Both the position numbers and the translations under genes were made by a program. A stretch of 64,000 bases of DNA from Mobula birostris (taxonomy: Eukaryota): assembly GCF_030028105.1 (NCBI RefSeq), contig NC_092378.1:127523731-127587730 (forward strand). Direction: 5' to 3'. Below the pieces are notes generated by a model. That model saw only the letters and a list, made by a program, of their open reading frames with translations, had not been told where the DNA came from and searched no databases. Shown piece by piece: positions 1 through 64,000 of the stretch; the first letter of the stretch is position 1, and each line of letters begins with the position of its first letter.

Positions 1-105
1 CGTTTTACTACTTCAGTATTAATACCTAACGATTGAACCTTCCTAACTAACCTTCTGTGTGGAACCTTGTCAAGGCCTTATTGAAGTCCATATAGACAAC
101 ATCCC
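1..105 (-). mobile_element. CR1 LINE reverse-transcriptase fragment
   Basis: Minus strand reads DVVYMDFNKAFDKVPHRRLVRKV. Confidence 0.8.
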
Positions 106-428
106 CATTATTTCGAATAAAAAATGAGAAAACCCAGAAATACTCAGCAGGTCAGGCAGTATCTGTGGGAGTGAAGTAGAGCAAACATTCCCAATTCAGT
201 GATTGTAGCCTCCTTCTGGAACTTTCTGTATAATTTCTGCATTATCTCTGATGAGAATAACTTATTTAAACTTGACAACTTTTGTCTCATTATTTCACTA
301 GCAGTTGCTACATCCAAAGCAATAGAGCTCACTTATATGTAGTTTACTTTTGCAGTCAATAAAGAATTATTACAGTCAAAAATGGAAATATCAACTCTGA
401 AAAACTTTTCCCATCTGCATTGTTTCAG

Positions 429-489
429 GTTCTGGAATTCTATCGTCCGAACCTGAAGAAAATCCCCAATGGTGGAACGCAAACATTAT
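429..489 (+). CDS. notum2: notum2 coding exon (exon 4 by analogy to NOTUM), 61 bp
   Basis: tttcag|GT TCT GGA ATT CTA TCG TCC GAA CCT GAA GAA AAT CCC CAA TGG TGG AAC GCA AAC ATT AT|gtaag encodes (G)[19 protein letters not shown]. Confidence 0.93.
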
Positions 490-3400
490 GTAAGCTCCTT
501 TCTAATATTGATGCTTCAAGAAAATAGTTCTTATCAAGATGCATGAGGCAGCATATGTAGTAATCACTGAGATATAGTTTACCAGTGTTGGCACGTGGCC
601 AAGTGGTTAAGGCGTTCATCTAGTGATCTGAAGATCGCTAGTTCGAGCCTTGGCTGAGGCAGCATGTTGTGTCCTTGAGCAAGGCACTTAACCACACATT
701 GCTCTGCGACGGCACCCATGCCAAGCTGTATGGGTCCTAATGCCCTTCCCCTGGACAACATCGGTGGCGTGGAGAGGGGAGACTTGCAGCATGGGCAACT
801 GCCGGTCTTCCATACAAACTTGCCCAGGCCTGCGCTCTGGAAACCGTCCAAGGCGTAAATCCATGGTCTCATGAGACTAACGGATGCCTATATTTCACCA
901 ATTGCATGAAGAAAAAGGGGTATTTTTTCTATTTAATATCTTTATGAAAATATTTCCTTGTCTTTCCTATATTTAATCATGCTATCATTCATCTTAACAT
1001 TCCCCACCTCTGGCTATCTCTGCCACTCTCCTGGCATGCAGAATTCCCATATTGAAAGTGAATGGACAATGCATTTCTGTATTATTTAAGGCAACAGTCT
1101 GGAGTTCACATCAGCTAGACTCTGACCTGCTCTCCCCCATTCTCAGTATTCACTGTGTGTAGACTTAAGGAGTTTAGGCTCAGCTAAGCTGGAATTAGCA
1201 GCACAATGTTAAGGCACATTTCCACCCACCCCTGCCCCCTTCTTCCACACAACACTATTGGGAATAGAGGCAGAATAGCAGCATGAGTCTCTATACATTT
1301 GGTCTTGCCTATTCCTAGAAACCAGGAATACAGGAGAGATCCAGTACATCTGGCAGGAAAATTTCTGGCACAGGGGACTGCACAAAGAGAATGGGAATTA
1401 AAAGGAAAAGCAATAAAACATAATTAGTGTGTTACATAAACTGAATGAGGGATGCATGTATCTGAAAAATCTTGCTGCAAGTATAGTAACCTTTGTTCTT
1501 ACATTGAGCAAAGTACCACATATTAATAATAACAGTGAATTACTTTACCTTAATTATATATTGAACTCAAAAATTGAGAGGTATACATCAGGAAAATCAA
1601 AATATTAACCCTGGAAAACAGAACACAAATGGAAGTAATTGCAATTGTGAATAAAAACATTGCTCAGAATGAATAAATCTGTCAACTTGCAGATTTTTAG
1701 ACAACAGTATTTTCTTTGGAGTATCAGTTAAATTACTCTATCATAAACAAGAGATTCTGCAGATGCAGGGGAACACAAACAAAGTTCTGGAGGAATTTAT
1801 CAGGTCAGGCAGCATCTATGGAGAGGAATAAGCAGTTGACATTTCAGGCCAAGACCCTTCATCAGGACTGGAAAGGAAAGGGGAAGAAGACAGAATAAGA
1901 AGGGTGGGGGGGGGGAAGGGAAGTACAAGCTGGAAGACGAGAGGTGAAGCCAGGTGAGGGGGATGTTGGGTGGGTGGTGGAGGAGGGGATGAAGTAGGAA
2001 GCTGGGAGGTGATAGGTGGAAGAGGTTAAGGGATGAATAAGAAGGAACCTGACAGGAGAGTACCTTGAATCATAAGAGAAGGTGGAAGGGCACCACAGGG
2101 AGGTCATTGGCGGGTGAGGGGAAGGGAAGGGGTAAGAGCGGAGCTAAAATGAGGAATGGAAAGAAAAGAGAAGAGATAAAAGAGAACATGGAAGGGTGCT
2201 CTTCAGTTTTACATGTCCCAGTCTAACCACACCTTCCAATATTTGGTCTGCGGGCCCACAGTTCTCCAACTATGCATTCAAATAACGTTTAAATGTAATG
2301 AAGGTTTCAGTAAGATCCAGACTCAATAAACATGTGCCCTTTAATCCTTCCAGTAACCACTTTGAATCTATGTGCTCTGGTTTTTACTGTCTTGCTAAGA
2401 TAAATATTTGCTTCCTACTTACTCTGTCTGAGTCCATCACAATTTTATGCAACTCATTTATGTCCCCTCTATTCCAAACAAAACTTTTCAGCTTTTTCTG
2501 TGCTGTGTAGTCTTCCCTTTCCTGGAATATGATATGCAATATTCAAATCATATACATTAAAACCGGGGAATAAACTGTTTTATACAGTTCCAGTATGTCT
2601 TCTCTGGTCTTGCATTCTAAGCCTCAACTAACAGAGGTTAAGTAACTGCACGCCTTTTTAACAACCTTATGGATCTACACTGTTTTTAATGATCTGTCTA
2701 GACACTTACAGTCTGTCTGCACCCCCACTCAGTATCTGTCCATTTCTTCCATTTAGATAGATAGGTAGGTATACTTTATTGATCCCGAGGGAAACTGGGT
2801 TTCGTTACAGCTGCACCAATCAAGAATAGAGCATAAATATAGCAATACAAAAACCACAAACAATCAAACAACAATATGCAAACTATACCAGATAGAAATA
2901 AGTCCTGGACCAGCCTATTGGCTCAGGGTGTCTGACCCTCCAAGGGAGGAGCTGCAAAGTTCGATGGCCACAGGCAGGAACAACCTCCTGTGACGCCCAG
3001 TGTTGTATCTAGGTGGAATATGGCTGGAGTTGAACTGCACATGCATGTAACAAGAGCTGTATAACTCATCGCCTTCCACCTTGGGCCACGGACTTATCAA
3101 TCACTCCTGCTGTGGAGCACCTGGAGGTCCAAGATGGTCTCGTTACATGCACGTGCAGTTCAACTCTTTGAGTGATAATGCAGAAAGTTTGAAATTAATA
3201 ACTCATCTCCTTCTACCTCAGGCCACAAACTTATCAATCACCCTTTCTGTGGACCACTTCAACAAAGAAAGGATCCGTACGCTCCACGACCGCCGGACTA
3301 AGTGTGTACATGTAGGAGGGGACTATGTTGAAAGTATCCACTGCCCCTCAAATGTGGAATAAGAAATTAGCTGCTGGAAGAAGAAGTTGTGACACCCTGT

Positions 3401-6400
3401 ACCTGTAACTTTCTCCTTAATAAACTTAGGTGCACTCATGCAATTTTGTATTCATTTCTATCTGAACTCCATCTCATCAACATGTGCTGATGCCTCAGTT
3501 GCCAAGGCTGTAATCTCTATAATTCCCTCACTAGAACCCTCTTCCTTCACTCTCTTTATCCTTTAAGATTCTCCTCAAAATCTACATCTATGCTAATTGA
3601 TTTTACCTTTCTGTCCTGGGTTTTAGTGTCAGATTATATTTGGTGGCACCCTCTAGTGCGATGTGATTATTTAGCTACTATATAAATGCAAGTTTTTGCA
3701 AATCTGATTTGTTTGCCTTCTGTGAAATTTGAAATTGATCCTAACATTAGCTAATAAACGTTCAGGAATGCTATAGATGGTTCCCTATTGGTGATTGAAG
3801 TTCAAGGTAAATTTATTATCAAAGTACATATATGTCACCATATACAACCCTGAGATACATTTTCTTGCAAGTATACTCAATAAGTCCATAATAGAATAAT
3901 AAGCATAACAGAATTAATAAAGGACTGTACCAATTTAGACATTCAACCAGTGAGCAAAAGACAACAAACCCTGGAAATACAGAAAAGAAAGAAATAATAA
4001 TAAATAAATAAGCAATAAATATCGAGAACATCTTGTGCGTGTACACATTTTGTATTTGTCATGGAAAGTATGATTCTAAATTACATTTGCTAAATTGTTC
4101 ACTTATTTGTATGTTTTAAAAATAGCTTTGTGCCTTATTGTTCAAGCGATGTATGGAGTGGTACTGCACCAAAATCCGGCCAAGGTAAATCTCTATGTCC
4201 ATCTGCTACACATTGTAAAGGAAGACAAATACAAATAATGTGCGTTAACTTGAGTATTTTCCTTCCAGATGACTATGCATTTATGGGTGCCTTGATTCTC
4301 AGGGAAGTGATTAAAGACTTGGTCCCCAAGGGTATTAAGTTGGCAAAGATAGTCATGCTTGCTGGAACAAGGCAAGTAGAATAAATTTATTTTTTTATAA
4401 ACCATTTTTAAAAATGTGAATTAAAGGAGATTAATTCATCTTCCTTCCTGCAGGTGGTGTTGTTTATTTAGCTTCAGCCAAATCAGAATCAGGTTTACCA
4501 CTGGCATACGTTGTGAAATTTGTTGTTTTGCGGCAGCAGTACCGAAGATGTACTATAAATTATAATAAGAATTAAGTTGAAAATAAATATGCAGTGCAAG
4601 AAGAGATCAAAAAATAGTGAGACAGCGTTCAGAGTTCATTGTCCATTCAGAAATCTGATGGTGGGGGAAGGAAGAAGCTGTCCTAAAGCAATGAGTGTGT
4701 GTCTTCAGGCTCCTGAACCTCCTGCCTGATGGTAGTAATGAGAAGGGGGCATGCCCTGTGTGGTGAGGGTCCTCAATGATGGACACCACCTTTTTAGAGG
4801 CAGTTCCTTTTGAAGATGTCCTCAGTTGTGGGAAAGCTAGTGTCCACTGCAGCTTTTACCAACCCTGTATTCCAGATGGTGGTGCCAACAGCTAGAATGC
4901 TCTCAGGAAATTTTTTAACAAATTGATTTTCACCACTGCTCTTGAATTACATGAAGTGGAAGGTTCAATTAATGTGTTAAAGAGCTTTATTTATATATTT
5001 TAATTTTATTTATACTGGTTGCCAGTCCTGGGTTCTCAGTGTCCCAACCATCTGCTCAACCTCGACTGGCAAGAGGCTAAGTTTGTTCATGTGGTTTACA
5101 GGGTTCATTTTGCTTTTGTAATTCTCACTGGGGGCGTACTCCAGCTGATACGTTGTTTCATAAAGTGAGGAGAAAGGGAAGTATTATTGGAAGGAGACAT
5201 CATCCCACAGTCTGCAGATACTCTGCTGTGGCCAACACAGTGGAGCATGCTGGGGCCAACAGCAGCTCTCTAAGACAGATCTTGCCTTTTAATGCAATCA
5301 AAAACCAGGAGAGTTTCAAATTTGATATCTAAATCTAGCACTTTTTAGTTTATTGATCAAATCTTTTAATTTCATTAAAGTTAGACATACAGTATAAGTT
5401 TACTTTAATTTTCCTTTTTAGTTCTGATATAATCTTTAACATTGTTCTAAGATCATCGACTCAAAACCTATGGGTAGGAAATGAGTGTGTTTCTTTGTGG
5501 CTAGGAGACTTGTAATCCCAGCGAGATGGAAAATCTGCCAAAAATATTTCACTTGCATTTTTTTCACTCTGTGTCCCAGTCATTAGTCAGCCAGATGGGA
5601 GACCAGCCATTTGCTGGGTTGAAAGACTGCACTACAAGGTAGCAGCTAGGAACAGCTGTGAATAGTTCACAGCATCGAAGAAGGAACTATATTGAGATGG
5701 TAGGGAGTGATAGGCATATAGTGGGTGGGGAGGGGTGGTTGATTGATTATGGCCGTGAGACACAAGAGAGCAGGATTGGTTGATTACAAAAGTAGAAAGT
5801 TCTTGGGCAGTATGTGAATGTACCCAGCAGAACGTTTAACTGAAGCATTGAGAAGGAACACTGTGGAGGGGTCTAACCCAAGGGATTTAATAGGTCCTAG
5901 CTCACTGTACTTACTGAGTTTTTGATCCAGGGAAGAACAGACCTGCTGAAACAAACATCCCAAACACATCGTGGTCAAATCTTTAGTAGACACACACACT
6001 TATGGTGACCTCAGTGTAGAATTTTAACATATTTAGCAACTTAAATCCACCTGACTGTTTATTCCTACTGTGGGAAATTGAAAAGGTCTATTGGTGCTCT
6101 TATTATGAACCTAAAAATGCTTTGAAAGATCTTTGTAAGAAGATTCCAATTTTAATCTCTGTGATAATCAGTGATGGCCCCATTAGTAAGCATAATCAAT
6201 TTGGAATCTTTTCGTTGTGGTGCACTAAATATAAAAAAGCAGTGTTTCATTATAATGGCCAAGTGATGTAAAGCAATATATATATGTGTATGTTAAGTGA
6301 TTATACTGCAACAATTTTCTAATATTTACAATACTCTGCTATATTTCTCTTTCTGAGCCATTTAGAGAAAAGCCAACTCTCCTGAGAAACCTCTGTCAAT

Positions 6401-9400
6401 GCTGCTTTATAATGGTTCAGTGCAAATGAGCCATGCAAGAGTGACTAGGTTCTGATTTCCCTTCCCACCCTGAAAGCAATCTTTATCTTTGCTACACCCC
6501 AGGTCAGTACTGTTGAATCAGAAGCACATCATGTAGAAATTCAAATCAGGCTGTGTCCTACCACTTTGCAGTCCAGTGGTTGGAATTCTAATGTGTCGCC
6601 ACGTCCTTAGATAACTGAGATAAAAGGATTTTGTTCCAGCATGCTGTGCTACCTAATCCCTTTCATACCTCATTTCAGCCTAGTTACAAAGTTCCATGCA
6701 GTGATCTGAAAAATGTTGCAAGGAATATATAATGAAAAATACATCACATTCATAGGCACATTAATTGTTAGAGACTATTGCACATTTCAGATATTCTCAG
6801 TGCAACTCTTCAGTCACTAAATAGTGCAATCCAGGGACTTGTGCATTGCCCCATATTTAATTTTATACAGAATTACAATAATTTTTGGGTCTGGACTTTG
6901 GGGAAATAAATTAACTTTGGTTGCGTACAAAGCAGACCATAGAAAGTCAATTGTCTGTTATAAGGATAATGAAAAGTCAAATCGAGTCAAGTTTATCGTC
7001 ATTTAATTATATATCATCAAATGAGCAACATTTCTCTGAATCAGGGTGTAAAGCACAGTAGTATACATAACACACAATAATTTAGGGAAGTAAGGATAAA
7101 ATCTACAGATGGATTATGCATAAATAAACAAAACAGAGTGAATAAATTAAATATTGTCAGGTACAGAAGAAATTAGCTGTGAAAATTGCTAGGCTGACTA
7201 ACTCATTCCAAGCACAACTGAAGTTAAATTCTTGTTCTCTGTTCTGCATGTTCTTTGTATGTTCCCCTTGAACAACTCTTCCAATTGTTTTGATTACTAT
7301 CTTAATAAGATTTAGTGAGCAATTTTAACAGAAAAAATACTTGCATAAATAAAGATCTCGACCTGACAACTGAAAATTACGTTAGCAGGGATGAATCCAT
7401 TACAAGAGATATAAAATACTCTTTAAGATCTGCCTGCTGTAAACTATGTCATCTCATTACAGTGCTGGTGGAACTGGAGTGTTGCTGAACATCGAGCGGA
7501 TTGCTAATCTTCTAGCCCAACTGGGTGCTGATGTTCAGGTCCGGGGCTTGGTAGACTCTGGTTGGTTCCTGGACAATAAACAACCACGACAGAACGAATG
7601 CACAGACGTAACCTCCTGTAGTCCAAATTACATAATTAAAAAGGGGCTCAGGTAAACCAACAAAATGCAACAATATTAATTGCCTTTCAAGATTCATTGT
7701 TATTATTAGTTGATTCTGGCACTGGGATAGAGAGATTAATTGTTAATCATATTGCAAGAGTGTGTTATTTAAATGTTATAATAAAGCATACACAAATAAT
7801 AATAATAATATTTCATAATAATATTTCCTGGAAGTTCACAACTAATCAAATGTGGTCCATGAAATGCATTCTGGCACAAAAAAGGAGAACTATGAATTCA
7901 AGTCCAGTTCAGTGCATTAAGGGAAGACAGCTGAAGATCAAGGTGCCACCAAAATTCCATCTCATAGATGAGGCATTTTTATATGCCCGGGGGAAGGCAT
8001 ACCCCTTGCAAAGATCCAAGCTCCTTGTTGGCTCCTCCTATTCATTCCTCTCCCACTGCCACAGACGGGCCCAATGAGAATGAAAGAGACTCAGAAGTGG
8101 AGAAATAGCAAAAAGCAAGAAGAAAGGGTGCAAGCAAAAAAGAACGAGAGAAGTGAACAGATAATTAAGTATATGAAAAAAATCTGCCCCAGCAGAAAGA
8201 GAAAACAGTGTTTGGATGTTGATATATCCAATTACAAGTGTTCATAAACATCCCAAATGCAATGTTATTCACACAAATACAATAGGATGGCTCCATTCTA
8301 AACTTTTAAAGGCCAGGAAATTAGTTTATGCCTATGCCCAAGGTTGTAATGTGGAATGGTCCTACCTGTCATAGAGGCCCATAGCAGAAACAGTCTCTAA
8401 TCCCCTCCTAGTTGTAAAGAAGGGCCTCTTCAGATTTCTCATCAAAATTGATGGAGGAGTTTATGCAGTAGGATATGGTGCCTAAGGAAATTTGTCCCCT
8501 TAAACAAATTGGCACTGCAAATAGACTGGTAAGTTTTATTTTGCTTACTTATCTTATGGACTGTGAGGAACTGGAGTACTTCCTCAAGGTCAATATTAAA
8601 TTCAGAATTCTGTTAGATACTGTCTACACACCTTCAAATACTCTCCAAACTCACTTTATGATATTGGTTGCACAACTTGAGCGATCTTGGTGACCGGGGA
8701 ATGGCTTCTGGAACTATGAGTAATGCTTTTAGCTTGTTGGTATTAAACACATGGGCCGAACAGAACAACTACCAGGTTCTGATATTTGCCCCCTTTAGTG
8801 CCACACACAGATCGGACACTGATTCCGGTGCAAGCCAAAGTTTAAGCCAGGCTGTTCATCTGAATTTTCCCAGAGTGCAAGAATGGTTCAAATGATGCTA
8901 TAAAAGCAGCTTGGTGGTGATTTCAGTGACATTGCTTGCAAAGGATTTTCCTGAAAACAACAAGCTTACATATACATTCATATTCAAGCAGCCACATTAC
9001 TATTGCATACTATCTATGGGAAATACACGATGCACGTTTTAAGGCCAGATTGGATCTAACTTCTGTTTTATACCCACAGTGGTACCTTTAAGCTAAAGCT
9101 GTGTTTATGTTGAAAGACTGCACGCCAATCCTTGATCTTTAAGGTGTAGATCCTCCCTCCTCTAGGGAGCAGTATTTTTTCCCCCAAGGTTGTTGAATTT
9201 GTTTGGATACTTATACCGCAACCTATTGAAATGGGCCTGTACCACACCTTTACCATTATTATAGTGAAGGAGAACTAGAAACTCTATGGGCAATATCACG
9301 CAATTATTTTTATGCTTTATTGGTCCTGAGATTTCAACTTCAGAAATGTTGAAAGATTCTAATTTAATGTCCAAAATTTATAAGCCAAATTTATAAGCTA

Positions 9401-12400
9401 AATTATGGTTGGTTGTGATGAGGGAAGTATTATTTTAATGAGGTTAAAATTTGTTAAATTGAAGTTTAAATAAAAAGCATAGCATACCATGTTGCATCAA
9501 TCTGAAGTATCAAATTCTTAAGCAAATTTACAAAGAACTAATAAGAGATTTCTTTGCAGATTGTGGAATAGTGTTATTCCTGAAAGATGCAGACAACAAT
9601 TCAGACGAGAAGAATGGCAGTGTTTCTTTGGCCACAGGATATATTCATCCTTAAGATGTAAATAGAACTTTGAACAGAATATATTTATGAATTCCCCAAT
9701 GGTTAAAGGTGCCACTATAACTTGTGGAGTTTCTTTTCAGCCCCCGTGTTTGTGGTACAATGGCTATTTGACGAGGAACAGCTAAAAATGGAGAACATTC
9801 AATTGGGTAGCCAGTCGCTTACAGAAAATCAATGGAACTACATCCAGAATTTGGGGAGAGACCTCAGAAATTCTCTGCGAAATGTATCGTAAGTGAATTA
9901 TGATTCCAGAATGCTGCCTCAGAAATCACAATGGTATAAATGGTACAGATAACGTCTTAATCTCTTTCACCTAATTAAGTCAAGTTTCTTTTCATGAGCT
10001 ACTATTTAAACTTCTACTCTCCTCTACAGTACAATATTTACGTCCTAAATGGGAATTGTGCTCAGTGGAGAGCTTTAAGGCCTTCTTGATAGGGACTAGA
10101 AGTGTATAGAGGCTGGACGTCAATTCCCTGGCCCCGATCACTTCATTTTCACCATGGATGTCCAGTCCTTATACACTGCTATCCCCCATCATGAAGGCCT
10201 TAAAGCTCCAATTTTTTTCTCAACAGCAGACTCGACTAGTTCCCCTCAATCACCACCCTTCTCCATCTAGCAAAACTGGTCCTCACCTTCAACAATTTCT
10301 CTTTCAGCACCTCCCTCTTTCTCCAAACTCAAGGTGTAGCTATGAGCACCCACATGGGCCACAGCAATGCCTGCCTTTTCATTGGCTACGTGGAACAGTC
10401 CATGTTCTAAGCCTTCCCTGGTAATGCTCCCCAACTCCTTCTGTGCTATATTGATGATTGCATTGGTGCTGTTTCATGCACCCATGCTGAGCTTGTCAAT
10501 TTCATCAACTTTCCCTCCAACTTCAACACTGCCCTTAAATTTACTTGGTTCACTTCTGACACCTCTTCCCCTTTCTCAATCTCCCTATCTCCCTCTTTGG
10601 AAATAAATTGTCTACCGATATATTTTATAAACTTATTGATTCCCATGGCTATCTTGACTGTACCATCCCTATCCCATCCTGTCTCCTGTAAAAATGCTAT
10701 TCCCTTTTCTCAGTTCCTTCATCTATGCTTTATCTGTTCCCAGGATGAGGCTTTCCTTTCCAGGAATCAGAGGTGTCCCCCTTCTTCAAAGAATGGTGTT
10801 TCCCTTCCTCCATCAATGATGTTGCTCTCACCCGCATCTCGTCCATTTCCCAGACATCTACACTCACACCATCTTCCCAACCCCTTACCAGGATAGAGTT
10901 CCTTTTGTCCTCGCCTACCACCCCATGAGCCTCTGCACCAAATACATCATTCTCCTTAACATCTGCTATGTTCAACAGCACCATAACACTAAACACATCA
11001 TTATCCCCCTCCCCACTCCCATTCTCTGCTTTCCGTAGGAATCGCTCTCTCCGTGATGTCCTTGTCCATTCGTCCCTCCCCACTAATCTCCCTCTCGGCC
11101 CTTATCCCTGCAAGCAGCAGCAGTGCTATACCTGCTCATTCATCTCCTCCCTCATTTCCATTCAGGGACAACACTTCACCTGCAAAACTTCTGGAATCAT
11201 CTACTTGGTGCTCCAGATGCAGCCTCCAACCCATAGCTGAGACCCAAAGCAGATTGGGAGATCGCTTTGTCGAGCATCTCCACTCCATCTGCAAGAAGCA
11301 AAATTTCCTGGTGGCCAACCATTTTAATTCCTACGTCCATTCCCATCCTGATATGTCATTCCATAGCCAAGATGAGCGACTCTCAGGTTGGAAAAGCAAC
11401 TCCTCATATTCAGTCTAGGTAGCTTCCAACCTGATGAGATGAACATCGATTTCTGTAACTTTTTGTACTTTCTCCCTTTCTCCCTTACATTTCTTCCATT
11501 CCCCATTCTGGCTTCCCTCTTATCTTTTCTCTTTTCCTCACCTGCCAGTCACCTCCTCCAGTGTCCTCCTCCTTCGCTTTCTCCCAATATCCACTCTCCT
11601 CTCCAATAGGATTCCTTCTTCTCCAGCCTTTTGCCTTTTCCACCTATCACCTCCCAATTTCTTACTTCACCCCTCCTCCATCACCCACCTGGCTTTATCT
11701 GTCACCTTCCAGCTTGTCCTCCTTCCCCTCCACCAACCCTCTTATTCTGGCATCTTTCCCCTTCTCTTCCATGCCTGATGAAGGCTCTCAGCCTGAAATA
11801 TCAACTGTTTATTCATTTTCATAGATGCTGCCTGACCTGCTGAATTCCTTTAGCATTTTGTGTGTGTTGCTCTGTATTTCCAGCATCTGCAGAATCTCTT
11901 GTGCTTAGACAACCTTATGATTTTAACAGCATTGGACTAACTGTTGAGCATTGATAGAAACAGCTTTATAGAAGTTCCTTGTGCAGTATTCCTTCATTTT
12001 GGAACATTAATATTGCTAAATTTAACTTGAAGCAATGGCCTTAATTTTTTTGATAGTCTATTATTCAGAAGGATGGAATTCAGTTCTATGCAGACATGAA
12101 CTCAATGATCCCTAGAATATGTAAAAACATTTATATAGCACCACATGCTGGGTGACTGATGGTTCAATCAGCGCACTGAAAACCTAAACAGGCATGAATG
12201 CAGATGACACGTTGTGACAATTCTTGTGGTGAGAATATCCAGGTACCACTAAAGGCATTTCTCTGGAAATGTGCAACCAAAATCCTCTTTGAGAAAGTAT
12301 TGTGGAAATAAGTAATAGGTATTCAAATCTCTAAAAAGTAAAATCTAAAGTATTGGAGTAAAAGCTAGAAAATGATTCAACTGCTTGAAATAATGGCAAC

Positions 12401-15400
12401 ATTGACGTTGACAAACCCAGTGTGAGCACCTTTTTCATTTAGATTTGGAAGTTATACAATTTAATATTATTTTATCAGAAAAAGAATCATCAGAACTATG
12501 GACTAAATGTCATTTTCCTTGCACATTAAATAAAGACAATATTTTTAAGTTGGACAGAAAATCTACGATGATCTGCTTTAGAATGTGTTTCAGAGTTCTA
12601 AAATGCATCTATTCCAAATGATCAATCTAACCAATAAATATTGATTTATTAATTTGAGAGTCAATGATATAATACATTTTTCAACATATATATTATTGTA
12701 AATGTATTACATTTTATAAATATATATACACACACACATGTATACATTATATCTGTGTGTATATATATATATAAAATCACATATGTGGTTCACTGGCTTG
12801 TTATATCAAGATTATTTTAATGTTTAATTGCTTTCCTAGTTTATTATGGCATTTACTTATTTAAAACAAAACCAATAATGAACAGGGAAAGTTGTAAGAG
12901 TGTATTAAACTGGTAATGATGAAATATGGATTTATGTTGACTGGATATAAAATTAAAGGATAATGCATTTTAACCTGAGAACTTGTATCCAAATCAATCT
13001 GTTATATTTCTATGTGAGCAAAAATATGTCCCATTGAAGCAGAAGAGAAATTTGAAAATCATTTTCACCATCAATATCTAAAATACCCATTGTAAACTTC
13101 TCAAACTCTAGAAATACATTGCATTCAGTGAATTCACACTCCCACAATGACTGAAATCCATGCTTCAGTAGATATCGCATTTACATTCCCATTGTGGCTT
13201 TCATGGTGTGAATTTTCAAAGCATTTCATATACCAAAATGCATTCTGAATTGCAATAATTGCTGTTATTTTGGTATTCATTGGCAGTCATTGTACAGCAG
13301 CAGTGATATACAAGTTATCAACCAATCCATTTTACATGAAGATTTTCTTTTTAAATGAGAGAAATTTTATCCAATAAACTTGAAACATTTCCTGACCTTT
13401 TGTATAGTGCCGTGGGACCTGTTATATCCACTTAAACCAAGAGAATAGGAAGATCAGGACAGTTTAACATTCTCATCTCAAGAATGCCTCCTTTAACAAT
13501 GGGGCTCTAGAGCTATTATGAATTGTCAGCCTGGGTTTTATGCTCAAAGCCTGATGTAGATCTTGTTGCAACTCAGTTAAACAGGAATGAAAGAGTACAC
13601 AGTATTCGATAGAACATTTAGCAAACATTTTTTCAAAAGTTATTTGCTGCTGCCAGGGTATGAAACTAATTGTTCTTGGTGCAGAAAATAGGAAAAGGTT
13701 AAGTTAACATATTAAAAAAATGTATATAAACTGTTCAAGCTGGGCATAATACACTTACATCACTTCATTCCTAATAATTTAAGATAGCTCAGAAATCCGT
13801 TTTAGTGCTTAGTGCATATATGTTTTTTTTGCCTAACGATTTGTTGATAATTCAAATTGTTTCTATTTTAGAGCTGTATTTGCCCCAGCCTGTCTATCAC
13901 ACACTCTGATCTCTAAGAGGTAAGGTATTATTATGTTAAACAAGTTGATAGCTCTTATATACAATATTATTGTGTTTGGTACTCTTCCATTGAGAATTAG
14001 CTTATTAAACCACTTATAAGTTGCTTAAAGATTTCCTCTGAAGAATACTTCATCATTCTTACCCTTAATGAAGCTGCTAGACAAAGGAAGGTAGTGCTGC
14101 ATAGCTAATTTTAAAACCTTTTGAAAACGGGTAAAATTTTAATTATACTAATGATTGTCTCACCAAAATTGGGTAAAATGATGTCATGACTCGTAAACTA
14201 ATCTAAATTATGTAAAACTACATTTACTTCATAATCTTTTGCGTGAAAATTCCAAGAGTCAGATATGTGCTTCTGCTTTTATTGCTTTCAATCTTTAAAA
14301 CTTATAGGTTTGAATACACTGTCAGCTTGACAGGCTTTTAAACTAACATACAGTACTAAATTTTTTTAAATACAGAAAATGCATTTTAGGAAATTAATTC
14401 TGTGAAACATAATGGGTGGAATCACTCTGACAGCTAATTGCTGGGTTCTGAGAAAACTAATTTGTACTCACGACCAGCTGGTGGTACCTCTGTAAAAAAA
14501 CTGCATCACACTAATGATTAGAAATAAAGAAAGACATATTATCTTTACTTGTCACGTATACATCGAAACATACACTGAATTGCTTTGCTTGGTTCAAATC
14601 GAATCAGTGAGGATTGTGCTGTGCTGCCTGCAAGTGTCACCATACTTCTGGCGCCAACACAGCATACCCGCAACTTTAGCTGGTGATTCTGAGAGAATTC
14701 GACCACACTGACAGCTAGTGGGTGGTGTTGTAGTGAACTAGACCATGCGGTGATATTGCTGCTGGTTCTGTAAAGAACTGGGTCACTCCAATGATTAGCT
14801 GGTGAGAGAGCCCTGTCAGACTGACAGCTCACTCGTGGGGCTGTAGTAAACTAGATGGTGCTGACAGCTAGCTGGTAGTTCTGCAGAGAATTGGATCCCA
14901 CTGACAGCTAGTGGCTGGTTCTGTACAGAACTGCCTGCTAAAATCAGAACGCACTGCAGCACAGAAGTATGGAATGTACTCGAGGTCAGATGTAGGCCAT
15001 CTGCCATCTTACTCCACCCCTGGACTCAATAACCTACTGAGCTGAGGGGCCGGGTATACTTTCAATGTTCATTTTAAAGTCTGGCTATCTTGTCCTTTTT
15101 TCACAATCATATTATATTAATTGACAATAATTTAATGTATTTTGAAATTATTTTTAATCTATTATTTAACTTTTAATTATTTAATTTACCTGTTTCAAAT
15201 GACTGATTATCAGAGATGTTTATGAGAGTGAAGCAGGCATTTGACAGCACTAGTTAGGAAAGACCGCCCGGCTAGTGGAATCTCTTTGGTGACCACTGGT
15301 GACCTTCTCCTCTCAGGGGACAGTTACGGAAGTGAAAAGTGAGACCATAAGATATGTGAGCACAATTAGGCCGTTTGACCTGCTTCACCATTCTATCATG

Positions 15401-18400
15401 GCTGATTTATTATCCCTCTCCATCTATCATTCCCATTCTCCTACCTTCTCCCTATAACCTTTGAGGCCCTTGCTAATCAAGAACTATCAACCTCCACTTC
15501 AAGTATACCAAATGACTTGTTCTCCACAGCCGACTGTGTCAGTGAATTCCGTAATGAATTCACCGCTCTCTGGCTAAAGAAAATTCAAGATTGTGGGGAA
15601 CAGTGCAGCCTTTAGGGGGTTAATAGGGTTGTAGAATGAGACCGAAGGGTGGTCACAGATCACAGATCAAATAGAGCCTAGTTCTTGCATACTTTATATG
15701 TTGTCTTGACAGATTTTTATATCAACACATTAGGCATTCTTTAATACATAAAATGTATTTTGCGTAGAGAGTTGAATCTTCCAACATTTTGGAAATGATG
15801 ATGATGGAACAGGAGCAAAAATGAAATAAGAATAGATCACAAAAGTTTTAAAGGTTTGTTTGTAATTGGGATGAGAGGAGTAAAGGAACAAGTACTTAAG
15901 TACAAGTTGCAGAGCTCACAATTTGTGACCAGTGAAGAAGTTAACAGTTAGATGTGAAGTGGGACTGAAGGATCAGTGATTCTGTACAGGATTGGAAGGC
16001 TGGAGAACAATACCAATGCAAAACAAGGGAAGGACAATGATATTTTAACCACAGGGATCTCAATGACCAGGAATAAAGTGATGATGGTTACAGGTTGATC
16101 CTTGCACTATTCTAATCACAGACATACTTTATGTTGGATCCTGATGCTTTTGTGATCCCGAGATTTTTTGGAAGCCCAGAACGAGGTATAAAGCTTATTG
16201 CTAGCAATTTTATTGAGTGCTGTGTGAACAAAGAGAAAACAAAGGAAAAAGTAGTCATGGTTGTCTCATACTCAGACTAGATAGCATGAAAAATTTCAGT
16301 GATAGCAATTAGCCCATTAAATAGCCAGATTCAAGTGATATGACACCTGCTACTGAAAACCAAGAAGTTTCTGGACAAATACAGAAGTAACCTTATTCCT
16401 TTGTGGCCTTTCCTTGCTTTGCTTTGGTATTGTTCTCCAGCATTCTAATCCTGCACAGAATCTCTGGCAATCCTGCACAGAATCCTTCAATCCTAGTTCA
16501 CACCCAATAGCTAACTCCTTCATTGGTCACAAACTGTACTCATAATACTGGAAAATTCACTGAACAATTACATGTATATAAGTGATTGTATAAAATTCCA
16601 AGCAAGCACAGGAAAGTTAACCTACAATAAAAGTGCCAATTTTACACCCAAATCCAACACATAGTATCACAGAATAGTGGAAATGTGCAGCAGGGAAACA
16701 GACCCATTGTCCTACTGACTCTGTGGTGACATTCAACTTACTTGTTTACACTAATCCTACATTAATCTCATTTATTCTTCTCATCAACTCCTCCCAAAGT
16801 CTACAACTCACCTACACACTAGGGGAAATGAGCAACATACAATGGGCAATTAATCTAGGAGGAAACTGGAGTACCAGTTCTATCCATTAGTACAGGAGAA
16901 TGTACACCACAGATACAGCACCCACAGTCAAAATTGAACCTGGGTGTCCAGCATTGAGATGTAGTGGTCTTACTACTGCCCCTCTATTTTAGTTTCAAAT
17001 TAATTGCCCTCAAGCAAAATTACTCCCAAAGAAGCTTGACAAGAATGGGACTTGTGGAGATGAGGGACCTTGTATCGAAGAAATTGCAGTTTATGGTATT
17101 CAGGACAAGGTACAGTTTATGTAGGGTTCAGATGACAACAGAAGGCTCACTTTGGGAATCATAAGATGAATTAGTGAAAATAACAGCTTGGGCCACAACG
17201 GGAGATGATAGGAATACAGCCATATTTTGCAATACAGAAAAGGCAATCTGACATGGAAAAGGATAACCCTTTGAGTTTAAGCAGGTCAGAAGAATTAGTG
17301 GAGTCCTTAGTTGTTTAAAGTTCCACTTGAATAAAAAAATTCACCTAATTAATTATTTGTGTTTCTCCACGAAAGACCAAAAACTAACACTAAGAACATC
17401 TGGTTCATTTTACATTCTGTTTTAAATATATTTGAACAAGGACTTCTATTAAATAATGTTGATTTTAGCCAAACTTGAGGTTAATATTCAGCAAACATTT
17501 AGCCCTTTGTTTTTTTATTGTTTAATTAACTTCTTAAGGCATACATAGGTACAAATATCAAACAGTCATTTAATACTGTTTCTTCTCTTACTTGATGTCA
17601 TAAAAATTTGGAATTTAGCTGTCAGTAATTTTACAGTAATTCGTGATCTGCACAATTGGTATTAGACTTCAGAACCTTGTCATGCAGTAGGTGTTACCTA
17701 AAATGATTGATTTCAACTTTACGCACTAATTATTGCCAAGGGTGATGACAAGGCCACTGGCTCTTTTTTAACCCAATTTAACAGTGTTAGGCTTGTAGAT
17801 TTAGAAACAAGTAACATTCATTTGAGTTTATTCTTAGTCTAACTCTGCCCAGCATGCTCAGGCCTCTCCTTGGCTAGTTGGGCCTTCTTGGCCAAGGAAA
17901 GGCTGGCATATTCTTGATGTTTACATTATTGGACAGCAGTGAAATGAAAATCACTGGTGAAGTCTGCTTGCTCATTAAGGCCTTCTGCAAAATCTGACAA
18001 ATATGATGCAAAATAATTTCAGAGGTGCATGAATGCCGAAGATGTGGAACAACCTGGGAGCCTGATTTATGCAAATACAGTGTGCTGTATGATGGAAGTG
18101 TGATGTTGTGAAGGCAGATTTCAGAAAACTCACAAAAAGTTGTGCATTTCTCCAGGCCACTTAATTGGCTTCATCCAAATCATAGTTAAGGTTAAATAAA
18201 ATGTTTACTCGCTACATCCATCCCAACATCTAGTCTCCTGATATAAAAATAAGGAAGTGGAAAGCTCCACACACAAAATAATGGAGGTCAGGTAGCATCT
18301 ATGGAAATGAATAAACAGTCGATGTTTGGGGCTGAGATCCTTCTTCAGGACTGGAAAGTGAAAAGCCCAAATGATCATCAATTCAAGCATCCATAAAAAG

Positions 18401-21400
18401 AGATGTCAGTTGGCTTGAAGAAAGTAAGTTACCACCAAATTTAATCCCAAGTAGTAACTGCACCTTGCTGGTTCTGATTTCTAATCAACCAATCTGCTGC
18501 TCATATCAAAGATACCAGCCCTTTACCTTTCCCACCCAGTTGGCTTCACCTATCACGTTCCAGCTAGCCTACTCCCCTCCCCACCACCATTTTATTCTGG
18601 CGTCTCCGCCCTTCCTTCTCAATCCCAAAGAAGGGTCTCAGCCCAAAACGCTGACTGTATTTCTCATTTCCATTAATGCTGCCTGACCTACTGAGTTCCT
18701 CCAGCATTTTGTGTGTGTTGGGTTGAATAAGAAAACATTGTAGCTTGTCTATAAAAATGATCATGTCGTCCTTTAATTTGCATTGCATTGGAAGTCATAA
18801 ATATCAGTAGTTTCACAGTGAATAAGGCATTGCACAAAAATGGTACATTCCTTTAACAGTCTCATTCCCAATTGGTTTACAGATCACACACTGCTGACGT
18901 TAACTGGAAACCTATTGATATCCTTGTTTTAACATTTATTATCAAGTGCAGATCAATGCCTGGTCAAGTGGCAGCACTTCCTGACCTTTTTTTTGTTGTA
19001 GGTTAGCAATTGGGCCTCCTTGACCCAGTAGCATCTGAGAAATCATTGATTTTTATCTCTCCTGACAGGTGTAAAATGGACATCACCACTTACTCATTAA
19101 AACCTGCTTTTTCATATGACAGGCCTGTGAGCCACAATCCTGCTGGACGGGTGCCAGGAATTACCATAGATCCACTTCAACCGTGATGCTGATAAAGTTT
19201 GCACTAGAGAGCACTTCATCAGCAAGTAGAGATTCACAGGTATAGGTAACATAAAGGTGCTCACTACCTTTATGTAGCTAAAAAGACAGCCAAGCACTTG
19301 ACATACAGTGGGAAGGGAGATGATAGTGGCGAAAGGTCAGGGGTTGAACCTTGTCCTCTTTAGCTCCTGCTCAAAACCACAAGAACTTGATTTATATGGT
19401 GATATTAATGTACAAAAAGGTACATATTGAAGGAGAGAACTGTACACTGGATGATCTAAAGAGGTGAGTCCTCAGAATGCTGGGATTTCGAGCACATTCC
19501 AGAACTGAAGCTACCTGACTCTCAAAGGCCAGGCTGCTTTTGCAGGTAATGCATGCTCCAAGCCATCACTGACTTGTCCACTGAAGCAGGAGCATGGTCT
19601 TCACACTCAATATCCACTTGACAAACTACTCATTATGTACGTGGCAATGCAGAGAGTGGTACGGACAGCCCACCGCATCTGTGGACGTGAACTTCCCTCC
19701 ATTGAGGTCATTTGCAGCAGCAGGTATATAAAGAAGGTCTGGAAGATCATCAGGGGCACCACTCACCCCAGCCATAAACCACTTCAGCTGCTCCCATCTG
19801 GCAAACAGCACCCCAGCATAAAAAACAGGTCAAATGCGCTATGGGACAGCTTTTTTCTACAAGCCATTAGACTTGTAAATTCACATATCTGTACACTGTG
19901 ACAGAGTCATAGCTCAAAGATTTTTACTCCCTCACATTGTGGGGTGGATGTAAGATTTAAATAAATTCAATACTTCAATCTAGGTGTCCATGATGCACTG
20001 CGCACCCTCCAGTAATAAAGTTTCATGGCAAGCACTGGAAACGTGGATTTATGTCTTGGGAATCATTGCTTGGTAAGGTCAAACATCAGTAATGAAATTC
20101 ATCACTGCCTTCAAGATTTTAGTCGATTGAGGAAACGGCTATTTGAAGATCAAGACCAGGACTGGCACGAAACTCACACACAGAAGCAATTCATATCTTC
20201 CTGTAACCTTCCAAGATATGGACCATCTAAAGCAGGCACTAGAAAGATACCACCAAGTTGATATTCAAAAAAAAAATCCTCCAAAATTACTGGAAGGGTA
20301 AGTTGGAAGTATCCTCTCCCAGGGCAACATCATCAACTCTGAGACACAGGTGAGCATGCTGGACAGATTAGACTGACTCCAGATTCCCAAAACAGGCACA
20401 CATTCTCATGCTCTGTCATGGGAAGAGATTACCAGCTGAATAGGGAAAAAGGATGTGCTCAACCCATTTTCAAAGAATTGCATCATTTCCACTGAGTCCG
20501 AGGCATCTCTGACCCATGACTGCTCAAGGCGGAGAATGACGATTCCGGATAGCAATTGTTAGATGCACACAGAATACCGATTTTTTAAAGAAAGTAGGAC
20601 GACTGCACAACCTCATGGTACGTTTCTACAGCATCACTCCCTCCCGCACACCCCTTTGTACCATTTCTGGTTTTCACACTGATTCATCAACAACCTCAGG
20701 ACGCACAACAACAAAGTACAAGCAAGCTATTCTTGTTCTCTTGGAACTACCCAGGAAGATGAATAGGTGGGTGAAGGTGGAGACATATTTGGGAGATGAA
20801 TTCTAGAACCTGAGCAAATTTAACAGACAATTTAGCCAATGGTTTTCTCTCTCTTAATATGCATCACAGACAGCTTTGGCTGCTCGATCAAAGGTTCAGT
20901 CAACTGAGAAGAGAGTGGTGGACACTGAGAGAGTCAAAGGAAGCGGGGACGGGGTCGACTGCAGATTTCAGTGGCATTCTGGACTCAGGGCCTCAAGCTG
21001 CGAGATTACCTGTTTACAGCCGCCGGGAGAGAGAGGAGTCGGAGCTGGTGCACTCCGTTGGGGGCTGTGTGGCGTGGGTTCCTGGCAGGAGTCAGCACTG
21101 CCGTTCCGCCAGTGTTCATTCGGCAGAAGGCAAGCTATACTTTGGTCAACTGCAGAATTTCTGCGGCATTCATGGACTCAAGGTCTGGAGTTTTTTTTAC
21201 GTGGATGTATTGTACTGTTATCTTAGATGTGCTTTCTATCTTGTATTTGTGTTATGTGTGCTTTGTGCTGTGTGTCTCTGTTGGTACTGTGTTTTGCACC
21301 TTGTAAGATACAGAAGGCACTGGCGTGGAGGGCAATAAACGACATGAAGGAAATCTGGATGTCGAAACTGACAAGAGGGCTTAAAAAGAGGATTTTCATA

Positions 21401-24400
21401 GCGGTCATAGAGCCCATTCTCACGTATGGATGTGAGACGTGGACGCTGACCAAGACTATGCGAAAGTCTCTAGATGGTTGCTATACACGAATGCTCCGGA
21501 TGGCTCTTGACGTGGGTTGGCAACAGCACATGACGAACGTCGAGCTCTATAACAACCTACCGACGCTCCCCACTAAAATCGAGGCGAGAAGACTGCAAAT
21601 AGCAGGGCACTGTCTACGCCACCCCAAGCTACCTGCCAGGCTAGTCATCATATGGGAGCCCAAGCACGGGAGGATGAACCCTGGGCGCCCTCAGGACTAT
21701 GGTCAACACGCTCCTAGAAGACAGCGGCGGGGCTAATGTAGATGAACTGAACACACTGATGAGGGAGAGGGAGAAGTGGAGAGTCTGTCATCGTGCCCGA
21801 CGCCAGCTCTCTAGGCCTGAGTCGACGTAGTAATAGTAGTAGTAGTAGTTTGCACCTTGTATTCATGTATGGTTAAATGACAATTAAGCTTGAATTGAAT
21901 TGAAGTGACTAGATGTACAAATTCCAGCAATGATTGTACTGTGTAGTGTGGTAGTGCTGTTGGGTTGTAATATCATACTCCTCCCATGCCTTCCTTTGTG
22001 GGGCAAAGGACCACATTCAGCAATTTTTGGGGTGTAATTGCAGGAGATAATTGTGGTTCTAAGTTAGTGATGGTGGGGCTTAAAGTTCAAACAGAAAGAT
22101 GTAATGTGTAAATGTGGGGCTTGAGGGGCAGATATGTAAGTCAATGAGCACAGCATGGTAAGTCAGTGAACAGGAAATGAATGAGTAGGTGAATGAATAG
22201 AAAATGATTGGAATATCAGCATGTTGGATCGACTGAAGTTTACAGAACATGGAAATTATGAATCTGGCTGGGAGTGAGATGTGATAGTGACAGAGATGTG
22301 GATTGGGACGGTGACAGAGACATTTACTGGGATGACAACAGATGACAGACTGTGCAGGGTCAGATGTGAATGATACTATGGGGATAAAAGTTAAGAGTTT
22401 TGTGACTGACATTGAATAGAATGAAGACCTCATGAAAGATCTGTTGCATTTTCGAAAAGTTATATGACTCAGGTGTTGCCCTCATTCATCCTGCTCAAGT
22501 TCTGGAGTCTGACTTTAATGATCCTGTATTAAAGGAAGGAATTACATTTATATAAGTACCCCTGTCCTGAAGCACTGTTCAGCCAAAAATATACTTCTTG
22601 AAATGTAGTCAGTGTCAGAAAACATTGCAAACAATTTGCACAGAGTAAGCTCTCATTATAAATTGCAAAATGATCTTTACTAGAAAATCTGCACAAAACC
22701 ATAGGACCTATTAATATTCACCTAAGAATATAGATAGGATCTCATTTTAATACCTTACCTGAATAACAACATCTTCAATAGCATAACACTGCCTCACAAC
22801 TGTAGTGCTATATCTGCTCAAATTGTGTGCCCGATTCTAGTTCTGACTCCGAATTATTGACCCACTGAATTTAGTTGACACTGGGGGTTAATGAAAGCTC
22901 AGACTTAGTCATTTGAATAGGAAACTCCAGAAATGATGAACATTTTATATTTGCTTATGTTCTGACAGTTACCATGAGAAACCAGAATTGTCCCCGGGAA
23001 GTTCAGGTCCCAATAACTTTGCTGCTTTTTTTCTGACTTCTAACTCAAGCTAGGCCTAAACTTTAACTGTATGAAATATGTCCTGTTTATATCTTTGCAA
23101 TGGATTCCAACTACATGATTGAGGAAAAAAATGATATGATACTGAATTACTGAGTAAACTTGTTTTCTTGGGGTTAAACTAAAATAACTGATTCTGTGCT
23201 ATTTTCTGGATGCAAGTTATTTTACAAGATAAATTGTAATGTATCCTATGGAAGCTGCCATGTTATTCTGAAGATTAGGCTAAGTCCTTATGCTCATAAA
23301 TAACTGTAGCTACTGCAAAGGAGTTGTTTTTTTTTGTCAATTTAGATTTTTATTTGTTGGCCATGTTCTTTGCTCACCTTTGGCGGTCTTGCGATAGAGA
23401 AGTCCAGTTAATTTCTGGAGTAGTAATAAAATTGCCTGTCAAGTTGGGTTTGCTTAACAGTAATTTTTTTTGGAAGGTATTAGATTTGGATTATTTGAAC
23501 CTTCGACTCTTATATTTACATAGTCAAACAAAAATTACTTGACACCTTTTAGTTCTGCTATCAGAAATGACCAAAAATGGTTCCAAATATCCAAGGGTAA
23601 CACATTAAGAAAATCATGATTCATTGTTGCCTAAGCTGACTTTTTTTTTGCTATATAAAACCATGATGATCAAACTTTTTACTAAACAAAGGTGAGTACT
23701 TGACAGAATAGAAAGGAGGTACCTAAAAAAGTGGCCACTGCGTATAAATTTGAAAACCAATGCAGACCTTTAGATCAAGGATTGTAGAACCATTGATGAC
23801 ACAACAGTGATTTGTAATGGTATATTTTCTGCTTGAATCAAACAACATGAAGTGACACAATTTGATTCATACAAAACCTGAAAGCAATGAAAAAACGAGA
23901 TCCAGAACCAATTCTTCACAGCTGGTCCATCAAGACTGCAGAACCATGGGTGCTTTGATGTTGACAGTTTATTAGAAGCTTTCAGATTAGTTTTATTTTT
24001 CCAAATTAATGAAACTGTTAAACTGGAAAGACAAACAGGTCTGTGTGTCAAATTACCACAACTTTCCCATTCATATAACAGTTCCTCATATTTCATTTCA
24101 GCAACTGGCTGGATTTTCATGTGAGGGGGGTTTCCTTGAACAGAGCACTCCAGTGCTGGGACCGAAGTCTTCAGGAAAACAAGAGTTCAAGACCCCCCGC
24201 CAGAAACTGTTCCTTCCACTTAATCGACCAGTGTCGTCTGCCACACTGCAACCCCACTTGCCCAGCACTTCGTGATCAGGTCACAGGTCAGGAGGTGAAC
24301 ATGATTCAGCTCCTGATGAACATGGGCTTTGATGTTCAGAGAATAGCACAGCAGCTTGGAATGGAACCCAGCCAACTGCTGGGGATGCTTAGTAATGGAG

Positions 24401-24405
24401 GTTAG
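429..24405 (+). CDS. notum2: Notum-family palmitoleoyl-protein carboxylesterase, notum2-like; 3' partial gene with 8 coding exons (429-489, 4126-4184, 4269-4371, 7463-7651, 9560-9657, 9741-9888, 13872-13919, 24102-24405)
   Basis: The spliced translation is continuous, phase-compatible and collinear with NOTUM: [33 protein letters not shown]...DYAFMGALI...[14 protein letters not shown]...DSGWFLD...WQCFFG...[12 protein letters not shown]...FAPACLSH...LQCWDRS...PHCNPTCP...LLGMLSNGG*. Residues [22 protein letters not shown] and SHTLI fit fish notum2 better than NOTUM/notum1 (from recall). Confidence 0.9.
588..893 (+). mobile_element. tRNA-derived SINE (shared head/core family, tail type 1)
   Basis: A box TGGCCAAGTGG 596-606, B box GTTCGAGCC 641-649, core GTGTCCTTGAGCAAGGCACTTAACCACAC shared with the copies at about 25075 and 58610. 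Confidence 0.85.
1742..2190 (-). mobile_element. Penelope-like element 3' end with hammerhead motif (1833-1870)
   Basis: Reverse complement of the 3' region of the 10090-11908 element; minus strand reads CAGTC-CTGATGA-AGGGTCTTGGCCT-GAAA-TGTC-AACTG. Confidence 0.75.
2755..3026 (-). mobile_element. Rex1/Babar-type LINE 3' end
   Basis: Minus-strand C-terminal peptide [16 protein letters not shown], then AATAAA and a tetranucleotide tail. Confidence 0.6.
3027..3335 (+). mobile_element. mariner-derived non-autonomous fragment
   Basis: Ends in [14 protein letters not shown], a mariner transposase C-terminus; contains internal inverted and direct repeats. Confidence 0.65.
3797..4030 (-). mobile_element. 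Rex1/Babar-type LINE 3' UTR/tail
   Basis: Reverse complement of the tail of the 56575-57200 copy. Confidence 0.65.
4126..4184 (+). CDS. notum2: notum2 coding exon 5, 59 bp
   Basis: aatag|C TTT GTG CCT TAT TGT TCA AGC GAT GTA TGG AGT GGT...CAA G|gtaaat encodes [19 protein letters not shown]. Confidence 0.94.
4269..4371 (+). CDS. notum2: notum2 coding exon 6, 103 bp, ending at a GC donor
   Basis: ttccag|AT GAC TAT GCA TTT ATG GGT...GCT GGA ACA AG|gcaagt encodes [33 protein letters not shown](S). Confidence 0.92.
4480..4905 (-). mobile_element. Rex1/Babar-type LINE 3' fragment
   Basis: [29 protein letters not shown] on the minus strand, with an (ATTCTG)n-type tail. Confidence 0.75.
7463..7651 (+). 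CDS. notum2: notum2 coding exon 7, 189 bp
   Basis: ttacag|T GCT GGT GGA ACT GGA...GGG CTC AG|gtaaac encodes [14 protein letters not shown]...[15 protein letters not shown]...IKKGL(R). Confidence 0.95.
8310..8500 (+). repeat. ancient MER131-like repeat remnant
   Basis: ATGTGGAATGGTCC...TTGATGGAGGAGTTTATGCAGTAGGATATGGTGCCTAAGGAAATTTGTCCC resembles my recollection of the MER131 consensus. Confidence 0.4.
9560..9657 (+). CDS. notum2: notum2 coding exon 8, 98 bp
   Basis: ttgcag|A TTG TGG AAT...TTA AGA T|gtaaat encodes [32 protein letters not shown]. Confidence 0.93.
9741..9888 (+). CDS. notum2: notum2 coding exon 9, 148 bp, containing the catalytic Asp
   Basis: tttcag|CC CCC GTG TTT GTG GTA CAA TGG CTA TTT GAC GAG...AAT GTA TC|gtaagt encodes [48 protein letters not shown]. 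Confidence 0.94.
10090..11908 (+). mobile_element. Penelope-like retroelement (decayed RT and GIY-YIG endonuclease, terminal hammerhead motif)
   Basis: Frameshifted RT motifs [26 protein letters not shown] and IPFSQFL; CxxxxCxxC linker ([10 protein letters not shown]); GIY-YIG-like [11 protein letters not shown]...CSRC...[16 protein letters not shown]; CTGATGA...GAAA at 11775-11798. Confidence 0.85.
13190..13600 (-). mobile_element. old DeuSINE-like (SacSINE1/AmnSINE1-type) remnant
   Basis: ATAGTGCCGTGGGACC...TCCAC...GTTTAACATTCTCATC...TGTCAGCCTGGGTTTTATGCTCAA resembles the reverse Deu domain; related sequence occurs at 22530-22880 and about 58890-59190. Confidence 0.5.
13872..13919 (+). CDS. 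notum2: notum2 coding exon 10, 48 bp, containing the catalytic His
   Basis: ttttag|A GCT GTA TTT GCC CCA GCC TGT CTA TCA CAC ACT CTG ATC TCT AAG AG|gtaagg encodes [15 protein letters not shown]. Confidence 0.92.
14424..14940. repeat. degenerate minisatellite (unit about 38 bp) interrupted by a repeat tail (about 14520-14675)
   Basis: Recurring ACTGACAGCTAG(C/T)GG...GGTTCTG(T)A.AGAACT units. Confidence 0.6.
15345..15585 (-). mobile_element. CR1 LINE 3' end
   Basis: GACCATAAGATAT... tail, homologous to the 36917 copy. Confidence 0.7.
16665..16980 (-). mobile_element. diverged V-SINE/HE1-like SINE
   Basis: GGAGGAAACTGGAGTACC V-domain motif and ATTGAACC reverse B box. Confidence 0.5.
18268..18725. 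mobile_element. inverted pair of Penelope-like terminal repeats
   Basis: Minus-orientation end at 18268-18358 and plus-orientation end at about 18500-18725, each with a degenerate hammerhead motif. Confidence 0.7.
19630..19970 (+). mobile_element. Rex1/Babar-type LINE 3' fragment
   Basis: [18 protein letters not shown]...[14 protein letters not shown]...[12 protein letters not shown]. Confidence 0.8.
19975..20760 (+). mobile_element. decayed RTE-clade LINE 3' portion
   Basis: Remnants [10 protein letters not shown] and [11 protein letters not shown], plus downstream RTE-like C-terminal sequence. Confidence 0.5.
21306..21848 (+). mobile_element. young 5'-truncated RTE-X/RTE LINE with a 13-bp TSD
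   Basis: ORF ...[15 protein letters not shown]...[12 protein letters not shown]...[12 protein letters not shown]...WEP...GRP; (TAG)n tail; TSD TTTGCACCTTGTA at 21293-21305 and 21849-21861. Confidence 0.88.
22530..22880 (-). mobile_element. old DeuSINE-like remnant
   Basis: Collinear with 13190-13600; includes an L2-type tail ATTACATTTATATA and TGAAATGTAGTCA. Confidence 0.45.
24102..24405 (+). CDS. notum2: notum2 terminal coding exon 11
   Basis: tttcag|C AAC TGG CTG GAT TTT CAT GTG AGG... encodes [22 protein letters not shown]...[18 protein letters not shown]...LLGMLSNGG, followed by TAG. Confidence 0.95.
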
Positions 24406-25044
24406 ATTTCTAAAATGAGTTTTAGCACTCAGAATTCCCTATTTTCTCCTCTGTGATAATATTTAAAGTGAAAATAATGGATTTTGGTCATAGTATTGCT
24501 TAGTTAATCAAGATGGAATTTTGAACTAGCATGCCTATTATTGAAAAGGTGTTCCATCTTAACAACAGATTGCCAAAAGCATGGTTCAAATCCTTTACCG
24601 TCAGCCCTGAATTTTGGCGAAAGTGATGAGTGTTATTTGTACATTACTACATTTTCACAAAACATCCCTGTTATTCTGGTTGGTTTTGTGTTCATCGGAT
24701 GTTCATCTTAGATCATTTCAAATCCAGAACACTAATAAAGCAATGTATAGGCTTGCTGGGTAACAAATGTGAAGCAAAGCCACAACTACTTTACTAACAC
24801 TTTAAACAAATCTGCTTATCATCAGCAGTTGAGGAATTAAACAACAGATCCATTGTTTTCACTTCTATTTCCACCTTCCTAATGCTGCTGTTTGTATTTA
24901 GATTTAAGGAAAAGGACAATTACAATTGTATGAACTGCCTTTATGTGCTGAAACAAGCCATGCGTTCCCAAAGGACAGCATTTCTCACCATCGCACCGTT
25001 CCTTCCCCACCCTTGAAAATCACCGCTTTTTGTTTCCCATGTTT

Positions 25045-25313
25045 GGGGAGGGAGGGAACGTCGACCAAGTGGTTGGGCATGTGGCCAAGTGGTTAAGGCG
25101 TTTGCCTGGTGATCTAAAAGGTCGCTAGTACAAGCCTCAGCCGTGGCAGTGCGTTTGTGTCCTTGAGCAAGGCACTTAACCACACACTGCTCTAGTGTCT
25201 GTGCGAGGAGGGACGCCCCACACAGACTTCCAATCTGCGCCTTGTAAGGCATGAAAATACCCGACGCAGGCCTCTCATGGTCTGAGTCGACGTTCCCTCC
25301 CTCCTCCCCCCCG
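25045..25313 (+). mobile_element. tRNA-derived SINE (tail type 2) with an inverted copy of its own 3' end at the 5' side and an 8-bp TSD
   Basis: A box TGGCCAAGTGG and shared core; tail CCCGACGC...CTGAGTCGACGT(TCCC)n; 19-bp perfect inverted repeat 25047-25065/25286-25304; CCATGTTT at 25037-25044 and 25314-25321. Confidence 0.85.
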
Positions 25314-26005
25314 CCATGTTTAAACATACCTAATTTGCTGGAAAAGTTACTGTATCACTGTGCAACACCTAAAAGGAATGCAAATTATAAATGTGTTGGA
25401 TTATTAATTAGAATAACATTAAATAGTCCAGAACATTTGCCAATCTGGCATCACCAAAGTCCTGAGCATGCTGGAGTTAAATTAGCTGAATATTTAAATA
25501 GAACAATCAGAATAGCAGTCATATAAAACCTTAGCCTGTTTTCCAAAATAAGACAGAGCATTATTTTTCCTCAGTTAATGATTTCAACTTACGATTTAAA
25601 AAAAAATGTTAGCTATACAGTATAGATCTTCAGTAGTATTCTCAATTTGCATATTATTTGTGGCTGTTCTTTTATTTACTCTTGGTCAGGGTATACTGGG
25701 TGATAGCTCTGAATAATGAAACCTTGGTTGATGAGTTATGAAGGCATCAGAAAAATATCAAATGAGTTATGAAAAGTATGTGCTAATTATTCTTGTACTA
25801 ATAACTTATATTTTTCATTAACTTGCAAAATGTATGTAATGTATGTTATCATCAATAAGTTATGTTACTTACAGATATCTACTTGTATGTATGTGATTCA
25901 GTAACTTTTTTGGCTTGTTTAGAACATAATCAGATGAAGGTATATGTAACAAGATTTTATTCACTTAACTCATTGTGATTATCCAAACTGTTCCTTATAA
26001 CTCCA

Positions 26006-26011
26006 AATAAA
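26006..26011 (+). terminator. candidate distal polyadenylation signal of notum2 (a proximal AATAAA lies at 24734-24739)
   Basis: AATAAA preceded by a TGTA-rich AT-rich tract (about 25830-25950); no transcript evidence. Confidence 0.35.
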
Positions 26012-27600
26012 ATTGCAACAGCTGGGAATACATTGTGGAGCAATGATTTTTGAGCCTAGGCAGAATCATGGTGATATTTGGCTGCCACTCAACCCTTGAC
26101 CCCAGCTTTACAAGGGACATCATTTCAACCTTTGTGCTGATCCTAGACTTCTAGTCTCAAGGGGTCCATTTCACTACATCTTAGTGTGCTTTGTATTTCG
26201 ATTTCTACAAAACAGAACTGATAATAGGATTTTAAGTGGATTACAAACTCCATTATTATTCTCCTTAGGTTCTCTATGCACTATTGTATTAAGGAACCAA
26301 GATTTGCACAGGAGTACTTATCAGTATGCAATATGCAATTGGCTCCATGTGTGTAGCTTTCAGTGACATATTTGGCCTGCACTATCCTCAGAATACAAAG
26401 TGCATGGGAAAGCTCACACCCAGGTCACTGGGACCAGCAACAGTACTACAAGTCAGTGTGCTGGATTTATTGTTCATAATTATCAATCACTTAGTGCAAA
26501 GGTATTGAAAGTCAATGAAGAACGTTTCAGGGGTTTCAGTTCAGAGTAAGATTGTTAAGATCGATGGCTTTAATTGTGGGAGGAACTATTTTCATAATCT
26601 GTTCTGACAAACATCCTCAAATAATAGTGGTGAGTAAAGATTTTGGACTGGATTTTAATCAGTTGGGGGTGGTGTGTGGTTCAGGAGGTGAGCGAGGGAT
26701 GGGACAGGACAGACAGAATAGTGTTCCAATAGCAGGTGGAAAATCTACCGCTAAATGTGTCTGTCAGTCATTTTAAAAGTTCAGTCATGCTCCAGGCTTC
26801 CCGATGAGATTAAATGAGTACCTCTCATATCCAGACAGTTTTCTTTTAGATATGAAGAGATGAAGCCGGTGGGGGGGGGGGGGGTGAACTTCCTCACAGT
26901 AAAAGCCCTAGAAACATCTTGCACGCCTCCATAAAGATCTTTTATTGGCTGCATTGGAAGCTTGTAAGGATGTTGAATATTTCATTAATTCACACTGGCC
27001 TCATCATTGATCAAATTTGTCCATGACAAAAAATTCATCAGCATCATGTGTCTTTTCTATTTGCAGCTGGCTGACTTTGCAAAATGTTTCAGGCAAAGCA
27101 TTACAAGGATCCATTGACAATGATTGGGTTATAGCAGGGTTTAACAACCAATTCTGAAGCAATTCCACGCACTTGTTAGCAAGTTCCCAATGTCTGCAGT
27201 CACCTGCATTGTCCCTCTTGGGATCCTGGTGTCTGGACACATCTAAGAAGCTTATCCTTTGCCTGTATTTCTAATATGGCTGATTATGGTCACTGAAAAT
27301 TGCAGCCCTCTCCTGGCGCCTTATTTCCTCTGAAACTGCATGTCTGTGGGGCACAGGTTGAGCTGTTGTTGTTCCTGCAGTTCTTGCTACCATCAGCTTT
27401 GGTCCTAAACTGAGGTACGTTTTATCATAGGATATGAGGCACTCATTCAGATGTAATAATTAGAGTTCCAAAGCGGACATCTAAATTAGATCCTCCAAAG
27501 TGTACAAACCTCATACACGATTTAAGAACTTTTCAGCACAAATATGGTGAATGCAAATGGAGAAGAGAAGAGGAATGTGTCCCTTGTGCTGGCCACTCAA

Positions 27601-27756
27601 TAAACTCAGCGGAGGCTTTGTTAGGTACACCTGTACACTTGCTTGTTTATCCAAATATCTAACAGCCAATCATGTGGCAGCAATTCAATGCATAAATCCA
27701 TGCAGACATTATCAAAAGGTTCAGCTGTTCTTCAGACCAAACATCAGAAGGGGGCC
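27601..27756. mobile_element. Tc1-like element end, truncated by a CR1 insertion
   Basis: TAAACTCAGCGG...TTAGGTACACCTGT is a variant of the TIR of the 43158 element; the interior is the reverse complement of about 43530-43680. Confidence 0.65.
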
Positions 27757-28737
27757 TCACCAGTACTTCATAAAGTTTCAACATTACATCCTTGCTTTTA
27801 TATTCTTCTCCACTTGAAATGAATGCGAACATTGCATTTGCCTTCCCCACCACAGACTCAACCTGCAAATTAACCTTTAGGGAATTCTGCACTATGTATT
27901 TTCAGTTTTATGCATTTTCTCTCCATTTAGAAAACAGACAACTCTTTCATTTCTTCTACCAAAGTGCATGAACATACACTTCCCAATACCATATTTCACC
28001 TGCCACTTCTTTGCCCATTTTCCTAATCTAAGTCCTTCTGTAGCCTCTCTACTTCCTCAAAACTACCTACCCCGCCATCTATCTTCATATGATTCTCAAA
28101 CTTTGCAACAAAGCCATCAATTCCATCATCCAAATCATTGACATATAACGTAAAAGGAATCGGTCCCAACACAGACCCTGTGGAACACCACTAGTCACCA
28201 GCAGTTAGTCAGAAAAGGCTCCCTTATTCCCATTCCTTGCCTCCAGCCAATCAGCCAATGCTTTATCCATGTTAGAATCTTTCCTGTAATACCATGGACT
28301 CGTAGCTTGTTAAGCAACCTGATGTGTGGCACCTTGTCAAAGGCCTTCTGAAAATCCAAGCACACAACATCTCCTTACTCTATCCTGCTTGTTACTTCTT
28401 CAAAATAATTCCAACAGATTTGTCAGGCAAAATTTTCCTTTGAGGAAACCGTGCTGACTACAGGCAATTTTATCATGTGTCTCCAAGTACCCTGAGACCT
28501 CATCCTTAATAATTGATTCTAACATCTTCCCAACCACTGAGGTCAGACTAACTGGTCTATAGTTTCCTGTCATCTGCCTCTCTCCCTGCTTGAAGATCGG
28601 AGTGACATCTGCAATTTTCCATTCTTCTGGAACCATTCCAGAAATCTAGTGATTCTTGAAAGATCATTACTAATGCCTTCACAATCTCTTCAGTCACCTC
28701 TTTCAAAACCCTGGAGTGTATACCATCCTGGTGCAGG
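27757..28737 (-). mobile_element. CR1 LINE ORF2 fragment, internally deleted
   Basis: VPEEWKIADVTPIFK...GNYRPVSLTSVVGKMLE...QHGF, DFQKAFDKVPH and KANAMFAFISSG...LYEVLVR. Confidence 0.9.
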
Positions 28738-29654
28738 TATATATATATATGTATGTGATGTATGTGTGTGTATGTATCTAGAGTATATATATATTTTTTT
28801 ACTGTAATTCACAGTTTTTCACTCTATTATTATGCATTGCATTGTACCGCTGCAAAGACAACAAATTTCACAACATATGGCAGTGATTTTAAAACTGATT
28901 CTGCGTCCTGCCACCCATAGCTCAGAATATAGCTTACACTAACCACAGGTGACTACAGTTTAAAAATAAACATGCAGATGCTGAAAGTTTGTACTGAGAA
29001 TATTCGTTATCTGTGCAGAAAACGAAAGAGTTAATGCTTCATCAGAGTGGAGTGTATCAGCCCGGATAACACCTCATCAACTTGAACCATTATTTGTTAT
29101 GTTCACAGAAAGGACATCGAGACACTTGTTAAGGTGCATAAAGAATAACAAAAATAAAAGATTGAAATATTGAAAAGACTGAAAATATGAGTGTTCTCTC
29201 CAGAAATGATTGTGGATGGAACATTATGAAATAGGTTTCTGGGGTAAAAATGAAGGAAACATGGGCTACACATGAAAGCTTCAGAAAACAGCATGTGGAT
29301 GCCCATATGTAATTGACTTATTGATTGCACTGGAAGAAGCATGACAGCTTAATTATAATGATTGCAACATCACTTCAGCAATAATCACAATGTTTAGTCC
29401 AAATATATCAATTGGAGTCTAATATTGTGATTGCCCACTGACAGTTAAGGCAATCCTGATTAAAGATACCTTGTATTTCTTAAAGATTGGGTGCATTGTG
29501 GTTGCAGCAGGCACAGGTAGATTCTACAAGTGAGGACAGAATACTTCTAACTGGAAGAGAGAATGTTTCAAGATTCCTAGGAGCTGCAGTGGATGCATTG
29601 GTGAAAGGTGAAAGTAAGAGGGGTACCCTGTACGTAAAGGGACTAAGATTTTTA

Positions 29655-29952
29655 TTTTTTTATTTAATTTATTTAGTGATATAACGTGGAATAGGCCCTC
29701 CAGCCCTTTGAGCCGCACCACCCGCAACGCACAGATTTAACCCTAGCCTAATCACGGGACAATTTACAATGACCAGTTAACCTACGTATCCGGTACATCT
29801 TTGGACTGCAGGAGGAAACCAGAGCACCTGGGGGAAACCCTTGTCTTCCATGGTGTTGATGTACAAACTCCCTACCAGAGACACGGGGTTTGAACTCAGA
29901 TACCCTGAGCTATAATAGCACTGTGGTAACCGCTACGCTACTGTGGTGCCAG
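29655..29952 (-). mobile_element. V-SINE/HE1-like tRNA SINE
   Basis: Minus strand: GGCACCACAGTAGCGTAGCGG head, GGGTTTCCCCCAGGTGCTCTGGTTTCCTCC V domain, CR1-like tail ending in (TAAA)n. Confidence 0.8.
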
Positions 29953-30304
29953 ACGCACATTCAGAAGGCAGTGTCAGAAGGTGACTGCAGTGGTTGACAC
30001 AAAATAGGGACTTTCACATCCGAGATTATTACACCCGTGGAAAGGTATGAATTTTTGATTTTTTTTTACTATACACAAAACCTTTGGAGGGATATGCTAA
30101 TGCAGGCTGTCAACCTGAGAATCTGAACATCCCTCTGCCTCCATAATTCCTGCCTGACTTGCTAAGCTGCTCTAGCAGCTTGATTTTTAAATGTAGATTC
30201 AAGCATCTTGAATCTTACAGCATGGAAACAAGCCCTTTGGCCCAGCTGGTCCAAGCTGCCCAGGATATCTACCTGAGCCGGTCCCACTTGTCTGTCCAAG
30301 TACA

Positions 30305-30875
30305 CTCAAAAACTTTTGTGGAAGTACCGTGAGGAGCATCTGACAGACTACATCACTGTCTAGTATTGGTGGGGAGGGGGGGAGGCTACTGCACAGGACT
30401 GAAAGAGGCTGCAGAGGGTTGTAAATTCAGTCGGCTCCATCTTGGGTACTAACCTACAAAGTACCCAGGACATCTTCAAGGAATAGTGTCTTAGAAAGGC
30501 AGTGTCTATTATTAAAGACCTCCAGCACCCAGGGCATGCCCCTTTCTCACTGTTACCATCAGGTAGGAGGTACAGAAGCCTGAAGGCACACACTCAGCGA
30601 TTCAGGAACAGCTTCTTCCCCTCTGCCATCCGATTCCTCAATGAACATTGAACCTGTGAACACTACCGCACTTTTTTAATATATATTATTTCTGGTTTTT
30701 GCATGATTTTCAATCTATTCAATATACATATACAGTAATTGTTTTACTTATTTTATTTATTATAATTATTATATTTTGTTCTTCTTCTTCCATATTATGT
30801 ATTGGATTGAACTGCTGCTGCTAAGTTAACAAGTTCACGTCACATGCCGGTGATAATAAACCTGATTCTGATTCT
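30305..30875 (+). mobile_element. Rex1/Babar-type LINE 3' fragment
   Basis: RLQRVVNS...[26 protein letters not shown]; AATAAACCTGATTCTGATTCT tail. Confidence 0.85.
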
Positions 30876-30899
30876 AAATATTATAATTGTACTTGTCTT

Positions 30900-31240
30900 T
30901 AGCACCTCACTCCATATACCCTTTGTGTGAAAAAAAATGGTCCCAGAAGTTCTTTTTAAATTCTTCCCCTCTTGGCATAAATCTATGCAATTTTGTTTTA
31001 AATGCCACTATCAAAGGACCATCCACCTTGTCTACACCCCTCATGATCTTAATATACCTTAGTAAGGTTATTCTGTGGAAAGTAAAGTCCCAGCCCATCT
31101 AGTCTCATATAACTAAAAGTCCTCCAGTCCTGGTAAGAGAACTCTGAATGATTTTAGCACAATTTCCAGCTTAATGGGTGACTGGAACTGCATACAACAC
31201 CCCAAAGTGTAGTTCCACCAATGACTTGTGCAATTGTAAC
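30900..31240 (-). mobile_element. decayed CR1 3' fragment
   Basis: YIKIMRGVDKVD...GEEFK on the minus strand. Confidence 0.6.
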
Positions 31241-31668
31241 ATCTGCAGTCTCTTTTGTCTCCATCTTTGAAGAGGAACCGGGGTTATCCTCCTGACACAG
31301 TAGACAGATGACAGAGAATAGGTTTAAAGAAGGAACTCACACCGTTGGTATGTGACATCCAGTCGTGCCATATACTTGAACAATGTGTATTAATAACTTC
31401 AAAAGAAGAAGCAGTTTCTTGCATATCAGCCTTTCAAACAATTCAGAATTGGGAGACACAGTAAGCTGATTTGAGGGGAGCAAGAATTTGAAGCAGAAAA
31501 TATTTTGCAGTTTTTTTTGGTAAGGAGCATTATCAAAATAGAATTTGATAGTAAATGACACAAGAAAGTATCAGAATAGAATATATGCTCCTCACACCCT
31601 AACTCTTTGGCCAAGCTTCCAAGAATAGAGTGAGATCGAAAAGCAAAGAGGTTCCATGATTCCGGATG

Positions 31669-32068
31669 TTTACTTTACTTTATACTTTATTGTCGCCAAA
31701 CAATTGATACTAGAACGTACAATCATCACAGTGATACTTGATTCTGCGCTTCACACTCCCTGGATTACAAATTGATAGTAAATATTAAAAATTTAAATTA
31801 TAAATCATAAATAGAAAATAGAAAAATGGAAAGTACGGTAGTGCAAAAAAACTGAGAGCAGAACTGGATATTTGGTGGGTACGGCCCAGATCCGGGTCAG
31901 GATCTGTTCAGCAGTCTTATCACAGTTGGAAAGAAGCTGTTCCCAATTCTGGCCGTACAAGTCTTTAAGCTCCTGAGCCTTCTCCCAGAGGGAAGAGAGG
32001 CGAAAAGTGTGTTGGCTGGGTGGGTCGTGTCCTTGATTATCCTGGCAGCACTGCTCCGACAGCGTCCC
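31669..32068 (-). mobile_element. Rex1/Babar-type LINE 3' end, relatively young
   Basis: AARIIKDTTHPANTLFASLPSGRRLRSLKTCTARIGNSFFPTVIRLLN, then AATAAA and a (TAAAG)n tail. Confidence 0.85.
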
Positions 32069-33974
32069 AGTAACCACTGTCTGTGGAAGGAATAACAATG
32101 GAGATGTGCAAGGAGCCAGATCTGGAGCAATATCGGACTAGGAGCTGTGGTGAAACAAAATAAATTGAGCGTGCAGGAATACAACACTCTCCAATTGAAA
32201 GTAATGGAATACTGACTATTACATTAAAGGAAGCAATCAGAATTTGGTTGTATAGAGCCATGTTTTGACTATATCTGGAGCACAAAATAGAGTTTTTTTT
32301 TGCCAGGGAGAACATGTGAAACCTTAGAGAGGGTTTAGTGTAGATTTATGAGAAATATATCACAGTTTGAAATTCAAAAAAAGAAACCCTATGCTGGAAG
32401 TCAGAAATAAAAACAGAAAATGCTTCAAAAAGACTAGGTAGCAAATGTGGAAGTGAAGTAGTTAATGGTTCAGGTCTGGGAAAGAGAGAAATGAGTTAGT
32501 CTAGGTGGCAAAAACAGAGAAGGAAACTTCCCAGTTAATAAAACTATACTGAGGGTACTGAATCAATTCTTTCAAGACTTGGGAGGGTAACATTCGATGA
32601 AAGACATTAAGGGATATGAATCAAAGATAACAGATGAATCCAAAGCATGATTATGCCATTAACAGATCAAATTTCTAATTCCAGCCAACAAATATCCCCA
32701 TTCAACTGGTCATTCTCTGTAACATCTGCCTCATCTTTTTACAGGAGCAAAATTGTTTACTTGTAAACTCAAGTTCAGTTATCTGCATCCCTGCTGGGGG
32801 TATGGAGGGTACTTCTGGATATTTCATTCAGATTCCTACCGCCCTCCATTTTATGACAGGAGAAACTAAGAACCCTTAGTGATAAATGATCCTCCTAGTT
32901 CTTCAAATAACTTGTTTAGGATTTCCTGTCTCCTATTGTAATTTAAGTGAGTAAACTATCATGTGTGAATTTCTTGGGAACCAAACAGTTAAACAAAAAA
33001 GGGGAAATAATAAATTTATTAAAATTAGTTAAAATTGACAGTATTAGAAAATATTTCCATTTTAGCTTCATGGATGAAACAGACCTATTAGTTCTCCACC
33101 TCTAAGCTCTCACATTGCAATCTGAATCTGAAGTGATCCCCCAAGTGTAATACCACACTCATGTAGTACAGATGCAATCAAACCCAGCACATAGACTTTT
33201 GAATTAAGTCTCTTTGAGCTTCCAATTGTATCCTTGCGTAACAGTCCTTATGTGTGAAAATGGCATCAAAGTTGAATGTACTGAAGCTTGATGGAGTTCT
33301 TCTTCTCCTCTACATGTGCCCCTTGAGATTAATTTTAATTATTAAAGCAAAGGAGCATGAAAGAGGAAGCGTTCAATGAAACAGTGAGGAAGTGAAAGAT
33401 ATTCTTTACTCAAATCTGCATGCATTTCATTCCACCCAGTGCAACATTAGGAATGTTGAAAGCAACATTAGGAACCCAGAGGGATTGCTGATTTAGAATG
33501 TACTACTCTCACATGGAGGCTCAGGCTAACTTTTTCCCATGACCTGAACTCAGCCCGATACCAGAGAAAAAGAATCACTGGGTCAAACATTCAGTATTAG
33601 CCAATTGTGAGTAGTGATCACTTTCTCAGAGTGAAATTCCTTTGAGAGATCTGAAGCTCCTTTGAAGAGTTCCAAAAGTAAAAATATTTACTTAAATTAG
33701 TTAATTTTGGACAGTTAGTGAGATACACCACAGTTTTCTCATCTGTGTAAAACTTATCTGTCCCTAAAAGTGAGATAGATATTTGGAATCCACAAGCCAT
33801 CATCCTCTGTCGATTAAAGAGCCCTACAATTATGCTAATAATTGTAAACTGAAATTAGATTGCATTGATATTTAATGCATTTTATGTAAAATTGTTTATA
33901 AAGTGCAATCTTTCTTTATTTCACTAATTTATACATGCACATTATAAAAAAATTAAGAAATATTCAATTTTCCT

Positions 33975-34370
33975 TTCAAAGTTCAAAGTAAATTTATTAG
34001 CAAACTACAGATATGTTATCATACACTACCTTGACATTCATTTTATTGCAGGCAATTACAAGAAATAAAAGAAATACAATAGAATTTACAAAAAAATGTA
34101 CATAAATAAAGTCTGACAAACAACCAATGTGCGAAAGAATTCAAACTGCAAATAAAAAGTAATACTGAGAACATGAGTTGTAAAGAGTCCTTGAAAGTGC
34201 GTCTGTAAGTCATAGAATCAGTTTAGAGTAGTGCTGATAGAAGCTATTAATGCCCATTCAGGAGCTAGGCTGTATTGTAATAACTTCCTGAACACAGGGG
34301 TGCAGGACCTATGCTCCTGTCTCTCCCGTCCAACGGTAGAAATAAGAAAAGGGAATGGCCTAGATAGTGA
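33975..34370 (-). mobile_element. Rex1/Babar-type LINE 3' UTR
   Basis: TTCAAAGTTCAAAGTAAATTTATTA tail like the 3797 and 57190 copies. Confidence 0.6.
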
Positions 34371-34646
34371 CTGTATATTACTGCACTTCTTTATCCAGAA
34401 AACACTGGAACCCCTGTGCTGCCCATTGATCCTGGAATGCTCCTAATATACCCATGGAAACTTTATTCTCCTTCTCTAGGGTCACTGAGACACAAACATT
34501 GCCCCAGAAGAGGGTCAGGCAATCAACCTGGGCTGCCTTGGCCAGGCCCAGAAGCAATTCAATCGGGCAATCCCTAGACCATCCCACTGAAGATCAGGAA
34601 AATGGGGATGAAGTGTAGCCAAAACCTAAGGAATAGCTCCTTCAGG

Positions 34647-35705
34647 TATAAGACCATAAGACATAGGAGCAGAAGTAGGCAATTCAGTGGATTGAGTCCA
34701 CTCCGCCATTTCATTGTGGCTGATCCTGGATCTCCATGTACTTGCCCTCTCACCATATTCCTTGATTCCAATCAGGAATCTATCAACTTCTGCTCTAGAT
34801 ATATCCACAAACTTGGCCTTAAGCACAGTCTGTGGAAGAGCATTCCATAGATTCACCACTCTTTGGCTAACAAAAAAATTCCTCTTTACTTCTGTCCTAA
34901 AAGGTTGCACCTCAATTTTGAGGCTGTACCTTCCAGTTCTGCATACCCCCATAGAGGAAACGTCCTCTCCACACCCACTTATCTAGTTCTTTCAACATTC
35001 AGTAGGTTTCAATGAGATTCCCCCCCCCCCACATTCTTCTAAATTCCACTGAGTACAGGCCCAAAGCTGCCAAATGGTCCTCATATGTTAACCCCCTCAT
35101 TCCTGGAATCATTCTCGTGAATCTCCTCTGGACTCTCTCCAATGATAATATAGTCTTTCTTAGATAAGGGGCCCAAAACAGTTGACAATACTCCAAGTGT
35201 GGCCTGACTAGTGTCTTATAAAGCTTCTGCGTTATCTCCTTGTTTTTATATTCTATTCCCCTTGAAATAAATGTCAACATTGCATTTGTCTTCTTTACCA
35301 CAGGCTCAACCTGTGAATTAACCTTCTGGAAGTCTTGCACGAGGACTCCCATAGAACCATAGAACAGAAAACAGGCCATTCGGCCCTTCTAGTCTGTACT
35401 GAAACATTATTCCACTCGTCCCATTGACCTGCATCCAGTCCATAACCCTCCAGACCTCTCCCATCCATGCACCTATCAAATTTATTCTTAAAACTTAAGA
35501 GTGAGCCCGCATTTACCACATCAGGTGGCAGCTCGTTCCACACTCCCACCACTCTCTGAGTGAAGAAGTTCCCCCTAATGCTCCCCACTCAAGTCCCTTT
35601 GCACCTTTGATGTTTGAATTTTCTCCCCATTTAAATAATAGTCTGCTCTATTGTTCCTTTTACCAAAATGCACTGTCATACGTTATCCAACAATGTATTC
35701 CATAT
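34647..35705 (-). mobile_element. CR1 LINE 3' portion with a second CR1 3' end nested at about 35351-35590
   Basis: LYKTLVRPHLEYC...ERVQRRFTRMIPG and QRVVNLWNALPQ; the host sequence GAGGACTCCC|AAGTCCCTTT is split by the insert. Confidence 0.9.
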
Positions 35706-36916
35706 TCAAATAGAGGCTACAACCTCTCACTCTGCATACATACATATATTATACACCGATCCCTCGCAGCTGCAGAAATTGGAAGAAGCTGGAAAATCCA
35801 TAAACTGACTTAGAAATCTGATGTACAGTGCTGCTCTGTGCAACAGTCTCCAGCCCAAGGGTCATAGCACCAGTCGTATGCCAAAGAGCAATCAGGGTAT
35901 GATTTCAGAATCCACTTTCAGAAGCCTAGTCCACACTTGCAGATTCACTCTGCCCTTCGGGATATCTGAATCAGCAAGCTCTCAAGTGGGCTGCAAGAGC
36001 AGCACAGTAAATGAGTATAATCAGCAGACTGAGTTAAGAACAATGTGCCCCATTGTTTATTCAATTCTGAAACAATTGTAAGTTCTTCTGTAACACATTA
36101 TTTCAGAAATAAATATCAATACATAATATAGGAACAACAGCTGGTTTCTGGATTTAAATATAAATAAGATGCAATTAATTAAGGATTTTGCAAAATATTT
36201 TGGGGACACACAGAGTAAAATTTGTCAGGTTTAGTGATGGAACTTCAGGTTTGTGCCTTTAAGAAATGGTTGAAAATCCCAGAACTGGGTCCCATGATTG
36301 GCACGTGTGTTCTACTCACATGCATGTTGGAAACAGTTAGAACCAAAAGAAGTTGATTAAGGGAATATTGAGGAAGTTGGGGAATACTGGCAAGCCCCCT
36401 GGATTAGTTTATGTACTTAATCACTTGATTGCCCTGTTGTTGGGGATTATAATTATGTACAGCACATAATAATACTTAAATGTAGGAACAGTTCCCAGAG
36501 CAGAAAAAACAGCCCTGGTCGTCAGAAAGTAAGCCATTGTGTATATTAGTCAGAAGCATGGATATATAGAATAAGTTTTGAAAATAAAGGAAATACTTTA
36601 ACAGCAATTGCTCACCTCTTCCTGATAATTATGCGTGGTAGGATGATATTAAACAGTATAGATTAATCTGCATACTTTCCTCTCTGCTATACAGAAAGCA
36701 AATGAATTTGGTATGATCTTCACTCTTGTTAAAACATAGCAACTGTTTTAATAACATGGAATGGCAATTCACATTCTGAACATTGAATTCTAATCTTCAG
36801 CCTGAAAAACAGCAATATATACAGAGAGTCTTGCATCTTTCACTAGGTCTTACAATGAACCAAAACATAAAACAGAGCGGATCTCTTCAAACACATGTTT
36901 ATTGGTATATTGCTGG

Positions 36917-37801
36917 CATAAGACCATAAGATATAGGAGCAGAAGTAGGCCATTCGGCCCATCCAGTCTTCTCCACCATTCAATCATGGGCTGATCCAAT
37001 TCTTCTAGTCATCCCCACTCCCCTGTCTTCACCCCATACCCTTTGGTGCCCTGGCTAATCAGGAAACTATCTACCTGGGCCTTAAATACACCCAATGACT
37101 TGGCCTCCACAGCTGCTTGTGGCAACAAATTCCACAGATTTACCACCCTCTGACTAAAGTAACTTCCCCACATCTCTGTTCTAAATGGACGTCCTTCAAT
37201 CCTGAAGTCGTGCCCTCTTGCCCTAGAATCCCCTACCATGGGAAATAATTTTGCCATATCTAATCTCTTCAGGCCTTTTAACATTCAGAATGTTTCTATG
37301 AGATTCCCCCTCATTCTCCTGAACTCCGGGGAATACAGCCCAAGAGCTGCCAGACGTTCCTCATACAGAAACCCTTTCATTCCTGGAATTATTCTCGTGA
37401 ATCTTCTCTGAACCCTTTCCAATGTCAATATATCCTTTCTAAAACAAGGAGCTCAAAACTGCACACAATACTCCAAGTGTGGTCTCACGAGTGCCTTATA
37501 GAGCTTCAACATCACATCGCTGCTCTTATATTCTATACCTCTAGAAATGAATGCCAACATCGCATTCACCTTCTTCACCACCGACTCAACCTGGAGGTTA
37601 ACCTTTAGGGTATCCTGCACAAGGACTCCCAAGTCCCTTTGCATCTCTGCATTTTGAATTCTCTCCCCATCTAAATAATAGTCTGCCCATTTATTTCTTC
37701 CACCAAAATGCATGACTATACACTTTCCAACATTGTATTTCATTTGTCACCTCTTTGCCCATTCCCCTAAACTACCTAAGTCTCTCTGCAGGCTCTCTGT
37801 T
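36917..37801 (-). mobile_element. CR1 LINE 3' portion
   Basis: MKYNVGKC...QRDLGVLV...LYKALVRPHLEYCVQF and QRVVNLWN; CATAAGA-repeat tail. Confidence 0.92.
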
Positions 37802-38109
37802 TGAGAAATGAGAAACACCTCTACACCTCATGGATGGAGGCTGCTTCTGAATTATAGCTTACAAAGTTTGTTTTTTGTACAAGTTTTCAGGCTATGTTTT
37901 GACTGTTAACTATTCTGGAGGTCAGCTCCTCTGCTGCAGTTCTCAAGGCCAGCAGTATATCACAATGAATAATGATTAGGACATTACATGCCTCTTGACA
38001 CATACGCATTTACCTTAAAGAAAAACACTTTGGAATTATAGAGGTTCCATTTTGTTATATTTCTGGTGGTGTAGTGGTGGAATTACAGAGGTTCCATTTT
38101 GTTATATTT

Positions 38110-38295
38110 CTGGTGGTGTAGTGGCACCAGCATTGAACTTTGAGCCAAATGGTCCCAGGTTCGAATCTGGCTGGCTCCATCATCTGTGCTGGTTTGAGTG
38201 TCAAGTTAGCCTCGTAAAAAAAAAGTAGGCAAATGCTAAGGAGATGGCAAAAAAAATGCTGCCCAATGTACCACAAGGTGCAAAAAGCAACAACA
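38110..38295 (+). mobile_element. tRNA-derived SINE with a 47-bp tandem duplication across its head (38031-38124)
   Basis: A box TGGTGTAGTGG, B box GGTTCGAATC, (CAA)n tail. Confidence 0.65.
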
Positions 38296-38586
38296 CTTTT
38301 GTTACATTACAAGATTAAATACATAAAAAGTCTCAAAGTTAGCAATATTCTATGTTTCAATTCTTAGTCAATTCTTAATTCTTAAGTAAGTTCACCAGTA
38401 GTGCAATAGTTCTGGAGTATGCTTCACTTCTTAATGGAAAATTAGGAATGGACAATAAAAACTGACTTTGCGTACAGCCACATCCATGAATAACACAATT
38501 CCTATACACATTTACTGATGTGATTATAATATTGGGCGTTTTTAACTGTTCAGAGTGAGATGATGCATTTTGGGGGTCTAATAAGG

Positions 38587-39187
38587 CAACCTCCGGGCTG
38601 CAGACTGATACTGGGCCGCGAAGCATGTAGGGATGCAGCGGTAGCCGGGACGTACCCAGAACATCTTTAAGAAAAAAGCCGAAATAAACAAGTTAATTAA
38701 TTGGGTGTCGCCCGGCACGTAAATGTCGACCCAGATCAGAGGCGATTGGCGATTTCACTTGCTCTACACGATGTTCACTCCTCTTTCCAGGGTGCTGGAG
38801 CCTTTAGCTGTTACATTGTTTGGTCAATTTAAACACCAGTCCAGTCAGGCTGAAAAGACAGGGCTGTCAGGATCAAGGTGATATGTTAAATCTACACAAA
38901 CTGCTAATAAAGTAGAGGCGCTGCCGTGCTTTCTTTGTAATGACAGTTACGTGCTGGTCCCAGGACAGATCCTCTGACACTTTTCAGAGAGAGAAACGTC
39001 GATCCTTAATGCTGAAGAATTTAACGTTACTGACCCTCTCCACCTCAGTTCCTCTAATGAAGACTGGCTTCTGGGCAGCACCTAATTAACTAGCTTGTTT
39101 ATTTCGGCTTTTTTTCTTAAAGACGTGCTGGGTGCACTCCGGCTACCGCTGCACCCCTGCATGCTTCGCGGCCCGGAGGTTGGGGAC
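38587..39187. mobile_element. hAT/Charlie-type MITE with long (about 110-125 bp) inverted arms and an internal Rex1-like fragment
   Basis: 38587-38713 is largely the reverse complement of 39072-39183; the end GGTTGGGGAC resembles the TIR of the 44966-46188 hAT; the interior minus strand reads DLSWDQHVTVITKKARQRLYF. Confidence 0.7.
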
Positions 39188-39199
39188 AAGGACAGGGGA

Positions 39200-39790
39200 T
39201 AACAAAGGGGCATTGGTGTAAATGATTCTAAAGGTGGCACTGCAGATGGGGTGGTGATGAAGGCATCCGCTAAAAGAGCTGGGGATCTTGGTACAGTCCA
39301 ACTTCATAAAACATATAGACCGTGGCTGGAGTATTTTAGATAGTTATGGTCACCACACTAGAGGAAGGACATCATAACACAGAATAGGTGTAGATGAGTT
39401 TCATCTGGGTGTTGCCTGGGAAGTTGCGTTTCCGTTTTGAGGAGACCTTTTAGACTGGGTTTGGTTCTCTTGCAGCATTGGAGGCTGAGGGGGAACTCGA
39501 TGGACGGGTACAAAATTGTAAGAAGCATGGATAAGGTAATTGGTAGGAAACCTTTCCCTTTGGTTGAAATGCTTAAGACCAGAATCGATAGGTTTAAGGT
39601 AACAAGGAAGGTTTAGAGGGATCTGAGAAAATTTTATTTTTTTGCCAGAGGATGGCTGCAATCTGCAACAGACTGCTCAACATTTAAGTAGCATCCGGAT
39701 GAGAACTTAAATAACCAAGGCGCAACGTGCTGGTAAATGGGACAGTCGGTGTGAACTTGGTGGATCAAAGGCATATTTCTGTGCTGAATT
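39200..39790 (+). mobile_element. decayed CR1 3' portion
   Basis: LEY...WSPH.RKD, FSL...RLRG and YKIVRSMD remnants; CR1-type tail. Confidence 0.7.
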
Positions 39791-39944
39791 AACTCCATGA
39801 GTTCTGACCCCCCATCACCACCACCTTAGCGAGCTGAGACTTCTGCTGGGCCACGTTTCTTGTTCTTAACCAACATTCAAGTTCAGAGCTGCACTGCACC
39901 AGCACACCCTCGGCTCCTGTGCCAAGTACGTCATCTCCTATCAG

Positions 39945-40226
39945 CACACGTAAAATTCTGGAGGAACTCAGCAGGCCAGGCATCTCTTTTAAAGAGACAA
40001 CAGTCGACGTTTTGGGCCGAGACCCTTCTTCGGGACTGGAAATGCTTTTATTTGCCTCCAGCATTTTCTGTCTGTTGCTTGGGTTTCCAGCATCTGCAGA
40101 TTTTCTCTGCTGGAAGCAACAACTGTTTAATTCTTTTCCATAGACGCTGCCTGGCCTGCTGAGTTCCTCCGCAGTTTGTGGGTATTGCTTGGATTTCCAG
40201 CATCTGCAGATTTTCTCACGTTTGAC
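39945..40226. mobile_element. inverted/tandem cluster of Penelope-like terminal repeats
   Basis: Minus end with hammerhead stems at 40001-40038, followed by two plus-orientation TTTCCAGCATCTGCAGATTTTCTC ends. Confidence 0.75.
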
Positions 40227-40359
40227 ATTATCTCCTATTTTGGGTCTGTGAATAATGAACATCGTTTCTTTTCAGGGTAGTGATGTGGTATGCAAATGAT
40301 AATTCGCACAATTTAAGTACAATAGAAACACTTGTTTTCCAATTATAGTTAACTAAACT

Positions 40360-40918
40360 TTTCCGGGGGAGGGGGTGGGAAATACCCTTCGGCTGAAATG
40401 AACTCAAACGTCAAATTGCCGCCCATACATGGTGCACCGAAACACAGGCGGGGAAGAAACCCGCCTGGCAGTTTGCAAGTGCGTTCTTTTGCAACTTCGA
40501 GCTGGGCTCCATGAGTTAAAACGGGTAGTTCGTGCTCCTGCTTTTCTCAGAATGCAGGGTCTGAACCAAACCTAGAGAAAGCGGCGATGCACAGAGGCGC
40601 GCAAGTAGTTAAAAATGTACTGGAACCCCGCGGCACAATAGATTATAGTTTAAAACTAGGATTCCGCGATGTAAAGGGTGGCATTTCCTCTTCGCTCATA
40701 GAAAATGTGACGCAAATCTATTTCCCTCGGAAGAGGAAGTTTCAAACTAAGTAACGGTTTGCTGTGTTGGGTTGTCCAGAAGGGAAGAATGAGAGTCTCG
40801 GACGGGTCGGTACTGTGGCGGAGTTGGACCGCGCTGCGAGTTTTACTGGGTGTTTCCACGTGGCTGCGGAGCCGGTAGGAATGGGCTAATCATCACCCCG
40901 TACCAATCCAAACAGACC
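40360..40918 (+). promoter_or_regulatory. CpG-enriched putative promoter/5' UTR of ITPRIPL2
   Basis: Local rise in CpG and GC relative to the flanks; G-rich Sp/KLF-like tract near 40365-40379; TGACGCAA at 40708-40715; GGAAG ETS-like cores near 40730-40740. Confidence 0.5.
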
Positions 40919-42376
40919 ATGCCAGTCCACTCTCCAAGCGGGCGAGTGTTTGGGCTTTTGGCGACCTGCCTGTGCACCGCTTTCTTGTGCTTCCATCAGG
41001 TCTTGAGCGGGGAGCAACAGACAGAGCCGGGCGGATCCCCGGACACAGAGGAAGTCGGCGACTCCCCGCTGTACAGGTACTCCTTGGTGTTCCTGATATG
41101 TTACTGTCTCCTCAAATACTGCCTTTGGTTGGTGCCTCGGCAACCCTCGCCTCTCCGGGGAGCAACATCAACTCACGTCAGGAAGATAGTTTTGGAGCAT
41201 TACTACGAACAGCAGCTGAAACTGTCTCCCCACGTCCTAGGACACAGCAAGTCACATGTGACCAAGATAGTCAGCGAGCTTGTAAAAGTTGGTAAAACCG
41301 AGCACCAGGATTTCACGCTGACATTTCGAGGGGACTTCGTTCAGATTGGCAGTGCGTATGAACAGCATAAGATTAACAGCCCGGACTGTTTTGATGTTCT
41401 TATCCCAATAAAAGTGCCCCAGCTTCTGAAGCTAGAGCCCGCCTTTGATATCGGGAGGAACGAGTTACCCTTCAGTCTGAGGGGAACCGCTGTCTGCAGA
41501 TTAATACCCTCCTGCAGCTCCGAGTGGTCAAGGTACAGGAAAGTTTTTGCTGATTGTTTCTGTGTCCACTTTCAGAAGAAGTCAGCTCTGTCATCCACCC
41601 AGGTGCTGAGGTGGTTTTACAGCAAGATGCACAGATGCCTGAATGTCATCAGATACCAGTGTGAAGAGCGATGCTCCCTCACCCTATCTGTGGTCAATGA
41701 CCAACTGATACTGAAACTGTTGCCAAAGTCCGATTACGTGTGCTGTCACATTTCTATGTCAGTGCGACTAATTCCAGCTGTGCATGTGGGTGATTCAGTG
41801 TTTCTGGTAGCCCAGCCCTGGACTAGCACGGAGCCAGTTCTCCGGCCTTTGAAACCAGCGGCCTTTTGGCATGTCTATCTCTCAAAGCACGAGCAGAAGC
41901 TCCTGAACTGGCTGAAGGTTCAAACTCCAGTCAACTCCTGCCACTTGAAATGCCTACAGATTCTGAAAGCTCTTCGAGACCTGGGTTGCAAAGATTTTGA
42001 CCAGGAATTTTCGATTCAGTGGAACGCAATCCTTTGCTCCTACAACATGAAGACGGCCCTTTTTCATCTGCTGTTGAAAGGCCCCCTGGATGCATGGGAT
42101 GAAAAATTCCTAATGGAACGATTAGAGGACTTAATTAAGTTCTGGAGGGAACGGTTGCAGCAACAGGAACTGATGCACTTTTTCCTAGGGAATAAAAATA
42201 TCCCAGACTTCTTGACAGTGCCAAGGAAAATTAAGGATGTCTTGCCAGTGAACCTCCTGGCTGGGTTTGATGCTGCTCTTTTGGATATGGTTTCCTTTCA
42301 ACTCTTGAATACATGGAATCGAGCACACTTAATAATGAGGTTAAATAATCATAAATGCTGGCCCAGGAATTATTAA
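40919..42376 (+). CDS. ITPRIPL2: Inositol 1,4,5-trisphosphate receptor-interacting protein-like 2 (single exon, Mab-21/cGAS-like fold, N-terminal hydrophobic segments), 485 aa
   Basis: The first in-frame ATG (accATGc) at 40919 gives MPVHSPSGRVFGLLATCLCTAFLC. Blocks LEHYYEQQLKLSPHVLGHSKSHV, FRGDFVQIGSAYEQHKI, DYVCCHISMSVRLIPAVH, EQKLLNWL and LKCLQILKALRDLG match recalled human ITPRIPL2. The ORF is long, uninterrupted and intronless. Confidence 0.93.
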   Translation: MPVHSPSGRVFGLLATCLCTAFLCFHQVLSGEQQTEPGGSPDTEEVGDSPLYRYSLVFLICYCLLKYCLWLVPRQPSPLRGATSTHVRKIVLEHYYEQQLKLSPHVLGHSKSHVTKIVSELVKVGKTEHQDFTLTFRGDFVQIGSAYEQHKINSPDCFDVLIPIKVPQLLKLEPAFDIGRNELPFSLRGTAVCRLIPSCSSEWSRYRKVFADCFCVHFQKKSALSSTQVLRWFYSKMHRCLNVIRYQCEERCSLTLSVVNDQLILKLLPKSDYVCCHISMSVRLIPAVHVGDSVFLVAQPWTSTEPVLRPLKPAAFWHVYLSKHEQKLLNWLKVQTPVNSCHLKCLQILKALRDLGCKDFDQEFSIQWNAILCSYNMKTALFHLLLKGPLDAWDEKFLMERLEDLIKFWRERLQQQELMHFFLGNKNIPDFLTVPRKIKDVLPVNLLAGFDAALLDMVSFQLLNTWNRAHLIMRLNNHKCWPRNY

Positions 42377-42685
42377 TGCGGAAAGGTGGTGATGCCTGAA
42401 TCTGTCTCCATATTAACGTAATAACATTGTCAATCTTTTTCTGCTTTTCATATCTGTTAAATTGTACATTGGGCATTTTAATTTATTGCATCTCATTCCC
42501 AGTGACACTATCTTTGGAAATTATTGTTATATCCCCAATCGACCAGAAGGCAGTGTCACAGTATTATTTAGTTGCTCTCATTCCAGTAAACAGCATTCTA
42601 AGGTGCACTTAATATTGAAAGTCAGCTTTTACTCAGATGTGTAAATTTTTAAAGCATTTAAGTCTAGGTAATTTATTATTTTGTT

Positions 42686-42691
42686 AATAAA
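42686..42691 (+). terminator. candidate polyadenylation signal of ITPRIPL2
   Basis: AATAAA about 310 nt after the stop codon, followed by T-rich sequence. Confidence 0.4.
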
Positions 42692-43157
42692 TGCTTATTT
42701 GAATTACTTTCCTTTTGATTTATTTTTTTTAATTATGTAAATTTTTAAAAAAATTTTGTGACCTTCCCTCTGCTTATTGTTAAGAGTCACTGGCTTCCTA
42801 TCACCTATTCAGTGGATTACTTGCACTTTTTTTTATCATCACCAGCTGTGTAAAAAAAAAGTCTCAGTGGGAGATGTTAGCCTAAAATGTACAAAATGAA
42901 GGATTACAGAAGGCACTCTCATAACTTAATGTCAACTGTTGAATTCCCAGAATCATGGAAATATACTGGAATGTTTAGGTTACAGAAAATGAGATCAGCT
43001 GAATTGGAACTCTCAGTTCTCAGTCTGTGGCTTTGTAGGTTGTAACTCTCCAGGTGTACGGCTGGTTACTTTTTAAATGTATCGAGTTTCTGCCCCTTTC
43101 ATTCTTCCAGGCAGTGAGCTCTGTATCATTGCTTTAAAGTGGAAAATGTTTTCTTTA

Positions 43158-43680
43158 CAGTCAGTGGCCACTTTATTAGGTACCTCCTGTATATTCGTGG
43201 TCTTCTGCTGCTGTAGCCCATCTGCTTCATGATTTTTCATGTTGTACATTCAGAGATGCTCTTCACAGCTGCAATTCATGGTTTTTTGAGTTACTGTCGC
43301 CTTCCTGCCAGTTTGAACCAGTCTGGCCATTCTCCTCTGACATTCTCGCCCACAGAACTGCTGCTCACTGATTTTTTTTTTGTTTGTCTTTCCCCACCAT
43401 TGTCTGAAAACTCTAGACTTGTTGTGTGCAAAAACCCCAAGAAATGAGCAGTTGCTAGGATACTGAAACCACCTTATCTGGCATCAACAACCATTCTACA
43501 GTTAAAGTTGCTTACATAATTTTTCTTCCCCATTCTGATGTTTGGTCAGAACAACTGAACCGCTTGACTATGTCTGCATGCTTTTATGCATTGAGTTGCT
43601 GCCACGTGAGTAGCTGATTAGAAACTTACATTAATGAGCAGGTGTAATACAGGTGTGCTGAATAAAGTGAACACAGAGTG
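43158..43680. mobile_element. Tc1-like non-autonomous DNA transposon
   Basis: TA|CAGTCAGTGGCCACTTTATTAGGTAC ... GTGCTGAATAAAGTGAACACAGAGTG|TA: imperfect TIRs with TA flanks. Confidence 0.75.
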
Positions 43681-44965
43681 TAATCTCCAGTTAACCCTTC
43701 CACCAATTAATTTAAATCTTTGCCACCCACCCCTACCCTTTTGGTATCTTCTAGAACATTTCACAGAAAAATTGGTCTTAAGCATTCTTTGTGTTACTGG
43801 TTTATAGTTATTTTAAAAGTGGCAAATAAGGCAATCCATTCATTCCACTGATTTTGTATCTAAATGGCCATGCCTTTGACAAAATAGTAGCCTGGTGAAA
43901 TAAAAGACAGGCTGTCGAATGACAGGCCTCTAACAGTTATTAGGTAAACATGGTGGGCGAGAACTCTCAAATAGCTGATGGGCATTCTTGTAAGCCAGTG
44001 ATATATGCTATTCCTTGTTGCTTTTGCTAGACTCCCAATAGCCAATTTCAGTAATTGTGTTTACAGTGTGATGCCAGGCTTATCATGGCGCCTTGTAGAC
44101 CATGTGACCAATTTGCATCATCTTGATGACATCAGTCTTATAGATAAATCCAAAAAGTTTCAAATTCTGTTAATCCAAGAATTGATTGTCAGCTGCTTCA
44201 TTTATCAATTGCACTGGACAACAAACTTTTTCAAAAGTGTTGCTTCCTCAGAACTGTTCTTTATTTGTGATAGACCACTTGAAGCTGAACACAAATATAA
44301 TTTAAGGCTACTTGTATCACGTAGCAATTTGGAGAAACAATAAATGCTTGTTGAATATAATGCATTTAAATGCATAATGGTGCAGATGCTTTGCAATAGA
44401 TTAACTAAGCTAAAGATGTTACGTTGATGACTTCCATTTGTACGCAGTATCTGAGGCTTCTCGCTTAAGTGTCCAACAATAATCAGCCAGTATTGATGGA
44501 TTCCAGTTGCCCTGATACCATTTCTCCATGATTGAAATGTCCTGGTGAAATCTTTTACCGTGCTCATCACTGACAGTGCCAAGATTTGCAGGGAAGAAGT
44601 CTAAATGGGAATGCAGAAAATGAATCTTTAGTGACATGTTGCACTTCATGGTTTTGTTGCTTGAAGCATTTTGTCAATGCAGTTTGGTGTTTTGTAGTTG
44701 CCAAGAAAATTTTTAACATCATTGAATGCCGTCTATGCGATTTTCTCTGGTCCCACTAAATGTTCTTCAAATTGCCCGTCATCGATGACCTATTTGATTT
44801 GTGGAACAACAAAAATGCCTTCCTTAATATTGGCATCAGTTAGTCTGACTTGAATTATGAATTGAAATAACAAATATTGACAATTTCATATATGGTGTGT
44901 GATAAGGAAATTTCATGGTGATTTTCATGATCAGCAGCCCAAAATCCACAAGGTACATCCTAAAG

Positions 44966-46188
44966 CAGCGGTCCTCAACCACCGGGCCGCAAGGCACGTG
45001 CTACCGGGCTGCAAGGAAACAATATGATTTGGCGATATGAGTCAGCTGCACCTTTCCTCATTCCCTGTCACACCCACTGTTCAGCCATTATGCATGCGAG
45101 GTCATCACCCACAGGTCATCCATGTCAGCGCGGGAGGGAGATCAACTGGAGCTTGCAAATGACGGCGGGCTGAAAAGTATGTTTGACATAACATCTCTGC
45201 CGGCATTCCAGATCAAAATCCAGGCTAAATATCCTGAGATAGCCACGAAAGCACTGAAAACATTGCTTCCATTTCCAACATCATATCGCTGCGAAGCAGC
45301 GTTTTCTGCAATGATTGCAACGAAAACTAAATTGCGGAATAGACTGGACATAAGGAACCCCCTTCGAGTATCGCTGTCTCTCCCATCACCCCTCGCTAGG
45401 ACTGTCTTGTCGCAGGGAACCAGTATTCAGCCCATAGCTCCCACTGATTCAGTGATATTGGTGTGTTGCAATGATTTTATATGTTCATACGGGGAAATAT
45501 GTGCTGTATGTTTAATATCCAAATATTACTTAAAATGTTATGATGCTATTGACTTATAAGTGACTTATATAACCATATAACAATTACAGCATGGAAACAG
45601 GCCATCTCGGCCCTTCTAGTCCGTGCCGAACACTACTCTCACCTAGTCCCACCGACCTGCACTCAGCCCATAACCATCCATTCCTTTCCTGTCCATATAC
45701 CTATCCAATTTTTCTTTAAATGATAATATCGAACCTGCCTCTACTACTTCTACTGGAAGTTCGTTCAACACTTACTTCAAGCTCCCCTGCCCTCCCCTGA
45801 TAATTGACTTCTCACTATATTCATGCGAGGAAAATATGCGCTGTGTGTTTAATATTAAATTCATTAGATAAACCCTTTTAGAAACAAAATTGAGTGTATT
45901 AGCCTCTTATCACCTATATTCTGGTCGTGACTAACACTACCCACCCCCCCCCCGAACAGAATCAGCAAAAACGATTTGCAGAAAAAGAAATCGGCGGGTA
46001 CACACATGCGCACTAGTGCCCACGCAAGGCTTCATGGTCATTGTAGTCTTTCTCAGGGTAAACACAACGTATTTGCTACTCTTGTCCATTGGCAACCCTA
46101 CACCCCCCACCACTCCGGGTCGGCCGGTCCGCAAGAATATTGTCAGTATTAAACGGGTCCGCAGTGCAAAAAAGGTTGGGGACCCCTG
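44966..46188 (+). mobile_element. hAT (Charlie-type) non-autonomous element nested in the Chapaev3-like element
   Basis: TIRs CAGCGGTCCTCAACC / GGTTGGGGACCCCTG; 8-bp TSD TCCTAAAG/CCCTAAAG; hAT C-terminal dimerisation remnant YPEIATKALKTLLPFPTSYRCEAAFSAM...KLRNRLD. Confidence 0.88.
45575..45770 (-). mobile_element. CR1 3' tail inside the hAT element
   Basis: ACAGGCCATCTCGGCCCTTCTAGTCCG...CCATAACC, homologous to the 35351 insert. Confidence 0.7.
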
Positions 46189-46999
46189 CCCTAAAGTATA
46201 CAGGAAGCAAAATCTTTGTTGTCCAGTGTTGTTGACAGTGGCAGCAACAACAGTGTCGGCAGTAAATTGAAAATAGAATGATAAATTTCTAATATTTATT
46301 TGCAGCATGCAGCATACTTTCCCATGATCAAGGATTCAATACCTACCCTATGATCTATGTAAAACATCGAAAGGACCTGAAATGTACTTCCCTTACCAGA
46401 AATCCAATCTCTTGTATATCTTGGAGCACTGAATTTCCCGTTATATACTGCACCTCTGGCCTCCCATCCCATCGTCCCTGTGTGTCGACGAGGGCTAGAG
46501 GAGCTGGGATTAATGGCTGTGGGCTAGGTCTCCTAGAAGACAAATTAGCATTTCGGTGTCGAAGATCAGGTGTCCCACGATCGGTGTTCTGTGATTCAGA
46601 GCCTCAGCATTTCAGTGTCGGGGCGGGTCTATGCTGGACTGCTGAGTTATTCTGGAGGTGAGTGCTGGCTGCTGCAGGTGTACTGCTGGAACCTAAGAAG
46701 ATGCAACTGGGGAATTGAACAAAGTTGGCTGAGCACAAAATACTGACACACAGGACAGAATACTTCCATTGAGCTCAGGCAATCATGTCTAAAACAGTAC
46801 ATTTCATTTGCTATTTAGTAGTTTGAAAGATCCGAATACAGGACTTTTAAGTGTTGTTTCTTAACTCGACTGCTTATTAAAAAGCCAACCACATTTTACA
46901 TTATTTTTACAATCATTTATGTTTGCTAGCAAAATTACAATGTTTGATTTAATTTCATTTTCATCACTAAACTAATAAGCCAGAAAATGGCTGATTGTT

Positions 47000-47132
47000 C
47001 CGATGCAAGGTTTCGGCCTGAAATGTCGACTGTTTATTCCCCTCCGTGGATGCTGCCTAACCTGCTAATTTACTTCAGTATTTTGTGTGTGTTGCGCCTG
47101 AATTCCAGCATCTGCTGAATCCCTTGTGTTTA
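47000..47132 (+). mobile_element. Penelope-like terminal repeat
   Basis: ...GGCCTGAAATGTCGACTG...GATGCTGCC...TTCCAGCATCTGC. Confidence 0.7.
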
Positions 47133-47877
47133 ATACATTTCATGTGTTTCACTCAGTTAAATCAATTAGGGATGGCAATAAATGCTAGTTGGACAAATCC
47201 ACACGGCATGAACAAATAAAAGTAAAAATAGATTACAAGCAAGAGACTACAATAGAAAACAATCAATGTTTCATGTAAGTAGATATTTTTTTTAATCGCT
47301 TGGAATTGCTGCATGCAGAAATTTTACAGCAGCTTAAACATTATCTAACAGGTTTTACTGCATTTGATACAATAATTTAATTGAAATAAATAAGGAATCA
47401 AATGTTATGCTTCCTGGAAATTTTTGGTGTAGGAGTTGTGTAATCTAGTTTAATTTCATCTTTGCTTGTAACAAGAGAGCTATGGATGGTGGTGAACCCA
47501 AGTCCAAAGTAAAGTCTGGAATACACTCAGACTCGAAATAAACAAAATGACAAACTAAATCCAAAGGTGAAACGACAAACAGTAATACTAGAAATGGAAC
47601 TCCTACAATTGAGCACAGAGTGCTCAGCACGAGGCCTTTAAGTACAGACTTTTCATGCAGGAATGTGACAGAAAATAATTGGCAGTCTGAGTCTTAAAGG
47701 GACAGTGGTAGCAAAGTGTACGCCGGGGAATTGGCATGTTGAAACTTGGATGTCTGCCACTGTTCAGTCAGGACTATGACATTGCTCTTATTTATTCTCT
47801 AACCAAACAGATAATAAAAAAGACCAGATCTGATAGCGATAGGGATGTAAACATAAACAAGATCCATCGAATAATGG

Positions 47878-48120
47878 GATGGCAATGTAAATTAGCGGTC
47901 AGCATAATGCTATCACAGTGCCAGTGACCCGGGGTTCAATTCCAGCTGTTGTCTGTAAGGGGGCTGTACGTTCTTTCCGTGACTGTGTAGATTTCCTCCA
48001 CGGGCTCTGATTTCCTGTCACATTCAAAGATATATGGGTAAGTAGTTAATTGGTCACATGTACAATTGGCGGTGCAATCTCCTTGGGCCAGAAGGGCCTG
48101 TAAGTGTGCTGGTTCTCTAA
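47878..48120 (+). mobile_element. V-SINE/HE1-like tRNA SINE, with an opposite-strand SINE tail at about 48155-48245
   Basis: B box GGTTCAATTCC and V-domain-like TTTCCTCC...CTCTGATTTCCT. Confidence 0.7.
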
Positions 48121-48640
48121 ATTTTGTTCTATATATACCACCACATAATCAAATTTTATTTTCTTTTTATTTAGAGATACAGCATGAAATAGGCCCTTCT
48201 GGCACTTCGAGCTGCTCTGCCCCAACAATCCCCAACAACCCGGTATAGTACAGGATGTACCTAATAAAGCAACTGCTGAATGTATATCTCTGGGTTCATG
48301 AAATACACCTTCAAACATAAAAGGCCTTTACTTGGCTTTTGTCATTATAATTAGAGAAGAGTGGCTGGCTGATCCCAGACAGGCCCTGATTTTGTATTTT
48401 CCAACATGTGGACCTTTGCATCTTCAAGTTGAAAGAGCCATGTAATGTAAAAACAAAATGGAGATGAATCTCGACTAATCATAGAAGAGATTTAGGGGAA
48501 AACAGTTTATGCCGTGAATGCTTTTAGGCAAAATGCAAAACAGCAGTAAGGAAGAAATCCTTTGTGCAAGAGTATGGGACCATACTCTTCACACGAGAAA
48601 TTCTATTCAGATTCTGTCTAGTGTGTAGAGATTCCATCTG

Positions 48641-49840
48641 CACACTAGAGATTCTGCAGATGATGGAAATCCAGAGTAACACACACAAAATGCTGGAGAT
48701 ACTCCACAGGTCAGTCAGCATCAATGGAAGAGAATAAAGAGTCGACATCTTGGGCTAAGACCCTTCCGGAAGGGTTCTTGAAGGGAGGGGAAGCAGTAGA
48801 ACCTAGAAGGTGATAGGTGGAGCTGGGCGGGTGGGGGAGGGAGGATGAAGTGAGAAACTGGGAGGTGTTAGGTAGAAAGGGTAAAGGGCTGAATAAGAAT
48901 GAGAGGGAAGGAGGAGGGACACCAGAGGAGATGATTAAGCAGGTGAGGAGAAGATGTAAGAGGGGAGCCGGAATGGAAGAAAAGAGGGCGGGGAGAAATT
49001 GCTGGAAGTTACAGAAATCAATATTCATCCCATCAGGTTGGAGGGCACCAGGATGGAATATGAGTGTGGCCTCAGCAAGTCAGTAGAGGAGGCTATGGAT
49101 TGACATGTCTCAGTGGGGCTGAGGATTGGAATTAAAATGGTTGACCACTGGGAAACCCTACTTGTGGTGGATGGAGAGAGGTGCTTGACAAAGCGGTTCC
49201 ACCCAATCTATAAAGGGTCTCACTGATGTAGAGGAGGTCGCACCAGGTGCACTGGATACAGTAGATGACCCCGACGGACTCACAGATGAAGTATTGCTTC
49301 TTTTGGAAGGACTATTTGGGGCCCTGACAGGGGAAGTGTAACACTTATTCTAGCTGCAGGTAGAAGTGCTAAGAAACAGATTCATGGGGAGAGATCAATA
49401 GAGAAGGGAATCACAGAGAGAGCAATTCCCGCAGAAAGCAAAGGGTGGGAGAGGAGGTAAAGATATGTCTGAGGGTAGTATCCCATTGAAGATGGCAAAG
49501 TTGTGGAGAGTGATGTCCTGGATGCCAAGGCTCATCAGGCGGTAGGTTAGGACAAGAGAGGCTCATCAGGTGGTAGGTTAGGACAAGAGGAACTCCATCC
49601 CTGTTAAGGTGGCTAGAAGATGGGGGAGAATGTCAGGGAAATGAGGGAGATGCAGGTGAGGACAGCATCAATGCTGTAAAGGGAGATCCCATTAATTGAA
49701 GAAGGAGGAACGCCTCATCCTGGGAACAGCTGCAGCACAGACAGAGTCCTGATCATTGGTCTCAGTCTGAAATGGTGATTTTTAAAATTCTTTCCATAGA
49801 TGCTGCCTGACCTGCTGAGTTCCTCCAGCATTTTGTGAGG
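48641..49840 (-). mobile_element. Penelope-like element 3' about 1.1 kb, plus an inverted terminal repeat (about 49745-49840)
   Basis: Reverse-complement collinear with 10740-11908 ([12 protein letters not shown]); internal 31-bp tandem duplication near 49529-49590. Confidence 0.8.
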
Positions 49841-51794
49841 GACAATTAGCTGGAGACTTCCTCAGGGTGGGGTACTACCAGGGATAAATCCTGATCGGAG
49901 ATGGTTATGCAGTGGCTGTCGGGTGTAGAGGGCGTTAGACATGAGGAGAGCCAACACTGAAGAAAGGGTTGAACATCAAAGTGGTGATTTTAAATCCTGA
50001 AAACCAATAAGAGAGAGGACATTGGACAGCAAGAACTAAAAGTCATGCACAATTTCATTTATTGAGGATGAAACACTGACTCTTGATTCTCAGGAGAAAG
50101 AGATGCAGATGAGGATTGTAGAAGCAATGAAAGAAGACAAGTGTGATGCCTAGCAATATTCTAATTTTGACATTAATAGTTTACGTTGTTTGAAGTAAGC
50201 TAAGTTAAGAAAGGAAGAGAGACCTTTATTTATATAGTACCTTTCATCACCATAGAATACTCTAAAGCACTTTGCAGCCAGTAAACTTGGATGTCTTCCA
50301 TCTCATTGCATTTTAGATCTGTATAGAGAGTAGATGAATTCCGGTTCAAATCTCATCCAATAACAGATTTTGAGTTGACACAGTCAGATAGAGAAAGCTT
50401 TTGGTAATCTGTGGCAGGATCTTGAACAAATAGCCATGAAGGACAATGGCGATAATAAAGTTGAGGAGCACAAATGGAAGTTGACCCTCTGATTGTGAAA
50501 GCTTTTGCTGAGAGGCGTTGTACAGATAATTATTGTGGGTGGCCAAGAAAGGAATTATGGACTCCTGTATAAATCTATCAACAACTTCATGGGAGTCTGT
50601 TAATTTAAGAGAACTTTAGAAAGCTAAAAACCATTAAAGAGAGAAGTAGGGGTTTATCTTTCAACTGCAAAACACAGGAAATCCTCTCTCAGTATTATGC
50701 TTGAGCCACCCTCTCTCAAAGTCTGGTGATACTAAAATATACAAAAAAGCATTATTGAAATTATTCCAACTGCATTAACTGTGTACAATCTAAGACTCCC
50801 TTCTGCAAAGGGAAACATATGCACCCTGCTAGGATAATGGTTATTTACTTCATAAGTAGATGATATATAATGTAAATTAGAAGCCACCACTTGTGTTCTC
50901 AGTGTGTGGTTTCATATTAGTTCCCTTTTTTCCTAAAAGAATTGCGCAGGAGGAACAGATCTATTACACATTATCTGAGGCATTTCTGGCTTGCTGAAAT
51001 ATGCCAACTGTACTCACAGTACAGCCAACACATTTTCTTGAAGCAAACACATTTTCTCCTCAATATTTCTACCAAATCTCCATATATTGCAAGAAATTGA
51101 ACAGTGCAGCTTTCATTGAGAAGTTAGCACACATGGGTAAACTGGATCAGTCTCAAAAATAAACTATTTTTAAAAAAATGAATGCTTATTTGTCTGGTTG
51201 AAAACTACAAAGTCATGATGTGAGCCGACAAAAATACAGCAGATTACATGTTGGACATGAAAAGAGCTGCTTTTTCCAGCTGGACCAGACTTCATATCAT
51301 CTGAGATGCACTGTGAGACTTGTGTTTATGTGTAAGTAGAGATTCTGTATTTGAAAATTTAAGGTTTCCTGTGTTTAACTTATTTTCATTTGCATTTCAA
51401 TTGTCTCTGGTGGAGACACTCACAGTGACTGGATCTTGTCACTAAATTTTGGAACACTATTTTCAGCACTTGTCCACCAGTCAATGTTGATCGTGGCCTC
51501 GCAAACTTGATATCACGTGACTCAAAATCAATTCCCTTTATGTCCAGAATTGCAATCATTCTTTGTGTGGACGTTTCATTCTCCATCCTGTTTCCTGATA
51601 TTCCAGGGTTGTGTAGCTCAAACGCTGCGTGGGCACCTTGATTAAGCAGAGGAAAAACCTTTGAAATAACTGTGAAGCTTCTTCTTTGTCACACTGCTTC
51701 TGAAGCGTAGACACACTGCACATTGGCCACAGATATAGTCATAATCGGGATTAGTTTTTGCAGTGTGAGCATTATAAACAATGGGGTATATCTT

Positions 51795-52200
51795 ACGGTA
51801 GCACAGTGGCGTAGCAATTAGCACAGCACTTTACAGTGCCAGTGATTAGGGCTCGTTCCCTGCTGCTGTGAGAGGTTTGTGCGTTCTCCCTGTGAAAGCA
51901 AGGGTTTCCTCCAGCTACTCTTTTTCTGAAAACATACATATTAGGGTTAGTAAGTTACCGGTGTGCTATGTTGGCACCAGAAGCTGCCAGCACGTCCTCA
52001 GACAGTGTTGGTTGTTGACACAAAGCCCTGACGAAGGGTCTCGGCCTGAAACGTTGACTGCACCTCTTCCTAGAGATGCTGCCTGGCCTGCTGCATCCAC
52101 CAGCAACTTTGATGTGGGTTGCTTGAATTTCCAGCATCTGCAGAATTCCTGTTGTTCACTGCATGTTTCAATGTTTCTTGGTACACATCGTTAAAGCTAA
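51795..52200 (+). mobile_element. V-SINE-like element interrupted by a Penelope-like end with an intact hammerhead core (52028-52060)
   Basis: tRNA-like head GTGGCGTAGCAATTAGC; insert CTGACGA-AGGGTCTCGGCCT-GAAAC-GTT-GACTG...TTTCCAGCATCTGCAGA. Confidence 0.7.
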
Positions 52201-52819
52201 TCGTTAAAGTTCATCATTGTCTTAAAATCAGCTGGTTCACATTGATTTGCCTGGTTTAAGTGTTTAATTGGACAGAGGCTTACAATTCATGAGCACATGC
52301 CTGATTTTAGTCTTCTGCTCCTGTTAGCTATCATCCAAGATGGCCTCCTCTTAGAGCGTAACAGGGCACCACAAGCTTCCTCAGATTTCCCAGCTCACAG
52401 ATGCATGAGACCCTCAACACCTACAAGCTGCCTTCTCCAACTATCCTGATTAAAATACATGTTTGTTACTGTTATTGAGCGCTGTTGAGTTGTCGTCAAT
52501 TGATGGCGACCGTATGGATAGTGCAGTTGTCCATAGGGTTTTTGTGGCAAGATACAGAAATAGATTGTCATGCGTGTCTTCCACGCAGATACTACTGCTG
52601 CCCAGGCTGGGCAACGATGTAAGGGCCAATATATATTATTAGCTCTTATTCATTTTTGGGTCTGAATTGTAGAATTTCCAACTCAACTACTCTGAGGGAG
52701 GAACATCACCAGAGTATCCACAGGAGTTCGTCAAGGTAATTCATTGGTACCTTCTCAGGGGTGGTTAGGGAAAATCAACATAATTTTGGCAACACTGCCC
52801 ATATTATGAAAAAAAACAG

Positions 52820-53405
52820 ATATAGAAACATAGAAAGCATACAGCACAATACAGGCCCTTCGGCCCACAAAGCTGTGCTGAACATGTCCCTACCTTAGAA
52901 CTACCTAGGCTTTACCCATAGCCCTTTACTTTTCTAAGATCCATGTACCCATCCGGGAGTCTCTTAAAAGACCCTATCATTTCCGCCTCCACCACCGTCG
53001 CCGGCAGCCCATTCCACACACTCACCACTCTCTGCGTAAAAAAACTTACCCCTGACATCTCCTCTGTACTTACTTCCAAGCACCTTAAAACTATGTCCTC
53101 TCTTGCTAGCCATTTCAGCCCTGGGAAAAAGCCTCTGACTATCCACACGATCAATGTGTCTCATTATCTTGTACACCTCTATCAAGTCACCTCTCATCCT
53201 CCGTCACTCCAAGGAGAAAAGGCCGAGTTCACTCAACCTATTCTCATAAGGCATGCTCCCCAATCCAGACAACATCCTTGTAAATCTCCTCTGCACCCTT
53301 TCTATGGTTTCCACGTCCTTCCTATAGTGAGGCGACCAGAATTGAGCACAGTGCTCCAAGTGGGGTCTGACCAGGGTCCTATATAGCTGCAACATTACCT
53401 CTCGG
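52820..53405 (-). mobile_element. CR1 LINE 3' end
   Basis: MLQLYRTLVRPHLEHCAQFWSPHYRKD...RGDLIEVYKIMR...FFTQRVVSVWNGLP; ATAGAAAC tail. Confidence 0.92.
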
Positions 53406-53594
53406 GTAATGTTTTAACAAATCTGCCAGATAATTCTGTGCTGGTTAACCTTTCGTGAGTATAGTGGACTATTGAAATAAACAGGAAGGAACCGCTGCTG
53501 TGATAATGGTGGATAGACCTATTTTGATCAAGAGACTGCAAAGATGCTGGAATTCAGAACAGCAAACAAGGTGCTGGAAAAACTCGACAGGTCA

Positions 53595-54299
53595 ATAGAC
53601 AATAGACAATAGACAATAGGTGAAGGAGTAGGCCATTCAGCCCTTCGAGCCAGCACTGCCATTCACTGTGATCATGGCTGATCATCCACTATCAGTATCC
53701 AGTTCCTGCCTTATCCCCATAACCTTTGATTCCACTATCTTTGAGAGCGCTATCCATCTCTTTTTTGAAAGCATCCAGAGACTTGGCCTCCACAGCCTTC
53801 TGGGGCAGAGCATTCCATACATCCAGCACTCTCTGGGTGAAAAAGTTTTTCTTCAACTCCGTTCTAAATGGCCTATCCCTAATTCTTAAACTGTGGCCTC
53901 TGGTTCTGGACTCACCCATCAGCGGGAACATGCTTCCTGCCTGCAGCGTGTCCAATCCCTTAATAATCTTATATGTTTCAATAAGATCCCCTCTCAGACT
54001 TCTAAATTCCAGAGTATACAAGCCCAGTCACTCCAATCTTTCGACATATGACAGTCCCGCCATCCCGGGAATTAACCTTATGAACCTTCGCTGCACTCCC
54101 TCAATAGCAAGAATGTCCTTCCTCAAAATTGAAGACCAAAACTGCACACAGTTCTCCAGGAGTGATCTCACCAGGGCCCTGTACAGCTGCAGAAGGACCT
54201 CTTTGCTCTTATACTCAATTCCCCTTGTTATGAAGGCCAGCATGCCATTAGCTTTCTTCACTGCCTGCTGTACTTGCACACTTGCTTTCAGTGACTGAT
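53595..54299 (-). mobile_element. CR1 LINE 3' end inserted into a Penelope-like terminal repeat (about 53530-54660)
   Basis: KKANGMLAFITRG...RGDLIETYKIIKG...FFTQRVLDVWNALP; (CAATAGA)n tail; GTCA at both junctions (53591-53594 and 54300-54303). Confidence 0.9.
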
Positions 54300-56574
54300 G
54301 TCAGGCAGCATCTGTGGAGAAAAATGACCATTTGACATACTGGTGAAGATTCTTCTTCCAGACTGAAGGATAAATGGAGGTAGCCCGAATCAAAGGTGAA
54401 GGGAAGGGGTGGAGCAAGAGCAAGCGGGTAATAGGTGGATCCAGATGAGGAGAAGTGATAGGCATATGGAGAAGGAAATGAAGCTGAATCTGAAAAATGT
54501 TTCAGGTCTTGAGATCCTTCATCAGAACATAGACTCTTTACTTTGACAATGGGTCTCAACTTGAAGCTTTAATTTTGTTTCTCTTTTTACAGATATTGCC
54601 TGACCTGCTGAGTGCTTCCAACACTTGCTGTTTTTATTTCAGATTTCCTGCTCTTACATGTTCTTTCTAATGTCCCCATAATAATGAAATGTTTATTTTG
54701 GAATTGTATTCATAAATCTCAAATAAATATGCATTGGAATTCACCAATGAACATATTTATAAAGTTAATTGTGAAAATTAACGAGGTCTGCTTAGAAGAG
54801 AAGCTATAAAAACTGAGATAAGTAATCAGACGAGGAGGAAATAAAGATTGTGCAGAGGAAAATGGTGATAGGTATGAGGAAGCAATCAGCCAACAAAAAG
54901 CTATTGAAAAATTATTGAGGATAACCACAAAGTAAAACAAAAAAATAAACATTTGAAAAATATAATCCTCATAGCAGGGAATATTAATCAAATGATACAG
55001 CTGCAGATTAAATACATTTGAATCTTCACAAGTATAACATTTCTTATTTTAATCATTGTGGTCATTGTGCCTCATCTGTGAAAGTTGTGCTGCATTTCAT
55101 TCGACATCTCATTGTTGTTTTAAAGGAGTATGCTAAACAGGAAAGATTTATTGTAACCATATGCCACAATTGTTTTTTTTAATGCTGAATATTCTCCCAG
55201 TTCAACTTCATCAGTTAAGTGCAGTATATTTTACCAGCCCCGTTAGCATGCATGTGTGTTTGCTGCCTAATATCAAATTAAACAATGCAGTGGCTCCATA
55301 ACTCCTAAACAGAAACCTTTGCCTTGCAAATTGCTGCTAGAAAGTGCCTTGATAGATTATAAATTAGTTTTATTTCTATTAACATGCATGAATGGTGCAT
55401 TTCTTTCACAGAGAGAGCTGCATTTTTCTGCATTTAGTTTCCAAAAACCAATGGGCCAGATTGTGTTTAGATTTATCTGGTGCTCTGTAAAGAATCACAA
55501 GCTATATTGCCCCTGACTTCACTCACAGTGCAAAAAATGCACTATTTGGAAACAAATTGGAAGTCAGATGCCAGCGCAGCTGCAGTAAAGTGAGAAACCA
55601 GATGTGAAGTGCTTTAGGTAAGTAATTAGCATTTAGTGAAGCATTTACATAAATAATCACGCTTCACTTATTTTACTTAATTCTAGTTAATGTCCAGAAC
55701 TTGAAGTTGTTCTCATTCTTTTTTTTTAGCTTTTAATACTTTTTCCTTTCTAAACTATTTTTGTCTATACGAATGGTTTATATGAAAGGATGCTCTGACT
55801 GTCAGTGGTCTTTAAAAGCAGTTCAATGACCTATGACAAGCAATATGGTGGGTGGGGCGAAGGGAATGAAGAAGATACCTCCTGAATCCTTGTTTTCTCT
55901 CACAGCCTTCTCCACTTTGAGGGATGGTTCTCAGGCATGGAGGGTTACGCTTGGCCTGGTCCTCTCTGTCCATAAAAAGGAAGTAGGGGCAGGCAGGCAC
56001 CAAGGGCAGTGAATTCAGGCAGCAGGCCGCATCCAAGATGATCAGGCTATTGTAAGTACAACTTAACAATCTATAAAATCAGCCACTGTGACAAAAATTA
56101 CCAACTTTAGCTTGCCACTTAAACTAAAATGGATGATCCTTGAAAATTCAGACATCTGTTTCCTGTTGGTTGCCAAACCATAGACTGTGACAGTAACTGG
56201 GATTGTGAGATGGTGCCAGGACTTCAGTTCTTTTGAAATAGATATGTGGAGTCTCTGACCATTGATCTGTCAATGTCTAAGGGGTCAGTCTGGGGCCTTT
56301 AGTTAGAATTGCTGGCAGATAACACAAATTGTGATTTAATTAATTTGGAATGAGTATTCATTAATATTAAATGAAAACATATTTTCTTAGATGGCCCAAA
56401 ATGCTTGACAACAAATTTGTGACTCTCACTGGGATACGTTCTCTAACCTGCATGACCATGCCTTAGTAATGTAATGCAATAACTAATGATCTGGAATTAA
56501 ATTGCTGTGAATTAAATTGAAAGCACAGCAGCACCTCTAATTTCTTAGGAGTGTGTGGAGATTCAGCATTACAT

Positions 56575-57200
56575 CTAAAACTTCAACAAACTTCTATAGA
56601 TGTGTCTTGGAGGGTGTACTGACTGGCTGCATCACAACCTGATATGGAAATACGAACACTCTCGAACGGAAAACCCTACAAAAGGTATGGACGTGGCGCA
56701 GTCCACCACGGATAAAACCACTGAGCACATCTACTTGAAACGCTATTACAGGACAGCAGCATCCATTATCAGGGATCCTCGCCACCCAGGACATGTTCTC
56801 TTTATGCTGCTTTATCAGGGAAAAAGTACAAGAGCCTCAGGACTCACACCAACAGGTTCAGGAGCAGTTACTACCCATCAGTCATCAGACTCCTGAACCA
56901 AAGGGGATACTTCATTTGTCCCACCATTGAAATGTTCCCACAACCAACGGACTCACTTTCAAGGATTCTTCATCTCATGTTCTTGACATTTATTACTTAT
57001 TTATTATTATTGTTTCTTTTTCATTTTGTTTGTTGTCTTCTGCATGCTGGTTGAACACCCTACTTGGGTGGTCTTTCATTGATTCTGTTATAGTTAATGT
57101 TCTATAGATTTGTTAAGTAGGGCCACAAGAAAATGAATCTCAGGGTTGTACATGATGACATATATATGTTCTTTGATAATAAAAGTTACTTTGAACTTTG
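56575..57200 (+). mobile_element. Rex1/Babar-type LINE 3' fragment
   Basis: AASIIRDPRHPGHVLFML; tail AATAAAAAGTTACTTTGAACTTTG. Confidence 0.8.
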
Positions 57201-57539
57201 ATTATCAGTGCCAGTTTGAAAAGTCTTGATTAAGGTACATTGCTGATGTTGGTAAAACAGAATTATTCTCCGCTAGAAATTCTTGAACTCATTAAATTAC
57301 CATTATAAATCAGAATCTTATCTACATTGTGTGGGGCCTAGAAAAAATGACCTGGTACCACAACATTGTGGGCTGAAGGGCCTGCAATGTGCTGTAGGTT
57401 TCTATGTTCTATGTTCTACCTATGCACAATGTACAACGGTTGCATATTATGCATGCAAATTTTCATTTATAGATTAGATTTATGCAAAATATTTCAGGTG
57501 TTGCCTCAGCAGGGTACTATATAATTTCAATATTTACAC

Positions 57540-58090
57540 TTGCAACATTCAGTGGCATTAACACTGCCAAGCTCCCCTCCATTAATATTCTGGGAGTCGC
57601 TATGAAGCAGAAACTCAACTTCACCATCCACATAAATTCTGTTGTCATGAGAGGAAGGGTATCCCTTAGAGCATGATTCACCTCATGACACCCAAACCTT
57701 TTCCATTGTCTATAAGGAAACAAGGCAGGTATATGTTGGAATACCATCAGTTGTCTGAGTGAATGCAGCACCAACATCTCTTGAGAAACTCCAGAAAATA
57801 GCAGTCTACTTGCTCGGCACCCCATTAATAGCCCTAAATATTCAGTTTTTCATGACTGGTATGCACTGACTGCAAAGTACGTCATCTGTAATATACACTG
57901 CAGGCATTTGGCCACAGCATCTGCCAAACCCAGTAGATCTACCATCAGGAAAGGCAAGAAGGACAGAAACGTGAGAACACTACAAGCTGCAGGCTTTTCT
58001 CTATGTTGCACAACATCCTGACTTGGAAATAGTTCACAGGCCTTCAGTTATCGGTGGTTCTAAATCATGGCATTCTCTACCCAGCAGCAA
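57540..58090 (+). mobile_element. old CR1/L2-group LINE 3' remnant
   Basis: INILGV...QKLNFTIHINSV and TPKPF..YK remnants; heavily decayed. Confidence 0.45.
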
Positions 58091-58607
58091 TGTGAGATTT
58101 AGCATGCAGAGTATTTGCCCGAGGATTGTCAATGTGATTTTGCTGATTTTGTAAGTAGGAATTTCTGGAAGAAATTAATCTGTTTTAACAGATAAATAAA
58201 AGGAAAGTATGCTTTTCAATAGTTCAAAAACGCAGTAGTATCCAATTGCTCAGAAATACAATTGTTTTGGTTGCTGCCTTACCGGGTGTGGGTTCTTGCA
58301 TTCTATTCACTCACCTGGACCTTGGATCCGATGCTGCCTTTAAGACACCAAAGTCCCAGTCGCTGTACCCCCTTTAAACTCATCAAGATCTTCTTTCTCT
58401 CATTCCCTTTAATCAAGCAAATCTCGAGGTTGTATAGTTTATGCATTCTTTGATGATAAATGAATCTTGAATTTTGCTAAAAATTGTGAATTAAAAGTAT
58501 CTTGGTGTATAGATGTTTGAATAACAGTTAATAATCTTGAAAATCTGCCTGTCCAGCACCACCAAGGCCCTGAGCAAGCCAGATTAATAGGTTTTATGGT
58601 ATATAGC

Positions 58608-58888
58608 TTGTGGCGCATGGCCAAGTGCTTAGAGCGTTGGACTAGCAATCTGAAGGTCGTGGGTTTGAGCCTCGGCCGTGGCAGCATGTGTGTCCTTGAG
58701 CAAGGCACTTAACCACACAGTGCTCCAGTCTACCCAGCTGAGAATGGGGGGTTAACCTCACGATAGACTGGCGTCCTATCCGGGGGCGGGGGGGGGGTGA
58801 GTCTCGTATCCTCAGTCGCTTCATGCCACGGAAACCGGCATGAGCTCTGGCCTGATGGGCCACAAGGCTCGTGACAGACCTTAGTAGT
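58608..58888 (+). mobile_element. tRNA-derived SINE (shared head/core, tail type 3)
   Basis: TGGCCAAGTG A box, GGTTTGAGCC B box and shared core; distinct body and tail GCTTCATGCCACGGAAACCGG...GGCCTGATGGGCCAC...GCTCG. Confidence 0.8.
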
Positions 58889-59461
58889 ACATAGCACATT
58901 CATGTGCCCAGGACATGCAGGATGCTTTGTAACCAACCAATATATTTTTATGTGTAGTCACCATAGTAATACAGGAAACTAATTTTCCCTAATAACAGGA
59001 ACACAATAATTTCCAGATTGCTTGTTTTTAGCAATGTTGATTAAGGCACAATTATTGTGCAGGATACAAGGGTAACTCATTTGTACTTTCTTATATCACC
59101 ATGAGATCTTCTGTATACTTAAAAGAACAGTTGAAATGTCTACTTAATATCTCATTCAAAGAACATTTCTCCCACAATACACTAATAGAGGGTTAATGTT
59201 ATTTACTCTTTATTGTATTCAATCAAGTATTTATTTGTGCTACCATTCTCTTCTAGTGAATTTAGTCTAACCATTCAGATATTTTTTAAATGTACGTGAC
59301 TCTGAAGGTCATGGAAAGCAGTCAAATCTCAGATCAGATGATGAAGTACTTACCGTTAAATGCTGCACTGTGATTATGTCGACATGTGTGATAATGGGAT
59401 TATCCACCACCTCCCTGCTCAAACTTTGGGCTCTAGGCTCTGTGCAAATACCTGCAAATAC

Positions 59462-59705
59462 TGTTTTGTTTCATAACTTCAGAACATAAAACTAGTTGAA
59501 AGAAAAACATGGGAATAATGTGTGTTCTCTAGTTTTGTTTTTACTTTAGTGAGGCGCACACATATAACGTGGTGACGTAATGATATATGCCATTCACATA
59601 CTTGTATATATAACCTGTAATGTATTATGCAAACAACAAAGAAGACTTAATCAAATGATACATTTATAATATTACTCAAATATTACTGAAATATTAAGTA
59701 ATGCA
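59462..59705 (-). repeat. Gypsy 3' LTR
   Basis: TG...CA ends; shares AACATAAAACTA, TGACGTAATGA and ACAACAAAGAA.CTTAATCAAA with 63609-63836. Confidence 0.8.
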
Positions 59706-61269
59706 TATATACAAAATACTATATAATGCAACTACAATACAACCATCCACAGCATAGTAAATTTAAAATTGTCCCATTCAGACCGAAAGATTTAATCTCT
59801 GTGGACAATTTCTTACTCTGTAGGATAACGTTGTTCCTGACTGGGGAAGGGGAGTGGCAGGGGGTCACTCTGGTTGACAGGTGAGACTGTGGTTGTTGAA
59901 CAATCTCAGGTTCTGGTGCCTCCTCCGTGGTGGCTGTAGGAGTTGACTCTGTGACAGCAGGAGGGAGTTCCGACAGCTCTGGACATCTCTCTTCTCTAAT
60001 AATTGACTCTGCTCTCCTGAACTGACTGATGTGTTCCCTCCAGATGATATCAGATGCAGTCTGAAAGGAGAGCCTCCAGTTCCATCCTTAATCTTTACAA
60101 GTACCCACTTTTCATTACTGTTGCAGTCCCTTGCCAGGACTGCTTGGTCAGGAGTGGAACATCAAACCTCCTTGTTTGAGGAGCCCTCAATTTGTCTCAG
60201 CTGTCTGTCCTGCAAACTCCGTCTGAGGCCTGGTTTGACCAGATTCAAGCATGAGCGTAATGAATGACCCAGGAAGAGCATAGCTGAAGAATTGTTGGTT
60301 GTGGAATGTGCTGCATTGTGATATGCAAGGTGGAAATTGGTGATCTTCTGATTCAATGCCAGTATAGTGCATTCTGCTAACATTGCTCGCAGTGTGTACT
60401 CTTTACTCGGGACAAACCTTTCCCACCAAGCCACTTGTAGCTGGGTGGTACAGTGCAGATGTAATATGTCTTATTCCATTCATTTTCAGGAATGACTGAA
60501 ACAGTTCCCTAACAAACTGTGGTCCATTGTCACTGACTAGAAGTTCTGGAACACCAGCTCTTGAGAAGAGGTTTCTCAACACATCAACAGCGTGCGAGAC
60601 TGCAGTGGAGGCTATTGGGAACACTTCTGGCTACTTTGTAGCTGCATCCACTATTACTAAGAAAGTTGTGCCCATGAATAGTCCAATAAAATCCGCATGA
60701 ATCCTCTGCCAGGGTAATGCAAGACTTTCCCAGGGATGGAGAGGCGCTGCTATTGTTATCATTGGGACGTGTTAGTATCCCAGACAATGCATGGCAAGCT
60801 GCTCGGTCTGCCGATCGACCCCAGACTTTTTATTTTGAACAGACCTAGATGATTGGCATGTTGCTCCTCCAACACTGTAGCTCTCATCTTGTGTGGTACA
60901 ACAACTCTCAATCCCCACATAAGGCAACCTCCATCTAGGGCAAGTTCACTGGTAAAAATGAGGGGACTGGAATTTCTGCTGCATACTTCAGCCATTTTGG
61001 GTTGCCATGTAGACCTGAAACAGTGTGGCATCTTTTCTGGTTTCCCTTTGGATCATCTCTGCTGTAATAGGGAAACATTTGATCTGCATTACGGAGAATA
61101 CTCCAAGGTAAGTGCCCTCTTTTATAAATTTTTCAGTTACTTTCTCTTCCAAGAGTAAATGAATTTGATCTTGCTATTGTGTCCTCCAAGAAATAGAGCC
61201 CATCTCTAATTCATGCTGCTGTTGTTAGAGGAACACCATAATGTGAATGGAAAATGGACACCAGTGCTT

Positions 61270-61462
61270 GATACACACAAAATGCCGAACCCTTCATTAG
61301 GACTGCCTTATCTATTCATCAGCAGTCCCGATGATGGGTTTTGGGTTGAAACGTCAACTGTTTACTCTTTTCCATAGATGCTGCCTGGCCTGCTGAGTTC
61401 CTCCAGCATTTTGTATGTATTACTTTCATTTCCAGCATCTGCAGATTTTCCCTTGTTTGTGA
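61270..61462. mobile_element. Penelope-like terminal repeat with an inverted partial copy, inserted in Gypsy pol
   Basis: ACCCTTCATTAGGACTGC...GCAGTCCCGATGATGGGT inverted pair, then GAAACGTCAACTG...TTTCCAGCATCTGCAGA. Confidence 0.75.
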
Positions 61463-63608
61463 CCAGTGAATGATGATCAGTAATGAGAGCAAACTTCTCT
61501 TCCATACAGTTACTGAATGAAACGTTTTACACTACAAACCAGATTCAAAGTCTCTCTGTCTATCTGTGTATAATTTTTCTATGCAATGGTAAGGGAACAT
61601 GATGCAAGGGCTGTGGGATGTTCACTTCCATCACTCATAACATGTTATGTGATTGCACTTATACAATAAGGTAACCTGAGTGCAGGTGCAGATTTTACTC
61701 CAGAAATAAGCCTGTTATAGTGATAAAGCCCTTTGTGAGACTTTATGATGACAAACACTTTGGACTCTTCTTCCATCTGTAGGTAGGCCTCAGCTAAGTC
61801 CATTTTGCTGAAGCATTTCCCTCCAGGAAGGTTTGCAAAGATATCCTCCATCCTGGGCAGATGGTATTCATCTACTTTCAATACTGGGTTGATGGTGACC
61901 TTAAAATCACCAGAATATCCATTCATCTTGACTACTGGGACCACTGGCATTGCCCATGGGCTCCACTCATTCTAGAAAGAACTCCGCCAGCCTCCATGCA
62001 TTTTAACTCACTGGCTACATTATCATGGATGGTATAAGGAATCAGATGGCCTTTGTAAAACTTGTGTGTGGCATTTTCATTTAACACTATTCTACCCTTG
62101 CTATGTTTTAGTTTTCCAATACCATCCTTGAACATTGCTGTGGCATCATCCAGTACCTTTCTTAATTCTTTTTCATTGTGGGGGTGTAGCATGCAAATGG
62201 TGGATAGATCTCCAATTAAGTTGTGGTTTATCAGCCAATCATGTCCCTACAATGCTGGCCCACCTGCTCTTACCACATGCCAGCCCAATGTGGCTTGATG
62301 GTTGTTGTATTTCACTGTCACAAATGTCAGTCCCACAGGAGTTATCATTTCTCCAGTGTAAGTTCTTTGTTGGATATGTGCAGGCTTCAGTTCAGTATCT
62401 TTGAATTGTCCTTCAAATGCATTTTGTGGAATGACTGAAACAGCCGAATCAGTGTCCAATTCCATTTAATTAATTTGCCATTCACTTCCGGTGTAAGCCA
62501 TATTGCTTGTCTATTGTTAGTTTTCACATTGTAAATCTCAAGACTATCCAGTTCTGTGTCATTTTCTGATTTTTCATGCTCACCATTTTCAGAGTTTTCA
62601 TCAACAGCAAGTAGATTAGTGCTCTTTTTGAAACTGCAACTTGACTGTTGTCCTTTATCTCTTCTCTGTGCAATCCATTTATTTTTGTCTGCCTGATATG
62701 CTCTGCATATTTGTGCTACTTTGTTGCATTTTCTGCAAGTTCCACCTTTAAATCTGCTTTGGTTTGGTGTAGGTGAGCCCTTGGTACAACAGTAACACAA
62801 TTCATTTGGCAAGGCAGGTTTGTGTTTAGACATTGCAATTTTGTTCATGCTCACATTCATTCTTGGTTGCAACTCAACTGCATCTCTGGCTGCTGTTTCA
62901 GTGATTTCAGCTGCTCTTTTAACTGTGATTTGAGCTTCAGTTAGGAGATGTTCTTGAATACTTTCTTGTAAGATTCAATAAACTAAGCAATCTCTCAGTG
63001 CATCACTAAGCCCATCACTGAACTGACAATGCTTGGATAATTTCTTCAATTCAGCTACATAAGTTGAAATGGACTCTCCTTCCTTTTCATCTTCTTATGA
63101 AATCTGTAATGTTCTGCAATCAACAATGGTTTTGGGGCTAAATGTTCCTGCATTACTCTCATGATATCAGCAAAGCTCATTTCGGCTGGGTTTGGTTGGA
63201 GCAGTGAAACCTCTAAGTAAACTGTATGCTTTTCTACCTATTACACTCAGCGAAACTGGCATTCACTCATTGGCTATTTCATTTGCTTCAAAATATTGCT
63301 CAATTCACTCATTACACATAATCCATTTATGTGTTGCAAACATATCTATCTTTCTGAAGTAGCCAGCCATTTTTGCTTTTTCTTTTATTTATTTATTATT
63401 ATTATCATCTGTGAATTTCCTCACTCGTGAATTTTGTCCATTTTCTTTCTTTTATTTAACTCAACTTTCTTACTGCGCTTCTGAAGAAAAAAGTGCTTTG
63501 CTTTTTAAAAAAACTTGAATGTCTCTCTCTCCCACTGTTGAGGAAAGATCATGTTATGCTTCAACATTTAGGTAGTCTTGGGTTGCTTTTAAACTTACTC
63601 ATTGCCAC

Positions 63609-63836
63609 TGCTATGTTTTGTAAAACATAAAACTAATCAAAAGAAAAACACGGAGCTGAAAATAACGTGTACTCTCGTTTTATTTTTATGGTAATGAGGT
63701 GTGCCATTATGACATGATGACGTAATGACGTATGCCATTTACGTGCTTTTACATATAACCTATAATGAATTATATCAACAACAAAGAATGCTTAATCAAA
63801 CAATATATTTACAATATTACTGGAATATTAAATACA
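63609..63836 (-). repeat. Gypsy 5' LTR
   Basis: Homologous to 59462-59705 and adjacent to the PBS-like motif. Confidence 0.8.
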
Positions 63837-64000
63837 CTGTAGTTTGGTTCAGACTTATTCAGTATTCATGCATTGGATGGAAGCACTGTGGCTAAGCCTG
63901 GCTAAGGCTTTCATACAACCTAGAGCACAGAATAGTACATCAGAGGAACAGGCCCTTTGGTCCATGATGTTGTGCTGAACTAATCAAACTAGTAATTTAA

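What the first reader, a model, noticed from the sequence alone, without database searches (positions are those of the whole stretch)
1833..61360. Dispersed minimal hammerhead ribozyme motif in about 11 Penelope-like ends
Seen: copies at 1833-1870(-), 11770-11807(+), 18316-18353(-), about 18620-18657(+), 40001-40038(-), about 47000-47032(+), about 48740-48770(-), about 49745-49780(+), 52023-52060(+), about 54497-54528(-) and 61323-61360(+). Together they give the consensus CAGTC-CTGATGA-A-GGGT(CTCG)GCCC-GAAAC-GTC-GACTG: stem I CAGUC/GACUG, core CUGAUGA and GAAA, a short stem II, cleavage triplet GUC, and a loopless palindromic stem III (ACGU). Established: Penelope-like elements carry minimal type I hammerheads that fold as dimers. 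Inference: at about one copy per 6 kb, this genome may hold a very large population of self-cleaving motifs. Every copy here has at least one lesion, mostly CpG decay, so no single copy is predicted to be fully active.
Basis: partly seen in the sequence, partly recalled or inferred. Interest (0 to 1): 0.7.

Follow-up and report, generated by a model that had tools for sequence, protein, structure and literature searches.

The report
Penelope ends carrying minimal hammerheads
The repeats are real: they are cut-short ends of a very abundant Penelope-like jumping gene that carry an already described minimal hammerhead RNA motif, predicted to cut RNA only in pairs, and about a quarter of young copies begin at the motif's front edge rather than at its predicted cut, which likely means uncut RNA is what gets copied into the genome.

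Summary
Observation confirmed: all 11 motifs lie at the stated places and form about nine insertions; none passes a strict hammerhead descriptor. They are 5'-truncated pLTR ends of a Neptune/Nematis-type Penelope-like element. Full-length copies elsewhere in the genome (1,089-aa RT + GIY-YIG ORF) carry one motif in each pLTR. This is the minimal hammerhead of Cervera and De la Pena 2014 (PMC4209133). Estimated load is about 413,000 copies (one per 9.7 kb), with 33,423 exact intact cores. Two corrections and one addition: (1) U at 11.1 is the dominant master allele (26,617 vs 6,806), not CpG decay; (2) many neighbouring motifs are inverted pairs, which cannot dimerise in cis; (3) 34 of 129 young copies begin at the 5' arm of stem I versus 5 at the cut, so inserted copies likely come from uncut RNA. 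A weak excess of joints at the cut exists but is partly explained by microhomology. Cleavage is untested. The scan noted this family before: 76 findings in at least 22 genomes, including in this genome.

The parts
1746..2166 (-). 5'-truncated PLE end (older subfamily): 3' UTR/pLTR, motif 1833-1870 (G10.1-U11.1, 15.2 and stem I lesions), 3' tail
10069..10124 (-). short inverted arm at the 5' end of the long copy
10124..11902 (+). longest PLE remnant: broken RT (YIDD), thumb, Cys linker and GIY-YIG at 10121-11462, then pLTR with motif 11770-11807 and tail
   Evidence: tblastn E 2e-75 and 7e-57 with the natural full-length ORF
18285..18356 (-). inverted arm with motif 18316-18353 (GAAA broken)
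18515..18728 (+). partner arm with motif 18620-18657 (core broken)
39942..40041 (-). inverted arm with motif 40001-40038 (C at position 4, G12 lost)
46997..47132 (+). solo stub of about 135 bp starting at the motif (5' core degenerate), with tail
48643..49709 (-). PLE end with GIY-YIG remnant (49002-49728) and degenerate motif 48740-48770
49745..49837 (+). inverted partner starting at the 5' arm of stem I; degenerate motif 49745-49780
52023..52156 (+). the only young-subfamily copy in the window (94% to a full-length element); starts at the 5' arm of stem I; motif 52023-52060 with U11.1, GUU triplet, one stem I lesion; predicted cut 52055/52056
54495..54528 (-). degenerate motif arm of an inverted pair
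   Evidence: (11.7 bits), sequence
61323..61459 (+). stub starting at stem I; motif 61323-61360 (core and stem II lesions), tail

Best explanation
The motifs are decayed copies of the minimal hammerhead carried in the pseudo-LTR of an abundant Neptune/Nematis-type Penelope-like retrotransposon, left as 5'-truncated ends that were likely reverse-transcribed from uncut RNA. Shown: full-length elements are pLTR-ORF-pLTR with one motif per pLTR, 3.5-3.7 kb apart on one strand; the ORF starts 138 nt after the predicted cut; copies end at two sites, about +65 and +100 nt past the cut (the PLE 'tail'); they run through the cut site; and 5' ends pile up at the 5' arm of stem I. Inferred: the element's RT starts internally at +65 or +100, as shown in vitro for an anole PLE (PMC11167929), and copies towards the RNA 5' end. 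The pile-up most likely marks an RNA 5' end, a transcription start at stem I (about 0.5), or else a stop by fold-back at the hairpin base (about 0.35), or other causes (0.15). In the parent element the ribozyme would cut slowly, only as a dimer through the ACGU palindrome or with help from the element's protein, trimming or retiring transcripts rather than making the template. The dispersed copies are predicted to be nearly all silent.
For: Full-length structure, unit 3,496-3,735 nt, pLTR pairs 93-97% identical. ORF 1,089 aa with RVT_1 (E 2.8e-5, below Pfam's cut-off) and GIY-YIG (E 1e-3, below cut-off; a fragment passes at 23.7 bits), DKG, YIDD and a CX4CXXC linker. The motif is 34/38 identical between the young and old subfamily majorities, against 45/104 upstream and 6/16 just downstream (Fisher p 4e-7 vs upstream). 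N7, the free core position, is what varies between subfamilies. 5' ends of 129 unique young copies: 34 at -35..-26, 5 at -5..+4, 3 at -45..-36 (p 6e-9 and 3e-6). Seven TSD-flanked copies start at -33..-29. Genome-wide, 2,035 exact copies have a foreign base before position -32, and 29 of 30 inspected are true ends. 3' ends: 57 of 129 at +58..72 and 60 at +92..108. The monomer folds into a rod pairing GACG with CGUC.
Against: No cleavage, transcript end or promoter was measured; the RNA look-up returned only contigs. In the older subfamily the pile-up is weaker: 13 of 72 at stem I vs 8 at the cut (p 0.09) and 6 at -45..-36 (p 0.31). Joints exactly at the cut are about three times as common as at +3 (718 x 12/30 vs 357 x 8/30 after re-reading three rows by eye; 11/30 as scored by script), so some templates may have been cut. 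The region +19 onward is also conserved between subfamilies (66/84), so constraint is not unique to the motif. No two-sided compensatory change was found in stems I or II within this genome. The young sample comes mostly from the first 5.5 Mb of one chromosome and was picked by an exact match at +19..+51; the unselected sample held only 10 young copies (2 at -35..-26, 0 at the cut).
Confidence: 0.8

Rival explanations
1. The ribozyme does cut in vivo and defines the template: cut (perhaps circularised) RNA is reverse-transcribed, as proposed in PMC4209133. A circle re-ligated at the cut would let RT read through it.
For: The motif is conserved across subfamilies whose flanks diverged. There is a roughly threefold excess of joints at the cut over +3. 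8 of 72 old copies end at -5..+4. Read-through of the cut is compatible with a ligated circle.
Against: Only 5 of 129 young copies start at the cut. Of 12 joints at the cut, five can be read as microhomology with the inverted arm (L282, L287, L294, L296, L306). A circle offers no end at -32. Hammerhead mutants do not affect insertion in vitro for the anole PLE (PMC11167929).
Confidence: 0.12
2. The pile-up at stem I is a copying artefact of the hairpin: the cDNA folds back on its own stem I, or RT falls off at the base of the rod. No transcription start is involved.
For: The monomer rod is stable (-12 to -15 kcal/mol). Two of 30 inspected joints (L287, L294) have exactly the fold-back form. 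Many inverted pairs end symmetrically near -30. The test for a cap-derived G was inconclusive.
Against: RT normally stalls on entering a hairpin, at its 3' side (general knowledge), and there is no peak at +5..+14 (1 of 129). TSD-flanked, non-inverted copies also start at -33..-29. An initiator-like YYANWYY lies at -34..-28 in both subfamilies (sequence; consensus recalled).
Confidence: 0.3
3. The short copies are an independent SINE-like or retrozyme family that amplifies itself from an internal promoter.
For: Many copies are 95-135 bp with their own TSDs. C11.1 is somewhat commoner in short than in long copies (16/45 vs 13/69, untested for significance).
Against: Short and long copies share the same 3' ends and alleles in a continuous 5'-truncation series up to full length. 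Spacing in the window is kilobases, with no tandem arrays. Retrozymes are tandem by definition (bioRxiv 10.64898/2026.07.22.740005).
Confidence: 0.07
4. The motif is no longer a ribozyme in the dominant lineage; it is kept as a protein-binding or promoter hairpin, and U11.1 marks relaxed catalysis.
For: 80% of exact cores have G10.1-U11.1, at a pair described as highly conserved G-C (PMC4209133). Naiad PLEs thrive without hammerheads (bioRxiv 10.1101/2021.04.23.441226).
Against: All other core positions, the UH triplet and the palindrome stay at master state in the U lineage. G-U keeps the pair: predicted pairing probability 0.96.
Confidence: 0.15

Closest known systems
Minimal hammerheads (min-HHR) in pLTRs of metazoan Penelope-like elements (Cervera and De la Pena 2014, PMC4209133; read: introduction, results, discussion)
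   Same: Type I topology without helix III, palindromic 15.2-16.2, one extra base between 9 and 10.1, location in both pLTRs, mostly dispersed single copies from truncated PLEs, some close pairs on opposite strands; reported in fish Xena, Poseidon and Neptune.
   Different: Stem II is only 3 bp (7-8 bp in Schistosoma). The dominant lineage has G10.1-U11.1. Copy number is far higher: 33,423 exact cores against about 4,000 in coelacanth and 9,000 in Xenopus, by different methods. The parts read name no cartilaginous fish; supplements were not seen.
PAc, Poseidon element of Anolis carolinensis (Frangieh et al. 2024, PMC11167929; read: main text)
   Same: Two internal RT start sites giving a 30-40 nt tail; hammerhead in the pLTR; unprocessed RNA as the main substrate; no RNA-seq reads ending at the cut.
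   Different: There the ORF starts inside stem II; here it starts 138 nt after the cut and both 3' ends lie in the 5' UTR. This element has the Cys linker that Poseidon lacks. The main text read reports no pile-up of 5' ends at stem I.
EN+ PLEs of the Neptune/Nematis type (Craig et al. 2021, bioRxiv 10.1101/2021.04.23.441226; read: passages)
   Same: [quoted passage not shown]
   Different: Neptune vs Nematis was not resolved (no reference set for a tree).
Non-LTR retrozymes (Li et al. 2026, bioRxiv 10.64898/2026.07.22.740005; read: first half and passages)
   Same: Type I hammerhead of pLTR origin; present in the one chondrichthyan they sampled.
   Different: Retrozymes are short tandem arrays; these copies are dispersed truncation products of an autonomous element.
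Drosophila virilis Penelope (Schostak et al. 2008, PMC2377424, passages; PMC4209133)
   Same: Promoter in the pLTR; a splice-acceptor-like pyrimidine tract and YAG abut the 5' arm of helix I here, where Penelope's intron ends.
   Different: Penelope starts transcription 46 nt before a 75-nt intron. No common upstream exon is seen on copies that start at stem I here.

Membership tests
min-HHR of metazoan PLEs | Core CUGANGA, GAAA and UH at master level | tested here: met
   33,423 exact genome matches, control 0; column counts in 75 young copies
min-HHR of metazoan PLEs | Stem I of 4-5 bp closing the motif; stem II present | tested here: met
   5-bp stem I and 3-bp stem II; pair probabilities 0.96-1.0 in two intact natural copies; 41 of 75 young copies intact
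min-HHR of metazoan PLEs | Extra nucleotide between 9 and 10.1 | tested here: met
   A in 75 of 75
min-HHR of metazoan PLEs | Palindromic 15.2-16.2, no helix III | tested here: met
   C in 72/75, G in 65/75; the exceptions are CpG transitions except one
min-HHR of metazoan PLEs | G10.1-C11.1 pair (described as highly conserved) | tested here: inconclusive
   G-C in 6,806 exact cores; G-U wobble in 26,617. Met by one lineage; kept only as a wobble in the dominant one
min-HHR of metazoan PLEs | Sits in both pLTRs around an RT-EN ORF | tested here: met
   L123, L124, L125, L134, L141
min-HHR of metazoan PLEs | Self-cleavage as a dimer | not testable with these tools
   needs in vitro transcription; cofold favours an extended duplex, not the double hammerhead
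EN+ PLE, Neptune/Nematis type | Single ORF with RT (DKG, YIDD) and C-terminal GIY-YIG | tested here: met
   (Pfam hits weak: RVT_1 24.4 bits against cut-off 29.6)
EN+ PLE, Neptune/Nematis type | CX2-5CXXC linker between RT and EN | tested here: met
   residues 956-964 of the L125 ORF; definition
EN+ PLE, Neptune/Nematis type | Partial tandem pLTR, inverted 5' copy, 30-40 nt tail | tested here: met
EN+ PLE, Neptune/Nematis type | Placement in the RT phylogeny | not tested
   no reference PLE proteins in hand
Non-LTR retrozyme | Tandem short repeats, each with a hammerhead | tested here: not met
   window copies are dispersed or inverted; tested in the window only
Rfam hammerhead families | Match to a covariance model | tested here: not met
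   none among 11 matches at E<=5; the window copies are decayed, and intact copies were not scanned

The most novel reading that the evidence does not exclude
The element starts its RNA at the first bases of the hammerhead, so the ribozyme is a 32-nt leader that decides the RNA's fate: uncut capped RNA is copied into the genome, and cutting decaps and retires it. The lineage with the most intact copies has fixed a G10.1-U11.1 wobble that would weaken cutting, so the element's largest burst went with a detuned ribozyme. The U and C lineages give a natural pair for testing what PLE hammerheads are for.
Probability: 0.25. Interest if true: 0.62.

Novelty: new member of a known kind. Interest (0 to 1): 0.33.

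Why it matters
The motif and its link to Penelope-like elements are in print, so the finding as written is ordinary. What remains useful: the role of PLE hammerheads is stated to be unclear. This genome offers tens of thousands of young copies whose ends record which RNA was copied, ORF-intact elements, and two natural alleles at the 10.1-11.1 pair. These make the question 'is cleavage needed, or is it a brake?' testable. The copy number, about 400,000 motifs, is far above the counts in the paper read, but most copies are predicted to be inert.

Tried and rejected
Rfam scan of the window: no hammerhead. PDB sequence search with the ORF: nothing meaningful. RNA evidence: no RNA holder listed; 22 runs, all contigs. 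Four were laid: they show no ends, and none of the 15 joints shown (of 24) is an intron ending at stem I. A fixed short 5' exon spliced to stem I was rejected because copies starting there share no upstream sequence. Cap-derived G: among the first 100 of 2,035 hits the base before -32 was G 32, C 47, A 21 (counted by hand; G vs A p 0.003 against base composition). The control at -31 was also G-rich and is confounded by transitions (G 38, T 39, C 23), and only L254 and L066 show a clear untemplated G, so this is inconclusive. An apparent pile-up of old copies at -32 against the young reference was an alignment artefact and was dropped (23 rows); it was redone with old references. The first descriptor script had a bug (greedy stem II) and was replaced. 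A search for other hammerhead families or compensatory stem changes in 1.56 Mb of held loci found only this family (97 hits, control 0). Lunse et al. 2017 (dimer cleavage) is not held; I saw only its citation and summary in PMC6765202. 'hammerhead ribozyme' + 'elasmobranch' gave 0 papers. Searches listed no title or abstract on 5' ends at stem I; full texts were not all read and supplements were not seen. The host looks like a cartilaginous fish from recalled repeat types and earlier notes; no call here names it.
Full report
Observation. An HMM from the seven ungapped copies recovers 11 hits at 12 bits or more in the window and none in the reversed window. Further partial arms lie at 61282-61305(-), 54544-54651(+) and 40058-40224(+). 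The motifs group into about nine insertions, six of them with an inverted arm. None passes a strict descriptor. Of 36 differences from an intact natural G-C copy, 20 are CpG-type. Rfam reports no hammerhead in the window.

What carries the motif. The copy at 11770 follows a broken RT and GIY-YIG frame at 10121-11462, and the copy at 48740 follows a GIY-YIG remnant. A protein search of the genome gave 77,304 first-look candidates, of which 150 were scored, many in long open frames. Of 20 long-ORF loci fetched, five have a direct pLTR-ORF-pLTR layout, with motifs 3,496-3,735 nt apart and repeats 93-97% identical. [quoted passage not shown] Pfam gives RVT_1 and GIY-YIG below their cut-offs; one fragment passes for GIY-YIG. 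The linker places it with Neptune/Nematis by the definition in Craig et al. (passages). Insertions show the PLE signature: an inverted 5'-truncated arm, a tail on one side, and TSDs of 8-15 nt in 25 of 129 copies.

Is it a hammerhead? At master level it has CUGANGA, an extra A, a 3-bp stem II, GAAA, CG, GUC and a 5-bp stem I. This matches the min-HHR of Cervera and De la Pena, including the extra base and the palindromic 15.2-16.2. Between the young (19 copies) and old (18 copies) subfamily majorities, the motif is 34/38 identical against 45/104 upstream (p 4e-7). The region from +19 on is also conserved, 66/84. N7 differs between subfamilies, as expected for the one free core base. No two-sided compensatory change was found. 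Intact monomers fold into a rod that pairs GACG with CGUC and hides the core. In an inverted pair one arm is the antisense of the other, so such pairs would form a long duplex and cannot supply a dimer in cis (inference).

Numbers. Exact 33-nt intact cores: 6,806 with C11.1 and 26,617 with U11.1; controls 0. A downstream 33-mer has 55,330 exact matches for the young subfamily and 8,065 for the old. In 35 unselected 10-kb stretches (35 of 40 asked for existed) there are 36 motifs, giving about 413,000 genome-wide (289,000-572,000), and 6 strictly intact ones, giving about 69,000 (25,000-150,000).

The U11.1 allele. A 4:1 excess of U in cores whose other CpGs are intact cannot be decay. 35 of 36 motifs around long-ORF loci carry U (that sample was found with a U-lineage query). 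In contigs of four coded runs the share of C at this base differs: about 21% in organisms A and B, 41% in C, 70% in D (summed contig depth, rough). The G-C pair is called highly conserved in PMC4209133. That G-U slows cutting is my inference; no paper read here measures it (search).

Which RNA was copied. I mapped ends of 129 unique young copies (153 hits, 151 unique, 22 old ones set aside), picked by sequence downstream of the cut. 3' ends fall at +58..72 (57) and +92..108 (60), matching the two internal RT start sites and tail of the anole PLE. 5' ends: 34 at -35..-26, 11 at -25..-16, 5 at -5..+4 and 3 at -45..-36. Seven TSD-flanked copies start at -33..-29. Genome-wide, 2,035 exact copies have a foreign base before -32, and 29 of 30 inspected are real ends; 2,193 have one before -31 (not inspected). 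At the cut the count is 718, with 12 of 30 real joints; at +3 it is 357, with 11 of 30 scored as joints, three of which I re-read as point changes. So starts at -32 are several times commoner than at the cut, and the cut is about three times above +3. Five of the 12 joints at the cut can be read as microhomology with the inverted arm. In 72 old copies the pattern is weaker: 13 at stem I against 8 at the cut, p 0.09.

Mechanism. Shown: location, architecture, two 3' ends, read-through of the cut, and the pile-up at stem I. Inferred: RT starts internally and copies uncut RNA. The pile-up is likely an RNA 5' end at an initiator-like site (about 0.5) or a fold-back stop (about 0.35). The ribozyme would cut slowly, as a dimer or with protein help (PMC4209133, PMC11167929), and in a minority of transcripts. 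A pyrimidine tract and YAG abut stem I, as at the end of the D. virilis intron, but copies starting there share no upstream exon. RNA data could not decide this.

Comparison and novelty. This is a new member of a known kind. I found no paper on elasmobranch hammerheads, and no listed title or abstract on the pile-up. Lunse et al. 2017 and all supplements were not seen and may bear on stem II and U11.1. After my own mapping I looked up earlier notes of this scan: 76 findings in at least 22 genomes and many in this genome describe the same family, the same pile-up and hints of joints at the cut. They are unchecked AI notes and not independent support; the joint-at-cut lead prompted. Verdict: real, largely known, with one testable mechanistic clue. 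Interest 0.33.

Noticed in passing
window 40919-42376 (+): Intact single-frame 485-aa ORF with Mab-21 domains; the Atlas names its nearest clusters ITPRIP-like 2 (score 0.97). The inverted PLE unit at 39942-40224 lies about 700 bp upstream of its ATG.
   Followed up: partly
old-subfamily copies, e.g. window 40001, 61323, 18620: Core positions 4-5 read CG or CA in 7 of 73 old copies against 1 of 108 young. This hints at a minor old lineage with C at position 4, a variant reported to lower activity in vitro (PMC3088659, passage).
   Followed up: partly
L211, L247:2875-2912 and 3714-3751: A third subfamily with a different loop II and 3' flank but the same core.
   Followed up: no
L287, L294: Inverted insertions whose joint has the exact form expected if the cDNA folded back on stem I.
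   Followed up: partly
L002 and L125, pLTR -55..-31 relative to the cut: Branch-point-like motif, pyrimidine tract and two AG sites directly before stem I: a possible 3' splice site (consensus recalled); no spliced form seen.
   Followed up: partly
window 590-708, 25076-25196, 58612-58729: Three copies of a tRNA-derived SINE-like repeat (weak tRNA hit at 25075-25138).
   Followed up: no
window 27753-28030, 34645-35734, 36915-37774, 52983-54303: LINE-like (CR1/L2 type by recall) 3' ends in several copies.
   Followed up: no
window 59522-59685 and 63667-63830; 61645-62974 (-): A 164-nt direct repeat 4.1 kb apart around broken gag/pol-like frames, probably a decayed LTR retroelement; the stub at 61282-61459 lies inside it. 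Observed only.
   Followed up: no
window 14411-14932: Minisatellite-like array of about 40-nt units.
   Followed up: no
window 38613-39174 and 15974-16466: Inverted repeats of 63-65 nt about 370-430 nt apart, MITE-like.
   Followed up: no
L123 vs L125 ORF, N-terminal third: A proline/serine-rich repeat of about 74 aa is present twice in L125; L123 is 74 aa shorter (1,015 vs 1,089 aa), probably by one unit.
   Followed up: no
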